The notes beneath the pieces are model-generated. The model worked only from the letters and a program-made list of their open reading frames with translations, did no database searches and was not told the origin of the DNA. From a virus (taxonomy: Duplodnaviria; Caudoviricetes), in IMG/VR virus record IMGVR_UViG_3300022871_001550, positions 670 to 64,669 of that record: a DNA stretch of 64,000 nt. One strand, given 5' to 3'. Below are positions 1 through 64,000 of the stretch, piece by piece. The translations under genes and the position numbers were made by a program. The stretch's first letter is position 1, and each line of letters begins with the position of its first letter.

Positions 1-346
1 CTCTTTTGCAAAAAGTAATATAAATCATATTTCTGTTTTCTCCATAAGGAAAATGAAATTTCATTCCATAACCACTAGCACCAAAAGGTAATATCCATCT
101 ATTTCCACCCGAATTAGCCAATTTTGTAGGTGAGAAATTTCCAGGTATTACCTGAAATTCTTCATCTATAGTTATAGGATTTTGAGGGTCTGTTACATCT
201 TTAGTGGACATTTGCACTTTTTTTGACAGCATGTTAGAGGACTCTGGAAAACGATTAGCATACAATGGTTGTAAATTTGTAGCTCTTGTTCCTCCTATAG
301 TTGCTAACCTATCGTCAATTGCGTTTATTCTTGATTCTGTTGACAT
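1..346 (-). CDS. Hypothetical (probably virion) protein, runs off the window edge
   Basis: ATG at 346 (MSTESRINAIDDRLATIGG...) with an open frame to position 1; directly downstream of 374..793 on the same strand; not in the ORF track. Confidence 0.7.
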   Translation of the reverse strand, partial: MSTESRINAIDDRLATIGGTRATNLQPLYANRFPESSNMLSKKVQMSTKDVTDPQNPITIDEEFQVIPGNFSPTKLANSGGNRWILPFGASGYGMKFHFPYGENRNMIYITFCKR

Positions 347-373
347 ATTATTTTTTTTAAAGTGTTAATTATT

Positions 374-793
374 TTATATTAAAGAAGTTGGCAGTAAGTT
401 TTCAACATTAATATTAATGTTGAAAGAATTATCTCTTGCATCTGTGCCATATTCTATTTGTATATCATCCCCTGTAGTGTGACTTGTAATTAAACTACCA
501 TCAAGAGAAATTAAATTTTTCTCCTCTGAAACAACAGTAGACTTTATACAACTTTCATTCCTTCCTGAAATATCTGGAACATCCCCTGATTCCAATTGAA
601 TTCCGTCTAAAAGATTGTAATTAACATCTGGGTCAGAAAGAGAAAAATGAGTTATTTGCATTAAATCTATCATAGTTCCCGTTACTGGGTCTGTTAAAAA
701 TCTATTGTTTTCTTGATTAAAAAGATAATTTCTACCTTTTTTAGTTAAATAAGCATTTGCATATATTGTTGATGCTGATAAAATGTTTCCCAT
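374..793 (-). CDS. Baseplate/tail-fibre attachment-type protein
   Basis: AYLTKKGRNYL...ITHFSLSDPDVNY resembles the N-terminus of 841..2892 (KLTDTGRRLL...VGLFDNEVNY); TATTTAT motif upstream. Confidence 0.55.
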   Translation of the reverse strand: MGNILSASTIYANAYLTKKGRNYLFNQENNRFLTDPVTGTMIDLMQITHFSLSDPDVNYNLLDGIQLESGDVPDISGRNESCIKSTVVSEEKNLISLDGSLITSHTTGDDIQIEYGTDARDNSFNININVENLLPTSLI

Positions 794-840
794 AATAATT
801 ATTGTTTATTTTATAATAAATATTTAAATTTTATTTTTTT

Positions 841-2892
841 TTAAAAATCGAGTTCTAATTGAAATGATAAAAATCTTGATGCGTCCTTTTTTATGGGATA
901 AGACGGCTTTCCCACAGCAACTAAATTACTATCACCATCAAAAATTCCTATTTCAGTAATGAACGTGCTTTTATACTCTTCTTCTAAATCTTCTACACTG
1001 GCATATGAAATATTATTTGAACTATTAAATTCGCTATTTCTAGCATATACAGTGATGACAGTTTTAAAAACCGTTGACATTATTCCAGTTTTAATATTTC
1101 CAAAAAAGAAACTTTCATTACCAAAAGTTAAGCCGCTTGTTTGAATGTCATCATTAGATGTAAAAGCAGAATAAGCACCTTCAAACGAATATGTTGTTCC
1201 TGAATCATAATCTTCTTGAGATACTACAAAAGAATGAGCTTGTAAATAAACAGGGTCAATAGTGGCACTTCCTGTTTCTCCAGTATATATTCCATTTCCA
1301 ATTCCCGTTGAGACTAGTTTCCAATCATATGTTAATATTTCCCCCACTGTGGTAACTGCTGATGTAGCCATTTCTTTTACTAACAGTTGAATTTTATTTG
1401 CATTCCAACCCGTTCCACTTAAACTGTATAAATTAGCTTCGTTTCTCATGAAAGGAAATTGATTTGTTGGAAATTCTGCCCTTAAATATTGTGGCAAGCT
1501 ATTATCTGCAACTATTGGTGCCATTGAGATACTTTCACAATGTATTGGTTGTGAGTATCCAAAACTTCCACCTTCTTCATAGCTATTACTACTTAGAACA
1601 TATGTTGCAAAGTACGTTTTTCCTGACTTACACAATCCAGTCTGAGTTGGATAAGAAGATGAGGGACTACTTTGTACAGTTAAGTTCAAATTCGGAAGAG
1701 TATAGTTTCTGTTGGATTTATATGTTAATGCAGTTAATAGTTCCTGATTGGTTATTACAAATATTTTTAACTTATGATAAATTCTACCCACAACTAATCC
1801 TGTTTCCACCTCTGAATCTCGTAATTCTTTATAATGAGTTTTTGCAGCACTGTCATAATATACATCACCAGCAACATCATATAATACCAAACCTTGTTGT
1901 GTTTCTGTTCCAACTGGGGAAGATAAAGAATTTTTGTGCCACATAATATTTGGAATGTCTATTTCTGTCGTTCCTGGCACTAATTGTTCTGCATATGTAT
2001 TTCCTGAAAATTGATTTGTGTAATGAACAATTCCAAATGATTTTGTTTCTGATGAAAATCCTAAAAGCATTTTTGTTCCATTATAATCTAAAGAACCATA
2101 TGAAGTAAACCCACTCATAGCAACTGTGGTTCCTATTTCTGATGTAGTTCTAGCTATATTCATGTTCCAAACTCCAGTGTTAATAGTAGTAGATGAACCA
2201 TAATATGTTTCTATTCCATCATAAGGGTAAAAGTAAGTTTGCACTTGCTGTAAAGAACCTGAAATTGCTGAACTACCAAAATTCGGTATTGCTCTGTCTA
2301 CTGAAATTGTGTCGCCAGTTACCCCATGTATTCTATACCACATTGCAACACTTGGTTGTCCTGAATAAATATTCGATGTGCTGTTTGTAATTCCTCTATA
2401 TTGTGGTGGCTCCCAAGGAATGTAAACTAAATTGCCAACCTCTGGAGAATAAGACCCTCCAGATAAAGTAATTTCTTCTCCCCCATTGGGTGTGAAAGCG
2501 GAATAATTTATTTCTCTGACTCCCATAGGCGCTCCTTGTCCTAGTTCAGCATTTATGTCAATAGTAAAATTATTAGTATCTCCAGTAAAAAAACCTCGAC
2601 TTTCAGTTTCTGCAGATACAATTTGTCTTGCACTCCCTAAATTTTGTCCATCTAAAGTAACAAAACCAGACCCATCATAACTTGTAGTAGGAACATCTGG
2701 ATTGTCATCTTGAGGATTTAAAATCATATTATTACAAACATCATAATTGTCTGTAACCAAAGAATAGTTTACCTCATTATCAAATAAACCAACTTTTGCA
2801 AATGTTAATCTTCCTAGAGAAAGCAATCTTCTACCTGTATCGGTTAACTTCATGTTGATGAAGTTTGTAGGTTCTTTTATAATATAGCCCAT
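841..2892 (-). CDS. Baseplate wedge/tail-fibre attachment structural protein
   Basis: N-terminal LTDTGR and C-terminal ITEIGIFDGDSNLVAVGK motifs recall P2 gpH-type tail-collar domains; S/T/G-rich. Confidence 0.6.
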   Translation of the reverse strand: MGYIIKEPTNFINMKLTDTGRRLLSLGRLTFAKVGLFDNEVNYSLVTDNYDVCNNMILNPQDDNPDVPTTSYDGSGFVTLDGQNLGSARQIVSAETESRGFFTGDTNNFTIDINAELGQGAPMGVREINYSAFTPNGGEEITLSGGSYSPEVGNLVYIPWEPPQYRGITNSTSNIYSGQPSVAMWYRIHGVTGDTISVDRAIPNFGSSAISGSLQQVQTYFYPYDGIETYYGSSTTINTGVWNMNIARTTSEIGTTVAMSGFTSYGSLDYNGTKMLLGFSSETKSFGIVHYTNQFSGNTYAEQLVPGTTEIDIPNIMWHKNSLSSPVGTETQQGLVLYDVAGDVYYDSAAKTHYKELRDSEVETGLVVGRIYHKLKIFVITNQELLTALTYKSNRNYTLPNLNLTVQSSPSSSYPTQTGLCKSGKTYFATYVLSSNSYEEGGSFGYSQPIHCESISMAPIVADNSLPQYLRAEFPTNQFPFMRNEANLYSLSGTGWNANKIQLLVKEMATSAVTTVGEILTYDWKLVSTGIGNGIYTGETGSATIDPVYLQAHSFVVSQEDYDSGTTYSFEGAYSAFTSNDDIQTSGLTFGNESFFFGNIKTGIMSTVFKTVITVYARNSEFNSSNNISYASVEDLEEEYKSTFITEIGIFDGDSNLVAVGKPSYPIKKDASRFLSFQLELDF

Positions 2893-3027
2893 TGTAATTT
2901 TTTTATTATAAATATACTAGGAAAAAATATTTAAAAAAAAAATTAAAATAAATAGTAAAACGGAAAAAAAAGAAAATAGTTTATTTTTGAATTCTTTTTT
3001 ACTTATATTTATTAAAAAAGAAGAAAT

Positions 3028-5679
3028 ATGGCTTTCGCTGAATCAAATAGTGCAAACACTCTATCGTTAAATTATAGACCAGGAGAAAATAAGAGACTTA
3101 TTGCAAGTAATAAAAGTGCTCTTTTTTCTTTTGGAGATTTTAAAATTGAGCGTAATCTTTATCAAGATGTCATGTCAAGCACAACCAATTCTGCAAGTTT
3201 TGGTGGATTTTCTACACTAGAAACATTAAAAGCAGTTAATTTTGACGACTCTGGACTTAGCATTAGCGTCAATGAAAATGAACTAAATCTTCCCCCAACA
3301 GACCCAGAAAGCCACGTTTATTTTTCTTCTTTTTATACCGAGGCTGCAACTGCAATTAATAATATTATTGAAAATTTTCCTTATGCTGTTTTAGCATGGA
3401 GCGAAGGCGCTGTTAATGTTTTCAATTATAGTGAAGAAATAAATATGATTTCAGGGGTAACATACTCAACGTTTTCACTACATCTTTCCGCTCTAACAAA
3501 CCAAGGGAATATTATAATAAATTCAGGAAACACGCTTGATAAAATCAGCCTAATTTATGAATATAGTAATTATGACATTCAAGTATCAGGAGAAACAAAT
3601 ACGTACAGTATTAAAGAGTATTCTTTTTCGGGGGAACAATTAACATTCACTGTATTTGGGTCTATATTTGGAGATGATATATCAACAAGCACAGAAGCTA
3701 TTTATATAAAACCCATCAAGGAAACATTTAATAATTATTATAATTCAATTACTTCACTTGAATACCAGTTATTAAATACAGGAGAATTGTATATTCCTGA
3801 TATTGAATATGCCTCAGACAGGTCTTATTTAGAAACATTCTACTGGCCTAGAACAATTGATGGGTTTGCACCTGATTCTTATGGAGATGATTATGAGACT
3901 TTTAAAGAAGAATTATTGGCTGCCTCTGAAAAAATTGATGAAGAGAAGACTAACATATTCATAAAGACAATAATTCCTGAAAATTATTTAGAGTATGATT
4001 CTGATAGTATGATTTATAGGACATTAGTACAATCTTATGCTAGAGAATTTGATAGGTTGAAGAAATTTATAGATGGGATTGCTTATGCACACTCAATTAA
4101 TTACAATGATGAAGAAAGTGTGCCTGGCAAATTTTTAATTAAATTAAGCAATCTTTTAGGATGGCAACTTTCAGACTCATTTAGTGAATTAGATTTATTT
4201 GAATATCTTACGACAGATTTAGACGAAGAAGACAATTCTTATTCACATTTTAACTTAGAGATTTGGAAGAGAATTATGGTTAACATAGTTTGGTTGTACA
4301 AGAAAAAAGGAACAAGAGATGCTTTGTCTTTTGTTTTTAAATTGTTAGGTGCTCCTGATTGTTTAGTTAATTTTAATGAATTTGTTTATGATGTAGAAAG
4401 AATTGTTATAACACCACCTATTCGTGCCGTAGCATCAGCACAGGCATTTTTGTTAAGCACAACAAATACGCTGGTTAATTTTACAACACCTACATTTACT
4501 CCATTGGATGAGTCACAATTAAATTTAGTTTCTCCAGCCATTGGGACTTTCCCAATTCAACCCTCTTATTTTACACCAAGCGTACAACCAATTGTACCTG
4601 GTGCATTTACAATAAACGAAACAATGTTATCTGGTATAGTAAGTTCGGACATTATAATTCCAATAAACATTGAAATTCCTGAAATAAATAGCAATAAAGT
4701 AGATGCAAATGGCTTTGTAAATTACAAGAATTCAACATATATTTTCCAACAAGGAGGAGCGGGTCGAGGCGATGGCCAAGACTACATCAATCAATGGAGA
4801 CCAGAATTTAATCCTACTATTAGGATTGACAACGTGAAAGTTCAAACTGGAAATACAGATGTAAGAATAGGAACTAAAACAATAATGAACTCTAAAGAAG
4901 TAGATTTATATTTTACTCCAGCGAAAGCTATAGAGTGTGATGTCTTTGAGTTTTACCAACAAACAGGTAGTTGTTGGAGTTGGGGAAGCACGGGACCTTC
5001 TTTTAGCGCTTTGACTGTCCCTTATGAATATTTAAACTTTGATTGTTCCGTGGCGAGCCCAAGCAATATAGAAGACATGACTTTAAGTCAATATATAGAT
5101 TATATTTTCACAAATTCAATAGACCCCACTACAAGAAAAACAAATGCGCAAGGACATAATACATGGCATTATCCTGAATTGAAAAATATTTATTTAAATT
5201 ATTATTTTTCTGTTAACCCAGAAGGAAATCATTTAACAATGGGAAAACTAGAATCTTTTTTAACTTTATTAGAAACTCATTTGGGGGATTATATACAACA
5301 ACTAATTCCCGCAACTACAATATTTAAAGGAGAAGGGTCTATTACATATAAAAACCCAGAATTCCATAGACAAAAATTTGTTTACAAAGAAGGTATAGAT
5401 AAAGGCTCAACGTTTCAAACTCATTTACAAGACGATATTGACCCGTCTATAAATCCAAAGCATTTTTCTTTAAATGTTTCTACAGGAGTAGAGGGCACAT
5501 TAAATTGCATTGTTGTTAGCACAATCATACCTAGTCAACATGTAGTAAACAATTCAGTTTTTAATATTGAAATGATTATAGGCTCAAGCATAAGTGCAAG
5601 AATTGCAGGATGGGATGTTAATAGTAATGTAGATGGAGAAACTGCAGATTATTTACATAATTTAATAGATTTAACATAA
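3028..5679 (+). CDS. Baseplate wedge protein with a P2 gpI-like domain
   Basis: LIKLSNLLGW...IVWLYKKKGTRDALSFVFKLLGAP is a Tail_P2_I-type motif; baseplate context. Confidence 0.65.
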   Translation: MAFAESNSANTLSLNYRPGENKRLIASNKSALFSFGDFKIERNLYQDVMSSTTNSASFGGFSTLETLKAVNFDDSGLSISVNENELNLPPTDPESHVYFSSFYTEAATAINNIIENFPYAVLAWSEGAVNVFNYSEEINMISGVTYSTFSLHLSALTNQGNIIINSGNTLDKISLIYEYSNYDIQVSGETNTYSIKEYSFSGEQLTFTVFGSIFGDDISTSTEAIYIKPIKETFNNYYNSITSLEYQLLNTGELYIPDIEYASDRSYLETFYWPRTIDGFAPDSYGDDYETFKEELLAASEKIDEEKTNIFIKTIIPENYLEYDSDSMIYRTLVQSYAREFDRLKKFIDGIAYAHSINYNDEESVPGKFLIKLSNLLGWQLSDSFSELDLFEYLTTDLDEEDNSYSHFNLEIWKRIMVNIVWLYKKKGTRDALSFVFKLLGAPDCLVNFNEFVYDVERIVITPPIRAVASAQAFLLSTTNTLVNFTTPTFTPLDESQLNLVSPAIGTFPIQPSYFTPSVQPIVPGAFTINETMLSGIVSSDIIIPINIEIPEINSNKVDANGFVNYKNSTYIFQQGGAGRGDGQDYINQWRPEFNPTIRIDNVKVQTGNTDVRIGTKTIMNSKEVDLYFTPAKAIECDVFEFYQQTGSCWSWGSTGPSFSALTVPYEYLNFDCSVASPSNIEDMTLSQYIDYIFTNSIDPTTRKTNAQGHNTWHYPELKNIYLNYYFSVNPEGNHLTMGKLESFLTLLETHLGDYIQQLIPATTIFKGEGSITYKNPEFHRQKFVYKEGIDKGSTFQTHLQDDIDPSINPKHFSLNVSTGVEGTLNCIVVSTIIPSQHVVNNSVFNIEMIIGSSISARIAGWDVNSNVDGETADYLHNLIDLT

Positions 5680-5689
5680 AATTAAAAAA

Positions 5690-7324
5690 ATGATTTTAGA
5701 ATATAGCGATATAAAACAAATATTTGTCCAAAATGAATACAATAGGATTTCAGGAGGCGATTTGTCAAATGCACAAATATTTTATTCAAATAGGTGGATT
5801 GAAAAAGAAGTAGGGGAAACTAGCCTCTTTGCATATGATACCCCAATGTATACAACAATAGGTGGTACGCTAAATTATTATGGACAAGATATAAATTCTA
5901 TATTCACTAATACATATAGACCTTCCATCAGATTCAATTTTAGCGCCAATACAGACAGTTTTGGCACTGGAACTACAATTGTTCATAATATCTATAAAAT
6001 TGACTTTAAGACATTTCAAAAGAGCTCCTCGAACCTTCAATTGAATGATGCTTCTAAAGAAAACCTTTCTATAAAGGAAATTACTGAAAATAATCAAAAA
6101 AATAAATTTGATAAAACTACGGCCACCTTAACAGAAAACAATGTCAATATAAATGATTTTTATGATAATGCATATTCAAATGTAGAAACGCTATTAGAAA
6201 CACCAATTTTAACAATAACAGCATCTACTACGGGAATAACAAGTAATATTTATGATTTAGCCTTAGATGAATGTTATAAAAATTTAGGGTCATATAAATT
6301 TCAACTATTTGAAGATAGGTCTCAATATTTTATTACAACAATCTTTATGTTTGAAAGAACTCAAGGTGAAGATTATGTTGATTTTTACAAATATAGTGAT
6401 GAAAGCGGTTTATATGAGTACGATTTTCAAAAAACATTTGTTGAAGAAACTTCGATAGTAAACTATACAATTACAGCGGGGACATTTTCTGGCTTAAGCG
6501 TGGCAGGAAATTTCTTTTCTTATTTTTTAATTCCAAATAAACCAAAACTACAAGAGCCTTTAGTGAGTGGTCAACTAGATACGTTTACGCCTACTTTTCG
6601 TTTTTCTGATGTAGATGATGGCAATAAGTATTTATTACAAGTTGTTTATAGTTCAGGGGATAGTATGAGCTTTTCAGGAACGGTATACTCATATCCATTA
6701 AGTAAAGAGGATTCTGCCTTAGATACAAGGGAAATGCTAGGGTTGGAAAGTGGAGATTGGGGAATAGATTATGAAGTAAAAGATGTATTTAGAAAGCTAT
6801 CCGCACCTTTAAAACCAAACAAAAATTTTTGGTATAGAATAGGAAACATTAAAACAATTAATAATTTATTTGGTGTTGACCAAAGCGTAGTTACCTTCTC
6901 AGATATTTTAAGTGCAACTACAGGTTCTGATTTATTATCCACATTTGTTCAAGTGGAATCGGATAGTCCATATGTTGAAACTGTTCCAATATATGAAACC
7001 CCTACATACATAGATGATACTGAAGAGCCCACCTACACTCTAAGTGGAATTGTAAGCGGGAGTATAGTTACTGGTGCAACCGTTTATTTATACTATCCGA
7101 GTGACGTATACATTTCTCAAACCACAACAGAAACTGGATATTATGAATTTAATGAAATTGATGAAGGTGAATATACTCTCGTAACAAACTACAGAGGCTA
7201 CAAACAAGATTCAAGAGATGTCTCTATTACAGGAAATACAAGTTTATCCTTTAAAATAAAGCTAGTTTGGGGTAACAATATTGACACTTGGAATAAATTA
7301 GCTAATGAAAATTATTTCATTTAA
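5690..7324 (+). CDS. Virion structural protein with a C-terminal carboxypeptidase-regulatory-like (transthyretin-fold) domain
   Basis: YTLSGIVSG...GATVYL...TTETGYYEFNEIDEGEYTLVTNYRGY pattern. Confidence 0.55.
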   Translation: MILEYSDIKQIFVQNEYNRISGGDLSNAQIFYSNRWIEKEVGETSLFAYDTPMYTTIGGTLNYYGQDINSIFTNTYRPSIRFNFSANTDSFGTGTTIVHNIYKIDFKTFQKSSSNLQLNDASKENLSIKEITENNQKNKFDKTTATLTENNVNINDFYDNAYSNVETLLETPILTITASTTGITSNIYDLALDECYKNLGSYKFQLFEDRSQYFITTIFMFERTQGEDYVDFYKYSDESGLYEYDFQKTFVEETSIVNYTITAGTFSGLSVAGNFFSYFLIPNKPKLQEPLVSGQLDTFTPTFRFSDVDDGNKYLLQVVYSSGDSMSFSGTVYSYPLSKEDSALDTREMLGLESGDWGIDYEVKDVFRKLSAPLKPNKNFWYRIGNIKTINNLFGVDQSVVTFSDILSATTGSDLLSTFVQVESDSPYVETVPIYETPTYIDDTEEPTYTLSGIVSGSIVTGATVYLYYPSDVYISQTTTETGYYEFNEIDEGEYTLVTNYRGYKQDSRDVSITGNTSLSFKIKLVWGNNIDTWNKLANENYFI

Positions 7325-7361
7325 AAATGTTTTAACTATTTATAAAAAAAAATAAAATACA

Positions 7362-8054
7362 ATGAGTGAACTAATATTAACCGCATACACATACGACCAG
7401 GGAAGAATTGCTATAAACAATGCTTTTAGTGGCACAGCTGAATTTAATGTCTTTTCAGCGTCAACAATTTACTCAGGAAGTACTGATTTGTATAATATAT
7501 TTTTAACAGAGGCAGATGGAAACGATATAACAAGAGTCCAGTCAGGGGCAAATATAATAACTGGTGGCACCGCAAATTCGCCAATTGTTAATTTAGCTGA
7601 CTCTCCTTCAGTGGAAAATTTCATATCAAGCGGAAACTCAAGTTTTAACGTACTTTCAGCGTCAACAATTTACTCAGGAAGTACTGATTTGGGTGATATT
7701 ATAGCTTCGATATCTGGGGGCACTAGTGGAGGGGTAACTCCTTTTGTTGAGATTGTTTATTTTTCTGCTGGAAATATACTTTGGGATGTTAATAGTGATG
7801 CTAATGTGTATTTTAATTTAACAGCGGACACTACCCTACAGGTAGCAGGCTCTAGTAATGGGATGATTGGAACATCCATGGTAATTCAAGATGGAGGCCA
7901 TAAACTCGCTCTCTCAGGAACAAATAAAATTGTAAACGGAGGCGGAGGAGTTTTAAACGTTACTTCAACAGCTGGTGCAGAAGATATTGTTTCTTTTGTA
8001 GATATCAACGGTGTTAAATATTGGAATATCGGATATAATTACAACTCATCATAA
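7362..8054 (+). CDS. Short tail-fibre/appendage-like protein with an internal repeat
   Basis: Duplicated SASTIYSGSTDL; Gly/Ser/Thr-rich; fibre-tip-like C-terminus AGAEDIVSFV..G.KYW. Confidence 0.55.
   Translation: MSELILTAYTYDQGRIAINNAFSGTAEFNVFSASTIYSGSTDLYNIFLTEADGNDITRVQSGANIITGGTANSPIVNLADSPSVENFISSGNSSFNVLSASTIYSGSTDLGDIIASISGGTSGGVTPFVEIVYFSAGNILWDVNSDANVYFNLTADTTLQVAGSSNGMIGTSMVIQDGGHKLALSGTNKIVNGGGGVLNVTSTAGAEDIVSFVDINGVKYWNIGYNYNSS
7453..7691 (+). repeat. Perfect 38-bp direct repeat (7453-7490 and 7654-7691)
   Basis: tttcagcgtcaacaatttactcaggaagtactgatttg occurs twice, 201 nt apart and in frame. Confidence 0.9.
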
Positions 8055-8057
8055 TAA

Positions 8058-8939
8058 TTACGTATTTTGCTGAGAAAATTGGTCAAAATCTTGATTAAAG
8101 TTAATTGTACTACGCTCTTCTTTGATATCAACCTCTCCACGAGAAAAAAGTTTCTTTCTAGTTAATAGATTATATTGTTTGTATAAGCTTCCATTTTCAT
8201 CAAAAATACTATATATACCCGTTTCAAGGTCTCTTGTTGAATTCCCAAAAATACCATAACTTAAAGTTTTAATAGTTTGGTCAACCATTTCAATTTCTAA
8301 CATAATTGGGTCAAAAAAAGTATTAGAAATTATAATTTGTTGACCAGCCTTGCCTAAATCTGCTTGTTTGACATCAGAAATTAAGCTAATTTCATCTGGA
8401 GTTAATGTTAAAAATAAAAATGCACCATTATCATCTAAAACATATGATTGAGAAGAAGACGGGTTGGACTGATTACTATTTGGAGCCGAACTTACCAAGT
8501 CACTTCCTGTAATAATTCTATGAAAATTTTTAACCTTTATGTTATTGTCATCAAAATATTCTAATTGATAACCTATTAAGCTACCAGTTCCTTGAAATTG
8601 CAACTTTGGAATAACAATTCCTTTTTTTGAAACTTGTATGTCTTCATCTGTTTCTCTAACAACATAAGAACAATCAACTATTTCTACTTCATATGATTTT
8701 GGCTTTACTAAAACAACATAAAAGCCCAATTGATTAAAAATAGATGCTGGCAATCTTAATTTAAAAGCACCATCAGCTCCAAACATTTTCATAAATTCTG
8801 AGCTTGTTACATTTGAGAATAACGGTGAAAGTTGATTGTCGGTGACTTGTTCTCTGCTCTGAGAATAGGCATATAAAATGTCTACATCGTTAAAATCTAC
8901 ATCTGCTAACCTCTTTGTTCCATATATTCCTACTGCCAT
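8058..8939 (-). CDS. Hypothetical protein (probably structural)
   Basis: 293-aa ORF in the baseplate region with TATTTAT upstream. Confidence 0.6.
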   Translation of the reverse strand: MAVGIYGTKRLADVDFNDVDILYAYSQSREQVTDNQLSPLFSNVTSSEFMKMFGADGAFKLRLPASIFNQLGFYVVLVKPKSYEVEIVDCSYVVRETDEDIQVSKKGIVIPKLQFQGTGSLIGYQLEYFDDNNIKVKNFHRIITGSDLVSSAPNSNQSNPSSSQSYVLDDNGAFLFLTLTPDEISLISDVKQADLGKAGQQIIISNTFFDPIMLEIEMVDQTIKTLSYGIFGNSTRDLETGIYSIFDENGSLYKQYNLLTRKKLFSRGEVDIKEERSTINFNQDFDQFSQQNT

Positions 8940-9012
8940 AACTTTTTTTTTATAAATATATAATAATAAAATTTTTAAAAATTCTCAAACTATTCGGAGT
9001 TTTATTTTAAAA

Positions 9013-10725
9013 CTACCCATCGGTAGTGTCAATAATTGTTATTTCAGACCTAGAGCTAGATTCTGTTCTATATTGTAAATTAAATAAATTACTTAATTTT
9101 ATCTCGCACCTTCTATCCCTAAGATTAAGCGTATCTAATAGTACTTTTGCAATATCTAACAAAATAAATTCCTGTCCCTCTTGTGGATAATAAAATTTAT
9201 CCTCAACACCATATTCAAAATCAGAAGATTGTAATAAATAATCTTGAAACTCCCACGAAACTTTAAATGACTCATTTCCAAATGCTGGTTCAGATAATAA
9301 AACTTTTACCTGGAAATTTTCTTCTTCATTATAAGAAAGCCTACTACTTTCCAATCCAATTAAAACTTCTATATTTGAAAAGAACTCGTTTTCATTTGTT
9401 TTTAAATTTAAATCTACAAAACACTGAATCAATTGTGGCTGCTCATTACTAACAATTACCTCTGGCTGCGTATCTATTGCATTTGTTAAAGTTTGAGCTG
9501 ATAACAGATGCTCTGTGCCATTTAAAACTGCCTCATTGATTATTCTAATGTTAGTGTCAAAATTAACTGCCCTTATAGTATCGTTTACGATATCGTCTTC
9601 AAAAAGAATGTTGTTTCTTAAAACAAACTCATGTGCAAATGGTATTGAAACATAATTCACATCTTCAAAGCCATCAGAATTTATATACACGTTTTGTTGT
9701 CTTAAACTAATGTCTTTTTCCAATTCTTGTTTTTCAATCTTATTGATTTTCTTATATCCCTTAGTTTCATAAAAACTTCTTACTACACTGTAGATTTGGT
9801 CATCTGTAAAAACATCATCTCCATCATTGACAATTTCCTTTTTCTTTAAATTGAGTTCATCTGAAACTACGCTAATTTTATCAATCAATTGTTTTTGTTT
9901 TTCCTTTATAGAAATCGTTGGTGTTATATCTAAATTCGAATTATTTACTTCGATAGGTATAGTTCTTGGTCGAACTGTTGAGTTACGTTCAATTAAACTA
10001 TTTAAAAATCCATCTTCGATATTTGTTGAATCAAGATTAAAAAAAACCGTATTGCCTAAAGAAAGGCTTTTTATTATTTTTTTATCACATAATTCAAAAT
10101 TGTCCCTTGAGATTTGAGCAGTCTTTCTTTGTAATAAAATATTAATAAAATAATTTTCATCTGTGGGCATTTTAATTATAACATTTTCAAATTCTCTGTT
10201 TCTTTGTTCTGTATTAAAATCTAAAGGGATATATTGTAAATACTTAGGCAACATTGTAGTAGTGCCTGTGTTCCATAAAAAATTATTATTTCTTTTTGAA
10301 AATAACTTATATTCAAATTCAGTCTCATTTAAATTGGAGATTTGATTTGAAAGATATTTCTCATTAAAAAGACTGCCCCTAAGGACTGTATTATTATAAT
10401 AATCATTAAAAACTTCGGCAAGTTTTTTATCATTATAATATATTTCCTTAAACGCTGGGGAAGCTTTAAATTCGGTTCCGTTTGATGTTTGCATTAGTTC
10501 ATTCATCAACGTATTGCCTGTTAAATAAGCCATAAAACCACTTATAACAGCTTGATTTCTTGCATTATCAATAAATCCTCTTACATTATATTCATCAACT
10601 ATTTTATTGTACTCCCCCTCTTCATTGAGCAAATAGTTATTGTAAGACTTTAAATTACTTTGTTTAAAATCCTTCGTTGTAGACGAAAACATTCTGTTTA
10701 TCAATATGTTAAAATTGTACGTCAT
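9013..10725 (-). CDS. Hypothetical virion protein with a possible Calx-beta/Ig-like C-terminus
   Basis: 570-aa ORF; the C-terminal VKVLLSEPAFGNESFKVSW...SDFEYG is beta-sandwich-like. Confidence 0.5.
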   Translation of the reverse strand: MTYNFNILINRMFSSTTKDFKQSNLKSYNNYLLNEEGEYNKIVDEYNVRGFIDNARNQAVISGFMAYLTGNTLMNELMQTSNGTEFKASPAFKEIYYNDKKLAEVFNDYYNNTVLRGSLFNEKYLSNQISNLNETEFEYKLFSKRNNNFLWNTGTTTMLPKYLQYIPLDFNTEQRNREFENVIIKMPTDENYFINILLQRKTAQISRDNFELCDKKIIKSLSLGNTVFFNLDSTNIEDGFLNSLIERNSTVRPRTIPIEVNNSNLDITPTISIKEKQKQLIDKISVVSDELNLKKKEIVNDGDDVFTDDQIYSVVRSFYETKGYKKINKIEKQELEKDISLRQQNVYINSDGFEDVNYVSIPFAHEFVLRNNILFEDDIVNDTIRAVNFDTNIRIINEAVLNGTEHLLSAQTLTNAIDTQPEVIVSNEQPQLIQCFVDLNLKTNENEFFSNIEVLIGLESSRLSYNEEENFQVKVLLSEPAFGNESFKVSWEFQDYLLQSSDFEYGVEDKFYYPQEGQEFILLDIAKVLLDTLNLRDRRCEIKLSNLFNLQYRTESSSRSEITIIDTTDG

Positions 10726-11558
10726 TATCTATTTACGTCAATGTTATAATATGCTGCTTTAGAGATTAAATTACTCCAGACAGTTTCGATTTTATCAATA
10801 TAATAAACCAACTCTTCTTGAGAATCAACATCTGTTTGCTCTAACAATTCATTATATCCTACTTCAGAAAACCACTGTCTAATTTCTGCTTCGTTTTGAA
10901 ATTTTATATCAACTAATTTGATTGTGATATTATCTGTTTCGTTAGGGCGATACCTCATCCAATTGCCTTCTTGGTAGCTATCAACACTTAAAGGGATTGC
11001 GGGGGTACAAAAAAATCCTCCTATCTTTTCATTAGCATCAATATAATCAAATTCTATAGTATAAATACCGTCATACGGAGAACCCCCTTCTAAAATAACC
11101 TTAGATGTTCCAGGTCGAGTTTCTTTTCTGTCTTCATCATCAATCATAAGTCCTATTTTTCCATAATATCTACTAGTTGTAGGCAATAATAATGATTCCA
11201 TATATCCAAGCTTATATTCTTCTAAAACCTGAACGTTTTCTATGTTTTTTTCAATATATTCTATCATTTTAATTGTTAAATCATCTCCAGAATTTGTTTT
11301 TATTCTTGATATGCCTTCGAATATTCCCATTTCAATGAAGAAAGGATTAATTTCTTGTCTTTCTATTTTTAAAGTTTTTTCATCCTTCTTTATATCTACA
11401 TAATCTATAATCTCAAATGTTCTAGTTAATAAAATGGGAATATATAGGTCCTCATATCTATTGGACGCTGTTGGTCGTGAGCTATTAAAATCAAAAGCTA
11501 GTTTTTTTTTCGGCTTTAATTTTATTTTCTTTTGTATGTATTGATTATTTAAATTCAT
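10725..11558 (-). CDS. Hypothetical protein
   Basis: 277-aa ORF; its stop overlaps the next start (TAATG). Confidence 0.6.
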   Translation of the reverse strand: MNLNNQYIQKKIKLKPKKKLAFDFNSSRPTASNRYEDLYIPILLTRTFEIIDYVDIKKDEKTLKIERQEINPFFIEMGIFEGISRIKTNSGDDLTIKMIEYIEKNIENVQVLEEYKLGYMESLLLPTTSRYYGKIGLMIDDEDRKETRPGTSKVILEGGSPYDGIYTIEFDYIDANEKIGGFFCTPAIPLSVDSYQEGNWMRYRPNETDNITIKLVDIKFQNEAEIRQWFSEVGYNELLEQTDVDSQEELVYYIDKIETVWSNLISKAAYYNIDVNR

Positions 11559-11566
11559 TATTTTTT

Positions 11567-12280
11567 TTAAAAATTACAATTATTAGTATTACAATATAAT
11601 GCACTTTTCATAACAACTGATTCCGTAAGAATAAATCCATACCCATTTTCAACATACTCTCCATCTAATAATATTTTAGTACTATCTCCATCAATAAAAG
11701 CACAATCTTGTTGACAAACTAGTTCTCCCTGTTCAGAGCCAAGAATTCTTATTAAAGAACCATAAGGATAATAAACACTTTGTCCTCCGAATAAAATTGG
11801 TTCTTGAGAATCATTTACTTCAAATCGAACAGAACCCCCTGCGGCAGCTATAATTTTAACATCATCAGGTTGAAAATTAATTAATATATTTTTATTAGCA
11901 TTCATTATAAAAGTAAAACTATTACCAGAAACAATTCCTTCACTTCCGCTGAAAGATTCTAATGTAAATCCGACATTACTAGAAGCGCTAATAGTAACAG
12001 TAGAATTTTCTAAATATTGTCCACCATCTTGTACAGGCTGTATTGTAAAATTACCTCCATTTATATTTGCATCAACTATCAATGTATAAATATTTGGAAT
12101 TGATGTTGTGTCTTCAAAAGAATTTAATATTTCAGGAGTTGGGCACATAATATAATCCGTAACTGGCGCCACATAATCTACATCATTTGAACTATTGATT
12201 TTTTTGAGACCTGTTGGTTTTCCATTATCAATATAACGCTCAATTAATTGTGTATATATTTTTTTCCCTGTTTTTATCAT
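11567..12280 (-). CDS. Protein with a divergent InlB B-repeat/bacterial repeat domain
   Basis: YTLIVDANINGG...GQYLENSTVTISASSNVGFTLESFSG...FTFIMNANKNILINF. Confidence 0.55.
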   Translation of the reverse strand: MIKTGKKIYTQLIERYIDNGKPTGLKKINSSNDVDYVAPVTDYIMCPTPEILNSFEDTTSIPNIYTLIVDANINGGNFTIQPVQDGGQYLENSTVTISASSNVGFTLESFSGSEGIVSGNSFTFIMNANKNILINFQPDDVKIIAAAGGSVRFEVNDSQEPILFGGQSVYYPYGSLIRILGSEQGELVCQQDCAFIDGDSTKILLDGEYVENGYGFILTESVVMKSALYCNTNNCNF

Positions 12281-12306
12281 AATATACTAATAAATATGTT
12301 TTATTT

Positions 12307-13038
12307 TTATAATTCAATAACGCTAATATTTAAACTAGCAGGGTCAACTTCTTCACAATATGCAGACGACTCTTCGGGCACCCATTCTTTTTGTCTAATT
12401 TTATTTATAACTATTTTATTATTTATCCAATGTTTATTATAAAAGAAATCAAAGTCATTATCAACCTCTATAATATTTCCATCTATGTCCAAAAAGGCCT
12501 CACTAGAACCATATGGTATAAGAGATTCTATTGATTGTGCCATTAAGTTAAAAGTATTATATTTAAATACAAGTTGTTTCTCAAAAAGATTTTGATAGGT
12601 TGTATTTACGCCTGGGATAAAAATATAAACATAATCAGAATCTAAATATTCATCTAACTCAATTAAGTATTTTCCCTTTTTTTTATTAAAAATATTTTTA
12701 CATTCCCAATCTTGTGAAACAAGCCTGGTTGTTTTTACAGTTTGAACATATCCTGAGCTCCAAATTCCTATAGATTCTCCCTCTGGAACTCTATCAAATA
12801 CAAATAAATCTAAATCATTGCAATCTACAAATGGAGACTCTATGATTCCATAGATTCTAAAATTTCTACATTCATTTCTCTCTTTTTTATATTGTTTTAA
12901 TAAATCAAAAGAATTAACATATTTATCTGGTAAAATTTCTTTCGAATCTCTCGAAAGCTGAATGTTTAAGAAAATATCTTTTAAAACTCTTTCTTTAATA
13001 TCTTTATTCCCTAATAATATTTTTTTTCTATTAATCAT
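12307..13038 (-). CDS. Hypothetical virion-associated protein
   Basis: 243-aa ORF in the same operon as the gp25- and gp6-like genes. Confidence 0.6.
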   Translation of the reverse strand: MINRKKILLGNKDIKERVLKDIFLNIQLSRDSKEILPDKYVNSFDLLKQYKKERNECRNFRIYGIIESPFVDCNDLDLFVFDRVPEGESIGIWSSGYVQTVKTTRLVSQDWECKNIFNKKKGKYLIELDEYLDSDYVYIFIPGVNTTYQNLFEKQLVFKYNTFNLMAQSIESLIPYGSSEAFLDIDGNIIEVDNDFDFFYNKHWINNKIVINKIRQKEWVPEESSAYCEEVDPASLNISVIEL

Positions 13039-13047
13039 AATTTAAAA

Positions 13048-16000
13048 TTAATTTAGCCATTCTCCATGGTAATAACCATCATATGCGGCACACCAACTAG
13101 TTTCATTTGATAGTGCGCTTTCTGCTTTTTGTTTTCCAACATCAATCCCTAATATCGTAGATGAATCACCATTAATAAAATAAAAACCATCTACGGTAAT
13201 AATGTTACCATTTATAAAACTAGTAGAGCTTGAACAGCTTGTTCTAGTTTTTATATTACTCAATCTAGTTGTCACATAAAAAATTTCATTACTATTTATT
13301 TCAGCATCTTCTTGAAAATCAATATTATATTTATCCATGTTACTACAATTAACATATTCATCGCCATTTGTTCCATATTTTGGAATTGTTACAGCATAAA
13401 AAGAAAAAGAATAATCAAATTTTGCCCAAATAGGACCTTCATTTTCGCTAATTCCTCGTTCTGCATTTGATTCTAATTCTATAATCATATTATCCCAAGT
13501 GTCTATATCCTCTGCAAATATAGGGTCACTATCTGTACCACTAGCAATAACATATGTTATACTATTAACTTTTACCGTTGCTGTTGTAGCGCCATTGTTT
13601 TTTATAGTCATGTAGGCTTTGTTTTGAAGCCCTGCGGTACGCCCTTGTTTTATATCTGTCCAATAAGTCCAACAATCTTGGTCTCCATTATTATCTTTTC
13701 TCATTTTTGAGCTTCGTACCGTAGTTCTCGCATTTTGAATTCTTGTCCTTTGAAAATCTATTTTACACTTGTAGCTAATAACATTAGAAGTTTGAATTAA
13801 ACTATAAACTTCAGTAGGGTCTGCAATACTTCCTGGATTTACTATTCTATAAATTGATAAAGCTCCCTGGTTTTTATTATTTCTATAATCGCCTTCATCA
13901 TCATAATCCATCCTAAGAGCACAGGTGTGACCCTCATCAAAAATTACCCCATAGTTATTTAAGGATTTTGAGAAATAAAAATCTTCATCTGCTCCCTCGC
14001 TATTATTTAACATAAATCCAGTTTTTCCACTTAATATTGTATTGGCGGCTCTATAGTTATCATATTCACACGAATAATCAAAACCATATCTTGCTCCAAC
14101 TCTAGGTAAACCAAACGGATGTAAATAATAACCATGTCCAGCTTCAACTCTTTGATATTCTTCTCCATTGTCAACATGTGAAAATGGTTTAGGTGACATT
14201 TCATCATTATAATTTATATAAGAATCTTCTTCTTGAAAGTATCCATTTGCATACATTCCAAATTGCTTAAACGGAGAATATTCATAATGATACAGTTCAC
14301 TATTTGTAATATAATAACTAAATGAAGTGGCATACCAATCATTATCAATAGCAGTTCCACCTTCAGTGTTCCTCCCAAATCTAGCATGTCCAAATCCACC
14401 TGTAGGAATACTACCATAATCGGGATTATGTCCCAATCCTATACCAACAAGATGTCCATCTGTATAGCTTGGAGATTCAATAAGATTATAACTACGAATA
14501 CCATGAGTTATCACACGAGGCAAAACTGAAATAAAAGGCTTTTTTGGAATTGAATATTTTGTAGGGTAATTTATCGACCAAGATTTTTCAAAAGGAAAAT
14601 TTCCTAATCTAACTTTGTCATTATTTATACTTGAACTAATATCAATATCAGGACCACTATCCCCTCCATCTGGAAATTCACTATTTATATGATAGTTATC
14701 TCTTGAATTATTATATTCTTCATTCGATAAATAAAAACCAGTAGTTCTATATGCAGTATTAGGATTGGCATGATACATTTTAAATTGATAAGAACATAAC
14801 CATACTCCTTTTTGATGCATTCCGTTTTTGGGAATTCCGCTAGATTGTGTTTTATAGCCATTTGGGTCATAAATATTAGCAGGTATTCTAATGGCATTAT
14901 AACCAAATTTTCTAAACTCAACTCTATCTCTTATTTGAGAAAACTCATTTTGCCAAGACATAACGTTTATCTTCCCCTCTTTTCTATCCAACATGTCCTC
15001 AACTTGAACCATTTGAACAGACTTGTTTGAGTTTTTGATTTCAGCTGGAGATATTTTAGTCATATCTCTAACTTCCACTGTCAATGGAGTTGGTATAACC
15101 CGTAAAAGAGCGGGGTCTCCTATTTTAAAAAAAACACCCTCAGAACTATTATCATCTCTATCTAAAACAACTTCTCCAATATCTCCCTCATCTTTAAAAG
15201 AACCATTGTCTTGAAAATATCTACTTTTAATACCTTGTATTTTATTACAAGCTGGTGGGAAAAAATATGTTGCCCATTTTCTCAAATCCAAATTTGCCTT
15301 AATGTTAACTTCTGTATATCCAGATTGTATTTCTCCCCATGCAGGAACAACATCTATTGGAATTTGTCGAAAGAAGAAATGTGGAACTGAACCTATATTT
15401 TCATCTTTGTTTCCACTGTATGGATAGAAATTTAAAGCAACTTCATCTTGAGTCATTCCTTGTTGCAGCAAATCTACTTCAAACATTAACGTTTGAGCTC
15501 CTACTGGAACATCATGAATAATAAATTCCCCATATTCGTTAGTTAAAACTGTATTTTGAAATTCTGCAGGCATTTCAATCAATGGATTATTTTCATCAAA
15601 AATATAATCATTCATGTTTGGCAAATAATTATTGAAATCTGATTGATATGTTAGTGCGTCAAAATAATAATTTTGATTTGGCCATGAATCATCTGGAGAT
15701 TTAAAATTAAGTCTTATTCTATTTCCATCTTTGTCAACATCAGAGACACTTCCAAATTTATTGCCAGGTTGAAAAATTCCAATTGGAACTCCAATGAGAG
15801 GAACTCTTACAAAATTTCCTTCTTCATCTTTAATTTTCTGAATCGCCTCTAATTTTCCAAACACAACTCCAACCTGAGCATTTCGAACAGGAAATTCTTT
15901 ATATGCCTTATTATAAGTACTTAGTGTGTTTAATATATCAAAGCTTCTTTCAAGTTTTATATTTACAGAAAAGTCATCTAGGAGTTTTTCCTGTACAAAG

Positions 16001-16386
16001 GTAAAGTTTTCTGATTGACCTGAAAATATATCATACATCTGGTCGTTAAAATGTTCACTAATAGACCTTGGAATTGCATCTATACCTTCTGAAAATTGAG
16101 AAAATGTCCTTCCAGTTATCATTCTGCCTCCTGGTGGTATTTCTTGTAATCTTTGAATATTATCTTCTCCGCTAACGTGCCAAACTTCTATTTGATTTGA
16201 CGTGGTTATTGCAGTGTTGCCTTGAAATTCAGAAGCAACAATCATCTTCATGGGACTATCAAAACTATCTAAATATAAAGCAGCAGGAATTGATGATATT
16301 GGATAATTATTTTCCGAAATCATGGTATCAAAATACGTAATAGTAGTACCTGTTCTATATTTTTTTAATAGTATATCTTCTTGCAT
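13048..16386 (-). CDS. Large baseplate-associated structural protein
   Basis: 1112 aa, directly downstream of the gp6-like gene; VVFGKL...PLIGVPIGIF...TVLTNEYGEFIIHDVPVGAQTL is a transthyretin-like segment. Confidence 0.55.
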   Translation of the reverse strand: MQEDILLKKYRTGTTITYFDTMISENNYPISSIPAALYLDSFDSPMKMIVASEFQGNTAITTSNQIEVWHVSGEDNIQRLQEIPPGGRMITGRTFSQFSEGIDAIPRSISEHFNDQMYDIFSGQSENFTFVQEKLLDDFSVNIKLERSFDILNTLSTYNKAYKEFPVRNAQVGVVFGKLEAIQKIKDEEGNFVRVPLIGVPIGIFQPGNKFGSVSDVDKDGNRIRLNFKSPDDSWPNQNYYFDALTYQSDFNNYLPNMNDYIFDENNPLIEMPAEFQNTVLTNEYGEFIIHDVPVGAQTLMFEVDLLQQGMTQDEVALNFYPYSGNKDENIGSVPHFFFRQIPIDVVPAWGEIQSGYTEVNIKANLDLRKWATYFFPPACNKIQGIKSRYFQDNGSFKDEGDIGEVVLDRDDNSSEGVFFKIGDPALLRVIPTPLTVEVRDMTKISPAEIKNSNKSVQMVQVEDMLDRKEGKINVMSWQNEFSQIRDRVEFRKFGYNAIRIPANIYDPNGYKTQSSGIPKNGMHQKGVWLCSYQFKMYHANPNTAYRTTGFYLSNEEYNNSRDNYHINSEFPDGGDSGPDIDISSSINNDKVRLGNFPFEKSWSINYPTKYSIPKKPFISVLPRVITHGIRSYNLIESPSYTDGHLVGIGLGHNPDYGSIPTGGFGHARFGRNTEGGTAIDNDWYATSFSYYITNSELYHYEYSPFKQFGMYANGYFQEEDSYINYNDEMSPKPFSHVDNGEEYQRVEAGHGYYLHPFGLPRVGARYGFDYSCEYDNYRAANTILSGKTGFMLNNSEGADEDFYFSKSLNNYGVIFDEGHTCALRMDYDDEGDYRNNKNQGALSIYRIVNPGSIADPTEVYSLIQTSNVISYKCKIDFQRTRIQNARTTVRSSKMRKDNNGDQDCWTYWTDIKQGRTAGLQNKAYMTIKNNGATTATVKVNSITYVIASGTDSDPIFAEDIDTWDNMIIELESNAERGISENEGPIWAKFDYSFSFYAVTIPKYGTNGDEYVNCSNMDKYNIDFQEDAEINSNEIFYVTTRLSNIKTRTSCSSSTSFINGNIITVDGFYFINGDSSTILGIDVGKQKAESALSNETSWCAAYDGYYHGEWLN

Positions 16387-16404
16387 TATATTTTAAATTA
16401 GTAA

Positions 16405-18318
16405 CTAACTGCCTGTTGAAATTCTTATTTTTATGTCTTTCTCGGGATATTTTATTTCGAACATCGAAAGCGGTGTTCCGATAATAGCATTATCAATATA
16501 TTCAATTTGAGTTGTATATGAACCCGTATTTGGGTCTCCTGTTCGAGGACCAATTGCCTGTGCAGATAAAGTATTAGAATACAATCCTCTCTCACGATTA
16601 TAAAACCTAACGTCTACAACATTTATAACTCCAGGTGTTTCTCTTAACTCATCAACAATTTGAGAAATATAAATATTTTGATTCATTTCCCAATTATTTA
16701 TATCCATAAAATTTTTAATTTTATTTATAGCAGCTACCTTAATTTCACTAGAGTTAAAAGATTTATCTAAAAATAAATCCACTTGAATTTCTAAGTTTAT
16801 AATTTTTCCATCGTTTATTTCCACAAAATCGTTAACCATCCTAAATTCAGTCATATATCTTACTAAATTATTTTTCATGATATTGGTAGATAAATCAGAC
16901 AACTTTCCATTTCTATCCATTGTTAATACATAAAGTATAATTTTATTATCCTGCACCATCCCTTGAATTCTAAAAGGAGCGCCAAATTTCCCTGGAAGCT
17001 GATATGCTCTTGAAATATAATCTGGAAGAGTTACACATCTTTTTTGAGATGCAAAATTTGCTGCTATATAATTTTTAATTTCTGCAACAGTAGGTAAACC
17101 ACGTCCACCAAATGCTGGAATTGTATTATTTGCACTTAAAGAAGAAATTACCGCTTGACTAATTGCAGGATTAGCCCCTAAGCTTACAGCATCAACATTG
17201 CTTACTTCCTGTAGTGTATATGAACCTATATTACTTAAAGCTCCACCGCCAATTCTATATTTGATGTATATGGTTGAATTACCTTGTACCATTTCGCCTA
17301 GAGCACTAGGGTTAAGCAATAAAGATGAAGTATTTAAACTAGTTGTTTGATAACATCCGTTTGTGTTCGTTAATTCACTTAAATAATCATCAAAAGCATC
17401 AAAATTTTCAATACCACCACCAAAAGTTAATTTACACCTTCCATCAGATAAAAATTCTTTAGTAAATCTTTTAGTAATATCTAAATATTTTCCCGTTTTT
17501 ATTCCATTGACATCATCAACATCATCATTTTCAACAAAAACTTTACTTGTAGGCAAATAATCAACTTCCCAAAATTTCTTAGATAAATCTTCATAATCTG
17601 AAAAATCTGGAAATTTTGTTAAACCAACTCCATTTTCCACTTCAACGCCCATTATTTCTAACACATTGGTTTCTGGAAGAATTACAGAATAGAACGCCTT
17701 TTCATCACCTGTTTCTATTTCAACTTTATAGTTTCTTGTAATTCCCGCCTTAACAATTTCACGCTTTAAAATTTTATATTTAATAAGGTCTTGATTAGCA
17801 TTTAAGATAGGTTCAATTATCCTATTGGCCTTTCCGTTTTCACTGTAATCATTAGTAAAATCTATTTGATATTGTGTTTCAAATGATTGTCCTCCCCCTT
17901 TAACTCTTAAGCCAGGTCTCAATATTGGTGCATATGTATAGTCTGGACCATCTGCTGTTGCGGGAAGTTCAAGTGAAATATCTGCAATTGTAGAAGATGC
18001 CCTGACACCTGGGACTGAATACCCAAAGGTTTTAGCCATTCTGTAAACAGCTGCCCTCTGCTGAACACCGTCCAAAAATAGTTCATTATATTTTTTATCT
18101 ATTACATATGACAGTAAGTCTGCAACATATGCATTTATTTCAACCATAGCCATTCCTGGAGATGCTAAATTAAAATCTTGCCATTGTTCAGGAAAGAAAG
18201 CTTTTAGATAATTTATTAAATCATTTCTTACATTATAAAAGTCTCTACTAAGATAATTAACCTTTACTTTATTTATCAAATTTCCATTTGTAGACGAATG
18301 CGTGTTTATATTTGCCAT
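16405..18318 (-). CDS. gp6: Baseplate wedge subunit (T4 gp6/baseplate J-like)
   Basis: YLSRDF...DFNLASPGMAMVEINAYVADLLSY, YRIGGG..SNI and ASQKRCVTLPDY motifs; follows the gp25-like gene. Confidence 0.85.
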   Translation of the reverse strand: MANINTHSSTNGNLINKVKVNYLSRDFYNVRNDLINYLKAFFPEQWQDFNLASPGMAMVEINAYVADLLSYVIDKKYNELFLDGVQQRAAVYRMAKTFGYSVPGVRASSTIADISLELPATADGPDYTYAPILRPGLRVKGGGQSFETQYQIDFTNDYSENGKANRIIEPILNANQDLIKYKILKREIVKAGITRNYKVEIETGDEKAFYSVILPETNVLEIMGVEVENGVGLTKFPDFSDYEDLSKKFWEVDYLPTSKVFVENDDVDDVNGIKTGKYLDITKRFTKEFLSDGRCKLTFGGGIENFDAFDDYLSELTNTNGCYQTTSLNTSSLLLNPSALGEMVQGNSTIYIKYRIGGGALSNIGSYTLQEVSNVDAVSLGANPAISQAVISSLSANNTIPAFGGRGLPTVAEIKNYIAANFASQKRCVTLPDYISRAYQLPGKFGAPFRIQGMVQDNKIILYVLTMDRNGKLSDLSTNIMKNNLVRYMTEFRMVNDFVEINDGKIINLEIQVDLFLDKSFNSSEIKVAAINKIKNFMDINNWEMNQNIYISQIVDELRETPGVINVVDVRFYNRERGLYSNTLSAQAIGPRTGDPNTGSYTTQIEYIDNAIIGTPLSMFEIKYPEKDIKIRISTGS

Positions 18319-18329
18319 GTTTTTATTTT

Positions 18330-18710
18330 TTATTGTTCAAGTGGTAATGCAATTTCTACTGAATCTTCAATATTTAAATCATTTATTAAATATAAAACAT
18401 TAATAGATAACAAGTGAGTGTCTTCATTAAAGGAAAACTTAATATCTCTAATTGTTAGTTCTGAGAAAAACTTTTCTAAACTACTCATTAAAGCATCGTA
18501 AAGTTCACCTTCGGTAATTTCATCCCACGTCTCCATTATAAAATCAAATAAAGGGGAATATAAATCATTATGCATGACTCGCTGTCCCTTCTGAAGAGTT
18601 AGAAAAGCCATGAGGTTTGATTTTATTGCCCCTTCATTGGTTTTGACTACGCCTATTATGCCGCCTTCATTGGTTTCTTGGAATGGAAATTTAACTCCTA
18701 GTGATTTCAT
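18330..18710 (-). CDS. gp25: Baseplate wedge protein (T4 gp25-like)
   Basis: GVKFPF...IKSNLMAFLTLQKGQRVM..DLYSPLFDFIME; size and position next to the gp6-like gene. Confidence 0.85.
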   Translation of the reverse strand: MKSLGVKFPFQETNEGGIIGVVKTNEGAIKSNLMAFLTLQKGQRVMHNDLYSPLFDFIMETWDEITEGELYDALMSSLEKFFSELTIRDIKFSFNEDTHLLSINVLYLINDLNIEDSVEIALPLEQ

Positions 18711-18793
18711 AGTATTCTTTTGGTTTAAATATAAATATTAAACAAAAAAAAATAAAGAATTATAATTATAAGATATTTATAAGAAAATTAAAA

Positions 18794-20209
18794 ATGAGCA
18801 TATATCGAATTTATTCAGAAAAAAGTAATACAATTGCAAGTGGAGTGTTTCAAAATTTAAACTCTGGACAAAACGCTGTATCAGACCTTTGGTATGGTGG
18901 AGGAGGAGATGGGATAGCTCCTTTAAAAAGAAATTCTCTTAGTCGTTTGATGTTATATTTTGATATTTCTGTATTAGAAAATAAAATTTCAGAAAAAGAA
19001 ATTAATGAAGATTTAGTCCAAAATTACAAACTTCATCTAAAAAACTCAATACCTGCTGACTATGTTTTAGAACAAGAATATGAGCTAGTAACGTTAGACA
19101 AAAAAATTGCAGCATCTTTTGATTTAATTTGTTTTCCTATCAATAAAGATTGGGACCAAGGAAGAGGATACGATTTAATCGAAGAAAGGATTTTAGTAAA
19201 ACAATTGGGAAACACTTTAGTTTCAGGCACAAGCAATTGGAACTATGCATCAGAAAATATTACATGGGACGAGCCTGGAATTTATACTAATCCATCAGCA
19301 TCAACATCTTTCTGTTCTGCTCAACATTTTGACATTGGTAATGAAGACATTGAATTGGATGTGACTGATATCGTAAAAAACTGGCTTAGTGGAGGTTCTG
19401 AAAATTATGGAATCGCAATAGCCTATAATCGAATTTTTGAAATTGAAAGTGGTAGCACAAGATACGTTTCCTCTTTTTATACAGAAAATACAAACACGGC
19501 TTTTAAGCCATATCTTGAAGTTGTATATAATCAAACAATAAGAGATGACAGAAAACAAGTAACAAACAACAGGCCTTCTAATTTGTTTTTATACACATTT
19601 AGCGGACATACCCCTGCAAACATAAATATGTCTGCAGTTACAGTAGACATAAAAAAAGGCACCACAACCACTTATGCCGACTTAGTGCCAACTCAGCTAT
19701 CTAAAGGAGTATATTATGTAAATATATGGATGTCTGGGGGAACTCCTGGTGAAATATATACAGACACATGGAAAAATGTGAGCTTTTCTGCTTATGATAA
19801 CCAAGAAATAGAACAAAAATATCAAATTCAAAAAAACTATTATACAAGCAAAACACCAAGTATTAATGACTATACAATGGATATTTATGGAATTGATAAC
19901 AATGATATAATAAGACAAGATGAAAATATCAGAGTATTTTGTGACTTGCGAGTTAATTACAGTACAAATGCACCTGAAACATCTTATGATATAGAATATC
20001 AAATTTTAATGAATAATCAACTAGAAATATGCCCTTGGACTTGTGTAAATCAAATAGTACTAAGTGATTGTAATTCTAGTTATTTCGATTTAGATACATC
20101 TTGGCTTTTACAAAATCAAACATATCAAATTTTCTTTAGAATTAAGGAAATGGGAACAAGCAGAGTGTTGCCAGACAAATTACACTTTAAAGTAATTAAA
20201 CCTTTTTAA
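18794..20209 (+). CDS. Virion protein with a DNRLRE-like domain
   Basis: LSRLMLYFDIS...KDWDQGRG...SNW...W..PG...LDVTDIVKNWLSG..ENYGI...PYLEVVY pattern. Confidence 0.6.
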   Translation: MSIYRIYSEKSNTIASGVFQNLNSGQNAVSDLWYGGGGDGIAPLKRNSLSRLMLYFDISVLENKISEKEINEDLVQNYKLHLKNSIPADYVLEQEYELVTLDKKIAASFDLICFPINKDWDQGRGYDLIEERILVKQLGNTLVSGTSNWNYASENITWDEPGIYTNPSASTSFCSAQHFDIGNEDIELDVTDIVKNWLSGGSENYGIAIAYNRIFEIESGSTRYVSSFYTENTNTAFKPYLEVVYNQTIRDDRKQVTNNRPSNLFLYTFSGHTPANINMSAVTVDIKKGTTTTYADLVPTQLSKGVYYVNIWMSGGTPGEIYTDTWKNVSFSAYDNQEIEQKYQIQKNYYTSKTPSINDYTMDIYGIDNNDIIRQDENIRVFCDLRVNYSTNAPETSYDIEYQILMNNQLEICPWTCVNQIVLSDCNSSYFDLDTSWLLQNQTYQIFFRIKEMGTSRVLPDKLHFKVIKPF

Positions 20210-21525
20210 TTAATTCTTACATTATTAGAAAGTAAATTTTGTAATTTACCATCTAAGGTATAACGTTGTAACTCATCGGATATTGCTGTATTTAAAGGTG
20301 GATTTTGAGGCTGGTGAATATGATTTAGTAAATATCTAATAATCAAATCTAATAATTTAATTGTTTCATCTCCAAATGTAGACGGATGTAAGGAATCAGC
20401 TAAGACTCCCCATTTCTTTAATATGTCAACAGCTTCCACAGAGCTTAAATCTTTATTTCTAAATTTTCCATTTGGAGCATATAACGCCAAAACATTAGAC
20501 ACAAGCTCTCCTTGAGAAAAAGGTTCGATGATTTCTTGTGCAGTTTTAGGTATGCTTGAATAATATAAAACACTTGCACCTTCAAATTCAGGAATGTCCG
20601 ATGACTCAAATCCCCATAGGGTATATTTGCTCTTATATTCTTCAATTTTAGATTTTAAAAAGTCTATAGAATCCGTTCTTTTCTTTGATGTGTCTGTCTC
20701 CTCTTCGATTGTATATTCTTCCAGTGTATCATCTTCTAGTATATCAAAATAAACTACTCTTATGTTTGCGATAAACGCTTCCTGTGTTTCTTTAAGAATA
20801 ATTTTAATTAAATGAGTTGGTTCTGGAAAAGACTGAACTTCTGGAATAGTTGGTGCAAGATTTATTTGTTTTAAATTTAAAAAAGAAGGGGTTTTCGTAT
20901 TTATCGAATAGGTTTGACTATTAAATTTACCAGCTACTAATAAAGCTTCTCTGCTCCTTAAGATTAAGTCTGCATCATTTCTGCCCTGAACTGCTACGTC
21001 TGAATCTTGTGGAAAAACACGTTGTATATCTAGTGGAGATGATTCAATTTTTCTATTTGTATAGAATTTGGTTTTATCAAATAATTTTACAGAATCTTCA
21101 TAAGACTGACTTCTTAACTTTAATTTAGATGTTATAATAGGACCAATCCAATATCTAACTGAACTAATATCTTTGGGGTTTTCTAATATTACAAATACCA
21201 TTTCTCCAACCTGAGGTTTAACAAAGAAAAATTGCGGAAGAAAAGGAATGCACATAACAAGGTCATCATCAGGAATGCCTCTATCTGCTCCAGAAAAAGT
21301 ATTATAATCAGTGCTGTTATCTGATGTTTTTCCCATGATGGTGCCATCTTCATCGTTTATAGCTACAATTCGAGCTCGAATTCTATTTTGTTCAGCATCA
21401 TCTCTTGTGCCCCCAGGCACAACGATAGCTGGATATAAATTTCGTTCCCTGGCAAATTCCCCAGAAAACCCCCCTTGACCAAGATTGGTCAGGCTTGATT
21501 TAACTAATTTATCTGGTTTACCCAT
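20206..21525 (-). CDS. Baseplate central spike/hub (gp5/Vgr OB-fold-like)
   Basis: DDAEQNRIRARI...PFLPQFFFVKPQVGEMVFV...RYWIGP OB-fold signature; C-terminal HIH metal-binding tip motif. Confidence 0.7.
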   Translation of the reverse strand: MGKPDKLVKSSLTNLGQGGFSGEFARERNLYPAIVVPGGTRDDAEQNRIRARIVAINDEDGTIMGKTSDNSTDYNTFSGADRGIPDDDLVMCIPFLPQFFFVKPQVGEMVFVILENPKDISSVRYWIGPIITSKLKLRSQSYEDSVKLFDKTKFYTNRKIESSPLDIQRVFPQDSDVAVQGRNDADLILRSREALLVAGKFNSQTYSINTKTPSFLNLKQINLAPTIPEVQSFPEPTHLIKIILKETQEAFIANIRVVYFDILEDDTLEEYTIEEETDTSKKRTDSIDFLKSKIEEYKSKYTLWGFESSDIPEFEGASVLYYSSIPKTAQEIIEPFSQGELVSNVLALYAPNGKFRNKDLSSVEAVDILKKWGVLADSLHPSTFGDETIKLLDLIIRYLLNHIHQPQNPPLNTAISDELQRYTLDGKLQNLLSNNVRIN

Positions 21526-21673
21526 TTCTAATTTCTTTAATTTTTAAAGTTTTTTCACTAATTTGTCTGTCAATGACATCTAATTCATTTAACATTTGAT
21601 TGACGACATCTTTTAATTCTTCGCCCTTATCAACTAATTCTTGTATTTCTACTAATAATTTTGCTTCGTTCAT
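21518..21673 (-). CDS. Small coiled-coil protein (51 aa)
   Basis: MNEAKLLVEIQELVDKGEELKDVVNQMLNELDVIDRQISEKTLKIKEIRNG fills the gap between its neighbours and overlaps the next start; below the ORF-track size cutoff. Confidence 0.65.
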   Translation of the reverse strand: MNEAKLLVEIQELVDKGEELKDVVNQMLNELDVIDRQISEKTLKIKEIRNG

Positions 21674-21674
21674 A

Positions 21675-22094
21675 TTATCTTGCTACTCCCACTCCTGTTT
21701 GGGCATTAACGGTTGACCCTACTGATGCGACTGGTCCACCTGCATTCGCTCCAGCTGCTTGTATAGTTCCACCTGGAAAAACGGCAACGTCAACTCTCAT
21801 TTGATTTTGAATGGCGTCTACAACCTCTTCAGACAATATTACAGTAAAAGCCTCCATAACATTAGTAGCTCCATTTACAAGTGGTCCAGAAGGAATTCCA
21901 GCTTCTTTGAATCGTTTCATAATGTTGGTTGCTAGATTGTCTGCATTAAGACCATTTCTAAGCTGTTTTTGAGCTAAAATCTCATATGTTGTTAAATTCC
22001 TTGTAAACGAAAAAGAATCGGATACAAACGTTAACATTAAGTCTGCTATCTCTTCCGAGATATTTAAACTGTCATCAATTGGAATTAGTGCCAT
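21675..22094 (-). CDS. Hypothetical baseplate-associated protein
   Basis: 139 aa with a Gly-rich C-terminus (GANAGGPVASVG); overlaps the upstream gene. Confidence 0.55.
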   Translation of the reverse strand: MALIPIDDSLNISEEIADLMLTFVSDSFSFTRNLTTYEILAQKQLRNGLNADNLATNIMKRFKEAGIPSGPLVNGATNVMEAFTVILSEEVVDAIQNQMRVDVAVFPGGTIQAAGANAGGPVASVGSTVNAQTGVGVAR

Positions 22095-23536
22095 AGTTTT
22101 AATTTAAAAATGTAATTATTCTCTTTATAGTTAATTGCAGGACCAATGGCAGTTAAAATTTCTTTTTGTTTTTTAATTTTACTCGTTATTTCCTTAGCTG
22201 CATTTATTTCTTTTTGTACTCCTCCCATATATTGTTGCTTAAGTTTTTCTGCCTTACGTTTTGCTTTACCTTCGGCTCTTTTAGCAAAAAACTTAACAAT
22301 AAAAGCTTTAACTTGTTTTAACAAAAAAGAGAGTAAAAATCCTATTGCTGCATTTAATACCATATTACACAAAATCGTTAACAACAAAGATTGTTTTTTT
22401 TGAGGTTCTGTCCAATTGTCAGGATTGCCATCCCAATTCAAAAGAATATCACAACTTGACGGTGGAAATAAATTATTTGGATTAAAATTTTCCGCTTCTG
22501 CGTTTCGACCTTGAGAAAACAATAAATTTTGAAACTCTTTTAGCAACCCGTCATAACCAGAACTAAAAGCTGGACCTGCACCATCTATTGGTTGGATTAC
22601 CCCCATAAAAAAAGGTTTTAATAAAATTGTTATGTGAGTTATTAACTTTTCAATTAGCAGCTGAGAAAAACTTTTTTGATTTGCTGCAGCCTTTCCTTGT
22701 CCACTTCCAGTTGTGATTTTTTGAGTTTGATTTGATACATGTCCAATACAATTAGCTAAAGATTGAGCTGGAGTAGTATAGCTAGATGAAACAACTCCTG
22801 GTGGAGAATCTGAAAACAAATAACTAGGATTATCTGGAAAAGAAATATCAACTCCACTACAGCTAACTCTGAAAAAAGCTTTTCCAGCTTTTATTTGTTC
22901 TTTCATTTTAATTCGATTATATTCCAAATCCTCATTTCTATTGTTCGCAGGAGATGAAACGCTAAAGATTTCAGTTCCACAAAATGACTCATTTAAAATT
23001 TCTTCTAATCTACCTTCATCTTGCTGACTAGTCATCACCTCAATTCCTGCATCTTTTTTTGGATTTCCAAATATCAACAACATTAAATCTTTGATTATTT
23101 GCATTTTAAGTGCATTTATAACTGTTCGTAACGCAGTTTTTATGGTATCATTTGAATTTAAATACTCATAATTACTATCCGCTGCAGCTTTTCTTTTTTC
23201 TCTTGATGAACCTGCAATTATTCTAAGAGGAGATTCTGGGTCTAAAACAATAAAAACTCCAGCTGCAAGCTGTGCAGTGCCTCTCAACATAACATCTACC
23301 AATTTATCAGTTTCTAAAAAACTGCTAATAAAAGAACTCAACAATACAACAGGGTCAACACCCATCGCTCTCATAATTTTCAAAATATAATCAAAAGTTG
23401 AAATCTGTTCTCCTTTTGGAATTTTAAATCTTTGAAAGAAATTTAAACTCAATAGATTTTTCATAGAACCTACTTTAGCAATAAGCTCACTTTGAGTTTC
23501 AGTTAACGGTTGATTTAGTGGTACCTGATATGCCAT
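22085..23536 (-). CDS. Hypothetical protein
   Basis: 483-aa ORF with a hydrophobic helix near the C-terminus. Confidence 0.6.
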   Translation of the reverse strand: MAYQVPLNQPLTETQSELIAKVGSMKNLLSLNFFQRFKIPKGEQISTFDYILKIMRAMGVDPVVLLSSFISSFLETDKLVDVMLRGTAQLAAGVFIVLDPESPLRIIAGSSREKRKAAADSNYEYLNSNDTIKTALRTVINALKMQIIKDLMLLIFGNPKKDAGIEVMTSQQDEGRLEEILNESFCGTEIFSVSSPANNRNEDLEYNRIKMKEQIKAGKAFFRVSCSGVDISFPDNPSYLFSDSPPGVVSSSYTTPAQSLANCIGHVSNQTQKITTGSGQGKAAANQKSFSQLLIEKLITHITILLKPFFMGVIQPIDGAGPAFSSGYDGLLKEFQNLLFSQGRNAEAENFNPNNLFPPSSCDILLNWDGNPDNWTEPQKKQSLLLTILCNMVLNAAIGFLLSFLLKQVKAFIVKFFAKRAEGKAKRKAEKLKQQYMGGVQKEINAAKEITSKIKKQKEILTAIGPAINYKENNYIFKLKLWH

Positions 23537-23540
23537 TTAA

Positions 23541-23894
23541 TTATTCTTTGTCTTTTTGTTTTTTGCTATCTTCAAATTCAACAATCTCACTCATAATTTT
23601 ATCTTTAAACCCATCATCCAAATGAAGGTTGACATCTTGTGGAGATGCATCATTATAAACTATGCTTTTGATTTCTTTTGCTATATTAGCAATATCAGAC
23701 GTTGAATTTGACGCTAGCGTTAAGAATGAAACGGCATTTTTTCCCATTAACACAAATGCTTCAGCAGAATCCATTTGTTCATCTGCTTCACGAAACCTAT
23801 CTAGCGCAAGCTCTCTTTCTTCTGTTTTGTTTTGAAAAACCTTCTCTAAAAGGTCTAAATAGCCTTCTTTGGAAATATTAATTTTGTTACCCAT
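23541..23894 (-). CDS. Hypothetical helical protein
   Basis: 117-aa ORF, first gene after a TATTTAT motif. Confidence 0.6.
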   Translation of the reverse strand: MGNKINISKEGYLDLLEKVFQNKTEERELALDRFREADEQMDSAEAFVLMGKNAVSFLTLASNSTSDIANIAKEIKSIVYNDASPQDVNLHLDDGFKDKIMSEIVEFEDSKKQKDKE

Positions 23895-23933
23895 AATAAA
23901 AATTGTTTATATATAAATATATAGCCAAAATTT

Positions 23934-24899
23934 TTATTCATTTTTATCATTAAAATCCTGCCTTAAGACTTTATATGCAACTCTGAAGCGCTGTAGCGAA
24001 TATGTAATATCTTTAGTTTCCAATTCTGTAATAACTTTAATCATTTGGTAAATTTGATTTTTGTTATAAACGCCCATGATTTCATGGTTTTTGAAAATTT
24101 GTACAATTGCATCTCCAACTTTTTGGTCATTTTTTGTTAAAACTCCATTTTCTAAATTTGCCTCAATGGTTTCAATAACATGATTAAACAATACAGTTGT
24201 TTTTTCTTCGGGCTCAAAAAATTTATGTTCTTCCAATAGGTCATGTTTAATTTCTTCTTTGCTATTTTCAAAGCTTGCTAAGATTTTCAACTCCTTAGAA
24301 GCTTCTTTTCTTTTGCCTAAATAATGATGCTTTGCAACTGTTCCATAATATGAATAAGATTTTGTCTTTTGCCAAGGGTTAAAATTAGTAAACTTTATAT
24401 ACAAAAAAGTATAACAATCTCCCAATTGTGTCTTGATATCAATCCCAGGCACAAAAAGCCTATAGTTAAACAAAATGTTTTCAACCAACTTTGTTAAAGG
24501 CTCTTTTATATGATTTCGAAATATTTTATCTCTAATGTTTTTTCTATCAGGATTTAATAGAACTTCTTCTTTTCTTCTTTGCATTTCGAAACAATAACTC
24601 TTATCTATAGGCCTCTTCTGTTTGAATGCTTTTGTTTCTTCTTCTTTAATTCTATTTTCAAAAAACAGCTCATTTAAATAAAGAAAGTTCATTACTGCAT
24701 TTTCAGTCTCTTCCGTCCAATAATCATTATCTTTATCGCTATCAACATCGGTGCCAGCATCAACGTCAACGTTTAAAGATTCATCTTTAAAGGATTTCTC
24801 TGAGTCGCCTATCTCATTTTCGCTAGATAACTCAAACCCATCCTTTGAAAAAGAATCATCATCTTCTAAGAATGTATTTTTATTTTCATCAATACTCAT
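23934..24899 (-). CDS. Phage RNA polymerase sigma factor (T4 gp55-like, late transcription)
   Basis: YWTEETENAV...LTKLVENILFNY...KFTNFNPWQKTKSYSYYGTVAKHHYL resembles sigma region 2 (FDP.K..AFSYF) of gp55-like proteins; acidic N-terminal tail. Confidence 0.65.
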   Translation of the reverse strand: MSIDENKNTFLEDDDSFSKDGFELSSENEIGDSEKSFKDESLNVDVDAGTDVDSDKDNDYWTEETENAVMNFLYLNELFFENRIKEEETKAFKQKRPIDKSYCFEMQRRKEEVLLNPDRKNIRDKIFRNHIKEPLTKLVENILFNYRLFVPGIDIKTQLGDCYTFLYIKFTNFNPWQKTKSYSYYGTVAKHHYLGKRKEASKELKILASFENSKEEIKHDLLEEHKFFEPEEKTTVLFNHVIETIEANLENGVLTKNDQKVGDAIVQIFKNHEIMGVYNKNQIYQMIKVITELETKDITYSLQRFRVAYKVLRQDFNDKNE

Positions 24900-25835
24900 T
24901 TATTGCTTTATTGATGGTTCGTAAAGTTTTTTTCTATCTTCATCAAAGAAATATTCCTTCTTAGACAAATCTAGCCAATATTGTGCCTCTGCTGGTAAAT
25001 AGCCACCTTTCTCCTTTGGGATTGTTGTTAAGTTTTGAGGAATTTTACAAGAGTATTCATTAAATTCAGTTGCTGTGAATATTCTATGTTCATATCCTAT
25101 TCTTTGAACGCTCATTCCTTTTAGGTCATTATAAATCATTCTCATTAAGAATTCATAATAATGGCTTAATTTCATGCTTTCTTTTACAGGCAAAAAAGTT
25201 CCATCTTTAGTCACTTCGCTATATTCTTCTAAAGACTTTATTTTAAAAATCGCCCCAATTGGAATTATACAGTTAAAGCGATTTAATAAACTTAAGTCAA
25301 TTTTTCCTGCTTCTTCAGCTAACCCTTCAGCCCAAGGGGCTTCATTCATAAGATTACTAAAAACACCATTGGCTGTATTTCTTATAATAGGAAAGAACAT
25401 ATCAATCTCAGGATTTTCAACGTTAAATTCATTTGCTAACCTATACCATTGAAGTCCTACAATATCATTTCGCTCTATTATAGAGCAGAATTCATATTTA
25501 TTATTAGAAGCTACATTAAACATAAAGTTAAACAATTTAGGAAATTCAGTTAATTCAGTTTTAGCTAAAACATAATTTATAGTTCCGTCAGATTTGATTG
25601 TTTCCTCTTCAGTCTTACCATCAACCTGGCTTCTTGCAATAATCGTAGGATTTTCAACAATTTCAACTAATGCTTTTAAATCATCATCTCCTAAATTATG
25701 CATTACCAACAAGTCAATTGGATAAGTTTGTTTAGAAATGCTAAAAAACGTTTCTTGTAGCATTTCTTTATTCTTTAAACTGTCAATAAAGATTGACACT
25801 AAGATATTACTTTTTTTTGATTCCTTCAAGTTCAT
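24900..25835 (-). CDS. Glycosyltransferase, GT-A/GT2-like (divergent)
   Basis: SISKQTYPIDLLV, FCSIIERND at the DxD position, and GAIFKI...YYEFLMR..YN. Confidence 0.6.
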   Translation of the reverse strand: MNLKESKKSNILVSIFIDSLKNKEMLQETFFSISKQTYPIDLLVMHNLGDDDLKALVEIVENPTIIARSQVDGKTEEETIKSDGTINYVLAKTELTEFPKLFNFMFNVASNNKYEFCSIIERNDIVGLQWYRLANEFNVENPEIDMFFPIIRNTANGVFSNLMNEAPWAEGLAEEAGKIDLSLLNRFNCIIPIGAIFKIKSLEEYSEVTKDGTFLPVKESMKLSHYYEFLMRMIYNDLKGMSVQRIGYEHRIFTATEFNEYSCKIPQNLTTIPKEKGGYLPAEAQYWLDLSKKEYFFDEDRKKLYEPSIKQ

Positions 25836-26994
25836 ATATTCTTTCTTTTTTATATTCGTTAATAATTTCTAAAAATCTTTTTTGTTCTTTTACATCAGTG
25901 TATGGTTCTAAGGTTGTTTCATAAGACTTTTGAATTTCGTCTGTATCCATTTCTCCGTTTAACCATTTATCTATAGCTACACCAAGAATTTCTGCTGTTT
26001 GAAAAATTTCACCATTTGTAGTCCAGAAACCATTATCTTGGTTTACATATTCTTTTCCGCCATAAGCATTCCAACCTACAACGTGCGTTCCTGATGCCAT
26101 AGCCTCCAATGGAAGTGTGCCAAAACCAGCAATATCGTCAGTATGTAATACAAATGCACAACTAGCTAAAGTCTCTGCAAACTCTTCTCTTGAAAGTCCT
26201 GTGAGCTCAATAAAACGAACCCACCTTAAATGAGGATAAAAAGATTGGAAAGTTTTAATAATATTAAAAGTCTTAGCTCTATTTTCAGGACCTCTAGTTC
26301 CAGTAAACCCAACCATAGGATATTTTTCTGATTTTTTTCCTGGCACTTTAAATAAATTTCTATTGATGCTCTGCGAAAATTGTTTAACGCTTAACCCTGG
26401 CATTACAGCATCTAAATATTCCGAAATAGCATCTGATACTGAAATTACATCTTTTACTCCAAAAGAATGCCAGCTTTCACCTGTATTTAAAGAATTAAGA
26501 ATATAAAACCAGCTTTGTGCTAAAACTATTTTTTTACAAGCTACTTGCATGGTTTTCTTCATAACATTTGGAAATCCCTCAGGAATAAAAATAAAGTCCT
26601 CAGGATTCAAATTTAAAGGAATACATTTTTCCTCAGTGCCATCGACAAATTTGATAGACTGGTCTCCCAGTGGAAGAAATTCGATTTTAGAATAATCAAA
26701 ATCTAACCAAGTTGGATTAAAATTTTCAAAAATATCAATTTTTTTATTTGCTTTTGACGAAGCTTCATATGAAGCTCTTTGGTCTTGTCTTGGCTCATAA
26801 ATGATTTTTGCATCATAACCATCGTCAACCATTATTTTAGCCAGACGAATAAGCGTGCCAATTCCTCCACTTGGAGTATTTAAAGGGGGACAATAGAAAT
26901 AAAATTTTCCTTTGTTATTTTTTACTTTTTCAATTACTGTATTTATTAACTCATTGTGGTCAATTTCTACAGGCTTGTTTTTTTCATTTTCCAT
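25807..26994 (-). CDS. Glycosyltransferase, GT-B/GT4-like
   Basis: PSGGIGTL and IAGFGTLPLEAMASGTHVVG (EGFGLPPLEAM-type motif). Confidence 0.8.
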   Translation of the reverse strand: MENEKNKPVEIDHNELINTVIEKVKNNKGKFYFYCPPLNTPSGGIGTLIRLAKIMVDDGYDAKIIYEPRQDQRASYEASSKANKKIDIFENFNPTWLDFDYSKIEFLPLGDQSIKFVDGTEEKCIPLNLNPEDFIFIPEGFPNVMKKTMQVACKKIVLAQSWFYILNSLNTGESWHSFGVKDVISVSDAISEYLDAVMPGLSVKQFSQSINRNLFKVPGKKSEKYPMVGFTGTRGPENRAKTFNIIKTFQSFYPHLRWVRFIELTGLSREEFAETLASCAFVLHTDDIAGFGTLPLEAMASGTHVVGWNAYGGKEYVNQDNGFWTTNGEIFQTAEILGVAIDKWLNGEMDTDEIQKSYETTLEPYTDVKEQKRFLEIINEYKKERIYELEGIKKK

Positions 26995-27040
26995 ATTATA
27001 AGAATGTTTTAAATTGTTGTTAATTAAATTTATTTAATTT

Positions 27041-27817
27041 TTAAGAGATAGTAAATAGTTTTTCAAGAAACTTTTCATTATTCACTTCTTTTAATGATTT
27101 TACTGAAAAATCAGCCTCATCCCACTCATTATAAGGTCTAATTATTTTAATCGAAGTTTTTCCATCAGGCTTGTTTTGAAATGCTTCTGGAGCCACATCA
27201 ATTAGAACATCGCAATAGTTCCATTTATCGACATCATTTTCTACAATTTGAAAATTTCTTGCTCTACTTCCCATTTTATGGAGGAAGTGAAAATTAGATG
27301 TTATTGCATTTGATTTAAGGTCTGACAATAAAACAGTTTCAAATAAATTATTTTTTAAACCATAAGCCTGTATTCTATTGAAATAACTCATGGCATTTGT
27401 AAATTCTTCAGCATCTCCAAAGATTTTAAATGGATATTTTTCATACATAAATTTATGCATTCCTTCTTCTGGGCTTAAAATTTTATCTTCCATCTCCAAT
27501 TCCATATCCCATTCTCTAAATTCAGAGTTCTTAGGGGTTTTAAATGCATTTTTATTTTCAAACTCAGGAGCCTCATCAAATTGATAATGATTTAAAAGGT
27601 CATGCGTATCAACTGGTAAAGAAATACGGTCATCTGTTTCTTTAGCAATTTTCGCTGCCTTTTCTTCAAGCTCTTGCTCAGTAGGTTCTTTATATTGAAA
27701 TTCTTCATCCATATCAACTAAAGTTGGGTTGTCTATGAATACTTTTCTGTATTGTTTATCAAAAGAGTCGTGGTAATTTCTAATTACTCCGTCTATGCTA
27801 ATTCCTAATTTTTTCAT
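27041..27817 (-). CDS. HAD-fold 5'(3')-nucleotidase-like protein with a degenerate motif I
   Basis: GISIDGVIRN (the canonical motif is DxDGV), CDVLIDVAP and KIIRPYNE. Confidence 0.6.
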   Translation of the reverse strand: MKKLGISIDGVIRNYHDSFDKQYRKVFIDNPTLVDMDEEFQYKEPTEQELEEKAAKIAKETDDRISLPVDTHDLLNHYQFDEAPEFENKNAFKTPKNSEFREWDMELEMEDKILSPEEGMHKFMYEKYPFKIFGDAEEFTNAMSYFNRIQAYGLKNNLFETVLLSDLKSNAITSNFHFLHKMGSRARNFQIVENDVDKWNYCDVLIDVAPEAFQNKPDGKTSIKIIRPYNEWDEADFSVKSLKEVNNEKFLEKLFTIS

Positions 27818-27841
27818 ATAATTTACATTTAGGATAAAAAT

Positions 27842-27873
27842 AAAAAAAGCCCTTAGAAAACTAAAGGCTAAAA
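27842..27873 (-). terminator. Probable intrinsic terminator after the metallophosphoesterase gene
   Basis: gcc(c)ttag-aaaa-ctaa(a)ggc hairpin next to an A7 tract (U-tail on the minus strand). Confidence 0.6.
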
Positions 27874-27902
27874 TTAAAAAAAATTATTTTATTTGAAGAT
27901 TG

Positions 27903-29459
27903 TTATTTTAAAGTAGTATATTCGGCTTTTTTCCCAATAAAGTTAATGTGTTGAGCCTTTCCATCTTTATGGATAATAACATGCGTATGTAACCATGTGC
28001 TTGGCCCTAAGTTATATCCTAAACGTAATTTTGTTGAAGTTCCCACAGACAATGCACCATCTTTTCTTCCAGGAGTATGATAATGCGCTAAAACTATTTT
28101 TGTATTAAGGTTTTTAAATTGATTTAATGAACCCCTGCTTCCATTTTGTCCATAATCTCCATGCACGCCTAATTCCCATCCTTTAACCTTGTAGCCATCC
28201 ATTCTACCTAAAGCATTGATGTTGTTGAAATTTTGATTAATTACATATGGTACAATTCCCTTTGGGGCTTCATTTGCTAATAATACTCGTGCATATTCCA
28301 TATATTCAAGAGAATTTTTAATATTCTTTTTCCAATCACTATTAATTATCCACCTATCTACAAAATCATCATGATTACTTCTAACTACAACAAGATTGTA
28401 TTTTTCCATACCCTTTAACCAATGAACCATATTGTCCATTTCTTTTTTAAGAGAATTGGTTCCTTGTTGTTCTTTGTGAAATTGTAAAACAGGGTCTTTA
28501 AGATGATGATGGCTAATCGAGTAACCGTCAAATAAATCATGCAAAATAGTATGCTTAGGTTTTAAAATATCAAGAAGCTCTTTTGTTGAATTCATTACGG
28601 CTTCATCTTCATCTCCTAAGTGAATGTCTCCTAGAACTATAGCTTCAACGCCATCAATTCTTGATACATTCTTGTTTTTAGTATGGAAAAACAAATCTAT
28701 AAAGTCCCCATTGTCTTTTGCTGTAACTTGACGCATGAAGAATTTTTCTTCATTTTTAATTTCTACTACTACAAAACCAAGAGTATGGTGAAATTCACCC
28801 TTTTTCCCTGCTTTAGAGTCCGTATAATTTCTTTTGGTAACAGCACCTGTCGTTAGCATAATCTTTGGCTTATGACCCACTAAAGCGCCTAAAACCTCCA
28901 TATGAACTTTAGGTGAACCAAAGATACATGAATTAATTCCGCTCATTCCGCCCATACCAGTTAAAGGATTAACTGCAGTAGGTTGAACTTTTACGTCTGA
29001 CATTACAGAAACATATTTATGAATATTATGTCTACCTGCATCTAAAAAAGGTAAAACTCTATTATCCCAGACATCAAAGTTTTTATCTGTAAAAACAGAT
29101 GTTGGATTCTTATAACGTCCTGCAATAACATGAATATCTGCATTGATAAATTCTGCATAAGCCTTCATGTTATCAAAAAATTTCTGATGAATAGGAGTGT
29201 CATTTTGAGCCCATGTGATTAAAAATCTCTTTTTGGTTTTGTCAAAAGTTCTCTTTTTTGCTTCTGCATACTGTTCAGAATTCTCAACATTTTCTTTTTC
29301 TTTGACATTAAGTTTAGATAACCATTTTCGCACAGTTCTTTCGGACTTATCAAAGTATTTCATTAAAATAGCCATTCTTTCGTCCCATGACAATTCTTTG
29401 TTTAAGTGGATTGTTCGAGCATAGTTTACTTGCTCTTCAGTAAGTTCTTTAAATTTCAT
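27903..29459 (-). CDS. Calcineurin-like metallophosphoesterase with an N-terminal HTH, resembling T5 A1-family nucleases
   Basis: GDIH, HDLFDG, SNHD, HGD and HYH metal motifs; SERTVRKWL helix-turn-helix; GQNGSRGS and LGYNLGPSTW. Confidence 0.65.
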   Translation of the reverse strand: MKFKELTEEQVNYARTIHLNKELSWDERMAILMKYFDKSERTVRKWLSKLNVKEKENVENSEQYAEAKKRTFDKTKKRFLITWAQNDTPIHQKFFDNMKAYAEFINADIHVIAGRYKNPTSVFTDKNFDVWDNRVLPFLDAGRHNIHKYVSVMSDVKVQPTAVNPLTGMGGMSGINSCIFGSPKVHMEVLGALVGHKPKIMLTTGAVTKRNYTDSKAGKKGEFHHTLGFVVVEIKNEEKFFMRQVTAKDNGDFIDLFFHTKNKNVSRIDGVEAIVLGDIHLGDEDEAVMNSTKELLDILKPKHTILHDLFDGYSISHHHLKDPVLQFHKEQQGTNSLKKEMDNMVHWLKGMEKYNLVVVRSNHDDFVDRWIINSDWKKNIKNSLEYMEYARVLLANEAPKGIVPYVINQNFNNINALGRMDGYKVKGWELGVHGDYGQNGSRGSLNQFKNLNTKIVLAHYHTPGRKDGALSVGTSTKLRLGYNLGPSTWLHTHVIIHKDGKAQHINFIGKKAEYTTLK

Positions 29460-29506
29460 ATTTCTTTTTTTGTAAAGATACTAAAAAATATCTAAAAAAA
29501 ATGATT

Positions 29507-31750
29507 TTACTCTATTTTTTTTGTTTTTTCCATTTGAGAATAATCACTTTCTATAATTTCTTTTATTAAATCTTCGAACTTAACTTTTGTTTCCCAATTT
29601 AAAACCTCTTTTGCCTTAGTTGCATCTCCAAGTAATAATTCAACCTCTGTCGGCCTAAAATAAGCAGGGTCAATTTCAATTAACAATTGGCCTGTATTTT
29701 TATCATGACCCTTTTCATCAATACCACTCCCGCTCCATTCAATTTCATATCCTAAATATTTAGCAGAAATCTCTACACACTCTCTAACCGAATGTAGTTC
29801 CCCAGTAGCCAAAACAAAATCATCTGGAGTATCCTGCTGTAACATTCTCCACATTCCCTCTACATATTCTTTTGCATGTCCCCAATCTCTTTGAGAATCT
29901 AAATTTCCAAGCTTTAAAGTTTTATTCGCTCCAAATTTAATTTTAACTAATTCAGATGTAATTTTTCTAGTAACAAATGTAAGTCCTCTACGTGGAGAAT
30001 TATGAACATGTCCTTGTCCCACCCCAGCATGAAACGTTCCACTTTCTGTCTCTAAATCAAAAAACCAACCATTATATTCTTTCATATCAATTATTTTTTT
30101 TATTGAATTATTTTCAATATTAAAATGATGTTTGTTATTTGGTATATAACCGTTTTGAATCTTTCTTATAAAACCTCTACTAATTTCTGTTTCTCTTTGT
30201 ATTTTTCTTTGTGAATATTCTTTATTAATTAATTCTTCAACTTTATTCCATTTCTCAATGCTATTTCTATGATTTTGTCCTTTATTTGAATTGCTTAAAA
30301 TATTAATTGAATAATATAATCTCTCTTTATTAAATTTAAAAATTTTCTCAACATTTATATTATATTTTTGTTTGGTCGTATTTTGTAAAAGAAAAATTAA
30401 ACCAGCAGCCAAAGTGTGAGAATTAGTTTTAAAATTTTTAAATTTATATTTACAAGGGTTTTTTTTCAACCCATCTGCATTATTATACCCATTTAAAAAA
30501 GATAATTGTATATTTTTATTGGAATTCAATATTAACTTAGGAACTCTCTTTTTTTTATATTCATCATATATATCATTTAAATATTTTTTACCCCATTCTT
30601 TATTGCCATTTAAATTATATTGCCATATTTTTTCATTTTTATTAAATCCAGACCTAGTTTGATATTCATGAATTGTTCCACCTAAATTTTCCCAAATTTC
30701 AGCATACTTTTTTATATATTTAGTTTCTTTTCCTGTAATTCTTAATTTATTTTCTTTTTTATTATAGTCACCATCTCCAACTATAAACCCTATCAATTCT
30801 GCTTCTTTTTCTGAAATTTTATTTTTTAGATTTTTATTTATTGGATATGCTATAAGACTTACTTTATCACCTAGTTTAATATTACCAAATGTTTTTTCTT
30901 CTCCATTTTCCATTATGCATTTATGTGAAGATGTTGCTAAATATGCAGCATTTTTACTGACTAAAAATTTAGGATTTTTATTATTATCTGTGTCATGTGG
31001 GTAACCAGAAGCATACTTAACTTTTGTCCATTTATTTTTGTCCCAAACTTCTAAGTTTTCAGTTACTATTGTTTCTTGATATTCTTTTTTATTTATATCT
31101 ATAGATAATTTATTCTTATTTGTATGATATTTAACTATTTCTGAAATAGGTTTAATATCAATTTCATCACCAATCTTAAATATCATGGGTGTAAAATCAA
31201 CTACAGTTTCGTGGTTAAATAAAATTCCATTGCAAGCAAACAAATCATATGCTTCTCGATAATTTTTTACAATCCAGTATCCATATATTTTAGCTACTCC
31301 ATAAGGAGACCTTGGATAAAACGGAGTCGTTTCTGTTTGAGGTGTTTCTATAACCTTGCCAAAAAGCTCAGAAGTTGATGCCTGATAGAGTTTAGCTGTC
31401 GGACAATGCGTTCTCATCGCTTCTAGAATGTTTAATGTTCCAATAGCATCTACTTGAGCAGTATAATAAGGAATATCAAAAGAAACTCTCACATGCGACT
31501 GTGCCGCAAGATTATAAATCTCATCTGGTTGAACTTCTGAAATTAACCGTGTTATAACTATGGGGTCTGTAATATCTCCAAAATGCAATTTGAGTTTTCC
31601 AAAAATATGGTCAATCTTACCCGTATTAAAAGAACTACTCCTTCTAACTACCCCGTGTACTTCATAACCTTTTTCTAGCAAAAGCTCAGCAAGGTAACTC
31701 CCATCCTGACCAGTTATTCCAGTTAGAAATGCTATTTTTCTTTTCTTCAT
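29507..31750 (-). CDS. gmd: GDP-mannose 4,6-dehydratase, intein-containing
   Basis: [54 protein letters not shown] and RDWGHA; exteins total 344 aa. Confidence 0.97.
29999..31207 (-). mobile_element. Intein (403 aa) with a LAGLIDADG homing endonuclease, inserted in gmd
   Basis: Interrupts the conserved NHE|SPRRG; block B ATSSH; LIGFIVGDG and [10 protein letters not shown]; block [12 protein letters not shown]; ends HN before Ser+1; more AT-rich than the exteins. Confidence 0.92.
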
Positions 31751-31751
31751 G

Positions 31752-32942
31752 TTAAATATTTTTAATAATTATATTACATATTTGTTTTATATCATTATAA
31801 CTAAGTTCGGGGTTATTTGGAACATAAAGCCCATTTGAATCTATTAGAGAACAATATTTTTTTTCATTGCGCCCATATTCTTTTATGTAATAAGGCTGAG
31901 TGCCAAGTGACCCAGCAATTAATGGTCGAGATTCTATGCCATATTTTTTTAATTCTCTAACAAGGTTTTTCTTCTCTTCTTCACATTTTCCCAACATAGT
32001 TTTTTTATTTCCAAGAATTATTGGAATACAAAAACTTGAAATAATTTCGCCTTCGGGTATATTTGGCCAAAATCTTAAATGTTCCTTTAATAATGATTCG
32101 AAATGACAAAAATTTTGAAATCTTTTTTCTACGATGAAATCTAATTTTTTTAATTGTTCTATGCCTAAAAATGCTTGCAAGTCCGTTGACCGCATGTTAA
32201 ATCCAGGTACATAAAATGTATAAAGAGCAGAAAAATTATCGACCCCCCATTGGTCTCTAAGTTTTTTCTGAGCTTCTTCGTCTAAGTCTCTATCCCAGCC
32301 ATGACTTCTAATCATTTTTAAAATATTATACAGCTCATCATCATCTGTACAAATCATTCCACCTTCAATTGTTGATATGTGATGTCCGAAATAAAGCGAG
32401 AAAGTTGACATTTCGCCAAATGTTCCTAATTTTTGCCCTTTATGCTCCGAACCTAATGATTCACAAGTGTCTTCCAATAAGTAAACTCCATACTTTTGAC
32501 ATAGTTCTTTAATTTTTGTCATATTAGGGGGTAAACCTAAAACTGAGACAAGCATAAGCGCTGCGGGAGCTTCAATTTTAAAAACTTCCTCTAAATCAGT
32601 AAGATTTACTGATAAATTTTTAATATCGGTATCTACTAGAACTGGGTTAAAACCAAGCTGCATTACAGGAGCAAGGTCGGTTGCCCATGACAACGATGGT
32701 ACTACTATAGTATTGTTTCGAAGTTTTTTTGTGAGCTTTAACGCATAGAGCATCATTAGATTTGCTGAAGAGCCAGAGTTAACAAATACAGAGTGCTTTA
32801 CTCCGAGCCATTTTGACCACTTTTCTTCAAATTCAATTGTTTTATCTCCTTTTGTTAAACGGGGATATGTCTTAAGCCACTCTATTAATTTATCTATATC
32901 TTGGTTAGATATCGTATCATTTACAAGTTTGATTTCTCTCAT
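31752..32942 (-). CDS. colD: PLP-dependent DegT/DnrJ-family enzyme, GDP-4-keto-6-deoxy-mannose 3-dehydratase (ColD)-like
   Basis: [32 protein letters not shown] (His at the usual Schiff-base Lys), RSHGW and PGFNMR; no E1-type Cys cluster; between gmd and fcl. Confidence 0.7.
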
Positions 32943-32993
32943 GAAGTTTAATTTCCTAAAATATAAGAAATTTTCACTCTGAAATCAAATATT

Positions 32994-33791
32994 TTACACG
33001 ATTTTCCAATCTTCGCAATAAAGGTCTTTTATATTATAGTTAGCATAAGCTTTTCCAAACCATATAGAGGGCGCTATAATTTTCTTTTTTGGATTTTTAT
33101 TCAAAAAAGCACTCCACCAAGAAAAAGTTGAATTGCATATAATGTTATGATTACATAAGCTCATTAAACACAAGTCTTCATAGTCCATAAAATCTTCAAC
33201 AAAAGTCAAATTATCCATATCTGGGAAATTATTTTTACACCATTCTATATCATCAGAGAAAACAAGAAATTTTTTGTCCATTCCTATTTTTTTCATAGCT
33301 TTCATATAGTAATTTAAACTTTGTGCTGGATGGTGGTCTGGAGATTTTAAATAATCTCCTCTTCTTACATGAATAGAGCATATATTGTCCGCAAGCATAT
33401 CAATTTTATATTTTGTTTTAACAACTTTGCTTACATTATTAACAATTTGCAAGGGAAATTCGAATAATTTTTTTATGTCACCCAAATAGTCTTTAAAGTA
33501 ATTTTCAGCCTGAAAATAACCAATTAGCATGACATTTCCATTTATGTTTGGAATTTCTGTAAAGTTAAATCCAGGCTCAGTGAATGACTTAAATCCTTTG
33601 GTATTATAATTGTTTAAAAAATCAACATTGTGTAATATATTTTCTTTGTAACTATCTAAATGTTTATGTACTACATTAAAATCATTAGTTGTTAATTTTA
33701 ATTCTTTATTGGTTTTTTTTGCATAAGCATATGCGGCAGCTATTTGGAAAAGCACATTTCCAATTCCACCCATAAGTTTAATTGTTACCAT
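32994..33791 (-). CDS. Alpha-1,2-fucosyl(colitosyl)transferase, GT11
   Basis: GGIGNVLFQ, GYFQ, IHVRRGDY, FSDDIEWC and NSTFSWW are the GT11 signatures. Confidence 0.92.
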   Translation of the reverse strand: MVTIKLMGGIGNVLFQIAAAYAYAKKTNKELKLTTNDFNVVHKHLDSYKENILHNVDFLNNYNTKGFKSFTEPGFNFTEIPNINGNVMLIGYFQAENYFKDYLGDIKKLFEFPLQIVNNVSKVVKTKYKIDMLADNICSIHVRRGDYLKSPDHHPAQSLNYYMKAMKKIGMDKKFLVFSDDIEWCKNNFPDMDNLTFVEDFMDYEDLCLMSLCNHNIICNSTFSWWSAFLNKNPKKKIIAPSIWFGKAYANYNIKDLYCEDWKIV

Positions 33792-34702
33792 GATTGCTTT
33801 TCTTTTAAAAATTCATAAGTTTTTTTTATCCCATCATATAATTCGGTAAATTTAAAATCAGGCATTATTTTTTTCATTAACCCATTAGAAACATCTTTTC
33901 TAAATTGACCATCTGGTTTGGTGGTATCAAATTTAATTTTTAAATGTTCTGCATCACATGCTTTTAGTGAAATCTTTGCAATTTCTTCTATAGAATAATT
34001 TTCTGTAGGAGCAACATTAAAGCTATCATAACAATTGTTATCAATACAAGATTTAATAACCTTAGCAAAATCTCTAGCGTAAACAAATTGTCTAAGAGGA
34101 GTTCCTGTACCAAATAACATTATATGGTCACTGCCATTTTGTTTCGCTATTATTATTTTTTTAATTAAAGCTGCAATAAAATGACTATTTTCCCCATACT
34201 TATCATACTCTCCATAAAGATTAGGAGGAGTAAGATAGTTGTAATTAGTTGCATACTGTTTGTTATATGCATCTATTTGTACTGCCATACATCTTTTTGC
34301 ATACCCATAAGAAAAATTAGTAAGAGTTGGTGGTCCTAAATGTAAATCACTCTCTTCCATTGGGTATTTTTTCACTTCGTCTGGATAAATACATGTGCTT
34401 AAGATACCAATAAATCTGTCAACATTATAAAATTTAGCCCATTTAATTAAAAGAGTATTCATTAAAATGTTATCAGTAAAATATTCTGCTGGCTTATTAA
34501 TGTTATCTATGATTCCTCCAACTTTAGCAGCTAAGTGTATAACAATATGTGGTTTGTATACCTTAAACATCGTAATAACTTCTTCTTCTTCTGTAAAATC
34601 ATATTCCTTAGTGGATAAATAAACCGCATTTGGCATAATGTCCCTAAGTGCTCTACCGACCATTCCTGAGCCACCTGTAACTACTATTTTCTTTTCTTCC
34701 AT
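33785..34702 (-). CDS. fcl: GDP-L-fucose synthase / GDP-colitose synthase (Fcl/ColC-like)
   Basis: VTGGSGMVG, HLAAKVGGI, LSTCIYP, YGYAKR, GTGTPLRQF and KPDGQFRK. Confidence 0.9.
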   Translation of the reverse strand: MEEKKIVVTGGSGMVGRALRDIMPNAVYLSTKEYDFTEEEEVITMFKVYKPHIVIHLAAKVGGIIDNINKPAEYFTDNILMNTLLIKWAKFYNVDRFIGILSTCIYPDEVKKYPMEESDLHLGPPTLTNFSYGYAKRCMAVQIDAYNKQYATNYNYLTPPNLYGEYDKYGENSHFIAALIKKIIIAKQNGSDHIMLFGTGTPLRQFVYARDFAKVIKSCIDNNCYDSFNVAPTENYSIEEIAKISLKACDAEHLKIKFDTTKPDGQFRKDVSNGLMKKIMPDFKFTELYDGIKKTYEFLKEKQSW

Positions 34703-34714
34703 ATTTTTAATTTA

Positions 34715-35482
34715 TTATGTCCACGTATGAAGTGAAATTGCAATTTCATCATTAAAAACTCTTGTGTTAAGTATATTTTCCACCTCTTGTTCCGTATAGT
34801 TTTTTGGGAAATCTTTACCTTCTAAAATTGTTTGAATATCTTTTTGAATTGAATATTCTCCTGAATGATGTTTTAGGCACCAATTTGCAAAACAATCTTG
34901 TTCAGTTGGGTATATTTTACTTGTTATATTTTTACAAGCCTCATTAAAAAATACATTAAAATCGTCACCATAAGGTTTTAACATTTCTTTGCTCATTTTT
35001 TTATTATACATCATAAAATCTATAATAAACGAATCATCTCCAACTCTCTCTAGGTCAAACATCTTTTGACTAAAAAGAAAATATGGTAAATGATAATGAG
35101 AATGTTGTGGTGACATAAAGAAAATAGGTTTTCCTTCGTCACTAAACAAATCCAATGGTTTTATAAAAAAATTATCAGATTGAATGTCTAGGTAAAAATC
35201 TTGTTCTGTCACATCTTGGAAAAGTGCCACAAAAGTTGCAAAGCACCAATTAGGCCTATGCACAATATTCTTTCTATCACATCCTGGAAAGACTTCATCA
35301 TCCTTAATGACAACTATTTTACTGTCATAATCAGAATTTTCTGGTTTGAAGCCATCTGGATTAATTAAAAACACCTTGCTTGGTTGTGGATTAAGAAACT
35401 TAATTGAGTTTATTACATGTCTAAGTTTTGCATAATCTTTAGTCCCACTTTTGATTAACACGTCATATTTTGGGTAATTCAT
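34715..35482 (-). CDS. Putative GT-A fold glycosyltransferase-like protein
   Basis: YLDIQSDNFFIKP at the DxD position; inside the glycosyltransferase operon. Confidence 0.5.
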   Translation of the reverse strand: MNYPKYDVLIKSGTKDYAKLRHVINSIKFLNPQPSKVFLINPDGFKPENSDYDSKIVVIKDDEVFPGCDRKNIVHRPNWCFATFVALFQDVTEQDFYLDIQSDNFFIKPLDLFSDEGKPIFFMSPQHSHYHLPYFLFSQKMFDLERVGDDSFIIDFMMYNKKMSKEMLKPYGDDFNVFFNEACKNITSKIYPTEQDCFANWCLKHHSGEYSIQKDIQTILEGKDFPKNYTEQEVENILNTRVFNDEIAISLHTWT

Positions 35483-35486
35483 ATTT

Positions 35487-36431
35487 TTATTTTCTTTTAT
35501 CTATTAAAGCAATTTGTTTTTTATATTCCTTTAAACTTTCAAATGTTTCTAAAGGTAAATAACGTCCTATGTTCATTGTATTTTCTTTAAGGTCTTTTAA
35601 TAAATTTATTGTATTTATATTTCCCAAATACTCATCTTCAAAATCTTTTGTTTCGTTATGAATATGTCTATCATGTCTGACATCAACCTCTGTATATACT
35701 GATTTAAAACCGCATGCTTGATTATAAAACGAGGCCCATATATCAGTCATTCTCCCTGTTTTCGCCATCATGAAATATTCCCTAGCCGCAGCTCTTGATA
35801 AAATTGTATTCTGAGAATTATAAGGAGAAAATGTATTTGTCGCCATTGGAAAACCAGCTTTTGTATACTCGCAAAATTTGATTTTATGCATATGCTCCAT
35901 CCTACAAATCGAGTCTATGTCTGGCTCATTATTCCAAAGACCAGATTGAACATCTGGAATTATGGTTTTTCTAGTTCTAATATAGCTATCTCTTTCCTTT
36001 AGTAACTGAAGAGGATATCCTCTATGCCATAGTTTAGGATAATTTGTATGATATAATGGGTCAAAGCAAATTCTATCTGTTTCGTAAAAATCAACTTCTA
36101 CTTCTTTGCCAATCAATAAGTTTTTCCCCCAATTATCAAGAGGCACATTATCATCGTCTACTATTGCTATTATATCCGCTCCTCTATCATATGCTTCAAG
36201 TACACCTAGATTTTTTCTTTCTGCACAATTCCAACCAATAAGGTCACTTAGTTTTTTCCATTTATTTTCTTGGTATTTAGGTATTAAGTAATCACATTTG
36301 ATTTTTTTATAATCTTCCTCTGGGGTTTTTAAATCCCCCACCACAATAAGCTCCCATTCCTCCATTTTAGAGTATTTTTCAGTTGCCTCTAAAACGGAGC
36401 TTATAGTTGTTGTTACGATAATTTTTTTCAT
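35487..36431 (-). CDS. STELLO/DUF288-like (RGP-related) glycosyltransferase
   Basis: IVTTTI, LIVVGDLKTP, RKNLG, IVDDDN, WHRGYP, PDIDSICR, PYNSQNT and GRMTDIWAS. Confidence 0.75.
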   Translation of the reverse strand: MKKIIVTTTISSVLEATEKYSKMEEWELIVVGDLKTPEEDYKKIKCDYLIPKYQENKWKKLSDLIGWNCAERKNLGVLEAYDRGADIIAIVDDDNVPLDNWGKNLLIGKEVEVDFYETDRICFDPLYHTNYPKLWHRGYPLQLLKERDSYIRTRKTIIPDVQSGLWNNEPDIDSICRMEHMHKIKFCEYTKAGFPMATNTFSPYNSQNTILSRAAAREYFMMAKTGRMTDIWASFYNQACGFKSVYTEVDVRHDRHIHNETKDFEDEYLGNINTINLLKDLKENTMNIGRYLPLETFESLKEYKKQIALIDKRK

Positions 36432-36438
36432 AGTGTTT

Positions 36439-37245
36439 TTATTTTAATATTTTTTTTATGGTTTTTTTCAAACGAGCTTTAATATTAACAAACTCTTTAC
36501 TTAATTCATAGTTTTTTTCAACATATTTTAATTTTTCCAAATATGTGTTTTCATCTAAAGAGTTACAAACACTAATAATTTCATCAACAGAATTTACTAA
36601 AAACATTCCATCTGTATCAAAATAGTTTTCAATGTTTGGACATCCATAGTAAATAGGCACTGTTTTGGTATATAAACAATCAATTAACTTTTCAGTAAAC
36701 CAATTTTTTCTTTTTACATTTTCAATAACAATATGAAATTGACTGTTAAACAAAGGTTCTTTTTTATTACCCAACAAAGGATTGTTGTTAAAATTTTGAA
36801 GGTTTCCATGCATATTTCCGCTAATAAAAAACCTTTTAGGAGTTTTTATTTTATTTTCCTTGTACCAGAGCTTTTGTCTTAAGTGATGTCCAGGCGCCAT
36901 TAACTTTCCTCCTACTAATGTCGAAACTTCAAATTTTTTCTTTGTAAAAGAATATGGCTCTTTAATCCATGTTGTGCCAAATTCAAACAATATAGCATTT
37001 TTACACTTATCTAATATTTCCTGATTATGAGTTAAGATAAAATCAAACTCTCGCTGTCTACTAATTGCCATATTAGTAAATGCAGGAGCTATTTCTGGTG
37101 GCTCTAATATAAAAAGAATTTTAATAACATTTTTCCCAAGAACTTTATTTACATTATGAAAGTCCACAAAAAGCTCTATTTTTTTTTCATGAAACATCTC
37201 AAAATCTAAATCCCAAGTACAATTTATATTTAATTTATTCATCAT
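36439..37245 (-). CDS. GT10-like (alpha-1,3/4-fucosyltransferase-type) glycosyltransferase
   Basis: FHIVIEN...WFTEKLIDCL..KTVPIYYG motif; upstream LEPP. Confidence 0.75.
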   Translation of the reverse strand: MMNKLNINCTWDLDFEMFHEKKIELFVDFHNVNKVLGKNVIKILFILEPPEIAPAFTNMAISRQREFDFILTHNQEILDKCKNAILFEFGTTWIKEPYSFTKKKFEVSTLVGGKLMAPGHHLRQKLWYKENKIKTPKRFFISGNMHGNLQNFNNNPLLGNKKEPLFNSQFHIVIENVKRKNWFTEKLIDCLYTKTVPIYYGCPNIENYFDTDGMFLVNSVDEIISVCNSLDENTYLEKLKYVEKNYELSKEFVNIKARLKKTIKKILK

Positions 37246-38116
37246 TAAATAATTTATTTAGTTTTTTAAAGTCTTCTTCATTGTATTTTACTTTAATATC
37301 TTTGTTATAAAATATCTTCATATAAAGCGCATATCTTGCTTCTGCCCAGTCTGCATATGAATCAGGAACATCCCCTTTTCCATTTTCATAGAAACTCATT
37401 CCAGAACCAATTCCTGCAAAATGAGCAATGTTTTCACCAAAATCAATTATTTTATTTAAATCACTAAATCCATTATCCCAATCTCCTTTCTCATTACAAG
37501 AACCATATTTTTTAAAATCTAAATAATAAATTTTACCTTCGTTTTTTATAATATCAAAAGAAACTGGGTCAAAAAAATCTATTACATTAAATCCCATTGG
37601 ATTATAATAACCAACAATCATTTGCTGTAACGTTTGAAAATCATAATTTGAAACTTTGTTTATGTTATAACCAAAAAAATAAGTACTACTTACGTCAGAC
37701 ATATTATTATATTGACCATTTTTATTTGCTACATTGTTTTTATAAGGTCTTCTTGGTCCTACTAAATCATATCCTTCTTTAAATTTACTAATAATGTCAT
37801 TTAAACTTTCTTTTCTAAAAATTATATCACTATCAAAATGAATCACATAATCATAATCTCCATATTCTCTTTTAAGAACTTTTGCAAATATATATGCAGT
37901 CCCTAAATGTCCCCCTGTTTTATAATAATGTTTTAATTTATCATCGCCAGCAAAATTAATATATTCAACATTATTAAATTTCCCAAGATTTTTAAAATCC
38001 TTGTCCGTACCTGCAACGTGTATAATTACATCTTTGTGAAACTTAAAAAAACTTTCTAAGCATTTTTTTCCAATTAATCCACAATTAAATATTTCTGTAT
38101 AAATAAAAATTTTCAT
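37235..38116 (-). CDS. Putative GT-A glycosyltransferase
   Basis: YVIHFDSDIIF DxD motif and a C-terminal HFAG. Confidence 0.6.
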   Translation of the reverse strand: MKIFIYTEIFNCGLIGKKCLESFFKFHKDVIIHVAGTDKDFKNLGKFNNVEYINFAGDDKLKHYYKTGGHLGTAYIFAKVLKREYGDYDYVIHFDSDIIFRKESLNDIISKFKEGYDLVGPRRPYKNNVANKNGQYNNMSDVSSTYFFGYNINKVSNYDFQTLQQMIVGYYNPMGFNVIDFFDPVSFDIIKNEGKIYYLDFKKYGSCNEKGDWDNGFSDLNKIIDFGENIAHFAGIGSGMSFYENGKGDVPDSYADWAEARYALYMKIFYNKDIKVKYNEEDFKKLNKLFNDE

Positions 38117-38120
38117 CTCG

Positions 38121-38729
38121 TTATTTTTTTAAAAAATCATAATTAACTTCTTTGTTTAATATATCGCTATAACCATCTTTTTGCCACGCTAAATGAGGAC
38201 GAAAAACATAACAATTAAAGCTCCCCTGCAATAAAGAATACATAACATCCACCTCATGCTTTAATTTAGGAAACATCTTTAAAACTACCTCGTAAACAGG
38301 CTTTCTAATAGCATAAGCATGAGTGGTATAAGTTTTTTGAATTTTTGCAACATTTTCATCAACCATTTCTAGTGGTATTCCATTATGATTACCTCCAAAA
38401 TAAAGCATATCCCAATCTTCTGGAACTTGTTTAATAAGTTTTTTAAAATCATCTTGTAAGTTTTCAGAAAAAACAACATCATCTTCTAAAACTAATATCT
38501 GATTTAAATTATTTTCACTTGCTTTTTTTATAATATTATAATGACTTAATACGCACCCTACGTGCCCTGACACAATTTTAGTTGGGATATTATCTGGATT
38601 ACCCTCTATTGCCGAAAATCGCTCTACTTCTAAATTATGTTTCTTAAACTGAACTTGTGCTTGCTCCCATCTATCTTTTCTCTTATCAAGATTTACGCAA
38701 TAAATTTTTTCAAAATATTCATTCATCAT
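38121..38729 (-). CDS. Glycosyltransferase family 25
   Basis: VNLDKRKDR, RFSAIEG, GCVLSH, LVLEDD, DWDMLYFG and THAYAI. Confidence 0.9.
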   Translation of the reverse strand: MMNEYFEKIYCVNLDKRKDRWEQAQVQFKKHNLEVERFSAIEGNPDNIPTKIVSGHVGCVLSHYNIIKKASENNLNQILVLEDDVVFSENLQDDFKKLIKQVPEDWDMLYFGGNHNGIPLEMVDENVAKIQKTYTTHAYAIRKPVYEVVLKMFPKLKHEVDVMYSLLQGSFNCYVFRPHLAWQKDGYSDILNKEVNYDFLKK

Positions 38730-39610
38730 ATTAAAAATTTCTTAATTTGTTTACTTTTTTCTTTTATTTCTCTTGTTTTTTCTTCTTTTGTAAGCTTTTT
38801 AAAATCCTCGTAAATTTTTTGCATTTGCTTAATATACGGATTGCTCATATATGTTGGAGAGTGATACATATGAAAAATATCAATAGCAGGATTTTCAGCC
38901 GTATGCATTTTACTAATAGTATCTATTTTTTCCCAAAAATAAGCATCCTCGGGGGAGTTAGCCAAAAACAAATCATCATCATATCCGCCAACATCGAAAA
39001 ACAATTCTCTTTCAACTAAAATAGAACCGCCAGGCGCTCCCAACATAACTTTTCCTCCCAGTCTCGGCAGGTCTATGTTTGAATTGTCTTTCAAATTTAA
39101 TACATCAAATGCTGTAAATTTTTCATTGACAATTTCTTTTGTTAAATTTTCATTACAATATAAAACCCTGCGCTGTTGAAAACATTGAATTGCTTTACAG
39201 TTTTGATTTGTTATGTTTTTGGTTAATTTTACAAAAAAATCAGATTGAACTAAGCAATCAATGTCATGAAATAGAATATATTTAGAGATATTTGAATATA
39301 AAGCTCCTAAATTATAACACAAACATTTGTTAAACAATTCATCAGGAGCCGATTTAATCCAAATGTAATTTATTTTATTTTTTTTGCAAAATTTAGCATG
39401 GTCTGGAATTTCAGAGTGCTCTATAACTGTATAACTTATTGCTAAACTCGAATTTTCTTTAGCTTTTAAGAAACTGTTATACATCGGTTGGGCAAATTCT
39501 ATCCTATTACGCACTGGAATAAGAAAGTTAATATCAAAAAGTTTCTCTGGATTTTGAATTAAAACTAAATTTTCTTCTTTTATTTTTTTGTAATTATTCA
39601 TAACTTTCAA
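38726..39610 (-). CDS. GT2/GT7-like (galactosyltransferase-type) glycosyltransferase
   Basis: IPVRNR, FNKCLCYNLG, FHDID, GG...FFDVGGYDD...ED and HMYH. Confidence 0.8.
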   Translation of the reverse strand: MKVMNNYKKIKEENLVLIQNPEKLFDINFLIPVRNRIEFAQPMYNSFLKAKENSSLAISYTVIEHSEIPDHAKFCKKNKINYIWIKSAPDELFNKCLCYNLGALYSNISKYILFHDIDCLVQSDFFVKLTKNITNQNCKAIQCFQQRRVLYCNENLTKEIVNEKFTAFDVLNLKDNSNIDLPRLGGKVMLGAPGGSILVERELFFDVGGYDDDLFLANSPEDAYFWEKIDTISKMHTAENPAIDIFHMYHSPTYMSNPYIKQMQKIYEDFKKLTKEEKTREIKEKSKQIKKFLI

Positions 39611-40337
39611 TTTGATTAAAAGGTTTCTTTTTCAATATCTCTTTATGAATATCCCATTGTAATTTTTGATTTACTTTATCATCACTTATTGGATTGTCAC
39701 GATTGTAAGTATATAATACCTTATCTATATATTTTACTTTATCATATCCCGACAACTCTAAAAGAGGAAGCATAATGGCAACATCATACGTCATTTTATA
39801 AAATTCACCATTTTTTCCCTTTAAACAACTAAACCCTTTGTCTTGGTCTTCTATTGCCATATAGACTCCTGTGATAAACGTTCTTAAATGAGAGATTCTA
39901 AAAGGGGCTTTTCTCAAATGGTCAAATTCTTCTTTGGGATATGCCGAAGCAAACCCTCTTCTCCCATCTGTCCAAGATGCTTGTCCATAAGTTACCCAAC
40001 AATCATTTTCATTGTAGAAATCATTTAAATACTTTAAAACATTCTTACTTGGAAGCCAATCGTCACCGTCCACTAATACTACAATATCTTCTGGATTACA
40101 GTGATACATAATCGCATGATGAATGTTTGGAAGAGCTGTTACGTTGACTTCATTTTTAATGCATATAACCTTTTTATTATCATGAGGCAATAAATCCCAT
40201 GACTTATCAGTTGACGCATCATCAACAAAAATTACTTTATAGTTCTCATATTTTTGAGACATCACTGAACCCATGCATCTTTCTATAAACTTCTCAGCAT
40301 TATAGAATGGTACTATTATTTTAAAGCTTCTTTCCAT
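39594..40337 (-). CDS. Glycosyltransferase family 2
   Basis: IIVPFYNAEKFIERC, VDDASTD, VDGDDWL and LYTYN. Confidence 0.9.
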   Translation of the reverse strand: MERSFKIIVPFYNAEKFIERCMGSVMSQKYENYKVIFVDDASTDKSWDLLPHDNKKVICIKNEVNVTALPNIHHAIMYHCNPEDIVVLVDGDDWLPSKNVLKYLNDFYNENDCWVTYGQASWTDGRRGFASAYPKEEFDHLRKAPFRISHLRTFITGVYMAIEDQDKGFSCLKGKNGEFYKMTYDVAIMLPLLELSGYDKVKYIDKVLYTYNRDNPISDDKVNQKLQWDIHKEILKKKPFNQIESYE

Positions 40338-41107
40338 TATTTAGCTATTTTAATATTTTCGAAGTGTATTTCACCTTCACATTTATTTATATTTGTAAAA
40401 TCCATACTTTCGAAGTCGGGGGTATATCCATCTAAAAAGTCATCAATAGTTATGAACTCTGGATTATAAGGAATAAAAACAGATTTACTGTACTTAAAGG
40501 CCGTCATATGTTTTTTAGGAAAAAGCTCAAACATTTGTAATCCCTCTTCGAGAGTAAAGTGGTCATTAAATACTGCTTTTTTTATAAGCTTGGTAATTTC
40601 TTTAGTATTAAATATATGTCCATGCAAACTAAAAGGATATCCAAAATCTAAATAATGTTTAGACCAATCCCAAATTATATGATTATCCTCTTCTCTGGCC
40701 TTTATAACATTTTCGCACTCCATTCTCGTACAAACATTCGTATTTAATCCCAATCTTAAAGAATGACAAAGAACTTCATCGTTTAATAAACATTTTTGAA
40801 CCTCTGATATGTCAAAATCATCAAACAAGACATCGCCATCAGTTAAAAATAAGACCTCTTTAGACATAAGTGTCTTTAGAAGATTTATTAGATTTTTTTT
40901 ATAGTTACCTATATTTGTCGTATGCCAATAGATTTCAGAAAACTCTCCCCAGTGCTCTAAAAGTTGCAAATATCCCTTAGGTGTTCCTTTTTCTATGCCA
41001 TGAAATAAAACATTTATTTTAACTTCTGAAAACTTTTTCTTCAAAGATTGCAAAGTTAACGATAGCATTTGGGGGTTATTCTGACTGAGAATTATTATAT
41101 CTAACAT
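40337..41107 (-). CDS. GT-A/GT2-like protein, first gene of the glycan operon
   Basis: IIILSQNNPQML...FLTDGDVL...SLRLG...FGYPFSLHGHIF. Confidence 0.55.
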   Translation of the reverse strand: MLDIIILSQNNPQMLSLTLQSLKKKFSEVKINVLFHGIEKGTPKGYLQLLEHWGEFSEIYWHTTNIGNYKKNLINLLKTLMSKEVLFLTDGDVLFDDFDISEVQKCLLNDEVLCHSLRLGLNTNVCTRMECENVIKAREEDNHIIWDWSKHYLDFGYPFSLHGHIFNTKEITKLIKKAVFNDHFTLEEGLQMFELFPKKHMTAFKYSKSVFIPYNPEFITIDDFLDGYTPDFESMDFTNINKCEGEIHFENIKIAK

Positions 41108-41121
41108 ATTTAACGTTTACG

Positions 41122-41153
41122 CAAATATATGAAATTTCCATCAAATAATCAAC
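41122..41153 (-). promoter_or_regulatory. Bacteroidota-type sigma-A promoter driving the glycan operon
   Basis: Minus strand GTTG-N20-TATATTTG, 14 nt before the ATG at 41107 (consensus TTTG-N19-21-TAnnTTTG). Confidence 0.65.
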
Positions 41154-41239
41154 TTTTTTCAAAAAAATACAATATGTTTTAAAGAAAAAACGAAAAATAA
41201 AAAATTTTGTAATATTTATTTAAAAATAAACGTAAAGTT

Positions 41240-41671
41240 ATGAAAGTTAATCCAAACAATGTAAAAAAAGCTATAATTCAAGAAGCAATTAATTACAAGG
41301 CGAAAACAGAATTATATAAAAAAGCAAAACAATTAAACGAAGAAGTAAAAAAATTAAATGAAATGCGTTCTTTTGAAGTTGGCTTAGGTCCTGGTTTTAA
41401 GAATTCTACTGCACCTGGAATGCCTGGTGGTGGCGGAACACCTGCTCAAGTTTTAGGCCTAGCTACACCATCTCCTATGGCAAGTGAAATTGGCGATTCT
41501 GAAGATTTAAATGCCGTAGGTAACCTACAAGACCTTTATGCACTTGACCAAGAAATGTGTTGCCAAGATGGCGAAAATGAAGGTGAAGATGCTGTTGAAA
41601 TGGATGCGCAGACTAAACTATTAGATTTAGAAAGACAAATTGAAGAGTTAAAACAGACTTTACAAAAATAA
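41240..41671 (+). CDS. Head-associated/internal protein (putative)
   Basis: Several [IL]xE sites; coiled-coil ends; TATTTAT upstream. Confidence 0.5.
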   Translation: MKVNPNNVKKAIIQEAINYKAKTELYKKAKQLNEEVKKLNEMRSFEVGLGPGFKNSTAPGMPGGGGTPAQVLGLATPSPMASEIGDSEDLNAVGNLQDLYALDQEMCCQDGENEGEDAVEMDAQTKLLDLERQIEELKQTLQK

Positions 41672-41723
41672 AAATGTTTTTTCATTTTTTTATTATATTT
41701 ATTAAAAACAAAAAAAATTAATT

Positions 41724-42470
41724 ATGGCAAAGAAAATTAAAATTTCCAAATCAGAAGTTGTTCAAATAATCAAAGAAGAATATGCTAAGAAGAAACAAGA
41801 GGTTAAATTGAAAACCCGTTTACAAGAAGTTGAAGCGAAAATCAAGACTCTTATAGAAGGTTTTTCAATGGAAGATGAAGAAACAATTGAAGAAGTAGAG
41901 GCAAGTGGAACAAGAAAAATCAATAGCGGAAGTCCTGACGGTTTATCTGATGGTGATGGTTTTGGTAAGAAATTCCAAGTCAAAGGAACTCATAAACTTG
42001 AAGAAGATGAAGAATTAGAAATTCCTGGAGAAGATGTAGAAGAAATTGAAGTTGAAATTCCTGGAGACGAAGACGTAGAAATGGGTTTTGAAGATGATAT
42101 TGAAGCCACTGATGACATCGAAGCATTACTTGCAAAATTAGCAGATGCCATAGAAGAAAAAGTTGAAGACGTTGTTGACAAAAAATTAGGCGGAGAAGCT
42201 GAAGAGGGTGGAGAAGGAATTGAAATTGACGCTCCTGGAGACGAAGAAGGCATGGAAGTTAATCCTGAAGAAATTGAAGAATTACAAGAAAATGCTGAAG
42301 AGCCACAAGATGGACATTCACCAGCAACAGAACAATCTTCAGATGGTCCAGGTGAGAAAACTCCTTTTACAGAAAAGCAAGATACTATTAATGAAAGTCA
42401 GTTAATATCAGAAGAAGCGAAAAGTAGAAGTCAAGTTTTAGCAGGAATCAAAAAAGGAGATATATTTTAA
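41724..42470 (+). CDS. Acidic prohead-core/scaffold-like protein
   Basis: Very Glu-rich; C-terminal RSQVLAGIKK matches the scaffold's RRKVLAGIQK. Confidence 0.55.
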   Translation: MAKKIKISKSEVVQIIKEEYAKKKQEVKLKTRLQEVEAKIKTLIEGFSMEDEETIEEVEASGTRKINSGSPDGLSDGDGFGKKFQVKGTHKLEEDEELEIPGEDVEEIEVEIPGDEDVEMGFEDDIEATDDIEALLAKLADAIEEKVEDVVDKKLGGEAEEGGEGIEIDAPGDEEGMEVNPEEIEELQENAEEPQDGHSPATEQSSDGPGEKTPFTEKQDTINESQLISEEAKSRSQVLAGIKKGDIF

Positions 42471-42487
42471 TCAAAATATAAGAACAT

Positions 42488-42521
42488 AAAAAAGGGAACT
42501 AAAATTTAGTCCCCTTTTTTT
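42488..42521. terminator. Bidirectional intrinsic terminator
   Basis: aaaaaaggg-aactaaaatttagtc-cccttttttt between convergent genes. Confidence 0.75.
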
Positions 42522-42532
42522 GTTTACAATAA

Positions 42533-42700
42533 TTAATCTTCTTTTAATAGTTCTCGCCCATCTTCGGTTACTACTTTTAATTCTTCTCTTTCCATAAGAC
42601 CATCACTATGGCCAGGGATTGTTTTTATTCCCTTTTGAGCAGGTTTTTCTTTTTGAGGTGATATTAAACCAGTTCCTCTTTTTTCGTTTGTATTTTTCAT
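42533..42700 (-). CDS. Small hypothetical protein (55 aa)
   Basis: MKNTNEKRGTGLISPQ...KVVTEDGRELLKED; own TATTTAT motif (42714-42720) and terminator; not in the ORF track. Confidence 0.7.
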   Translation of the reverse strand: MKNTNEKRGTGLISPQKEKPAQKGIKTIPGHSDGLMEREELKVVTEDGRELLKED

Positions 42701-42729
42701 AACTTTTTTTTTTATAAATAGATTAAATT

Positions 42730-43473
42730 TTATTTTTTATGCTTGAATTTCTCATATCTATTAACAATGTCTATTAAAATCCTATTACGCACAATGTCCT
42801 CTGAGCTAAACTGAAAACTTTTAGTATTCTCAATTCCATCTACCATGTTAATGAAATCTAAAAATCTAGAATCGCTTGTTTTTATGTCATATTGACTAAC
42901 ATCACCCATTAAAACTGCCTTTGAATCTTTTCCTAATCTTGTTATCCAAAGCATTAATTGTTTAATTGTAGCATTTTGAGCTTCATCTAATAAAATAATA
43001 GCATTGTCATATGTTACTCCTCTCATGTAAGCCAATGGTTCTACTTGAATTTCTCCATTTATTTTTAACATTTCTACATTGTACCTCCCTATGATTTTTT
43101 CAAAATTAGAAAAATAGCTTCTCATAAAAGGAGCGGTCTTTTCTTCAATGTCGCCTGGTAAATGTCCTAATTCTTCTCCACTTTCTTTTATTGGCTTAGT
43201 TAAAATAATTCTTTCTATTTTTTTATCCGCTAATAAATTGAGTGCCGTATAACACGCAGTGAACGTTTTAGACGTACCCGCAGGACCTTGAACTATGGAA
43301 AAAGTATTATTTCTAATCATTTTGTAAAGTTCATGTTGTTTAGGGGTTAATTCTATTCCTGATTTTTCTATGTTACTTTTTTTTAAAGTCAACTTTCTAT
43401 TCTCTCTCTGATTGTAAGAAGATACTTCGTCTTTTAAATCAGCTTTACTTTTTCCTTTAATAGGTTTTGCCAT
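42730..43473 (-). CDS. phoH: PhoH-family ATPase
   Basis: GPAGTSKT Walker A, LGHLPGD, PLAYMRG.T, LDEAQN, TRLG, GDVSQ.D and DIVRN. Confidence 0.93.
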   Translation of the reverse strand: MAKPIKGKSKADLKDEVSSYNQRENRKLTLKKSNIEKSGIELTPKQHELYKMIRNNTFSIVQGPAGTSKTFTACYTALNLLADKKIERIILTKPIKESGEELGHLPGDIEEKTAPFMRSYFSNFEKIIGRYNVEMLKINGEIQVEPLAYMRGVTYDNAIILLDEAQNATIKQLMLWITRLGKDSKAVLMGDVSQYDIKTSDSRFLDFINMVDGIENTKSFQFSSEDIVRNRILIDIVNRYEKFKHKK

Positions 43474-43558
43474 ATATTAAATTATTATTTTTTATAAATA
43501 GTTTACCAAAAAACAAAAAATGAAAAAAACTGAATATTTATATAAAAATAATATATCT

Positions 43559-44626
43559 ATGGTACATCCAATAAACCAAGAAGAAATAAATGCTTTAATT
43601 GCACAAGAATTAAGAGAAAAAGGATTAAATGATGTTTTAAATCTAAATGCAATAAAAGAAAAGGTATCTAAAAAAATACAAGAATTTCAAGGTGGAGAGC
43701 AAATTAATGAACTTGAGAACCCAGGCACTAGTGTATCTCCTAATGAATTTCCCCAAGAAGAGGAAGAGAAAAATGCCCCTATAAAAACTCAAGAACCAGA
43801 AAAAGCTAATAGTACTCAAAATGTACAACCACAAGCTCCTATGAGTATGGAAGCGGGCACACAACCTTTAGGTGACGCTATGACACCCAAGGTAGCATTA
43901 AGCGATGTTCCTGACTTTTTAAAAAACATTGACCCTGGTAAAGTATTTATTTTTGATTATAATGAATTAAGCGAAAGTGGAGAAAATCTTTCTCATAAAC
44001 CTTTTAAAACTATGGAAAATCCAGAATTTTCAAAATCGTTAAATCAAATGTGGTCTGAGGAGGGAAAAACAAGAGCAGAGGTGCATCAAGCTAAATTCGA
44101 AAAAATTGGAGACTTAGAATATGATTATAGAAATGGAACAACAAAATTTGTAGCCAATAACGAACAGCCTTTAGCTGATGAAAATGGAGTTTATAAAGAA
44201 AATCCATATAAAGTAGAATCAAATCCTGTTATAGAAAAAGACATTGAAAATTATATAACCAATAATGTAGATATGGACGCTAAAATTAATGATGTCATTT
44301 CAAACATTGTAAAAAGCTATTTCATGACAAACTCAGAAAGAGCAATAGAAACATCAGTGGAAGCACCAATTCCCACTGAACAACCTTACTTGCAAAATAT
44401 GGCCGAAAACAAAGAGTTAAAACTAAAAGATTTAGTTGAAGTCGGCTCTAAATTCACTAAAATAGATACACCAAAAGAAGTGGAAAATGCGTTTAGAGGA
44501 GAAGCTAGTAGCGCTCTAATAATTAAAGAAAATCTAGAAGTAAAACAAATTAAATTTAATAACAAAGATTACTTTATACCAAAGAACCCAATATCAATTA
44601 AAAAATGTTATATAAAAACAATTTAA
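43559..44626 (+). CDS. Hypothetical head-associated protein (start reassigned from 43520)
   Basis: The TATTTAT motif at 43535 lies inside the longer ORF and favours ATG 43559; acidic, with INE sites. Confidence 0.55.
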   Translation: MVHPINQEEINALIAQELREKGLNDVLNLNAIKEKVSKKIQEFQGGEQINELENPGTSVSPNEFPQEEEEKNAPIKTQEPEKANSTQNVQPQAPMSMEAGTQPLGDAMTPKVALSDVPDFLKNIDPGKVFIFDYNELSESGENLSHKPFKTMENPEFSKSLNQMWSEEGKTRAEVHQAKFEKIGDLEYDYRNGTTKFVANNEQPLADENGVYKENPYKVESNPVIEKDIENYITNNVDMDAKINDVISNIVKSYFMTNSERAIETSVEAPIPTEQPYLQNMAENKELKLKDLVEVGSKFTKIDTPKEVENAFRGEASSALIIKENLEVKQIKFNNKDYFIPKNPISIKKCYIKTI

Positions 44627-44675
44627 GCATTTACTTTTATTATTTATATCAATATATTTATTAAAAATTAAAACT

Positions 44676-44951
44676 ATGAAAACATTTTGGAAAATAAAGA
44701 ACATTTCTGACAGACAAATTAAAGTTGCAGTTGCCATTAGTAGCACTCAAGCTCCTGGATTAATTTTACAACCAGGACAGTTTTGTATATCTCAAGGACA
44801 AATGACATCTCCAGTAGATAAGCAACAAAAGTCAGGGTTTATTACAATCGAAAAAGATTTTGTTAACGTGCAAGATTTAGAGCTAGCAAAAGCTTATAAT
44901 TCTACAATTTTAGATAAAATCAAAGAAAACACAAAAAACTATGCAAAATAA
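44676..44951 (+). CDS. Hypothetical protein
   Basis: 91-aa ORF with TATTTAT upstream. Confidence 0.6.
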   Translation: MKTFWKIKNISDRQIKVAVAISSTQAPGLILQPGQFCISQGQMTSPVDKQQKSGFITIEKDFVNVQDLELAKAYNSTILDKIKENTKNYAK

Positions 44952-45366
44952 AACAATTTCAATAAATTCTACAGAACAAACGGTAGACATAATAGATTAT
45001 GAATTTGAGATTTCAGGAGAAAACTATTCTGAATTAGATTATTCTGTGCTAGCAGGACTACACAAAAGGAGTCATGAAATAGCAATTTCAGTTGACCGTG
45101 TTTTAATGAAAAGTTTTTGGGAAATAATAACACTCAAAAATTTACGTTTAAAAATTAAAGAAAAATTAAACTTTATTGATTTGGTTAAAATTAAATTAGA
45201 TTTTGGGGAAAAAAGCTCAAAATCTACTTTATTCTCAATCAGCGCATCTCATAATATTTCTAATGAATTATTTGGTTGGGTATATTATAATGATGATAAA
45301 GAAAACCTTCAAACATTCAGATTTATAGTTAATATTGAAAGTGGTGGAATAAAATATTTGGATTAA
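44941..45366 (+). CDS. Hypothetical protein
   Basis: 141-aa ORF overlapping the previous stop. Confidence 0.55.
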   Translation: MQNKTISINSTEQTVDIIDYEFEISGENYSELDYSVLAGLHKRSHEIAISVDRVLMKSFWEIITLKNLRLKIKEKLNFIDLVKIKLDFGEKSSKSTLFSISASHNISNELFGWVYYNDDKENLQTFRFIVNIESGGIKYLD

Positions 45367-45426
45367 TTTCAAAATATAGTTTATTTTCTTATTTCATAAG
45401 TTTATATTTTAATTAAAATATATTTT

Positions 45427-46725
45427 ATGAATAAAAAAATTCACATTTTAATGGTGCCCTCTGACTTACAGGGAGTAGGTCATTTTCGTAACATCTGGGC
45501 AGCACAATCAATTCAAAAGAACTTTTCTGATGAATTTGAAGTAGATATTAACCACCAAGTTAAATTTAATGATTATGATGCCTTATCAAAATATGACATC
45601 ATACACTTCCACAGACAGTTTGGTCCTTTTGAAGAATTTCCTAAAGTTGCCGAAGAATTAAAAAAACGAGGTGTTATTACTATAATGGACATTGATGACT
45701 ATTGGCAACCGCCAACCACCCATCCTCTATATGAAATAGCTAAAGCAGAAAAATATCCTGAAAAGATTCTAAATAATATAAAACATGCGGAGTATATAAC
45801 TACTACCACCACTACATTTAAAAAATATATTGAAGCATATAATAAAAATGTTTATGTAATCCCAAATGCATTAGATATGAATCATAAAATGTGGTCTTCT
45901 CCTTTACAAAAAAACCTTACCGATAAATGTCGAATTTCTTGGATAGGGGGGTCTTCACATCTTCACGATTTAAACCTTTTAGACCAATCAATGCAAAAAT
46001 TAAATCATAGCCCTGATTTAAAAGATAAATTTCAAATTATAATGTGTGGATTTGATACTCGTGGTACAGTAACACAGCTGGGCGCTAATAATGAAAAAAC
46101 AACCAGAAAAATTAAACCACATGAGACTATATGGTGTAATTTTGAAAAAATATTCACAAGCAATTATGAGCTTTTAAAAGATGATGAAGAGTATGTAAAA
46201 TGGTTAAAGAAAATTAAAAAAGAACAATATCCAGAAGAATACACCAAAAATTTTGTTAGAAGATGGACCCTTCCTTTAACTCAATATGGAAAACACTATG
46301 ATTATTGTGATGTTTGTTTAGCTCCTTTAAAGAGAACAGAAACCTATAAAGAACTACCAGGTGGAGAAATAGTTGCAATTATTGACCCACGAAAAGGAAC
46401 TATTAAAACTCGCCCACACTATTTTAATGAAGTTAAATCTGAATTAAAATTAATTGAATCTGGTATGAAGAAAAAAGTCTTAATAGCTGAAAATTTTGGA
46501 ATTTGTAAAGAATTGATAAAAAATGGAGAAACTGGAATTTTAGTTGAAAACTCGAAAAAAGACTGGTATAAAGCTATGCGCAAAGTTATTAACGACCCAG
46601 GATATAGAAATGCATTAGCTGAAAATCTACACAACTTTGTAAAAGATAAATATGAAATTACCAGTGTTACCAAAGATAGATTAAATATTTACAAAGAAAT
46701 TTTAAAACAAAAGAAAATATGTTAG
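45427..46725 (+). CDS. Glycosyltransferase, GT-B/GT4-like
   Basis: GVGHFR, MDIDDYW, VIPNALD, WIGGSSHLHDL, DVCLAPL and FNEVKSELKLIE. Confidence 0.85.
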   Translation: MNKKIHILMVPSDLQGVGHFRNIWAAQSIQKNFSDEFEVDINHQVKFNDYDALSKYDIIHFHRQFGPFEEFPKVAEELKKRGVITIMDIDDYWQPPTTHPLYEIAKAEKYPEKILNNIKHAEYITTTTTTFKKYIEAYNKNVYVIPNALDMNHKMWSSPLQKNLTDKCRISWIGGSSHLHDLNLLDQSMQKLNHSPDLKDKFQIIMCGFDTRGTVTQLGANNEKTTRKIKPHETIWCNFEKIFTSNYELLKDDEEYVKWLKKIKKEQYPEEYTKNFVRRWTLPLTQYGKHYDYCDVCLAPLKRTETYKELPGGEIVAIIDPRKGTIKTRPHYFNEVKSELKLIESGMKKKVLIAENFGICKELIKNGETGILVENSKKDWYKAMRKVINDPGYRNALAENLHNFVKDKYEITSVTKDRLNIYKEILKQKKIC

Positions 46726-47516
46726 GAGCAATTACAGGTGATATAATTGGGTCTGTTTATGAAGCATATAATTGTAAACATGAAGAGTTTGCTCTTTTTA
46801 CTGAAAAAACTCGCTTTACAGATGATACAGTTTTGACCATTGCAATCGCAGATGCTTTTATGAATAAGAAAAATTATGCAACTACACTTAAAGAATATAC
46901 CAGGAGATTTCCTCTTGCAGGATTTGGAGGTAGCTTTATAAGTTGGGTAGACAGTGATAGCACGTCTGGATATGGAAGTTATGGAAATGGTTCTGCTATG
47001 AGAGTTAGTTCATTAGGATGGCTGTGTTGTACCTTGGAAGATGTTTTAATAGAAGCTAAAGCAAGCGCACAAGTAACTCATGACCATCCAGATGCAATTG
47101 CTGGAGCACAAGCAATTGCTGGAGCGGTATTTTTGGCTAAAAACAACTATAGCAAAGAACAAATAAAAGCTTTTATTGAAGAAAATTTTCAATATGACTT
47201 AAATAGAACGCTTGAAGAAATAAGGCCAGATTATAATTTTGATGTTAGTTGTGCTGGTTCCGTACCAGAATCTATTATTGCTTTTTTAGAATCTAGTAAT
47301 TTTGTGGATTGTTTAAGAAAAGCAATTTCAATAGGTGGAGACAGCGATACAATCGCAGCTATGGCCTGTAGTATAGCAGAGGCTTACTATAGAGGAGTTC
47401 CAGAAGAATTAAGCATTAAAATATTTGCAATTTTACAAAAAACTGCAAATTTTAAAATGGGAGGAGAAAGTCGAAACTTCACAGATATAATAATGCAGTT
47501 TTATAAAGTGATATAA
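46719..47516 (+). CDS. ADP-ribosylglycohydrolase (DraG/ARH family)
   Basis: GAITGDIIGS.YE, FTDDT, SYGNGSAMRVS, THDHP and GGDSDTIAAM. Confidence 0.93.
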   Translation: MLGAITGDIIGSVYEAYNCKHEEFALFTEKTRFTDDTVLTIAIADAFMNKKNYATTLKEYTRRFPLAGFGGSFISWVDSDSTSGYGSYGNGSAMRVSSLGWLCCTLEDVLIEAKASAQVTHDHPDAIAGAQAIAGAVFLAKNNYSKEQIKAFIEENFQYDLNRTLEEIRPDYNFDVSCAGSVPESIIAFLESSNFVDCLRKAISIGGDSDTIAAMACSIAEAYYRGVPEELSIKIFAILQKTANFKMGGESRNFTDIIMQFYKVI

Positions 47517-47547
47517 AAAAAGCCCCAAATTTAGGGGCTTTCTTTTT
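47516..47547. terminator. Bidirectional intrinsic terminator
   Basis: aaaaaagcccc-aaattta-ggggctttcttttt between the convergent ARH and vWA genes. Confidence 0.8.
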
Positions 47548-49867
47548 AAATTTTAATTTTCTCCATTTTATCTTCGACTAAGAATTGAATTTCCTTATCA
47601 TCAATTTTAAGAGTCATTTCATTCTCTTCACGGCTTTCAAATTCTTTAAACCATGATTTTCCAATAATGCATAGGAATTTACTTTTAGAAATTTCACTCA
47701 TCAATTCATTTTTTCGTTTCCTAAATATCTCTGACTTTTTATCGAGCCATTTTTCAACAATAGTTAAATCATCAATACCTTCCATATTTTTCATAAAGCT
47801 TTCAAATTCTTCAATAGCTGGAATTAAAAGATTTTCTCTATCTGTTAACTCATCGCCAGCTTTGTATTTTGCTAAAACTTTATCAATATCTTTTTTTGTA
47901 CTTATTAAAGTAAGTTTATTGATTTTAACTTTTAAAGAATTTACAAAAATTTCTTCCTCAGATTTTTCAAGAGTTGATGGTGGGTTAAATCCATAAGAAG
48001 CAATTCCTAGAGTTTTTAACCATTCCGCAGCTTCTACTCCATATTTTTCAACAAAATCAACACTTTTTTGTCCAATATGTTGTTTTTTATAATAATTGAA
48101 TATAGAATTTTTTGCTTTCATGGTTAGTAACTCATATTCATTTCTAAACAATTTTTCTGCAGAAGTAGTTTCAATCATTTGTCTGTTAATTACAGGTATT
48201 TCAGAAAAATCAAGAATAAAAATTTTATCAGTTAAATCATAAATCTCACCTTTTAATAAATCATTTTCTTGCAATTTAAGAAATGTTTCATAGCCTAAGC
48301 TTACTGGAAGTTTATAAGTGTGAATTATTCCATCTTTAATTAAATTATAATTCCTAAAAATCTGTGTATCAAATTTCTCAGGAAGTGTATCAAATTCATT
48401 TTCAGGCAAATTAACATGTCCAGGGTATCTTACTTGAACAGATAAATTAGCCCTTTTTTCATTCCAAACTAAATTAGAAATAGAGTGACCTGCAGCTTTA
48501 TTTTCATAATTAAATTTTAATGCATCTTCTTTATTAGAGACCTCTTCTGTTTTTTTCTTTAGTTCGTCAAATTTTCCTTCACTAATTAATTGCTTCATTT
48601 CATCTTTTTCAGCATTACTTACTTTCGGTTTTTCAATAGCATTTCTGCCTATACGCTTATAACTAAAAGCTTCATGATTTGGATACCACTTGTTTACAGA
48701 CGAACTCATAAGGTCTTCCATTAAATCTAAAACACAATATGCATCTGTTTTAGGTTCAAGGTTTGGATTATAACCTTCTATAAACCTAAGTTCTGGAGCA
48801 TTTACTGCTTTTAAAAACTCTGATTCTAATTCATTATTTTTTTGAGTTCCGAAAGTATTACTTTTTTGTTTAATTAATCTAGCATCACCTACATTTTTTA
48901 AAACTTCAGATACCATGTTATAATCATTTCTCCTACTAAAGCTGAACATAGCAGCATACAAAGGTTTAAGTATATCATTATTAGGAATAATACAATTTGT
49001 TTTTTTATACTCCTCATTTAAAAAATCTGGAGTGCCATAAAAAGTAATCGGTTGTCCTATTGAATGTTTTGAAAAATAATATAAATCTTTTATAGAATCA
49101 GAAATTAAAATTTCATTGTTTTCATTTATAGAATAATTAATAATATCTCCACCCTCAGAAATACTAAATGCAAAATCAAATTCTATTTCATTTTCAATTT
49201 TAACATATTTTTTTTGAGAAGTTATTGTGCTTTTAAATTCCCTTTCTAAATAAGGTTCATAATCTTGAAAATGTTCACTAAAAATATGAATTCCCCCTAT
49301 CTCAGTGGCAATTTTAGATAGTAATTCTTTATTACAATATCAACCATACTCAACAATTGTAGAAGTACTAATATCTTCTTTAATTTCTGTGACAGCTTTT
49401 AGAATTTCAGAAGTAGAGCTTTGGTTGTCATATCCATCTGTTAAGAAGAAAAGTGAATGTACACAATTTGGTTTGCTTTGCAAAACTCTTCCAACTACTC
49501 TTTTAGCTTCTTCGAATGGTCCTTTAAAAGTAGTTAATCCCTTAGGAGTTAACCAACGCTCAATAAGTTCTCTTACTTTATTAAGGCTAATATCGCTCTT
49601 TAAAGAATAATCTTCCAAAATGACTCCATATTGATTTGCTCCAGAAAACCAAATGATTGTAATAGAATCATCAGGTTTCATAACCGTAGATATCTTGTTA
49701 TATAAATCTTTTCTTATAGTTGTTAGTTCGTAGTACATAGACCCCGAACAATCAATTATAAAAACATGATTTGTATTAGCTTCTACTTTTTTGTGTTCAA
49801 TTTGTGTCTTGTCAAAAGTTTGTCTAACAAGATGTAAGTTTGAATTTAATGTCCAATAAGTTTTCAT
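47546..49867 (-). CDS. vWA (MIDAS)-domain protein, 773 codons, interrupted by one in-frame TGA at 49340-49342 (readthrough, nonsense allele or sequence error)
   Basis: IDCSGSM MIDAS and FLTDGY motifs; after VEYG-TGA the same frame stays open for 126 codons (YCNKELLSKIATEIGG...) and joins track ORF 47546..48961. Confidence 0.75.
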
Positions 49868-49898
49868 AAAAAGGTTAATTTTAATATTATTTTATAAG

Positions 49899-49906
49899 CA
49901 AAGATA
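49899..49906 (-). promoter_or_regulatory. Bacteroidota-type -7 element upstream of the vWA gene
   Basis: TATCTTTG on the minus strand, about 30 nt before ATG 49867. Confidence 0.55.
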
Positions 49907-49964
49907 TAAAAATTTTTTTAAAAGACATAATTTTTGTATATTTATATTTAAATAAAATAATTTT

Positions 49965-50792
49965 ATGAAAGATATAACTTTAAATTATGGTGCAATCAGA
50001 GATTCTATTTCAAGATTAGCTTCACAAGAAATATTAAAAGAGAATAAAAATGACTCTTTAAATAAATTCATCACTAACGTAAAGAAATCTCCAGTTTTAT
50101 TAAAACAACATTTGGTTTTTAAAAATTTTGAGGATTGTAAACCATTTATAAAAGAAAGCTTGGCCGAAAGGTATATTGCTCAAAACTTAAGTATTTTAAA
50201 AGGGATAAATTGGCAAAACATATTAAAAGAAAACAGAGATGTACGAATTATTATGTTAGAAAATAGCCACGTAGAGTCCAATGCGGGAGAAAAAAATGAA
50301 TTATTTAACCATATTCAAACATTAGTTGAGTCTGTAACAAGGCCTGGTTATACTAAAATAGACGAATCTCAAGCGTCTTATGAGTTTATATTAGAACATT
50401 TAACAAGAAACATAGAAGAAAGTAAACAATCTTTAGAAGAAAAAGAGAATCCAGACTTTCTTAATTGGGAATTCATTACAAACATGGCAGTAAATAATTT
50501 TAACAAAAGATTTGCTCATCTTAATGAATCTGATAAAAAGGTCTTTAATATGTTAATATCAGAATCAAATAACAAAATAAATTACATTGAGGATTTGAAG
50601 AATGAAAATATTTCTTTAATTGATGGGATTTTAAACGAGTCAGAAGATATTTCTGAAATTAAATTTCTAGAAGATTTTAAAGTTAAAATGAATTCACTTA
50701 ACATGTCGGAAAACATAGACTATGATGAATGCATTATAGAATATTCCGAATTAAACGAGAACTTAAAAGAAATAAAAGGAACTACTATTTAG
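49965..50792 (+). CDS. Hypothetical head-module protein
   Basis: 275-aa helical ORF with TATTTAT upstream and many LxE sites; near the prohead protease. Confidence 0.6.
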   Translation: MKDITLNYGAIRDSISRLASQEILKENKNDSLNKFITNVKKSPVLLKQHLVFKNFEDCKPFIKESLAERYIAQNLSILKGINWQNILKENRDVRIIMLENSHVESNAGEKNELFNHIQTLVESVTRPGYTKIDESQASYEFILEHLTRNIEESKQSLEEKENPDFLNWEFITNMAVNNFNKRFAHLNESDKKVFNMLISESNNKINYIEDLKNENISLIDGILNESEDISEIKFLEDFKVKMNSLNMSENIDYDECIIEYSELNENLKEIKGTTI

Positions 50793-51348
50793 TAGTTTTT
50801 TTTTGTAATTTTAATATTTTATATCTCTCATCTAATTTTTCTATTTCAGTTCCTATTTCATTGCTTACTTTTAAACACTCATTAAATAGTTCAGTGTCTT
50901 TCTTTGCATTTAATGGATAAATCTTTGTATCTATATTGCTTGTATGTAAATACAGTTCAATGGAAACAAAGCTTGGTTTATTATTATAATTAAAGTTTTC
51001 TGGAACATTACAAATAAAAATATTTTCTTTTTCTGAAACAAAAAATGAAGAATCAATCAATTGATTTTTTATAAATTTTTCATCATAAATTTTATTTAAA
51101 AAAGATACCAATTCTATATATAATTTTTTATTCTTTTCTTTTGTATTTTCACCTACACAATCTACCCAAAAACTCACATAAACATATACTGTTTCGGGAC
51201 AATTTCTATTCTCTACCGTTCCTATTTTAATGTTTATGTCCTTATTGAGTAATAATTCATCCTTAACACTAATTTCTCTCGCTGTCCTTTGGTTCATATT
51301 TTTTATTAAAATATAAAAAAAAATCACGAAAATATCAAATATAAACAA
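50785..51348 (-). CDS. Hypothetical protein (true start possibly ATG 51297)
   Basis: 187-aa ORF; the first 17 codons overlap AT-rich intergenic-like sequence. Confidence 0.55.
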   Translation of the reverse strand: MFIFDIFVIFFYILIKNMNQRTAREISVKDELLLNKDINIKIGTVENRNCPETVYVYVSFWVDCVGENTKEKNKKLYIELVSFLNKIYDEKFIKNQLIDSSFFVSEKENIFICNVPENFNYNNKPSFVSIELYLHTSNIDTKIYPLNAKKDTELFNECLKVSNEIGTEIEKLDERYKILKLQKKTTK

Positions 51349-51410
51349 CTTATAATTAAATAAAAAAAAGGAATTAAGTTTTTTGTCTCATATTTATTTA
51401 AAAATACTTT

Positions 51411-52067
51411 ATGAAGGAAAAATATATTATATCCGAATTTTATAATTTCAAACCCAATGTTGAGTTGATTAAGGAAGCTGAAGAAAAACGCATGCCTATT
51501 ATATTGAGCGGTGTTTTACAAAAAGCAAATACTTTAAATAGAAACGGCAGAGTTTATCCATATGATATTTTAAAAAGAGAAGCTACCAATTATATGGAAG
51601 CTGTAGAAGAAGGCCGTGCAGTTGGAGAACTGGACCATCCAGATAGTGCAGTTGTAAGTTTAGCTAATGTATCACATAAAATAGTTGATATGTGGTGGCA
51701 AGGGGAAGAATTGTATGGTAAGGTGCAAATTACAGAAACTCCAGCAGGAGATATTTTAAAAGGATTACTTAAAAGTGGTATTATGCTTGGAATCTCTTCT
51801 AGAGGAGTAGGTTCTGTAAAAAGTATCAAAGGAGAAGATTTAGTACAAGAAGATTTTGAATTAATCGCTTTTGACTTTGTTTCTTCACCAAGTACTCCTG
51901 GAGCTTATTTGTTTAGAGAAGGGAAACAATGGGGATTAACATTATTAAATGATGAGAATTCTAAAATAATTAAACCTTCGGATTATAGCACGCAAGAGGA
52001 AATAATGAAGTATGAAAAACTACTTGAAATGCATAAAAATACATTTTGGGAAAAAATAAATGGCTAA
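51411..52067 (+). CDS. gp21: Prohead core protease (T4 gp21-like)
   Basis: NRNGRVYP, GELDHP, VSH, GISSRGVGS and DFVSSPSTPGA. Confidence 0.93.
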   Translation: MKEKYIISEFYNFKPNVELIKEAEEKRMPIILSGVLQKANTLNRNGRVYPYDILKREATNYMEAVEEGRAVGELDHPDSAVVSLANVSHKIVDMWWQGEELYGKVQITETPAGDILKGLLKSGIMLGISSRGVGSVKSIKGEDLVQEDFELIAFDFVSSPSTPGAYLFREGKQWGLTLLNDENSKIIKPSDYSTQEEIMKYEKLLEMHKNTFWEKING

Positions 52068-52126
52068 AAAATCAAGTTTTACATTTTTTGTAATATTTAT
52101 TAAAAAGTCTAAAAAAAAACTATACT

Positions 52127-53560
52127 ATGGACAATAATAAAAAATCGACACTGCAAGAGGCAAAAGCCAATTTTGAAGAAATTAAAAATTTTGCAAGAGA
52201 AGCTGCTCGAAAAGAGTTAGAAAATGAAGTAAATGAAAAAGTCGATAAAATATTAAAAGAATCTCTTTCAATAGAAGTTGGAGATAATGGAGATGTTACT
52301 ATTGAAAAAGATGATAAGGTGGTAGAAATTCAAAAAAATGAAGAAGGAAGCACTGAAGTAGAAGTAGAATCTTTATTAGACCATAAGGGAGAGGAAGAAG
52401 AAATTGAAATTGATGAAAACTTAGAAGAAATGATAACATTCGAACAAGAAGAATTTGCTCCACAACAAGGAGAAATGCCAGTTGAAGCACCGATTGAAAC
52501 ACCTGAAGCTCCTGTAGATGATATGCCAGAGGCTCCTGTAGATGATATGCAACAACCAGAGGGCGTAGAACAAATTGCACAAAGCCTAGCAAGTGAAATT
52601 ATTAAATTAGTTCAAACTGCATCGGGTGAAGCATCAGACGGAGCTCCAGAAGTAGTAATTGATGACGAGCAAGATATTAATGCTGAAATGCCAGTTGAAC
52701 CAGCTCCTGCACCAGTAGAACAACCAGTACAAGAAGAAGATGAATTTTTTGAAGTTTCCTTAGAAGAAGAAAATGAAGAAAATGAAGAAAGTGATGAAAT
52801 TTTTGAAATTTCTTTAGAAGAAATTGAAGGTGCTGAAAATGATGAAGAATATTTTAACGTTGACCCTGAAGATGAAGGAGAAATTGAAGCTATGTTAAAA
52901 GCTGTAGGCGATATTGGAAATACAGATAAAAATTGGAAAAAAGAAGCACCAAATTTAGACATACCTAAAGTGGGTGATGAATTAGATATAGAAGAATTTG
53001 AATTGGACGAAGTTAAAATGATGGGTCAATCAAATACAGTACAAAAAACAGCAGGAACCAGCGTAGGTCCTGAATTAGCAGTAAAAAATCGTAACAGACA
53101 AACTTCAAGTATGCCTGTTAATGAAAATAAAGTTCACAATGAGTCTAAAGCAGACGAACTTACAAAGGAAAACAAGCGTTTAAACGAATCATTAAAAGAA
53201 ATGAAAAGTGTAATTAAAGACTATCAAAGTTCTTTTAAAGATTTAAGAAAGCAATTTGATGAAATGCAAACTTTCAATGCAAAGTTGGCTTATGCTAACA
53301 AAATTTTTGCAAACGGTGGATTATCAACAGAAAACAAAGCAAGAATTGCTGAGCAATTTGATAAAACACAAACTGTAGATGAAGCAAAGAATTTATATGA
53401 TAACATCATTAAGGAAAATAAAATTTCTGTAAATGAAAATGTCAAAAAGATTAAAGCTCCAACTACAAATAATGTTAAATCTAAAAATACTTTTTATGAA
53501 AGTAAAGATATGACAAGACGTAAAGTATTAGCGGGAATTCAAAAAGCAGAAGAAATTTAA
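52127..53560 (+). CDS. Prohead scaffold/core protein (gp22-like)
   Basis: Acidic coiled-coil between the protease and the major capsid gene; FNAKLAYANKIF; tandem PEAPVDDM. Confidence 0.8.
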   Translation: MDNNKKSTLQEAKANFEEIKNFAREAARKELENEVNEKVDKILKESLSIEVGDNGDVTIEKDDKVVEIQKNEEGSTEVEVESLLDHKGEEEEIEIDENLEEMITFEQEEFAPQQGEMPVEAPIETPEAPVDDMPEAPVDDMQQPEGVEQIAQSLASEIIKLVQTASGEASDGAPEVVIDDEQDINAEMPVEPAPAPVEQPVQEEDEFFEVSLEEENEENEESDEIFEISLEEIEGAENDEEYFNVDPEDEGEIEAMLKAVGDIGNTDKNWKKEAPNLDIPKVGDELDIEEFELDEVKMMGQSNTVQKTAGTSVGPELAVKNRNRQTSSMPVNENKVHNESKADELTKENKRLNESLKEMKSVIKDYQSSFKDLRKQFDEMQTFNAKLAYANKIFANGGLSTENKARIAEQFDKTQTVDEAKNLYDNIIKENKISVNENVKKIKAPTTNNVKSKNTFYESKDMTRRKVLAGIQKAEEI

Positions 53561-53598
53561 AATTTCTTAAAAAAAACAAACATTTAAAATTTAAAAAA

Positions 53599-55254
53599 AT
53601 GAGTGAATTATTAAACAGTGGTAAAGTTGGATTAACAATCTTTAAAAACCTTGCCGAACAAAGAAAAGCAATTGTTGTCAATTGGAATGAATCTGGCCTT
53701 TTAGAAGGTTTAGGTGGAATGAAGAAAGTAAACATTGCACAACTTTTGGAAAGTCAAGCTCAACATATGCTTAACGAAGTAACATTAGATGCTTCTGCAG
53801 GTAGATTTGACACAGTAGCTTTTCCAATCGTAAGAAGAGTATTCTCAAGACTTCTTGCAAATGAAATCGTATCTGTACAGCCTTTAGCGCTTCCTTCAGG
53901 TCTTTTATTCTACATGGACGCTAGAGTATCTTATGACGGTGCTGATAACACACAACAAGACCCAGTTACAAGAGAAGATGCATGGTTAAATGCTAACGGT
54001 AACATGTCAAAAGTTCCACCAAGAAGCGGAGCTAATAGTCAAGAAGGTCCTACGTTTGCTACAACAACAGCATATGAAAGATTTTATAACAACCGTGGTT
54101 TCGACCTTTCATTCGGTTCAGGTTACACAGCTTTAGGTACATTTGCAACAGTGAATGCATCTGGATTTACTGGTGGTTTAGCTACTCAAACTTTTGCTTT
54201 AGGCGTAGGTTTTGATGTAAGTAAGCAACAGTCAAGTGCAACTGTACGTCTTTCTGCAAGTACTGCTATTTATTACAGTGCAGGTTCAACAAACATCCTT
54301 GTAGTAGCTGCTGGCTCTCCAATACCTTTCTATTCACAAATTCAATCTTGGACACAAGACCAATTTGCTGGAAATCAAGCTAACGTTGTTATGGACCTTA
54401 GACCAGCTTCTGTAATTGGAAGTGACTTTAATGTCGATATGATAAATGATAATACTAACTTTGGTGCTGCATATAACATAACTATCGCTCCTGTATATGA
54501 AATCTTCCAAGACCTTGAAGGTTCTGCTGATATGGGTGAAATCACATTGAGATTCTCAAGTGTAACAGTTAACACTATTACAAGAAAACTTAGAGCTCAC
54601 TGGACTCCTGAATTAGCTCAAGACCTTGAAGCATACCACTCAATTGATGCTGAGGCTGAATTAACAGCTTTATTGTCAGAGCACGTTGCTGCAGAAATTG
54701 ACAGAGAAATTCTTATTGACCTTATCAACCAAGCTCCTTTCAGAGCACGTTGGGACTATAATGGATTATCAAATAACGCTAACTTCTTTGGAACACAAAA
54801 AGACTGGAATCAAACTCTTATTACAAGGGTAAATGAACTTTCAGCTCAGATTCACAAAGCAACACTTCGTGGTGGAGCTAACTGGATTGTTTGTTCAGCA
54901 GAAGCTGGAGCAATTTTTGATGACCTTGAGTATTTCCACGTTGATACTTCAGCTGCACCAGAAAGCGAAAAGTACAACTTAGGTGTTGAAAAAATCGGGA
55001 ACTTAGGTTCAAGATATGTTGTATATAAAGACCCTTATTTACCAGCACAAATCGTGTTATTAGGTCACAAAGGTTCTACATTCTTAGAGGCTGGGTACAT
55101 TTATGCACCATACATCCCATTACAATTAACACAAACAATCACTGACCCTAACGACTTCACACCTCGTAAAGGAATCATGACAAGATACGCGAAGAAAATG
55201 GTTAACAACCGTTTCTATGCAGTAGTTTATATTGACAACATTAACACTTACTAG
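53599..55254 (+). CDS. gp23: Major capsid protein (T4 gp23-like)
   Basis: PIVRRVF..L.ANEIVSVQP..LPSGL.FY, TRKLRAHWTPELAQDLEAYH.IDAEAEL, YAPYIPL and FTPRKGIMTRY. Confidence 0.97.
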   Translation: MSELLNSGKVGLTIFKNLAEQRKAIVVNWNESGLLEGLGGMKKVNIAQLLESQAQHMLNEVTLDASAGRFDTVAFPIVRRVFSRLLANEIVSVQPLALPSGLLFYMDARVSYDGADNTQQDPVTREDAWLNANGNMSKVPPRSGANSQEGPTFATTTAYERFYNNRGFDLSFGSGYTALGTFATVNASGFTGGLATQTFALGVGFDVSKQQSSATVRLSASTAIYYSAGSTNILVVAAGSPIPFYSQIQSWTQDQFAGNQANVVMDLRPASVIGSDFNVDMINDNTNFGAAYNITIAPVYEIFQDLEGSADMGEITLRFSSVTVNTITRKLRAHWTPELAQDLEAYHSIDAEAELTALLSEHVAAEIDREILIDLINQAPFRARWDYNGLSNNANFFGTQKDWNQTLITRVNELSAQIHKATLRGGANWIVCSAEAGAIFDDLEYFHVDTSAAPESEKYNLGVEKIGNLGSRYVVYKDPYLPAQIVLLGHKGSTFLEAGYIYAPYIPLQLTQTITDPNDFTPRKGIMTRYAKKMVNNRFYAVVYIDNINTY

Positions 55255-55272
55255 TAATAGTATTACCAATAG

Positions 55273-55303
55273 AAAGAGGAAGCTTATGTTTCCTCTTTTT
55301 TTT
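55273..55303 (+). terminator. Intrinsic terminator after the major capsid gene
   Basis: aaagaggaa-gcttatgt-ttcctcttt followed by a T tract. Confidence 0.85.
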
Positions 55304-55380
55304 GCAATAAATTTTAATCCTCTTTTAGGAATAATGACAGTTTTTTGAAACTATTTATAATTAAATACGTATAATAAAAT

Positions 55381-56877
55381 ATGAAAAATACAAAATTTGT
55401 TGCAATATGTAAAAAAACTCAAAAAGTTTTTAATGATTATAAAAATTTATCTGGAACTTTAACTTCACATTTAAAATTAATTGAGCCCAGTTTAATACAC
55501 CCATCATCTTTTATAAAAAGACAATATAAAAAAATACATAACCAATATTGGCATGAACAATTTTTTAATGTTGTCGAAATAGATGATGATACTGAATATA
55601 AAAAATGTCCTTATTGTAATTGGGAAACTAAAGATATAAAAAATAAATCTGGACAATTTACACTTCACTTAAAAAATAAGCATAATATCAGCATTATTCA
55701 ATATCTAATTGAATTCCCTGAAGAAAAAGAGCTTTTTAAAACTTTCATTAAAAAACATGAAGATAAGGAAAAAACATTTAGTAATGAAGAAAATTTTATT
55801 ATTTGTGCCATATGCAATAAAAAAATGAAATCTTTAACTAATTCTCATCTAAAAAAACATAATATTACATTAAGTGATTATAAGCTTAAATATCCAAATA
55901 GAGAATACCATTCAAAAAGTTTTATTTCTAAAACTTCTAAAAATCTTATAGAAGCAGCAAAAAAAATAAAAAACTCATATGTTTCAAAACCAGAAAAATC
56001 ATTAAAAGAATTTTTATTAACTTTAGGATTAAATATAGATAAAAATAATAGAAAACTTTTAAATGGTGTAGAAATTGATGTAATCAATCATGAAAACAAA
56101 ATTGGAATAGAATTTAATGGAAATTTATATCATTCAGAAAATTATGGTGGAAAGCAAAGAAAATTTCATCTAAATAAAACCGAACTTATGAATCAAAAAA
56201 ATTATCGTTTGATACATATTTTTGAAGATGAATGGGAAAATAAAAATAAAATAGTCAAAAATAAATTAAAGCATATTTTTAACAAAAATAATTCTACAAT
56301 AATTCATGCAAGAAAGTGTATTTTAAAAGAAATAGATTCAACTTTAAAAAATAATTTTTTAAATAATAATCATATTCAAGGTGAAGATAAGTCAAACGTT
56401 CATGTTGGAGCTTTTTTTAATGATGAGCTGATTTCTGTAATGACTTTTGATAATAATAGACAAATGAATAAAAAACAAAATAAAAAAGACGAATACGAAT
56501 TAAAAAGATTTTGTACCTCATCTAAGTATATAATTTCAGGAATTGCAAATAGACTTTTATCTTTCTTTATTAAAAAATACAATCCTAAAAAAATTATAAG
56601 TTTTGCAGATAGAAGATGGACATTAAATAAAAACAATAATCTCTATGTAAACTTAGGATTTAAATTAACTAAAATTTTACCACCTGATTATACATATTAT
56701 AATTCAAAAATTAGTAGATATAAAAGACTCCATAAATTTTCTTTTGGAAAATCATCTTTAAAGAAAAAATATCCAGAAATTTATAATGAAAATAAAACAG
56801 AATGGGAAATGATGCAAGAATTAGGATATGATAGGATTTGGGATTGTGGAAAATTCAAGTATGAATTAATTTTTTAA
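55381..56877 (+). CDS. Putative free-standing homing endonuclease (Hef/Vsr-like PD-(D/E)xK) with zinc fingers and a C-terminal GNAT-like domain
   Basis: CPYC..H..H and CAIC..H..H fingers; EIDV...GIEFNGNLYH...IHIFEDEW; FL..NHIQG, YELKRFC, SFADRRW and GYDRIWDCG; more AT-rich than its neighbours. Confidence 0.7.
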   Translation: MKNTKFVAICKKTQKVFNDYKNLSGTLTSHLKLIEPSLIHPSSFIKRQYKKIHNQYWHEQFFNVVEIDDDTEYKKCPYCNWETKDIKNKSGQFTLHLKNKHNISIIQYLIEFPEEKELFKTFIKKHEDKEKTFSNEENFIICAICNKKMKSLTNSHLKKHNITLSDYKLKYPNREYHSKSFISKTSKNLIEAAKKIKNSYVSKPEKSLKEFLLTLGLNIDKNNRKLLNGVEIDVINHENKIGIEFNGNLYHSENYGGKQRKFHLNKTELMNQKNYRLIHIFEDEWENKNKIVKNKLKHIFNKNNSTIIHARKCILKEIDSTLKNNFLNNNHIQGEDKSNVHVGAFFNDELISVMTFDNNRQMNKKQNKKDEYELKRFCTSSKYIISGIANRLLSFFIKKYNPKKIISFADRRWTLNKNNNLYVNLGFKLTKILPPDYTYYNSKISRYKRLHKFSFGKSSLKKKYPEIYNENKTEWEMMQELGYDRIWDCGKFKYELIF

Positions 56878-56999
56878 ACAAAATCCATTCGCTTTATTTC
56901 ATCTCTAAATGCTTTAAGTTTTCTTTTTTTTACTATTTATAATAAACTACTTGAATGTTTTTCAATCATAGTATAATTATAATATAAAAAATTTTTAAC

Positions 57000-57290
57000 A
57001 TGGCACTATACAATCAAAATTACGAAGCAAAACTTTTAACAGTAGTAGACTCTCCTTATACGACAGGGGATTTAGGGAATGGAATAACAGCCTCTACAAT
57101 ACATCAAATTGTTTGTTTATCAAGCGGAAACATTAACATTACAGCTCTTGGGGGTGGTAGTTTTATTTGGTCTGCAACAACAAGTCAATCTATTGATATT
57201 TTTATGGGAGGTTGTGATGTATTATCAGGTGAATTTGTAGGCTTTAAGTCACATTATTCAGGAAAAAATTCAAATTCAATAAAATATTAA
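57000..57290 (+). CDS. Small virion protein (putative)
   Basis: 96-aa ORF preceding the neck genes. Confidence 0.55.
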   Translation: MALYNQNYEAKLLTVVDSPYTTGDLGNGITASTIHQIVCLSSGNINITALGGGSFIWSATTSQSIDIFMGGCDVLSGEFVGFKSHYSGKNSNSIKY

Positions 57291-57303
57291 AAAATAAAAA
57301 ATT

Positions 57304-58503
57304 ATGTCATTTTGCGCAGATGGTTGTTTAACGGGAATGACTTCAACCCAACAAACAAACCTTTTTAATAGAATAAGAAGAAAAATAGGAGCTCCTGTTA
57401 TGGGGGTGGAATTAGTTGATGAACAAATTGAAGAATGTGTTTGTGAAGCAATTGAAGAATATTCTAGTTTAATAAACAATTGGGTATTAGTAAATAGATT
57501 AGGCGAAATGCTTGGTATGCCATCTGATGTAGATTTTACTTTAAAATATGTTTCTAATAGTTTATATTTTGAAAAATCTTTTGGAAAAGCGATTGCTGAA
57601 CAAACAGGTTTAGGTGCAGAGGGAACACGTCCAATTAAATCAGATTATATTAAATTAACTGGCGGTACTCAAATGTATGAGATTCCTGCTGAAAGAGAAA
57701 TGAATGAAGTATTATGGTTTACCCCTTCTTTTATTAACTTATTTGGATTAGACCCTTTTGCAAATACGAATATTGCCTTTTCAGAATTTGGTGCCTCCTT
57801 TGCTGGTCACACTTTATATCACGTAATGCCTGTTTTTGATACTATTATGACAGCACAGGCTGCTGAGCTAAGAAATAGAGTTAGAGGTTCTGAATATTCT
57901 TATGTTATTAGACCTGGAGAAGAAGGAAAAAAATATTTATTTTTATATCCTATTCCACGAGTAGGCACATCAACAGATGCAGGTACATCTGGAGGAATTG
58001 GTGGTGGTGCAGGTACTCCTGGAACAGTATTTTACCGTTATTATGACAGATATGGACATTATGGTAATCCAGATTTTTCAGGGAACACAGCAAATCCAGG
58101 ATGGACAGGTTATACAGATACTGAAATTAATCAAGGATATCAAGGAAATGGTTTAGTTTCATCCCCTGCTGATGCCCAACTTAATTATATTTCATATGCT
58201 CAATTAAATTCTAATGCTCAAACCTGGGTTAAAAAATATTCTCAAGCTTTAGCAAAAGAATTACTTGGTATAGGAATTAGAGGTAAATTCAATGGAGTTT
58301 TACCTATTCCAGATGCAGAATTAACAATGAATAAAGATGATTTAATCTCCACTGGTAGAGAAGACCAACGGCTTATGAAAGAAGAATTGAAAGCTGACCT
58401 AGGAGAAATGAGCTATGACAAAATAATGGCAAAAAGAGCTGAAATTCAAGATGCTGTAAATAAAAGCTTAAGTTATGGACCTATGGGGCTTTATCTATGG
58501 TAA
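57304..58503 (+). CDS. Neck/head-tail adaptor (T4 gp13-like)
   Basis: IRRKIGAPVMGVELVDEQI and WVKKYSQALAKELLG..RGKF.G.LP.P...LTMN. Confidence 0.8.
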   Translation: MSFCADGCLTGMTSTQQTNLFNRIRRKIGAPVMGVELVDEQIEECVCEAIEEYSSLINNWVLVNRLGEMLGMPSDVDFTLKYVSNSLYFEKSFGKAIAEQTGLGAEGTRPIKSDYIKLTGGTQMYEIPAEREMNEVLWFTPSFINLFGLDPFANTNIAFSEFGASFAGHTLYHVMPVFDTIMTAQAAELRNRVRGSEYSYVIRPGEEGKKYLFLYPIPRVGTSTDAGTSGGIGGGAGTPGTVFYRYYDRYGHYGNPDFSGNTANPGWTGYTDTEINQGYQGNGLVSSPADAQLNYISYAQLNSNAQTWVKKYSQALAKELLGIGIRGKFNGVLPIPDAELTMNKDDLISTGREDQRLMKEELKADLGEMSYDKIMAKRAEIQDAVNKSLSYGPMGLYLW

Positions 58504-58539
58504 TATATAAATACAAACATCTTAATTAATTATATAAAA

Positions 58540-59106
58540 ATGAGTGATATAAACGAAATAGGAAAGAAACCAGAAGCTTTCAAAGAACATGAAAATAACC
58601 TAAAAGGTATAAATACGTTCTTTGGTGAAAAAGAAGCTACTTTTTTTCATTCTGCTGGTCGTGAAATTTCTGAACAAATTTTGCAAGAAAGTTTCTTATT
58701 ATATCGCATTGATATTAGAAAAACAAAAACACATAAGCTTTATGGTGAAGCTAAGGTTAAACGCTGGCTTCCAGAAACAGAGGTTTTTGGAAGAATTAAT
58801 GTAGAAGTAGTAGAACCTACTTATCATGTAAAAGGTGGCCTTGTAAAGAAAGGAATGGGTGTATTTACAGCACATATTTACATAGAACATCTTGAAGAGT
58901 TAAATTTAGTAACCAGAAAATCAGATAATGAAATATTAGTAGGATTTAAAACAGGAGATTATCTTGGATTTAAAGGACAATTCTATGAAATATATGATGA
59001 TGGCTATGCACAAATAACTAATAAACATTCTTGGGCTGGTGATAGAAGATTTTATGTTACAATAAAAGCAAATGAAATTGATGAAGATGTTTTTAAGGCA
59101 AGATAG
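58540..59106 (+). CDS. Neck/head-closure protein (T4 gp14-like)
   Basis: LYGEAK.K, then GDYLGFKGQFYEI; follows the gp13-like gene. Confidence 0.7.
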   Translation: MSDINEIGKKPEAFKEHENNLKGINTFFGEKEATFFHSAGREISEQILQESFLLYRIDIRKTKTHKLYGEAKVKRWLPETEVFGRINVEVVEPTYHVKGGLVKKGMGVFTAHIYIEHLEELNLVTRKSDNEILVGFKTGDYLGFKGQFYEIYDDGYAQITNKHSWAGDRRFYVTIKANEIDEDVFKAR

Positions 59107-59445
59107 AAATCCCTCTTAAGGTAATAAAGGTTACTTTATTTTTGCAAGTAAAGAGATTCCTAAGTGAAAGAGCTTTTCTTGAAGCACAGTTCCCCCTATA
59201 GGAAATTTTAAAAAAAAATCCTTTAGAGAAACTGTACTTCGAGGTTAAAAATGCGTCCTTTAGCGATTTCACTCCCCCATCGCAACTAACCTAATCATAT
59301 ACATTGGTTAGCCTGAGACACAATCAGCTGTATATAAGCTGCCTATTCGGGTTTGTCTCTTTGTTCTCCCGTGTCCAAATAATTACCCTTGATGGACTAC
59401 TTGTTATAGGGCAGGTGTTTTTAGCCGTCTCCCTATTAGTATTTC
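59107..59445 (-). ncRNA. Unclassified structured RNA (~340 nt)
   Basis: GC-richer interval with no credible ORF and at least 6 consecutive stems; G-U pairs form only on the minus strand; promoter immediately upstream. Confidence 0.65.
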
Positions 59446-59449
59446 GTGG

Positions 59450-59480
59450 CAAATATATTAAAAATTTTTCAATTATCAAA
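59450..59480 (-). promoter_or_regulatory. Perfect Bacteroidota sigma-A promoter driving the putative ncRNA
   Basis: Minus strand TTTG (59480-59477)-N19-TATATTTG (59457-59450). Confidence 0.75.
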
Positions 59481-59510
59481 AAAAATATAACTATTTATAA
59501 AAAAAAGATT

Positions 59511-60221
59511 ATGTCTGCAGACAAAAATATTGGAAAAAACTTAGAAAATCAGTTTGAAAATCATAATTATTTACCTCAAAAATTAGGGTTAGAAGATTTT
59601 GGTTTTGGAATTAAAGAATTTATTGAACAACAAGAACTTAGTGTAATTATTGAAAATGGCACAATGAAAAAAGTTCCTATAATTTATGTTCAACAAGAAA
59701 AATGGGCTGAAAGAAAGATGAATTGGAATGGAATGAGAAGTGAATTAGGAGAAGAAGTTACTCGTCCATTTATAGCAATGTCTAGGACAAACGTTAAAAG
59801 AGGAACTGCTCCTTTAAAATTTACAATTCCAAGAAAAAAAATGTTTACATTTGTTAAAGTCCCTATTTTTGATGGAACTTTAAAAGGATATGATTTATAT
59901 AAGATACCTCAACCAACTTATGTGGATATTGAATTTGAGGCAATTTTTGTAACTCATTACATGCAAGATGTTGATGATTTTTATGAGATGATGTTAGAAC
60001 AAGCGTTTTCAGATGACCAGGGATATTTTAAAGTTAATGGATATGATATTTCTTCTAAAATTGGAGAACCTTCAGAAAATAATATAGTAGATGAGATTTC
60101 TTCTGAGAGAATTTTTCAAATATCTTTTCCTATTACTGTATTTGGTAAATTAATAGATTCAACAAAATTTGAAAAAGTCAATACTATTACTAAAATTTCT
60201 ATTAAAATTTCGGAGAAATAG
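59511..60221 (+). CDS. Tail terminator/sheath stabiliser (T4 gp15-like); start reassigned from 59304
   Basis: KVPIIY..QEKW, PFIAMSR and IPQPTYVDIEFE; upstream of the sheath gene; TATTTAT at 59492 precedes ATG 59511. Confidence 0.7.
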   Translation: MSADKNIGKNLENQFENHNYLPQKLGLEDFGFGIKEFIEQQELSVIIENGTMKKVPIIYVQQEKWAERKMNWNGMRSELGEEVTRPFIAMSRTNVKRGTAPLKFTIPRKKMFTFVKVPIFDGTLKGYDLYKIPQPTYVDIEFEAIFVTHYMQDVDDFYEMMLEQAFSDDQGYFKVNGYDISSKIGEPSENNIVDEISSERIFQISFPITVFGKLIDSTKFEKVNTITKISIKISEK

Positions 60222-60288
60222 GGAATTTCCTGTTTTTTTTATCTATTTATAAAAAAGAAAAAAATTAAACTTAAGTAAATTTAATAAT

Positions 60289-62991
60289 ATGGCAACAATA
60301 TTTGTATCACCAGGGATTTATGATAGAGAACAAGACTTTACCGTATTTGCCTCAAGAATTGGAATAACAAGATTAGGATTAGTAGGAAAAACATTAAAAG
60401 GTCCTGCCTTTCAATCAATAAAAGTAGCGAGTGCAGATGAGTATGCATTGAGATTTGGGGGAACACACCCAGATTATCCTTTGGGATATGTAGCTAATGC
60501 ATTTTTAGCTCAAGCTAATGATTTAACAGTATCTAGGGTTTTGGGTGCAAGTGGTTTTACAAACTCTCCAGCATGGTTGGTTGTAGCAGATTCAGTTCCT
60601 TTATATACTGGAAGTACAACTGTAAGTGGTTCAACATTTACTGCTAGTGATGCAACAGGTCCAACTATTTATACAATTACATTTGAAGAGGACAGTGTCA
60701 TGGAGGATGGTTCTGCAAGTGCTCAAACTGCTGTTGATAGTGCTATTACAATTGGTTTTTCTGGTTGTAGTATGTCAGAAATATATGCAGCATTAGTAAC
60801 TGGGGTTGATGCTAATTGGGCTGCTTTTGGAATTACAATGACTGATAGCGTTGGTGGTGGTGATATTGTAGATAGTGCAATAACCATTACCACAATAACA
60901 GCTGAAGATGTAATCGTTTATTCTGGAGCTACATTGGCAATTTTAAGAAGTAAGAAAGATGAGCTTGGAATAGCAATATTTGATTTGGAAACTGATGTTG
61001 AAATTGGTATACCAGGGGCGAATGCATTATCTAATTTTATAATAAGTGGAACAACTGGTCCTTTAACAGCATATACAAATGGATTAACCGTTTGTTTAGA
61101 CGAGACTAAAGAAAATTATATTGTTAAAGTTTTTGGAACTAATCCAGAACAAATAACTGGCACTTTGGGACTTTATGTAGAAGAGATTTATCCTCATTTT
61201 ATTAGAGAAGCTGTTGCTAGAAATGAAATTGGAAGTATTGAAACATCTCTTTTATTTAAAGCAATTACAAATAATGGTTATGCTGATTATAATAATGGTT
61301 ATACTCATTCTGAAACTCCTTGGATTGTATCTAGAGTAGTTGGTGGAATAGTTAATAATTTATTTAAATTTCATACTATTTCTGATGGTAATGCTTCTGC
61401 TCAAGAGATTAAAATTTCTATTGGAAATATTGACCCTTTAAATTATACATTTGATGTTTATGTGAGAAGGTTTGATGATACTGATGCAACTGCATCACAA
61501 ACAATGTTAGAAAGGTTTCCAAATGTAACTTTAGATGATACTCAAAGTAATTTTATTGGAAAATACATTGGGACTTATGATGAAGAATATCCAAGTAAAT
61601 CTATGTTTGTTCTCGTAGAGATGGCGGAAAGGTATCCTGGCAATACTGTACCTGCTGGTTTTAGAGGTTATGAATTAAGAGGAGATAGTGATGCTACACT
61701 TGGAACATCTGCTGATATTTATTATAAAACAACATATTTATCTGGAGATACAGTATATAAAACATATCTTGGTATTTCTGAATTAGGATATACAAGTTTA
61801 ACAGCTTCAAATGTATCATCAAAAAATGCAGTTAAAACAATAGAAAAAGATTTGTTTAAATATCATGGAGGTTATACTACAACAGGAATTACTACAATTA
61901 AAGGTTTCCATTTAGAAAATACTGCAGATGCTGCAACTTTTATTTCAGGTGATAAAGCTACGATTACAGCTTACACAAAAACTGGCCTTGTAGGAATTAC
62001 AGATAAAACTAAACTTAAATTTACTGTTGTGCCTATTGGTGGATTTGATGGATTTGATAAATATGAAACATATACTTATGGATATCAAGAGTTTATTTCA
62101 ACTAAAGCAAATAATGTTGCTCAATATAAAGCTGCAATTGACGTCTTTTCAAATCCTGAAGAGGTTGATATTAATTTATTAGCAACTCCAGGTGTTGATT
62201 TCAGCAACAATGAGGAAATTGTTAAATATGCATTAGATATAGTTGAAGAAAGAGCTGATGTACTTTATGTAATTGATTCTCCAAGAATTACAGATTCTAT
62301 TGATAAAGGAATTCCTGAAGAGGCTGTAAACTTATTAGAGGCTACGGGGATTGATTCTAATTACGCAGCTACTTATTGGCCTTGGATTCAAATTGAAGAT
62401 ACTATTTCGGGAAAATATACTTATCAGCCACCTACTTTATTAATAGTGAAAGCATTAGCTTTAACTGATAATGTTGCTGCTCCTTGGTTTGCACCAGCTG
62501 GTTTAAACAGAGGTGTTGCTGGAGCAAGCATTAAACAGACAGATATTAAACTTAACAAAGAAAAAAGAGATACATTATATGAAGGAAGAATTAATCCAAT
62601 AGCAAGCTTTGTTCAACAAGGTATTGTAATTTGGGGACAGAAAACCCTTCAAGTGCGTCAATCATCTCTTGATAGAATTAATATTAGAAGATTATTACTT
62701 CAAGTTAGAAGGTTAATTGCTGCGGCTTCATTAACTTTATTGTTCGAACAAAATGACCAAACTTTAAGAGACCAGTTTTTAGCGAAAGTTGAGCCTATTT
62801 TATTGCAAATTCAAAATCAAAGAGGTTTGTCAGCATTTAAAGTTGTTATGGATGATTCTAATAATAATGAAGATACAATTGATAGAAATATGTTGATTGG
62901 TAAAATTCAGCTTAAGCCAACAAGAACTGCTGAATTTATTGACCTTACATTTCAAGTTTTACCAACTGGAGCAAATTTTGAGGACTTTTAA
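60289..62991 (+). CDS. gp18: Tail sheath protein (T4 gp18-like)
   Basis: FVSPGIY..EQD, GKTLKGPAF, YAATYWPW, PWFAPAGLNRG, WGQKTLQ, LDRINIRRLL and LKPTRTAEFI. Confidence 0.96.
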   Translation: MATIFVSPGIYDREQDFTVFASRIGITRLGLVGKTLKGPAFQSIKVASADEYALRFGGTHPDYPLGYVANAFLAQANDLTVSRVLGASGFTNSPAWLVVADSVPLYTGSTTVSGSTFTASDATGPTIYTITFEEDSVMEDGSASAQTAVDSAITIGFSGCSMSEIYAALVTGVDANWAAFGITMTDSVGGGDIVDSAITITTITAEDVIVYSGATLAILRSKKDELGIAIFDLETDVEIGIPGANALSNFIISGTTGPLTAYTNGLTVCLDETKENYIVKVFGTNPEQITGTLGLYVEEIYPHFIREAVARNEIGSIETSLLFKAITNNGYADYNNGYTHSETPWIVSRVVGGIVNNLFKFHTISDGNASAQEIKISIGNIDPLNYTFDVYVRRFDDTDATASQTMLERFPNVTLDDTQSNFIGKYIGTYDEEYPSKSMFVLVEMAERYPGNTVPAGFRGYELRGDSDATLGTSADIYYKTTYLSGDTVYKTYLGISELGYTSLTASNVSSKNAVKTIEKDLFKYHGGYTTTGITTIKGFHLENTADAATFISGDKATITAYTKTGLVGITDKTKLKFTVVPIGGFDGFDKYETYTYGYQEFISTKANNVAQYKAAIDVFSNPEEVDINLLATPGVDFSNNEEIVKYALDIVEERADVLYVIDSPRITDSIDKGIPEEAVNLLEATGIDSNYAATYWPWIQIEDTISGKYTYQPPTLLIVKALALTDNVAAPWFAPAGLNRGVAGASIKQTDIKLNKEKRDTLYEGRINPIASFVQQGIVIWGQKTLQVRQSSLDRINIRRLLLQVRRLIAAASLTLLFEQNDQTLRDQFLAKVEPILLQIQNQRGLSAFKVVMDDSNNNEDTIDRNMLIGKIQLKPTRTAEFIDLTFQVLPTGANFEDF

Positions 62992-63009
62992 AATTGAATA
63001 TATAAATAG

Positions 63010-63091
63010 AAAAGGGAAGAAAATGTTCTTCCCTTTTTTTATGCTTATTATTTTAATAAAAAAGCCTCCTGAATTTTCAAGAGGCTTTTTT
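63010..63091. terminator. Two tandem intrinsic terminators between the convergent sheath and tube units
   Basis: aaaagggaaga-aaatgt-tcttccctttt and aaaaagcctc-ctgaattttcaa-gaggcttttt. Confidence 0.8.
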
Positions 63092-63110
63092 ATTTATTAA
63101 TTATATTGTT

Positions 63111-63470
63111 TTAATTAAAGTTATTTAAGTCTTCTAAGATTTCTATTAAAATCCCCCCCATAGATGGAACAGATAGTCTTTTTCCATTTGAAAAATTCAA
63201 TTCAAATTCCCCTAAAAATTCTCCAGCTTCATCTGTGTCTCCATCTTGCCATGCATATTCAAAAGTAGACCCGCTTGCGCAAGTTGTTGTTGCAGATTGT
63301 TCAAAGATTTTTGTGGTATTGCATTTAGTTTTAACCATTGTAAATGTAATTAAGTCAACATCAGTAATGTCAAATTCAGTTTTTTCTCCTAAATTTCCAG
63401 TTGATGTTAGATTGACTTGCAGCACAGGAAGCGTGTCGTTTCTTTTTATTTTAAAAACGTCTAAGCTCAT
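63111..63470 (-). CDS. BppU N-terminal-like (Ig-like) virion protein
   Basis: IKRNDTLP.L...YAWQDGDTDEAGEFLGEFEL.F..G..LSVP. Confidence 0.6.
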   Translation of the reverse strand: MSLDVFKIKRNDTLPVLQVNLTSTGNLGEKTEFDITDVDLITFTMVKTKCNTTKIFEQSATTTCASGSTFEYAWQDGDTDEAGEFLGEFELNFSNGKRLSVPSMGGILIEILEDLNNFN

Positions 63471-63488
63471 AGGTTATGGTTCTTAAGA

Positions 63489-63977
63489 TTAAGAATTATG
63501 TAGACATCTGTCTGGTTGAACTGTAACTTTTACAGTAGAAACATCATCTGCAGAATAGTCATAATCATCAAAGCTACCTGTTGTAATTGTACAACCTACT
63601 AAAGTCCACTTTTCAACTTCAACTCCTGTTGGGTCTAAAGCTTTTAGTACGAGATTTTTCTTGTAACCAATTGCATATCCCATTCTACCAGTTGCAGATT
63701 CAGCGTGTAAACGTATCCATTCCATAACTTTTTGAGTAGTAGAAGGACCTATTACATCAATAAAGCTAATTTCAATAGTGTTCCATTTATAACGACCAGC
63801 AACCCATGTACTTGTGTTCATGTATGGAATTTCTGTACTATTGATTTCAATAGACGGTTTTCCTGATGTTTGTACTAAATATGATTCAATTCCTAATTCT
63901 GTTGGAAATTCCAATACAAACCTATTTTTTCTTTTAGGTTCCTGTTCTACAGGAACGGGTCTAAACATTTCAGCCAT
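63489..63977 (-). CDS. gp19: Tail tube protein (T4 gp19-like)
   Basis: EPKRKNRF, IPYMN....AGRYKW, VMEWIRL, GYKKNL.L..LDP.G..VEKW.L.G. Confidence 0.88.
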   Translation of the reverse strand: MAEMFRPVPVEQEPKRKNRFVLEFPTELGIESYLVQTSGKPSIEINSTEIPYMNTSTWVAGRYKWNTIEISFIDVIGPSTTQKVMEWIRLHAESATGRMGYAIGYKKNLVLKALDPTGVEVEKWTLVGCTITTGSFDDYDYSADDVSTVKVTVQPDRCLHNS

Positions 63978-64000
63978 TTTTTTACTTTTAATTTGTTTCT

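Follow-up and report, generated by a model that had tools for sequence, protein, structure and literature searches.

A clade-specific [S/T]-[G/A]-x-T tag in virion-module proteins of T4-like jumbo phages, a candidate O-glycosylation sequon

Outer particle proteins of an uncultured, T4-like jumbo phage were found to carry the tetrapeptide [S/T]-[G/A]-x-T about five times more often than expected by chance, and the same was seen in its relatives. The window, that is, the whole stretch of DNA analyzed here, comprises 64,000 nucleotides (positions 670 to 64,669 of the IMG/VR record IMGVR_UViG_3300022871_001550). The reading we prefer, with a probability of about 0.5, is that hydrophobic-[S/T]-[G/A]-x-T forms a tag specific to the clade, probably read by a phage transferase and most plausibly O-glycosylated with a glycan built by the sugar cluster of the phage.

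The original prediction had described a broader pattern, [S/T]-[G/A]-x-[T/S], in structural proteins as a possible O-glycosylation sequon. All tetrapeptides that it listed per gene were present (for example, TGDT twice, SGFT, SGNT, SGKT, TGET, and SGTT in the protein encoded at 841 to 2892), and the sheath additionally contains TGPT and SGCS. Among the 59 open reading frames (ORFs) of the window, the broad pattern occurs 98 times, versus 41.6 in global and 45.9 in 30-aa local shuffles. In the virion proteins it refines to [ST][GA]xT (T-type sites). The proposed count of structural versus nonstructural proteins against shuffles bore the prediction out: 75 T-type sites versus 14.7 ± 3.8 were found in 26 virion proteins and 1 versus 4.8 ± 2.1 in 33 non-virion proteins, the two sets having been separated by position and annotation after the per-ORF counts were known. 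The motif-bearing proteins are listed below with observed versus expected counts.

841 to 2892, minus strand: 683-aa tail-module protein; 13 T-type sites versus 1.93, broad pattern 15 versus 4.0
3028 to 5679, plus strand: 883-aa tail-module protein; 7 T-type sites versus 1.27, all sites 9 versus 2.8 (p = 0.0005)
5690 to 7324, plus strand: 544-aa protein; 8 T-type sites versus 1.06, broad pattern 10 versus 2.0
7362 to 8054, plus strand: 230-aa fibre-like protein; 8 T-type sites versus 0.87, broad pattern 10 versus 2.2
9013 to 10725, minus strand: 570-aa tail-module protein; 3 sites versus 0.27
13048 to 16386, minus strand: 1112-aa baseplate-region protein; 5 T-type sites versus 1.04 (7 sites in all)
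18794 to 20209, plus strand: 471-aa protein; 5 T-type sites versus 0.48, broad pattern 7 versus 1.1
53599 to 55254, plus strand: gp23-type major capsid protein (PF07068, 3.8e-72); 3 T-type sites versus 0.97
57304 to 58503, plus strand: neck (head-tail adaptor-like) protein (phrog_211); 4 sites versus 0.59
60289 to 62991, plus strand: 900-aa tail sheath; 13 T-type sites versus 2.6, broad pattern 14 versus 4.2
63111 to 63470, minus strand: 119-aa protein adjoining the tube gene; 2 sites versus 0.30

For the proteins at 841 to 2892, 5690 to 7324, and 7362 to 8054, the observed count of the broad pattern was reached in 0 of 2000 shuffles, whether global or local, and for those at 3028 to 5679 and 18794 to 20209 and for the sheath the shuffle p was at most 0.0015. 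The neck protein, the major capsid protein, and the protein at 9013 to 10725 are each weak contributors alone. The tail tube (63489 to 63977) has zero sites. No BLAST similarity was detected among the motif-bearing virion-module proteins. The 841 to 2892 product had no match in Pfam, PHROG, PDB sequences, or Foldseek. The 5690 to 7324 product has a C-terminal CarboxypepD_reg-like domain (PF13620/PF13715, just under the Pfam cutoff), and that of 18794 to 20209 gave faint beta-helix-associated matches (Disaggr_repeat and CBM96), also under the cutoff. In the fibre-like protein, a SAST-x2-SGST unit is duplicated.

The virion proteins of the window have a high content of S, T, and G, as an origin of the excess in chance, composition, or a DNA-level signal would suggest; we give this origin practically no chance of being correct. 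The observed count was reached in 0 of 1000 residue shuffles (maximum, 28) and 0 of 300 dipeptide-preserving shuffles (21.0 ± 4.5; maximum, 34), the 30-aa local shuffles agreed, and codon use at the sites equals background. No comparable excess was seen when S/T/G-rich proteins from T4, S-RIM8, or immuto were counted. The shuffles and the control phages refute this explanation.

Among class patterns, [ST][GA]xT ranked first (z = 13.2; runner-up, 5.2). All four variants exceeded expectation (SGxT, 25 versus 4.5; SAxT, 21 versus 3.3; TGxT, 19 versus 4.2; TAxT, 10 versus 3.2), and enrichment was absent when position 1 was N or D (NGxT, 5 versus 3.8; DGxT, 2 versus 3.2) or G or A (GGxT, 2 versus 4.0; AGxT, 3 versus 3.0). 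The motif is a three-position effect, with pairwise terms of merely 1.27, 1.27, and 1.06. Threonine stands at +3 after 75 of 251 [ST][GA] dipeptides (30%), versus a T frequency of 7.1%; the corresponding figure in T4 is 55 of 771. At position 2, Ala and Gly are comparably enriched (7.6-fold and 8.5-fold). Around the tag (−3 to +3) charged residues are underrepresented, and hydrophobic residues are found at −1 (L, 2.4-fold; Y, 2.1-fold; F, 1.7-fold) and at +1.

The general O-glycosylation sequon of Bacteroidota, the presumed host phylum, is D-(S/T)-(A/I/L/V/M/T), and the system acts outside the cytoplasm. Like the tag, it spans three positions and places a Ser/Thr acceptor beside a small or hydrophobic residue. 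However, it is not enriched in the virion proteins of the window (34 versus 36.2 ± 5.7), Asp is at 0.4-fold at −1 of the tag, and virions assemble inside the cell. The tag is thus distinct from the host sequon, as had been proposed.

In relatives whose sheaths are 50 to 73% identical to that of the window, the virion modules showed a 2.8- to 5-fold enrichment (G001, 179 versus 36.2; G002, 128 versus 35.7; G005, 100 versus 23.9; G003, 90 versus 28.1; G004, 51 versus 18.5). For eight shared orthologs, enrichment was equal between two subclades (2.7- to 4.4-fold). All full-length sheath orthologs of the clade are enriched, and the orthologs of the 119-aa protein in the five relatives compared, G001 to G005, have two to three sites. 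Across ortholog comparisons, the S/T class was retained in 332 of 432 positions inside motifs (77%) and in 2091 of 3684 outside (57%). The family of the 841 to 2892 protein is abundant: of 8000 candidates scored against it, 1104 matched at E ≤ 1e-5. Its 118 aligned homologs have on average 13.3 sites versus 2.2 expected, and eight alignment columns hold the motif in 98 to 118 of the 118 sequences. In these columns position 1 alternates between S and T almost exclusively and T is fixed at position 4; in some motif columns G and A exchange at position 2, and x takes up to 14 residue kinds.

Outside the clade the enrichment was not detected. The T4 virion module is at expectation (30 versus 30.2), the nearest outgroup, LR756508, lacks virion-wide enrichment (86 versus 75.0), and five other phages had genome-wide ratios of 1.15 to 1.5. 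Outgroup sheaths are at background (T4, 2 versus 1.6; immuto, 3 versus 2.7; RM378, 2 versus 1.2), and at core sheath positions 485, 532, and 560 the motif was present in 0 of 4 outgroups. The capsid sites (residues 174, 188, 219, and 227 of 551) align approximately with T4 gp23 residues 156 to 199, a region without the motif in the T4, LR756508, and immuto capsids. These results confirm (i) the enrichment of the motif in virion-module proteins, (ii) its specificity, and (iii) its conservation. One observation counts against a sequon: in the near-complete relatives G001 and G002, the non-virion proteins are undepleted (39 versus 38.4 and 69 versus 44.6), giving no sign that the motif is avoided.

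Within the sheath, 10 of the 13 T-type sites lie in residues 88 to 263, N-terminal to the phrog_23 match (residues 386 to 897), in a part that we take by analogy with T4 to be outward-facing. In the relatives, fibres contain adhesin-type repeats (YadA head plus collagen). This distribution, confined to the virion module, and the adhesin-type repeats would suit outward Thr-rich patches that, independently of any enzyme, bind polysaccharide of the host or material from the environment, a role that we consider very unlikely. A binding surface would not require one linear three-position pattern to recur from capsid and neck to sheath and fibres, and a free x next to a strictly small position 2 is easier to reconcile with enzyme access than with a binding face.

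The tag may also be a lineage-specific structural or folding element that is not read at all. It would then be a capping or turn device at strand and helix ends, in which Ser/Thr side chains bond the backbone and position 2 must be small, and which spread through beta-rich virion proteins as an aid to folding or stability. We rate this as rather unlikely. In the AlphaFold2 model of the 841 to 2892 protein (pLDDT 79.2), most of the 13 T-type sites are at or just past strand or helix ends. The hydrophobic −1 residue, the charge depletion around the tag, and the conserved site positions also fit such an element. The same applies to the relatives' fibres, where the tag is embedded in longer repeat units resembling that of the fibre-like protein of the window, e.g., a pair of tags spaced by five to six residues, after which comes a conserved hydrophobic stretch. 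However, in T4, immuto, and RM378 the homologous folds manage without the motif, its carriers lack mutual BLAST similarity, and the comparable enrichment of Ala and Gly at position 2 argues against a positive-phi turn. Asp and Asn are the usual equivalents of Ser and Thr in the first position of ST-turns and Asx-turns. The tag does not behave like such turns: neither Asp nor Asn is enriched there, and the predicted model, assigned by DSSP alone, showed no one recurring conformation: its sites fall into at least four secondary-structure contexts (strand ends, a hairpin, helix C-termini, coil, strand starts). The motif-rich sheath segment 104 to 207 was folded at pLDDT <50. Judged from the 841 to 2892 model, the tag appears to have no single local fold. 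Being conserved, clade-specific, and apparently free of one local fold, the motif behaves as a recognition site would.

If the tag is read, the sugar genes of the window are candidates for writing on it. The relevant loci are the following.

23934 to 41107, minus strand: 17-gene block, candidate writer or glycan cluster (by Pfam, 10 sugar or transferase genes and 7 without assignment)
39594 to 40337, minus strand: 247-aa GT2 (PF00535, 1.1e-19; 58 to 70% identity in G001, G002, and G005)
45427 to 46725, plus strand: 432-aa GT1/GT4-like transferase (by Pfam; 57 to 60% identity in G001, G002, and G005)
8058 to 8939, minus strand: 293-aa protein without the motif and without an assigned function

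The Pfam families of the block are GT1, GDP-mannose 4,6-dehydratase (carrying a LAGLIDADG insertion; 29507 to 31750, PF16363, 1e-138), DegT aminotransferase, GT11, epimerase/reductase (33785 to 34702, PF01370, 1.8e-42), GT10, GT2, GT25, GT2, and GT2. Its glycosyltransferases (GT1, three GT2, GT10, GT11, and GT25) are located at 25.8 to 40.3 kb, between baseplate and head genes. The block is syntenic in G001, G002, and G005. A sugar-transferase cluster in or next to the tail module was detected in every clade genome with a visible tail neighbourhood (the window, G001, G002, G005, and G003, which is continued by G006). The gene content of the clusters is largely nonhomologous between the subclades, which have in common only a GT2 domain (30 to 36% identity over approximately 95 aa) and weak partial matches; such identity is ordinary among GT2s. 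The 39594 to 40337 GT2 is the only window transferase with detectable similarity to the cluster of the other subclade (its match there, at 35% identity over 92 aa, is the GT2 domain within a 787-aa GT2+GT9 protein of G006). HMMs of the window GT1, GT1/4, GT2c, and cluster unknowns found nothing in G003 or G004, and a search with a small HMM revealed no homolog of the 45427 to 46725 transferase in G003, G004, LR756508, or immuto. The lack of any transferase common to the entire clade that bears the motif counts against a sequon. Motif and cluster occur together in the clade genomes with a visible tail region, but LR756508 has four sugar genes (GMD, epimerase, GT25, and GT10 homologs) and yet no virion-wide enrichment. 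The clusters in both subclades fit glycosylation and do not single out a motif-reading enzyme.

The lack of a transferase common to both subclades would also be explained if the tag were read by something other than a glycosyltransferase, through phosphorylation, acylation, methylation, or docking of a phage chaperone, assembly factor, or decoration protein; the sugar clusters would then act elsewhere, e.g., on host envelope glycans or phage DNA. A TATTTAT box precedes 17 other genes, mostly of the virion module, and 0 of the 17 cluster genes; a TATATTTG box lies upstream of 41107, ahead of the first cluster gene. Both observations fit a non-glycosyltransferase reader, as does the precedent that phage transferases glycosylate DNA and alter host serotype (PMC12619734; bioRxiv 10.1101/2023.12.21.572611). 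The 293-aa protein at 8058 to 8939 follows the clade: it is the only strongly conserved gene found adjoining sugar clusters in both subclades (66 to 74% identity in G001, G002, and G005; 55% in G006, where it adjoins the sugar cluster) and had no match in LR756508, immuto, T4, or RM378. Pfam, PDB-profile, and Atlas searches gave no lead for it. However, the annotation of 18 distinct clade-shared ORFs (poly(A) polymerase, PcfJ, family-A DNA polymerase, metallopeptidase, HNH) yielded no kinase, acyltransferase, or other candidate, and both subclades have a sugar cluster within or beside the tail module although its content is nonhomologous. We consider a non-glycosyltransferase reader unlikely.

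O-glycosylation by a soluble phage enzyme, which we prefer, can be compared with cellular and viral systems. Bacterial enzymes of this kind include HMW1C, which acts on N-x-S/T, Aah and TibC, heptosyltransferases that modify autotransporter repeats, and GmaR and CD0240, which are GT2 enzymes that add O-GlcNAc to flagellin; GT9 is the heptosyltransferase family. Soluble transferases of these kinds decorate many sites of large beta-rich surface proteins before export or assembly. We know of no phage examples of such adhesin or flagellin glycosylation. The tag resembles the HMW1C site in being linear, and the G003-type subclade has the GT2+GT9 fusion. The tag differs from N-x-S/T, and searches of the window contig, which represents approximately 20% of a genome, gave no domain of the GT9, GT60, or Maf type.

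Freeman et al. (Cell Host Microbe, 2023) reportedly described O-glycosylation of mycobacteriophage virions by phage-encoded glycosyltransferases. The glycans are placed at the C-termini of capsid and tail-tube subunits (PMC12619734). As in mycobacteriophages, a tailed phage has its own transferase genes near structural genes, and virion proteins of cytoplasmic origin would be the targets. In contrast to those C-terminal glycans, the candidate sites of the window are internal (174 to 227 of 551 in the capsid), number up to 13 per protein in at least 12 proteins, and are missing from the tube. They also follow a defined three-position pattern. For chlorovirus PBCV-1, a review reports capsid glycosylation by virus-encoded enzymes, GDP-mannose 4,6-dehydratase and epimerase/reductase of the fucose route in chloroviruses, and an ADP-ribosylglycohydrolase in the table of sugar-metabolism enzymes (PMC5408694). 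The window likewise has the dehydratase, the epimerase/reductase, and an ADP-ribosylglycohydrolase (46719 to 47516, just after the 45427 to 46725 transferase). According to the same review, chlorovirus glycans sit at noncanonical sites rather than at the canonical cellular sequon, and the tag, as a glycosylation site, would be noncanonical as well. However, in that eukaryotic virus the linkage is to Asn (N-linked glucose), whereas the tag contains no Asn and the host is bacterial.

The original prediction is partly supported: its motif has proven real, specific, and confined to the virion module, and we find it to be conserved and clade-specific as well. A modification at the sites, their solvent exposure, and the adjacent transferase cluster as the writer are predictions. 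In the mechanism that we favor, the tag would have been written into many nonhomologous virion-module proteins, including capsid, neck, N-terminal sheath, peripheral baseplate, and fibres. Its most likely reader would be a phage-encoded cytoplasmic transferase that modifies a tag hydroxyl on virion proteins, either already folded or still folding. Position 4, where Thr hardly varies, may provide the acceptor, or else the Ser/Thr of position 1 may do so. O-glycosylation is the modification that we find most plausible, and the sugar cluster within or beside the tail module would make the glycan. We infer the enzyme reading, the nature of the glycan, the acceptor residue, and the initiating transferase. 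For the last, similarity across the subclades hints at the 39594 to 40337 GT2, the sole candidate with a counterpart in both.

To our knowledge, chemically documented virion glycosylation by phage enzymes is limited to mycobacteriophages, besides giant eukaryotic viruses. Our literature search found neither a defined glycosylation sequon for any phage nor this motif. Possibly, and we put this forward tentatively, as doubtful, T4-like jumbo phages of a widespread clade, whose hosts are probably Bacteroidota, have capsid, neck, sheath, baseplate periphery, and fibres coated on the outside with O-glycans, which a cytoplasmic phage transferase would attach at a dedicated sequon, hydrophobic-[S/T]-[G/A]-x-T. 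The glycan cluster beside the tail genes would be swapped between subclades in the manner of an O-antigen locus, the sequon itself staying fixed, and this would amount to a viral serotype system. If the tag is a sequon, glycosylated phage proteins would be predictable from sequence, the large sugar clusters of many aquatic jumbo phages would be explained, and the particle would be sugar-coated, affecting adsorption, grazing, stickiness, and host defence.

All tetrapeptides listed in the original prediction, which took the [ST][GA]x[ST] motif for a possible O-glycosylation sequon on structural proteins, with the adjacent transferase cluster as the candidate reader, are present in the window translations. 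Across the 59 ORFs, this broad form occurred 98 times, compared with 41.6 expected from global shuffles and 45.9 from 30-aa local shuffles. Because threonine dominates position 4, [ST][GA]xT (the motif) was used thereafter. The proposed comparison of structural with nonstructural proteins yielded 75 motifs vs 14.7±3.8 expected in the 26 virion-module proteins (shuffle maximum 28, n=1000) and 1 vs 4.8±2.1 in the remaining 33 proteins, the split having been made by position and annotation after the per-ORF counts had been seen. Dipeptide-preserving shuffles of the virion-module proteins gave 21.0±4.5 (maximum 34, n=300). Composition and local S/T/G richness were thus ruled out by all three kinds of shuffle, and chance is excluded. 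Paralogous domains common to the motif proteins were ruled out at the level of BLAST, not of remote homology: comparison among the 26 proteins gave no match at E < 0.05.

The window record is a single sequence of 64,669 bases, estimated at ~20% of the genome, with a GC content of ~0.30 in the window and a morphogenesis module of the T4 type. The main features are as follows.

16405-18318, gp6-type baseplate wedge
23934-41107, minus strand, sugar block of 17 genes between baseplate and head genes
45427-47516, GT1/4 gene and ADP-ribosylglycohydrolase
51411-52067, S77 prohead protease
53599-55254, gp23-type capsid protein
57304-58503, neck adaptor
60289-62991, sheath, 900 aa

The large proteins encoded at 841-8054 had no family match except for one CarboxypepD_reg-like domain, and were classed as virion proteins by position and synteny with relatives, not by homology. 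Pfam content of the sugar block comprises GT1, GDP-mannose 4,6-dehydratase (GMD) with a LAGLIDADG insertion, DegT aminotransferase, GT11, epimerase/reductase, GT10, GT2, GT25 and two more GT2. The GMD gene (29507-31750, minus strand) encodes 747 aa, with the LAGLIDADG_3 match at residues 315-372; its orthologs in three relatives (G001, G002 and G005) are open frames of 345-350 aa, whose alignments, at 68-82% identity, span just 46-48% of the window protein, indicating that the insertion is absent there. The capsid and neck genes are separated by a 498-aa HNH/homing-endonuclease gene (55381-56877, plus strand). A 67% homolog occurs in G002 and none in G001 or G005; G003 and G004 have copies of 39-41% identity at other places. 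The gene is probably mobile. The ORFs 47546-48961 and 49340-49867 (minus strand) correspond, at 48-63% identity and 100% coverage, to one undivided ORF in G001 (216288-218603), and likewise in G002 and G005; the gene is interrupted in the window.

When every class pattern shaped 1-2-x-4, 1-x-3-4 or 1-2-3 was scored in the six motif-richest proteins, [ST][GA]x[ST] came out on top (65 vs 16.4), with a z of 13.2 that is inflated because these proteins had been picked for the motif; the second pattern (z 5.2) was the same motif preceded by a hydrophobic residue. SGxT (25 vs 4.5), SAxT (21 vs 3.3), TGxT (19 vs 4.2) and TAxT (10 vs 3.2) were all enriched, and SGxS weakly so (10 vs 5.2). No enrichment was found for NGxT (5 vs 3.8), DGxT (2 vs 3.2), GGxT (2 vs 4.0) or AGxT (3 vs 3.0). 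The pairwise terms of the motif were only 1.27, 1.27 and 1.06, showing that the enrichment is a three-position effect. Codon usage at positions 1, 2 and 4 was the same as background, which rules out a DNA-level motif and points to selection at the protein level.

These preferences bear on the possibility that the motif is a purely structural device, a reading that is disfavoured: neither Asp nor Asn takes the place of Ser/Thr at position 1, and position 2 shows equal enrichment for Ala and Gly. The flanks speak for it, being hydrophobic and uncharged. Over six genomes (617 sites, orthologous ones being counted more than once), the residue at -1 was L, Y, F, V or I, depletion of charged residues extended from -3 to +3, and Pro at x was at 0.3x. 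Repeat units in fibre proteins of relatives (see below) also favour it, and homologous folds that lack the motif elsewhere count against it.

The T4 virion module contained 30 sites vs 30.2 expected, and Thr stood at +3 of [ST][GA] dipeptides in 55/771 cases in T4, compared with 75/251 in the window virion set. Counts were 39 vs 28.5 and 65 vs 45.4 in the whole genomes of phages RM378 and Cr30, 138 vs 92.2 in that of S-RIM8, 131 vs 88.1 in the Flavobacterium phage immuto (all but the last 410 bases), and 86 vs 75.0 in the first 400 of 484 kb of LR756508, the nearest named relative. No ORF reached p < 1e-3 for [ST][GA]x[ST] in five control phages, while five window ORFs had p <= 1.4e-4. A generic feature of T4-type virion proteins is thus ruled out by these six phages.

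Relatives were compared using ORFs of >=100 aa called mechanically, longest first. G001, G002 and G005 are syntenic with the window from end to end, sugar block included; G003 and G004, of a second subclade, have only the head-neck-sheath-tube module in common with it. Every virion module was enriched, and the nonvirion remainder of the genomes had ratios near 1, except for G002 at 1.55.

Motif counts, observed vs expected, in the virion module and in eight shared orthologs; orthologous sites across genomes are not independent counts
Window: eight orthologs 23 vs 5.2
G001 (291 kb): virion module 179 vs 36.2; eight orthologs 19 vs 5.5
G002 (372 kb): virion module, synteny-defined regions only, 128 vs 35.7; eight orthologs 15 vs 5.1
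G005 (101 kb, without its last 1.5 kb): virion module 100 vs 23.9; eight orthologs 19 vs 4.7
G003 (222 kb): virion module 90 vs 28.1; eight orthologs 22 vs 5.4
G004 (135 kb): virion module 51 vs 18.5; eight orthologs 13 vs 4.9

Conservation of individual sites was seen in the 683-aa tail-module protein encoded at 841..2892 (minus strand), to which 1104 of 8000 scored database candidates are related at E <= 1e-5. In 118 aligned of 120 listed homologs, there were 8-17 sites each (mean 13.3 vs 2.2 expected), and in eight alignment columns the motif was present in 98-118 of these sequences. In these columns, S and T interchange at position 1, G and A interchange in some at position 2, x takes up to 14 kinds of residue, and Thr is nearly fixed at position 4. 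Pairwise ortholog comparisons showed the S/T class to be kept in 332/432 cases inside motifs vs 2091/3684 outside. Sheaths 46-73% identical to that of the window were found in 48 IMG/VR loci, and all full-length orthologs were enriched ~2-3.5x. The alignment of 31 sheath sequences contained 80 motif columns, six of them held by >=20 sequences, showing that conserved sites and turnover coexist in the variable N-terminal part. In the G003-type subclade, the sheath is present as two tandem paralogs (786 and 879 aa), each of them motif-enriched (L039, L040-L048; G003 208406-213459).

The 841 protein was folded with 118 homologs (pLDDT 79.2, pTM 0.79). Its 13 T-type sites fall at strand ends (93, 103), in a hairpin (192), at helix C-termini (387, 575), at strand starts (423, 564) and in coil (131, 260, 296, 511, 537, 586). 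They are thus predicted to adopt no single conformation, many following the end of a secondary-structure element; such mixed contexts in the model would also argue against a purely structural device. The protein had no match in a PDB sequence search, nor did its model have a Foldseek match at E <= 0.001. Quality of the sheath model was low (pLDDT 61.9, with motif-rich residues 104-207 below 50), and the model was discarded as structural evidence in that segment. In the sheath, the phrog_23 match covers residues 386-897, and 10 of the 13 sites precede it, at 88-263. If the protein is oriented like T4 gp18, this N-terminal part would be on the outer face. Three positions of the sheath core (485, 532 and 560) are motif sites in the window, with motif counterparts in G001 or G003 and in 0/4 outgroups (LR756508, immuto, T4 and RM378). 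Capsid sites align to approximately residues 156-199 of T4 gp23, a region without the motif in T4, LR756508 and immuto. In six genomes, the tube and two small proteins of the neck region had 0 sites, their expected counts being low.

Fibre proteins of G002 (148087-151002) and G001 (225397-228198) match the YadA head repeat (5.5e-11) and, slightly under the Pfam cut-off, a "phage tail repeat like" family. Each of their ~70-aa repeat units holds two or three copies of the motif. A PDB sequence search with a repeat-rich G002 fibre gave chance antibody matches only.

We also considered whether the motif goes together with transferases. G003 and G004 were at first read as relatives that keep the motif without transferases, based on the absence of GMD, GT2 and window-transferase homologs. 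This reading was withdrawn because neither contig contains a gp6-type baseplate gene, both end within a repetitive Gly/Ser gene, and G006, whose ORFs shared with G003 are identical except for this terminal gene (98%), continues beyond it into another sugar cluster. G003 itself holds a lone Glyco_trans_1_3 gene. The G006 cluster contains the following.

787-aa GT2+GT9 fusion
RmlD-like reductase
Polysacc_synt_2 dehydratase
methyltransferases
1121-aa GT1-FkbM fusion
33387-34268, homolog (55% identical) of window 8058-8939

Taking G006 as the continuation of G003, sugar clusters lie within or adjoin the tail module in both subclades. The common content of the two clusters is only a GT2 domain (30-36% over ~95 aa, the 39594-40337 family) and weak partial matches. 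The Gly/Ser-rich, collagen-like gene (G003 219288-222071; G004 134041-135411; G006 16115-19123) has many SAGT units within S-G-S-S-G runs and, as two contigs end in it, probably breaks assemblies; G006 reads through. A neighboring 1421-aa protein matches Pfam Collagen (1.1e-23).

Within the fibre region, conservation is highest (66-74%, against 29-59% for neighboring genes) for 8058-8939 (minus strand), whose 293-aa product has a homolog adjoining the unrelated cluster of the other subclade. This protein has no homolog in LR756508, immuto, T4 or RM378, and searches of Pfam (E <= 10), the PDB (by profile) and the ESM Atlas yielded nothing.

The sugar clusters that accompany the motif in both subclades would fit the predicted link to transferases. 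Against it, LR756508, with homologs of GMD (60%), epimerase, GT25 and GT10, lacks virion-wide enrichment. Also against the link, nonvirion proteins do not avoid the motif; such avoidance, suggested by the window (1 vs 4.8), was rejected in G001 (39 vs 38.4), G002 (69 vs 44.6) and G003 (27 vs 29.6). Furthermore, 17 genes, mostly of the virion module, are preceded at a distance of 16-35 nt by a TATTTAT box, compared with 0/17 sugar-block genes. The first sugar-block gene has a TATATTTG box ~17 nt upstream of its start codon at 41107 (region 41090-41250), which we take to resemble the Bacteroidota -7 element, and the block may be transcribed from another promoter class than the structural genes.

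A search of 18 distinct ORFs revealed no candidate for a clade-specific writer among genes common to both subclades, and none of the GT9, GT60 and Maf-type families occurs in the window contig. It is possible that the motif instead marks another modification or a docking site, against which stands the lack of a candidate enzyme among the annotated clade-shared genes.

Titles and abstracts from a full-text literature search contained no description of a motif of this kind in phages. In one study, large aquatic phages with predicted Flavobacteriia hosts have four core glycosyltransferase families, and virion glycosylation is named as one possibility for them (PMC12619734). Chloroviruses, according to another source, encode GMD and epimerase/reductase and carry capsid glycans at non-canonical sites; its table of sugar-metabolism enzymes includes the ADP-ribosylglycohydrolase family (PMC5408694). 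The window gene of this family (46719-47516, plus strand) lies directly 3' of the GT1/4 gene and is kept in G001 and G002.

Enrichment in the eight shared orthologs is equal between the subclades. Together with the differing sugar clusters, and on the basis of two subclades, this fits a fixed protein tag that would carry an exchangeable glycan.

What the first reader, a model, noticed from the sequence alone, without database searches (positions are those of the whole stretch)
59107..59480. Unannotated ~340-nt multi-stem RNA with its own host-type promoter, antisense within the neck/tail region
Seen: a perfect TTTG-N19-TATATTTG promoter points leftward into a GC-richer gap with no credible ORF. 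The minus-strand stems, in order, are AUAGGG/CCCUAU; GUCCA/UGGAC; GAGACA/UGUCUC enclosing CAGCU/AGCUG; CUAACC/GGUUAG; GCGAU/AUCGC; a long hairpin GAAGUACAGUUUCUCUAAAGGA...UCCUAUAGGGGGAACUGUGCUUC; and a terminal AAUCUCUU/AAGAGGGAUU stem. Several mismatches are G-U wobbles on this strand but A-C on the other, as expected for selection on RNA structure. I do not see tRNA, tmRNA, RNase P or self-splicing intron hallmarks. Inference: a possibly novel phage ncRNA, expressed early, that could act as a protein sponge, anti-defence RNA or regulator.
Basis: partly seen in the sequence, partly recalled or inferred. Interest (0 to 1): 0.8.

Follow-up and report, generated by a model that had tools for sequence, protein, structure and literature searches.

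The report
New structured RNA in jumbo phage
Between two neck/tail genes of an uncultured T4-like jumbo phage lies a gene for a roughly 280-345-base folded RNA that encodes no protein, matches no catalogued RNA family, and is swapped for differently folded RNAs at the same spot in related phages.

Summary
Window 59107-59510 is an ORF-free gap between a neck-like gene and a T4 gp15-like tail-terminator gene. On the minus strand a TTTG-N19-TATATTTG promoter (59450-59480) points into a multi-helix region.

Six homologues were found: five syntenic phage contigs and one in a different context. Across 7 sequences and 46 pairs, 91.9% of cells pair, against 31-44% when partners are slid. 25 pairs show compensatory changes, against 2-5 in the slid controls. 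Two of his stems, GCGAU/AUCGC and the terminal stem, are not conserved.

Rfam 15 gives no hit and ARAGORN finds nothing. No frame is open across the homologues.

Relatives keep the promoter but carry another RNA: a "main type" with 23 members and its own covariation, and a third type. On the gp15 tree the types are interleaved, so this is a hot-spot with exchangeable RNA cargo.

Best reading: an independently transcribed, trans-acting structured RNA made by host polymerase, probably a protein-binding host-interaction or anti-defence RNA. Expression and function are untested. It is a new RNA family of moderately high interest.

The parts
59450..59480 (-). Host-type promoter: a TTTG (-33) box, 19 nt, then a TATATTTG (-7) box. 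The predicted start is near 59443 +/- 3.
   Evidence: One search gives the exact match. Searches show it conserved in the 26 aligned syntenic gaps (24 exact -7 boxes). The consensus is quoted in a passage of PMC7366714. The same site also reads as TTGATA-16-TATATT, 10 of 12 to sigma-70.
59168..59440 (-). Conserved structured core of the RNA (the match to covariance model R1)
   Evidence: 247.2 bits, E about 1e-82. One search gives the covariation statistics.
59406..59436 (-). P1 hairpin (AUAGGG/CCCUAU) with a conserved loop, AGACGG...ACACCUG
   Evidence: helix 1; all 7 homologues fold independently to P1 of 7-9 bp, plus an AG/CU pair step and a bulged G.
59373..59397 (-). H2 hairpin (GUCCA/UGGAC) with invariant AAGGG in the loop
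   Evidence: helix 2: 3 of 5 pairs have compensatory changes and 94% of cells pair. One search gives the invariant columns.
59315..59371 (-). Pseudoknot domain. H3 CGGG (59368-59371) pairs with CCCG (59348-59351) and crosses H4 GAGACA (59354-59359)/UGUCUC (59315-59320). H5 CAGCU/AGCUG (59325-59341) sits inside H4.
   Evidence: helices 3, 4 and 5. H3 and H4 pair in 100% of cells, with 3 of 4 and 4 of 6 pairs compensatory. H5 has 3 of 5 compensatory.
59286..59311 (-). H6 hairpin (CUAACC+AAU / AUU+A+GGUUAG)
   Evidence: helix 6: 6 of 9 pairs compensatory.
59241..59278 (-). H7 domain. An invariant G-run (59274-59278) pairs with a CC-containing pyrimidine stretch and closes a variable hairpin.
   Evidence: independent folds of the 7 homologues; invariant G163-G167.
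59181..59240 (-). H8 long hairpin. It has an outer stem, a pyrimidine-run/G-run step, an internal loop carrying invariant UAGGGGGAACU, and an apical stem that differs in sequence in every homologue.
   Evidence: helix 7; the same architecture in 7 of 7 independent folds. The weak miRNA-like Rfam hits are this hairpin.
59107..59180 (-). A-U-rich 3' tail, conserved in sequence but not convincingly in structure. It ends in GGG-N-A-U-run next to the stop codon of the upstream gene. The 3' end is not defined.
   Evidence: The non-syntenic homologue L148 shares tail sequence and has a strong terminator about 130 nt after H8.
59491..59498 (+). CTATTTAT motif followed by an A-run, 13 nt before the ATG at 59511. 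This is the phage's own promoter-like motif for the + strand gene. It sits back to back with the RNA promoter and is not part of the RNA.
   Evidence: the same motif, in gene orientation, lies 13-60 nt upstream of at least 7 gene starts in the window. It is invariant in the 26 aligned gaps.
58540..59106 (+). Upstream flank: a 188-aa neck/stopper-like protein (gp14-like position)
   Evidence: model pLDDT 61; Foldseek 9b42_A E 6e-4 and T4 neck complex 9mkb_0 E 3.6e-3. There is no Pfam, PHROG or PDB sequence hit.
59511..60221 (+). Downstream flank: a 236-aa tail terminator with the T4 gp15 fold
   Evidence: pLDDT 67.8; 9mkb_AB E 1e-9; 4hud_A E 1.3e-7.

Best explanation
This is the gene of a stand-alone structured non-coding RNA. 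The core is about 275 nt and the whole is about 340 nt if the A-U-rich tail is included. It is read leftward from a host-type (Bacteroidota sigma-A) promoter that sits back to back with the phage's own promoter for the gp15-like gene.

The RNA folds into seven nested helices or helical domains plus one crossing helix: P1, H2, an H-type pseudoknot (H3 crossing H4, with H5 inside H4), H6, a G-run domain (H7) and a long hairpin (H8). Invariant purine-rich loops are displayed on these helices.

I infer that unmodified host RNA polymerase makes it, so it appears from the start of infection. I infer that it acts in trans, not on its neighbouring genes. Most likely it binds and sequesters or redirects a protein, as a host-takeover or anti-defence decoy or scaffold.

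The slot is a diversification hot-spot. Related phages keep the promoter but carry structurally different RNAs there, and the types are exchanged between close relatives.

Shown: conservation, covariation, strand, promoter motif, absence of coding capacity, absence from Rfam, and type replacement. Inferred: transcription, early timing, action in trans and protein binding.

My odds by level: a real structured RNA gene about 0.93; trans-acting about 0.65; protein-binding host-interaction or anti-defence role about 0.4.
For: Structure: 7 homologues, 46 pairs. 91.9% of cells pair against 30.8-44.4% with slid partners. 25 pairs carry compensatory changes against 2-5 slid. 0 of 500 shuffles reach the paired percentage or the covariation score. 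Independent single-sequence folds of P1, H7 and H8 give the same architecture in 7 of 7, with different stem sequences.

Strand: 14 G-U against 5 A-C cells. All 7 fold more stably on this strand, though only by 1.4 kcal/mol in L148. The window gives z -3.28 on this strand against -2.08 on the other.

Promoter: conserved in all 26 aligned gaps. In the wider set of 64 loci, 37 match a strict pattern. The consensus is as quoted in PMC7366714.

Not coding: every frame of every homologue has at least one stop, and the longest ATG ORF in the window gap is 12 aa.

Trans rather than cis: the same RNA occurs in L148 without the neck genes. There it sits beside an integrase-family gene, behind the phage-type CTATTTATA motif, and before a strong terminator. 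In L039 and L036, inserted ORFs separate the RNA from one or the other flanking gene.

Hot-spot with turnover: R2 finds 23 'main-type' RNAs in the same slot, with covariation of their own (88.7% paired against 39-54% slid; 31 against 14-20 compensatory pairs). L036/L037 hold a third type. On the gp15 tree all 6 window-type carriers fall in one supported clade of 9, mixed with 3 main-type carriers. That needs 3 changes, and starred branches force at least 2.

The RNA is single copy in two near-complete genomes of 372 and 291 kb.
Against: There is no expression evidence at all, and the 5' and 3' ends are predictions. The promoter pattern alone is not enriched in the window (5 matches against 4.46 expected).

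The window-type family has only 7 members in three close pairs or triplets, so many compensatory 'cells' are inherited rather than independent. The alignment used was fitted to a model built from the same sequences.

No terminator was found at the window's 3' end by the scan, and the tail is not significantly structured.

Nothing identifies a partner protein. The three small proteins next to the RNA in L148 have no convincing counterpart in the window-type phage genomes; the best match has E 0.004.

The hot-spot argument for anti-defence is circumstantial. In L170 the RNA is followed by three same-strand ORFs, which would also fit a leader function.
Confidence: 0.45

Rival explanations
1. A cis-acting regulatory transcript or promoter-interference device. 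Early leftward transcription from the host-type promoter occludes the back-to-back phage promoter of the gp15-like gene. It may also read antisense into the gp14-like gene, delaying neck and tail-terminator expression. On this view the folded RNA mainly stabilises or terminates that transcript.
For: The two promoters sit 9-11 nt apart in 25 of 26 aligned gaps, so polymerases at one would exclude the other. No clear terminator separates the RNA from the convergent gene in the window. The position is conserved over all relatives.
Against: Interference needs no 275-nt covarying multi-helix fold with a pseudoknot and invariant loops. The same RNA occurs without these genes in L148. Inserted ORFs uncouple it from gp15-like in L039 and from gp14-like in L036. 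Many syntenic homologues have hairpins and U-runs in the tail.
Confidence: 0.15
2. An RNA cofactor of virion assembly or DNA packaging, analogous in role to phi29 pRNA. It would act with the neck and tail-terminator proteins encoded on either side.
For: It has a fixed place between a neck-like gene and the gp15-like gene over relatives down to about 51% protein identity. It is multi-domain and single copy.
Against: There is no similarity to pRNA or any Rfam family. The flanking proteins stay 51-77% identical while the RNA is replaced by structurally different types in close relatives. That is hard to reconcile with a conserved structural partner. L148 carries the RNA without virion genes nearby on its 3.3-kb contig.
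Confidence: 0.08
3. A catalytic or ligand-sensing RNA, that is a ribozyme or an orphan aptamer. Its pseudoknot and invariant loops would form an active site or binding pocket.
For: It has an H-type pseudoknot with an A-rich loop, and several invariant unpaired stretches (AGACGG, ACACCUG, AAGGG, GAGAACAAA, UAGGGGGAACU).
Against: No known ribozyme or riboswitch model matches even at E up to 10. In the window there is no downstream gene on this strand to regulate. Replacement by differently folded RNAs argues against one precise active site.
Confidence: 0.1
4. The structured 5' leader of an early operon, which has lost its genes in the window phage.
For: In L170, the closest gp15 relative at 76% identity, a short main-type RNA is followed on the same strand by ORFs of 68, 126 and 228 aa.
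Against: In the window and in 25 other aligned gaps the RNA runs straight into a convergent structural gene with no same-strand ORF. Conservation of the fold without any gene to control would then be unexplained.
Confidence: 0.07
5. Not an RNA gene. It would be a DNA-level element (recombination hot-spot, replication or packaging signal) or chance structure in a spacer.
For: The slot is a site of insertions and replacements. Single-sequence fold z-scores are modest for some members: L171 gives -1.64, and the tails are near zero.
Against: Compensatory changes keep Watson-Crick and G-U pairs on one strand only. An oriented promoter is conserved. In the window-type family, sequence identity is concentrated in loops rather than stems.
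Confidence: 0.05

Closest known systems
GOLLD and ROOL (large 'ornate' structured RNAs, often in phages or prophages, function unknown)
   Same: Carried by a phage, non-coding, many helices with pseudoknots, and supported by covariation with no known function. I saw only the listing and abstract of PMC12286853 and PMC5737381.
   Different: There is no match to their Rfam models. At about 275-345 nt it is much smaller than those RNAs, which are several hundred nt longer (sizes recalled, not from a call). It is not next to tRNA genes: ARAGORN finds none in the window or in 28 loci. The host lineage differs, as inferred from the promoter.
phi29 pRNA (packaging RNA)
   Same: A phage-encoded structured RNA transcribed on its own. 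The comparison with a virion-assembly role rests on its place among neck and tail genes.
   Different: No match to the Rfam pRNA model. The properties of pRNA are recalled, not tested here. The turnover of RNA type between close relatives does not fit a conserved assembly partner.
Intergenic sRNAs of Bacteroidota driven by TTTG / TAnnTTTG promoters (e.g. GibS in B. thetaiotaomicron)
   Same: The same promoter architecture (passage in PMC7366714). It is an intergenic, independent gene.
   Different: It is much larger and multi-domain with a pseudoknot, it is phage-encoded, and no seed-like single-stranded targeting region is evident. The best hit to a Bacteroides sRNA model (BTnc060) scores 19.6 bits against a threshold of 228.9.
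Phage RNA decoys against host immunity (RNA-based anti-CRISPRs and similar)
   Same: This is what it may work like: a phage-made RNA from an early-type promoter, sitting in a variable hot-spot. The comparison is recalled from the field, not from a call.
   Different: No resemblance to a CRISPR repeat or any host RNA was tested or shown. Those decoys are short repeats, whereas this is a complex fold.

Membership tests
Any Rfam 15 family (tmRNA, 6S, RNase P, SRP, pRNA, GOLLD, ROOL, HEARO, introns, ribozymes, riboswitches, Bacteroides sRNAs) | Covariance-model score at or above the family's gathering score | tested here: not met
   There were 0 matches in the whole window and 0 in 20 related loci. 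At E up to 10 on 58900-59700 only chance-level hits appear, the best at 24.2 bits against a threshold of 90.
tRNA / tmRNA | Cloverleaf or tRNA-like domain (plus a tag reading frame for tmRNA) detectable by ARAGORN | tested here: not met
   0 genes in the window and 0 in 28 loci that hold the slot RNAs.
Conserved structured RNA (generic criterion) | Base pairs kept through compensatory changes, beyond shuffled and slid controls | tested here: met
   25 of 46 pairs are compensatory against 2-5 in slid controls. 91.9% of cells pair against 31-44%. 0 of 500 shuffles reach this. Caveat: only 7 related sequences, and the alignment was fitted to the model.
Transcription unit of the Bacteroidota primary sigma factor | A -7 box TAnnTTTG with a TTTG box near -33 | tested here: met
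   (59450-59480, minus strand); 24 of 26 aligned gaps have an exact -7 box. The consensus is from PMC7366714.
Transcription unit of the Bacteroidota primary sigma factor | A mapped transcription start downstream of the boxes | not testable with these tools
   No RNA run was listed for this sequence.
Canonical intergenic sRNA gene (promoter plus intrinsic terminator) | A G+C-rich hairpin followed by a U-run at the 3' end | tested here: inconclusive
   The scan found none at the window's 3' end. The tail ends in a weak stem plus a U-rich stretch. The L148 homologue has a strong terminator about 130 nt after H8.
cis-antisense RNA | The transcribed region overlaps a gene on the other strand | tested here: not met
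   The conserved core 59168-59440 lies wholly inside the gap 59107-59510. Read-through into 58540-59106 cannot be excluded without RNA data.
Small protein gene | A reading frame open and conserved across homologues | tested here: not met
   All six frames of all 7 homologues contain stops. The longest ATG ORF in the window gap is 12 aa.

The most novel reading that the evidence does not exclude
The slot between the neck and tail-terminator genes of this clade of T4-like jumbo phages would be an RNA 'arsenal' locus. One conserved host-type early promoter drives interchangeable, structurally unrelated folded RNAs. There are at least three types, and they are swapped between close relatives. They would act as RNA-only anti-defence or host-takeover effectors, an RNA counterpart of protein anti-defence hot-spots, with the turnover driven by an arms race.
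Probability: 0.25. Interest if true: 0.85.

Novelty: new variant of a known kind. Interest (0 to 1): 0.66.

Why it matters
Few phage-encoded structured RNAs are known, and almost none from phages of Bacteroidota or from T4-like jumbo phages. This one has covariation support that includes a pseudoknot, a conserved host-type promoter, and a clear evolutionary pattern. The promoter and position are kept while the RNA is replaced by differently folded ones.

That pattern suggests RNAs acting at the phage-host interface. It gives two or three new RNA families, with 7 and 23 or more members, that can be added to RNA databases and tested directly. If they prove to be RNA-only effectors, they would widen the known repertoire of phage counter-measures and give new protein-binding RNA scaffolds.

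Tried and rejected
**Known families**
- Rfam at gathering and at permissive thresholds gave nothing meaningful.
- ARAGORN gave nothing.

**Expression and earlier work**
- No RNA holder was listed, so read laying could not be used.

**Isolated phages**
- There was no DNA match to isolated phages. The only protein match for the gp15-like gene is a Microcystis phage at 26% identity, so no cultured relative or annotated host is known.

**Pattern scans**
- A first, looser DNA pattern was useless. It matched 103 stretches, 80 of them listed, and only 4 of those listed lie on the contigs already known to carry the RNA.
- The tighter pattern gave 4 of 4 true hits in IMG/VR.
- In metagenomes it gave 11 hits: 4 known, 2 new, and 5 G+C-rich chance hits.
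- In representative prokaryote genomes 0 of 9 hits were real.

**Cross-type tests**
- Model R1 does not find the main type or the L036 type, and R2 does not find the window type. Common descent of the types is therefore undecided. They share only G-run/pyrimidine-run helices and a GGGGGGCG(A/U) motif, seen by eye.

**Partner proteins**
- The three small proteins next to the RNA in L148 were sought in five window-type phage records. There was no convincing match; the best has E 0.004.

**Folding tests that did not help**
- Folding of the 3' tails gave no significant conserved structure.
- Single-sequence fold z-scores of the unclassified slots do not discriminate, since a true member scores only -1.64.

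**Flanking proteins**
- PDB sequence searches found nothing useful. Structure prediction plus Foldseek was needed.

**Ideas considered by eye and dropped**
- tmRNA-like or tRNA-like pieces in the main type: not conserved between subclades, and ARAGORN is negative.
- G-quadruplex: covariation shows the G-runs pair with pyrimidine runs.
- A loop-to-tail pseudoknot in the main type: no informative variation.

**Steps cut short**
The same regions were then folded by reference.
- One paper reading failed on a malformed term.

**Literature**
- Searches found no description of this RNA.
- The motif catalogues PMC8040213, PMC5737381 and PMC2864571 list candidates in supplements that I could not open. 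A prior listing as an unnamed candidate motif cannot be excluded.

Full report
**What is at the site.** Window 59107-59510 is a 404-nt gap between two + strand ORFs, 58540-59106 (188 aa) and 59511-60221 (236 aa). It is richer in G+C than its flanks, up to 0.385 against 0.24-0.30, with reversed GC skew. On the minus strand the sequence TTTG, 19 nt, TATATTTG lies at 59450-59480. The minus strand (344 nt) folds at -90.3 kcal/mol, z -3.28, with 0 of 100 dinucleotide shuffles as stable. The plus strand gives -78.6, z -2.08, with 3 of 100.

**Genome context.** The window is nearly all of a 64.7-kb IMG/VR virus record, estimated at 20% complete. It encodes a T4-type major capsid protein (Pfam Gp23, E 4e-72) and a tail sheath. 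The downstream 236-aa protein, modelled from 21 homologues (pLDDT 67.8), matches the T4 tail terminator gp15 (9mkb_AB E 1e-9; 4hud_A E 1.3e-7). The upstream 188-aa protein (pLDDT 61) matches neck/stopper proteins more weakly (9b42_A E 6e-4; T4 complex 9mkb_0 E 3.6e-3). There is no close cultured relative.

**Homologues and synteny.** Searches with the two flanking proteins fetched 39 loci from IMG/VR. After removing rows from the same contig, 28 loci hold both genes side by side. The gap is 290-447 nt in 26 of them and 912 nt in 2 identical ones. No ORF is shared among the gaps.

Aligning 26 gaps on the minus strand shows three features:
- An invariant ATAAATAG, which is CTATTTAT on the + strand, just before the gp15-like ATG.
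- 9-11 nt further on, in 25 of 26, a TTTG-like box.
- 19-21 nt after that, TAnnTTTG (24 of 26 exact).

These two boxes are the consensus of the primary sigma factor of Bacteroidota, as quoted in the introduction of PMC7366714. CTATTTAT followed by an A-run, in gene orientation, lies 13-60 nt upstream of at least 7 gene starts in the window. It is therefore the phage's own promoter-like motif and belongs to the + strand gene, not to the RNA.

**The window-type RNA.** By sequence the window's gap resembles only L003, L001 and L005 (nhmmer E 7e-35, 3e-26, 8e-10), and L007 by alignment. A motif pattern found the same 4 contigs in IMG/VR, 4 of 4 hits. In JGI metagenomes it gave 11 hits: those 4 again, 2 new members (L148, L152), and 5 G+C-rich chance hits. 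In 185,579 representative prokaryote genomes 0 of 9 hits were real.

A covariance model (R1; 278 positions, 42 pairs) scores the 7 members at 237-288 bits. Nothing else among 32 and later 64 sources scores significantly. The RNA is single copy in two near-complete genomes of 372 and 291 kb.

**Structure.** On the 7-sequence alignment, 46 pairs in 7 helices give the following:
- 91.9% paired cells, against 74.9% for shuffles (0 of 500 as high) and 30.8-44.4% when partners are slid by 1-3 columns.
- 25 pairs with changes on both sides, against 2-5 in the slid controls.

Helix by helix, in window letters:

| Helix | Pairing | Support |
|---|---|---|
| P1 | AUAGGG/CCCUAU | closes a loop with invariant AGACGG...ACACCUG |
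| H2 | GUCCA/UGGAC | invariant AAGGG in the loop |
| H3 | CGGG/CCCG | 4 bp, 3 compensatory, 100% paired |
| H4 | GAGACA/UGUCUC | 6 bp, 4 compensatory, 100% paired |
| H5 | CAGCU/AGCUG | lies inside H4 |
| H6 | CUAACC/GGUUAG plus AAU/AUU | 6 of 9 compensatory |
| H8 | long hairpin | same architecture in 7 of 7 folds |

MAFFT and the model leave P1 of L005/L007 and H8 of the window and L148 out of register. I therefore also folded sub-regions of each sequence on its own. All 7 give P1 of 7-9 bp plus an AG/CU step and a bulged G. All 7 give an H7 domain in which the invariant G-run pairs with a CC-containing pyrimidine stretch around a hairpin of varying sequence. All 7 give H8 as an outer stem, a pyrimidine-run/G-run step, an internal loop with invariant UAGGGGGAACU, and an apical stem whose sequence differs in every member.

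His terminal stem is not supported. The tails fold no better than shuffles (z -1.67 to +1.25 for the six syntenic members). Tail sequence is nevertheless shared even with the non-syntenic L148.

**Strand and coding.** Helices hold 14 G-U cells against 5 A-C cells. All 7 members fold more stably on the promoter's strand, by only 1.4 kcal/mol in L148 and by 8-15 in the others. All six frames of all 7 members carry stops.

**Known families.** Rfam 15 gives no match at gathering score in the window or in 20 related loci. At E up to 10 only chance-level hits to the long hairpin appear. ARAGORN finds nothing in the window or in 28 loci. Literature searches turned up no description. Supplementary motif catalogues could not be opened.

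**The slot in relatives.** Most relatives carry a different RNA behind the same promoter. An RNAalifold consensus of 8 such sequences gave model R2. R2 finds 23 'main-type' RNAs at 33-263 bits among 31 sources, but not the window type or L036. It also hits 33 of 64 loci fetched with a gp15 alignment.

The main type's own support is 88.7% paired against 39-54% slid, and 31 of 46 compensatory pairs against 14-20, on a model-fitted alignment. On a plain MAFFT alignment its first hairpin has 8 of 8 compensatory pairs. Its hallmark is a long-range helix between a pyrimidine run and GGGGGG-UAA-GGGGGG, rich in G-U pairs.

L036/L037 hold a third type with the same promoter and with G-runs paired to C-runs, next to an inserted 158-aa ORF. 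Of the 64 loci, 4 lack upstream sequence and 23 match neither model. Some of these have low-G+C gaps without the promoter and may hold no RNA.

On a maximum-likelihood tree of 44 gp15-like proteins, all 6 window-type carriers fall in one supported clade of 9 (98/90) together with 3 carriers of short main-type RNAs. The labels need 3 changes, and supported branches force at least 2. The window's nearest relative, L170 (76% identity), carries a short main-type RNA followed by three same-strand ORFs. In L039 two ORFs lie between the RNA and the gp15-like gene.

L148 is a 3.3-kb metagenome contig that carries the window-type RNA with no neck genes. There it sits beside an integrase-family gene (Pfam E 6e-17), preceded by CTATTTATA on the RNA strand and followed by a strong terminator.

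**What it most likely does.**
- Shown: a conserved fold on one strand, an oriented and conserved host-type promoter, no coding capacity, independence from either neighbour, and replacement by other folded RNAs in close relatives.
- Inferred: it is transcribed by unmodified host polymerase, and hence early, by analogy with T4 early promoters (established knowledge, not tested here). It acts in trans. With its size, pseudoknot and invariant purine-rich loops, it works as a protein-binding RNA rather than as a base-pairing sRNA.
- Interpretation: a conserved early promoter, exchangeable cargo and sporadic ORF insertions are the signature of phage hot-spots for host-interaction functions. I therefore favour a decoy or scaffold for a host or phage protein, in takeover or anti-defence. 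This last step is circumstantial, at about 0.4.
- Rivals: promoter interference or antisense control, an assembly cofactor, a ribozyme or aptamer, a leader of lost early genes, and a DNA-level element. Each is listed with its evidence.

**Limits.** There are no expression data, and the ends are not mapped. The window-type family has 7 members in a few close groups, so counts of compensatory cells overstate independent events. Models and alignments were built from the same sequences. Whether the three RNA types share ancestry is undecided. The host phylum is inferred from the promoter alone.

Noticed in passing
window 7336-7343, 55351-55358, 56933-56940, 59491-59498, 60243-60250 (all CTATTTAT on the + strand); 2948-2955, 42714-42721, 43494-43501 (on the - strand): CTATTTAT preceded by a T-run and followed by an A-run lies 13-60 nt upstream of many gene starts, in gene orientation. 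It is a candidate promoter of the phage's own (middle or late) transcription and is invariant before the gp15-like gene in 26 relatives. Its reverse complement contains TATAAATA, the T4 late-promoter word (recalled), but the orientation here is the opposite.
   Followed up: partly
window 55381-56877 (+): A 498-aa ORF between the major capsid gene and the neck genes. It matches PHROG 'homing endonuclease' and 'HNH endonuclease' families (E 5e-83 and 2.5e-70) and weakly matches a restriction-endonuclease-like Pfam domain. It is probably a mobile endonuclease inserted in the structural module.
   Followed up: no
L148:590-1010 (-) and L148:2453-3064 (-): The window-type RNA occurs on a 3.3-kb metagenome contig without neck genes. 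It lies beside a Phage_integrase-family gene and three small ORFs of unknown family, behind CTATTTATA and before a strong intrinsic terminator (fold -42.7 kcal/mol, z -4.3).
   Followed up: partly
L036:3593-4464 (same sequence in L037): In relatives at 54% identity the slot holds an inserted 158-aa + strand ORF with no PHROG match. It also holds a third kind of G-run-rich RNA behind the same TTTG-N20-TATATTTG promoter. Neither R1 nor R2 recognises that RNA.
   Followed up: partly
L170:30-1549 (-): In the closest gp15 relative (76% identity) a short main-type RNA of about 180 nt is followed on the same strand by ORFs of 68, 126 and 228 aa. The neck-like gene was not found within 1.6 kb upstream.
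   Followed up: no
L039:3929-6563 (+): Two ORFs (306 aa with no family; 570+ aa matching PHROG 25468, of unknown function) are inserted between the RNA's promoter and the gp15-like gene. The RNA stays next to the neck-like gene.
   Followed up: no
L204, L208-L210, L215, L216, L218 (gaps of 957-1018 nt); L214, L217, L219 (320 nt, G+C 0.50); L196, L211, L222-L224, L227: More distant relatives have gaps matched by neither RNA model. Some keep the host-type promoter (L196, L222-L224). Others have low G+C and no promoter. Further RNA types, or loss of the RNA, are possible.
   Followed up: partly
window 39360-39390 (-) and 56256-56286 (-): Other exact matches to TTTG-N18-21-TAnnTTTG. The total of 5 in the window is what chance gives (4.46 expected), so their meaning is open.
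   Followed up: no
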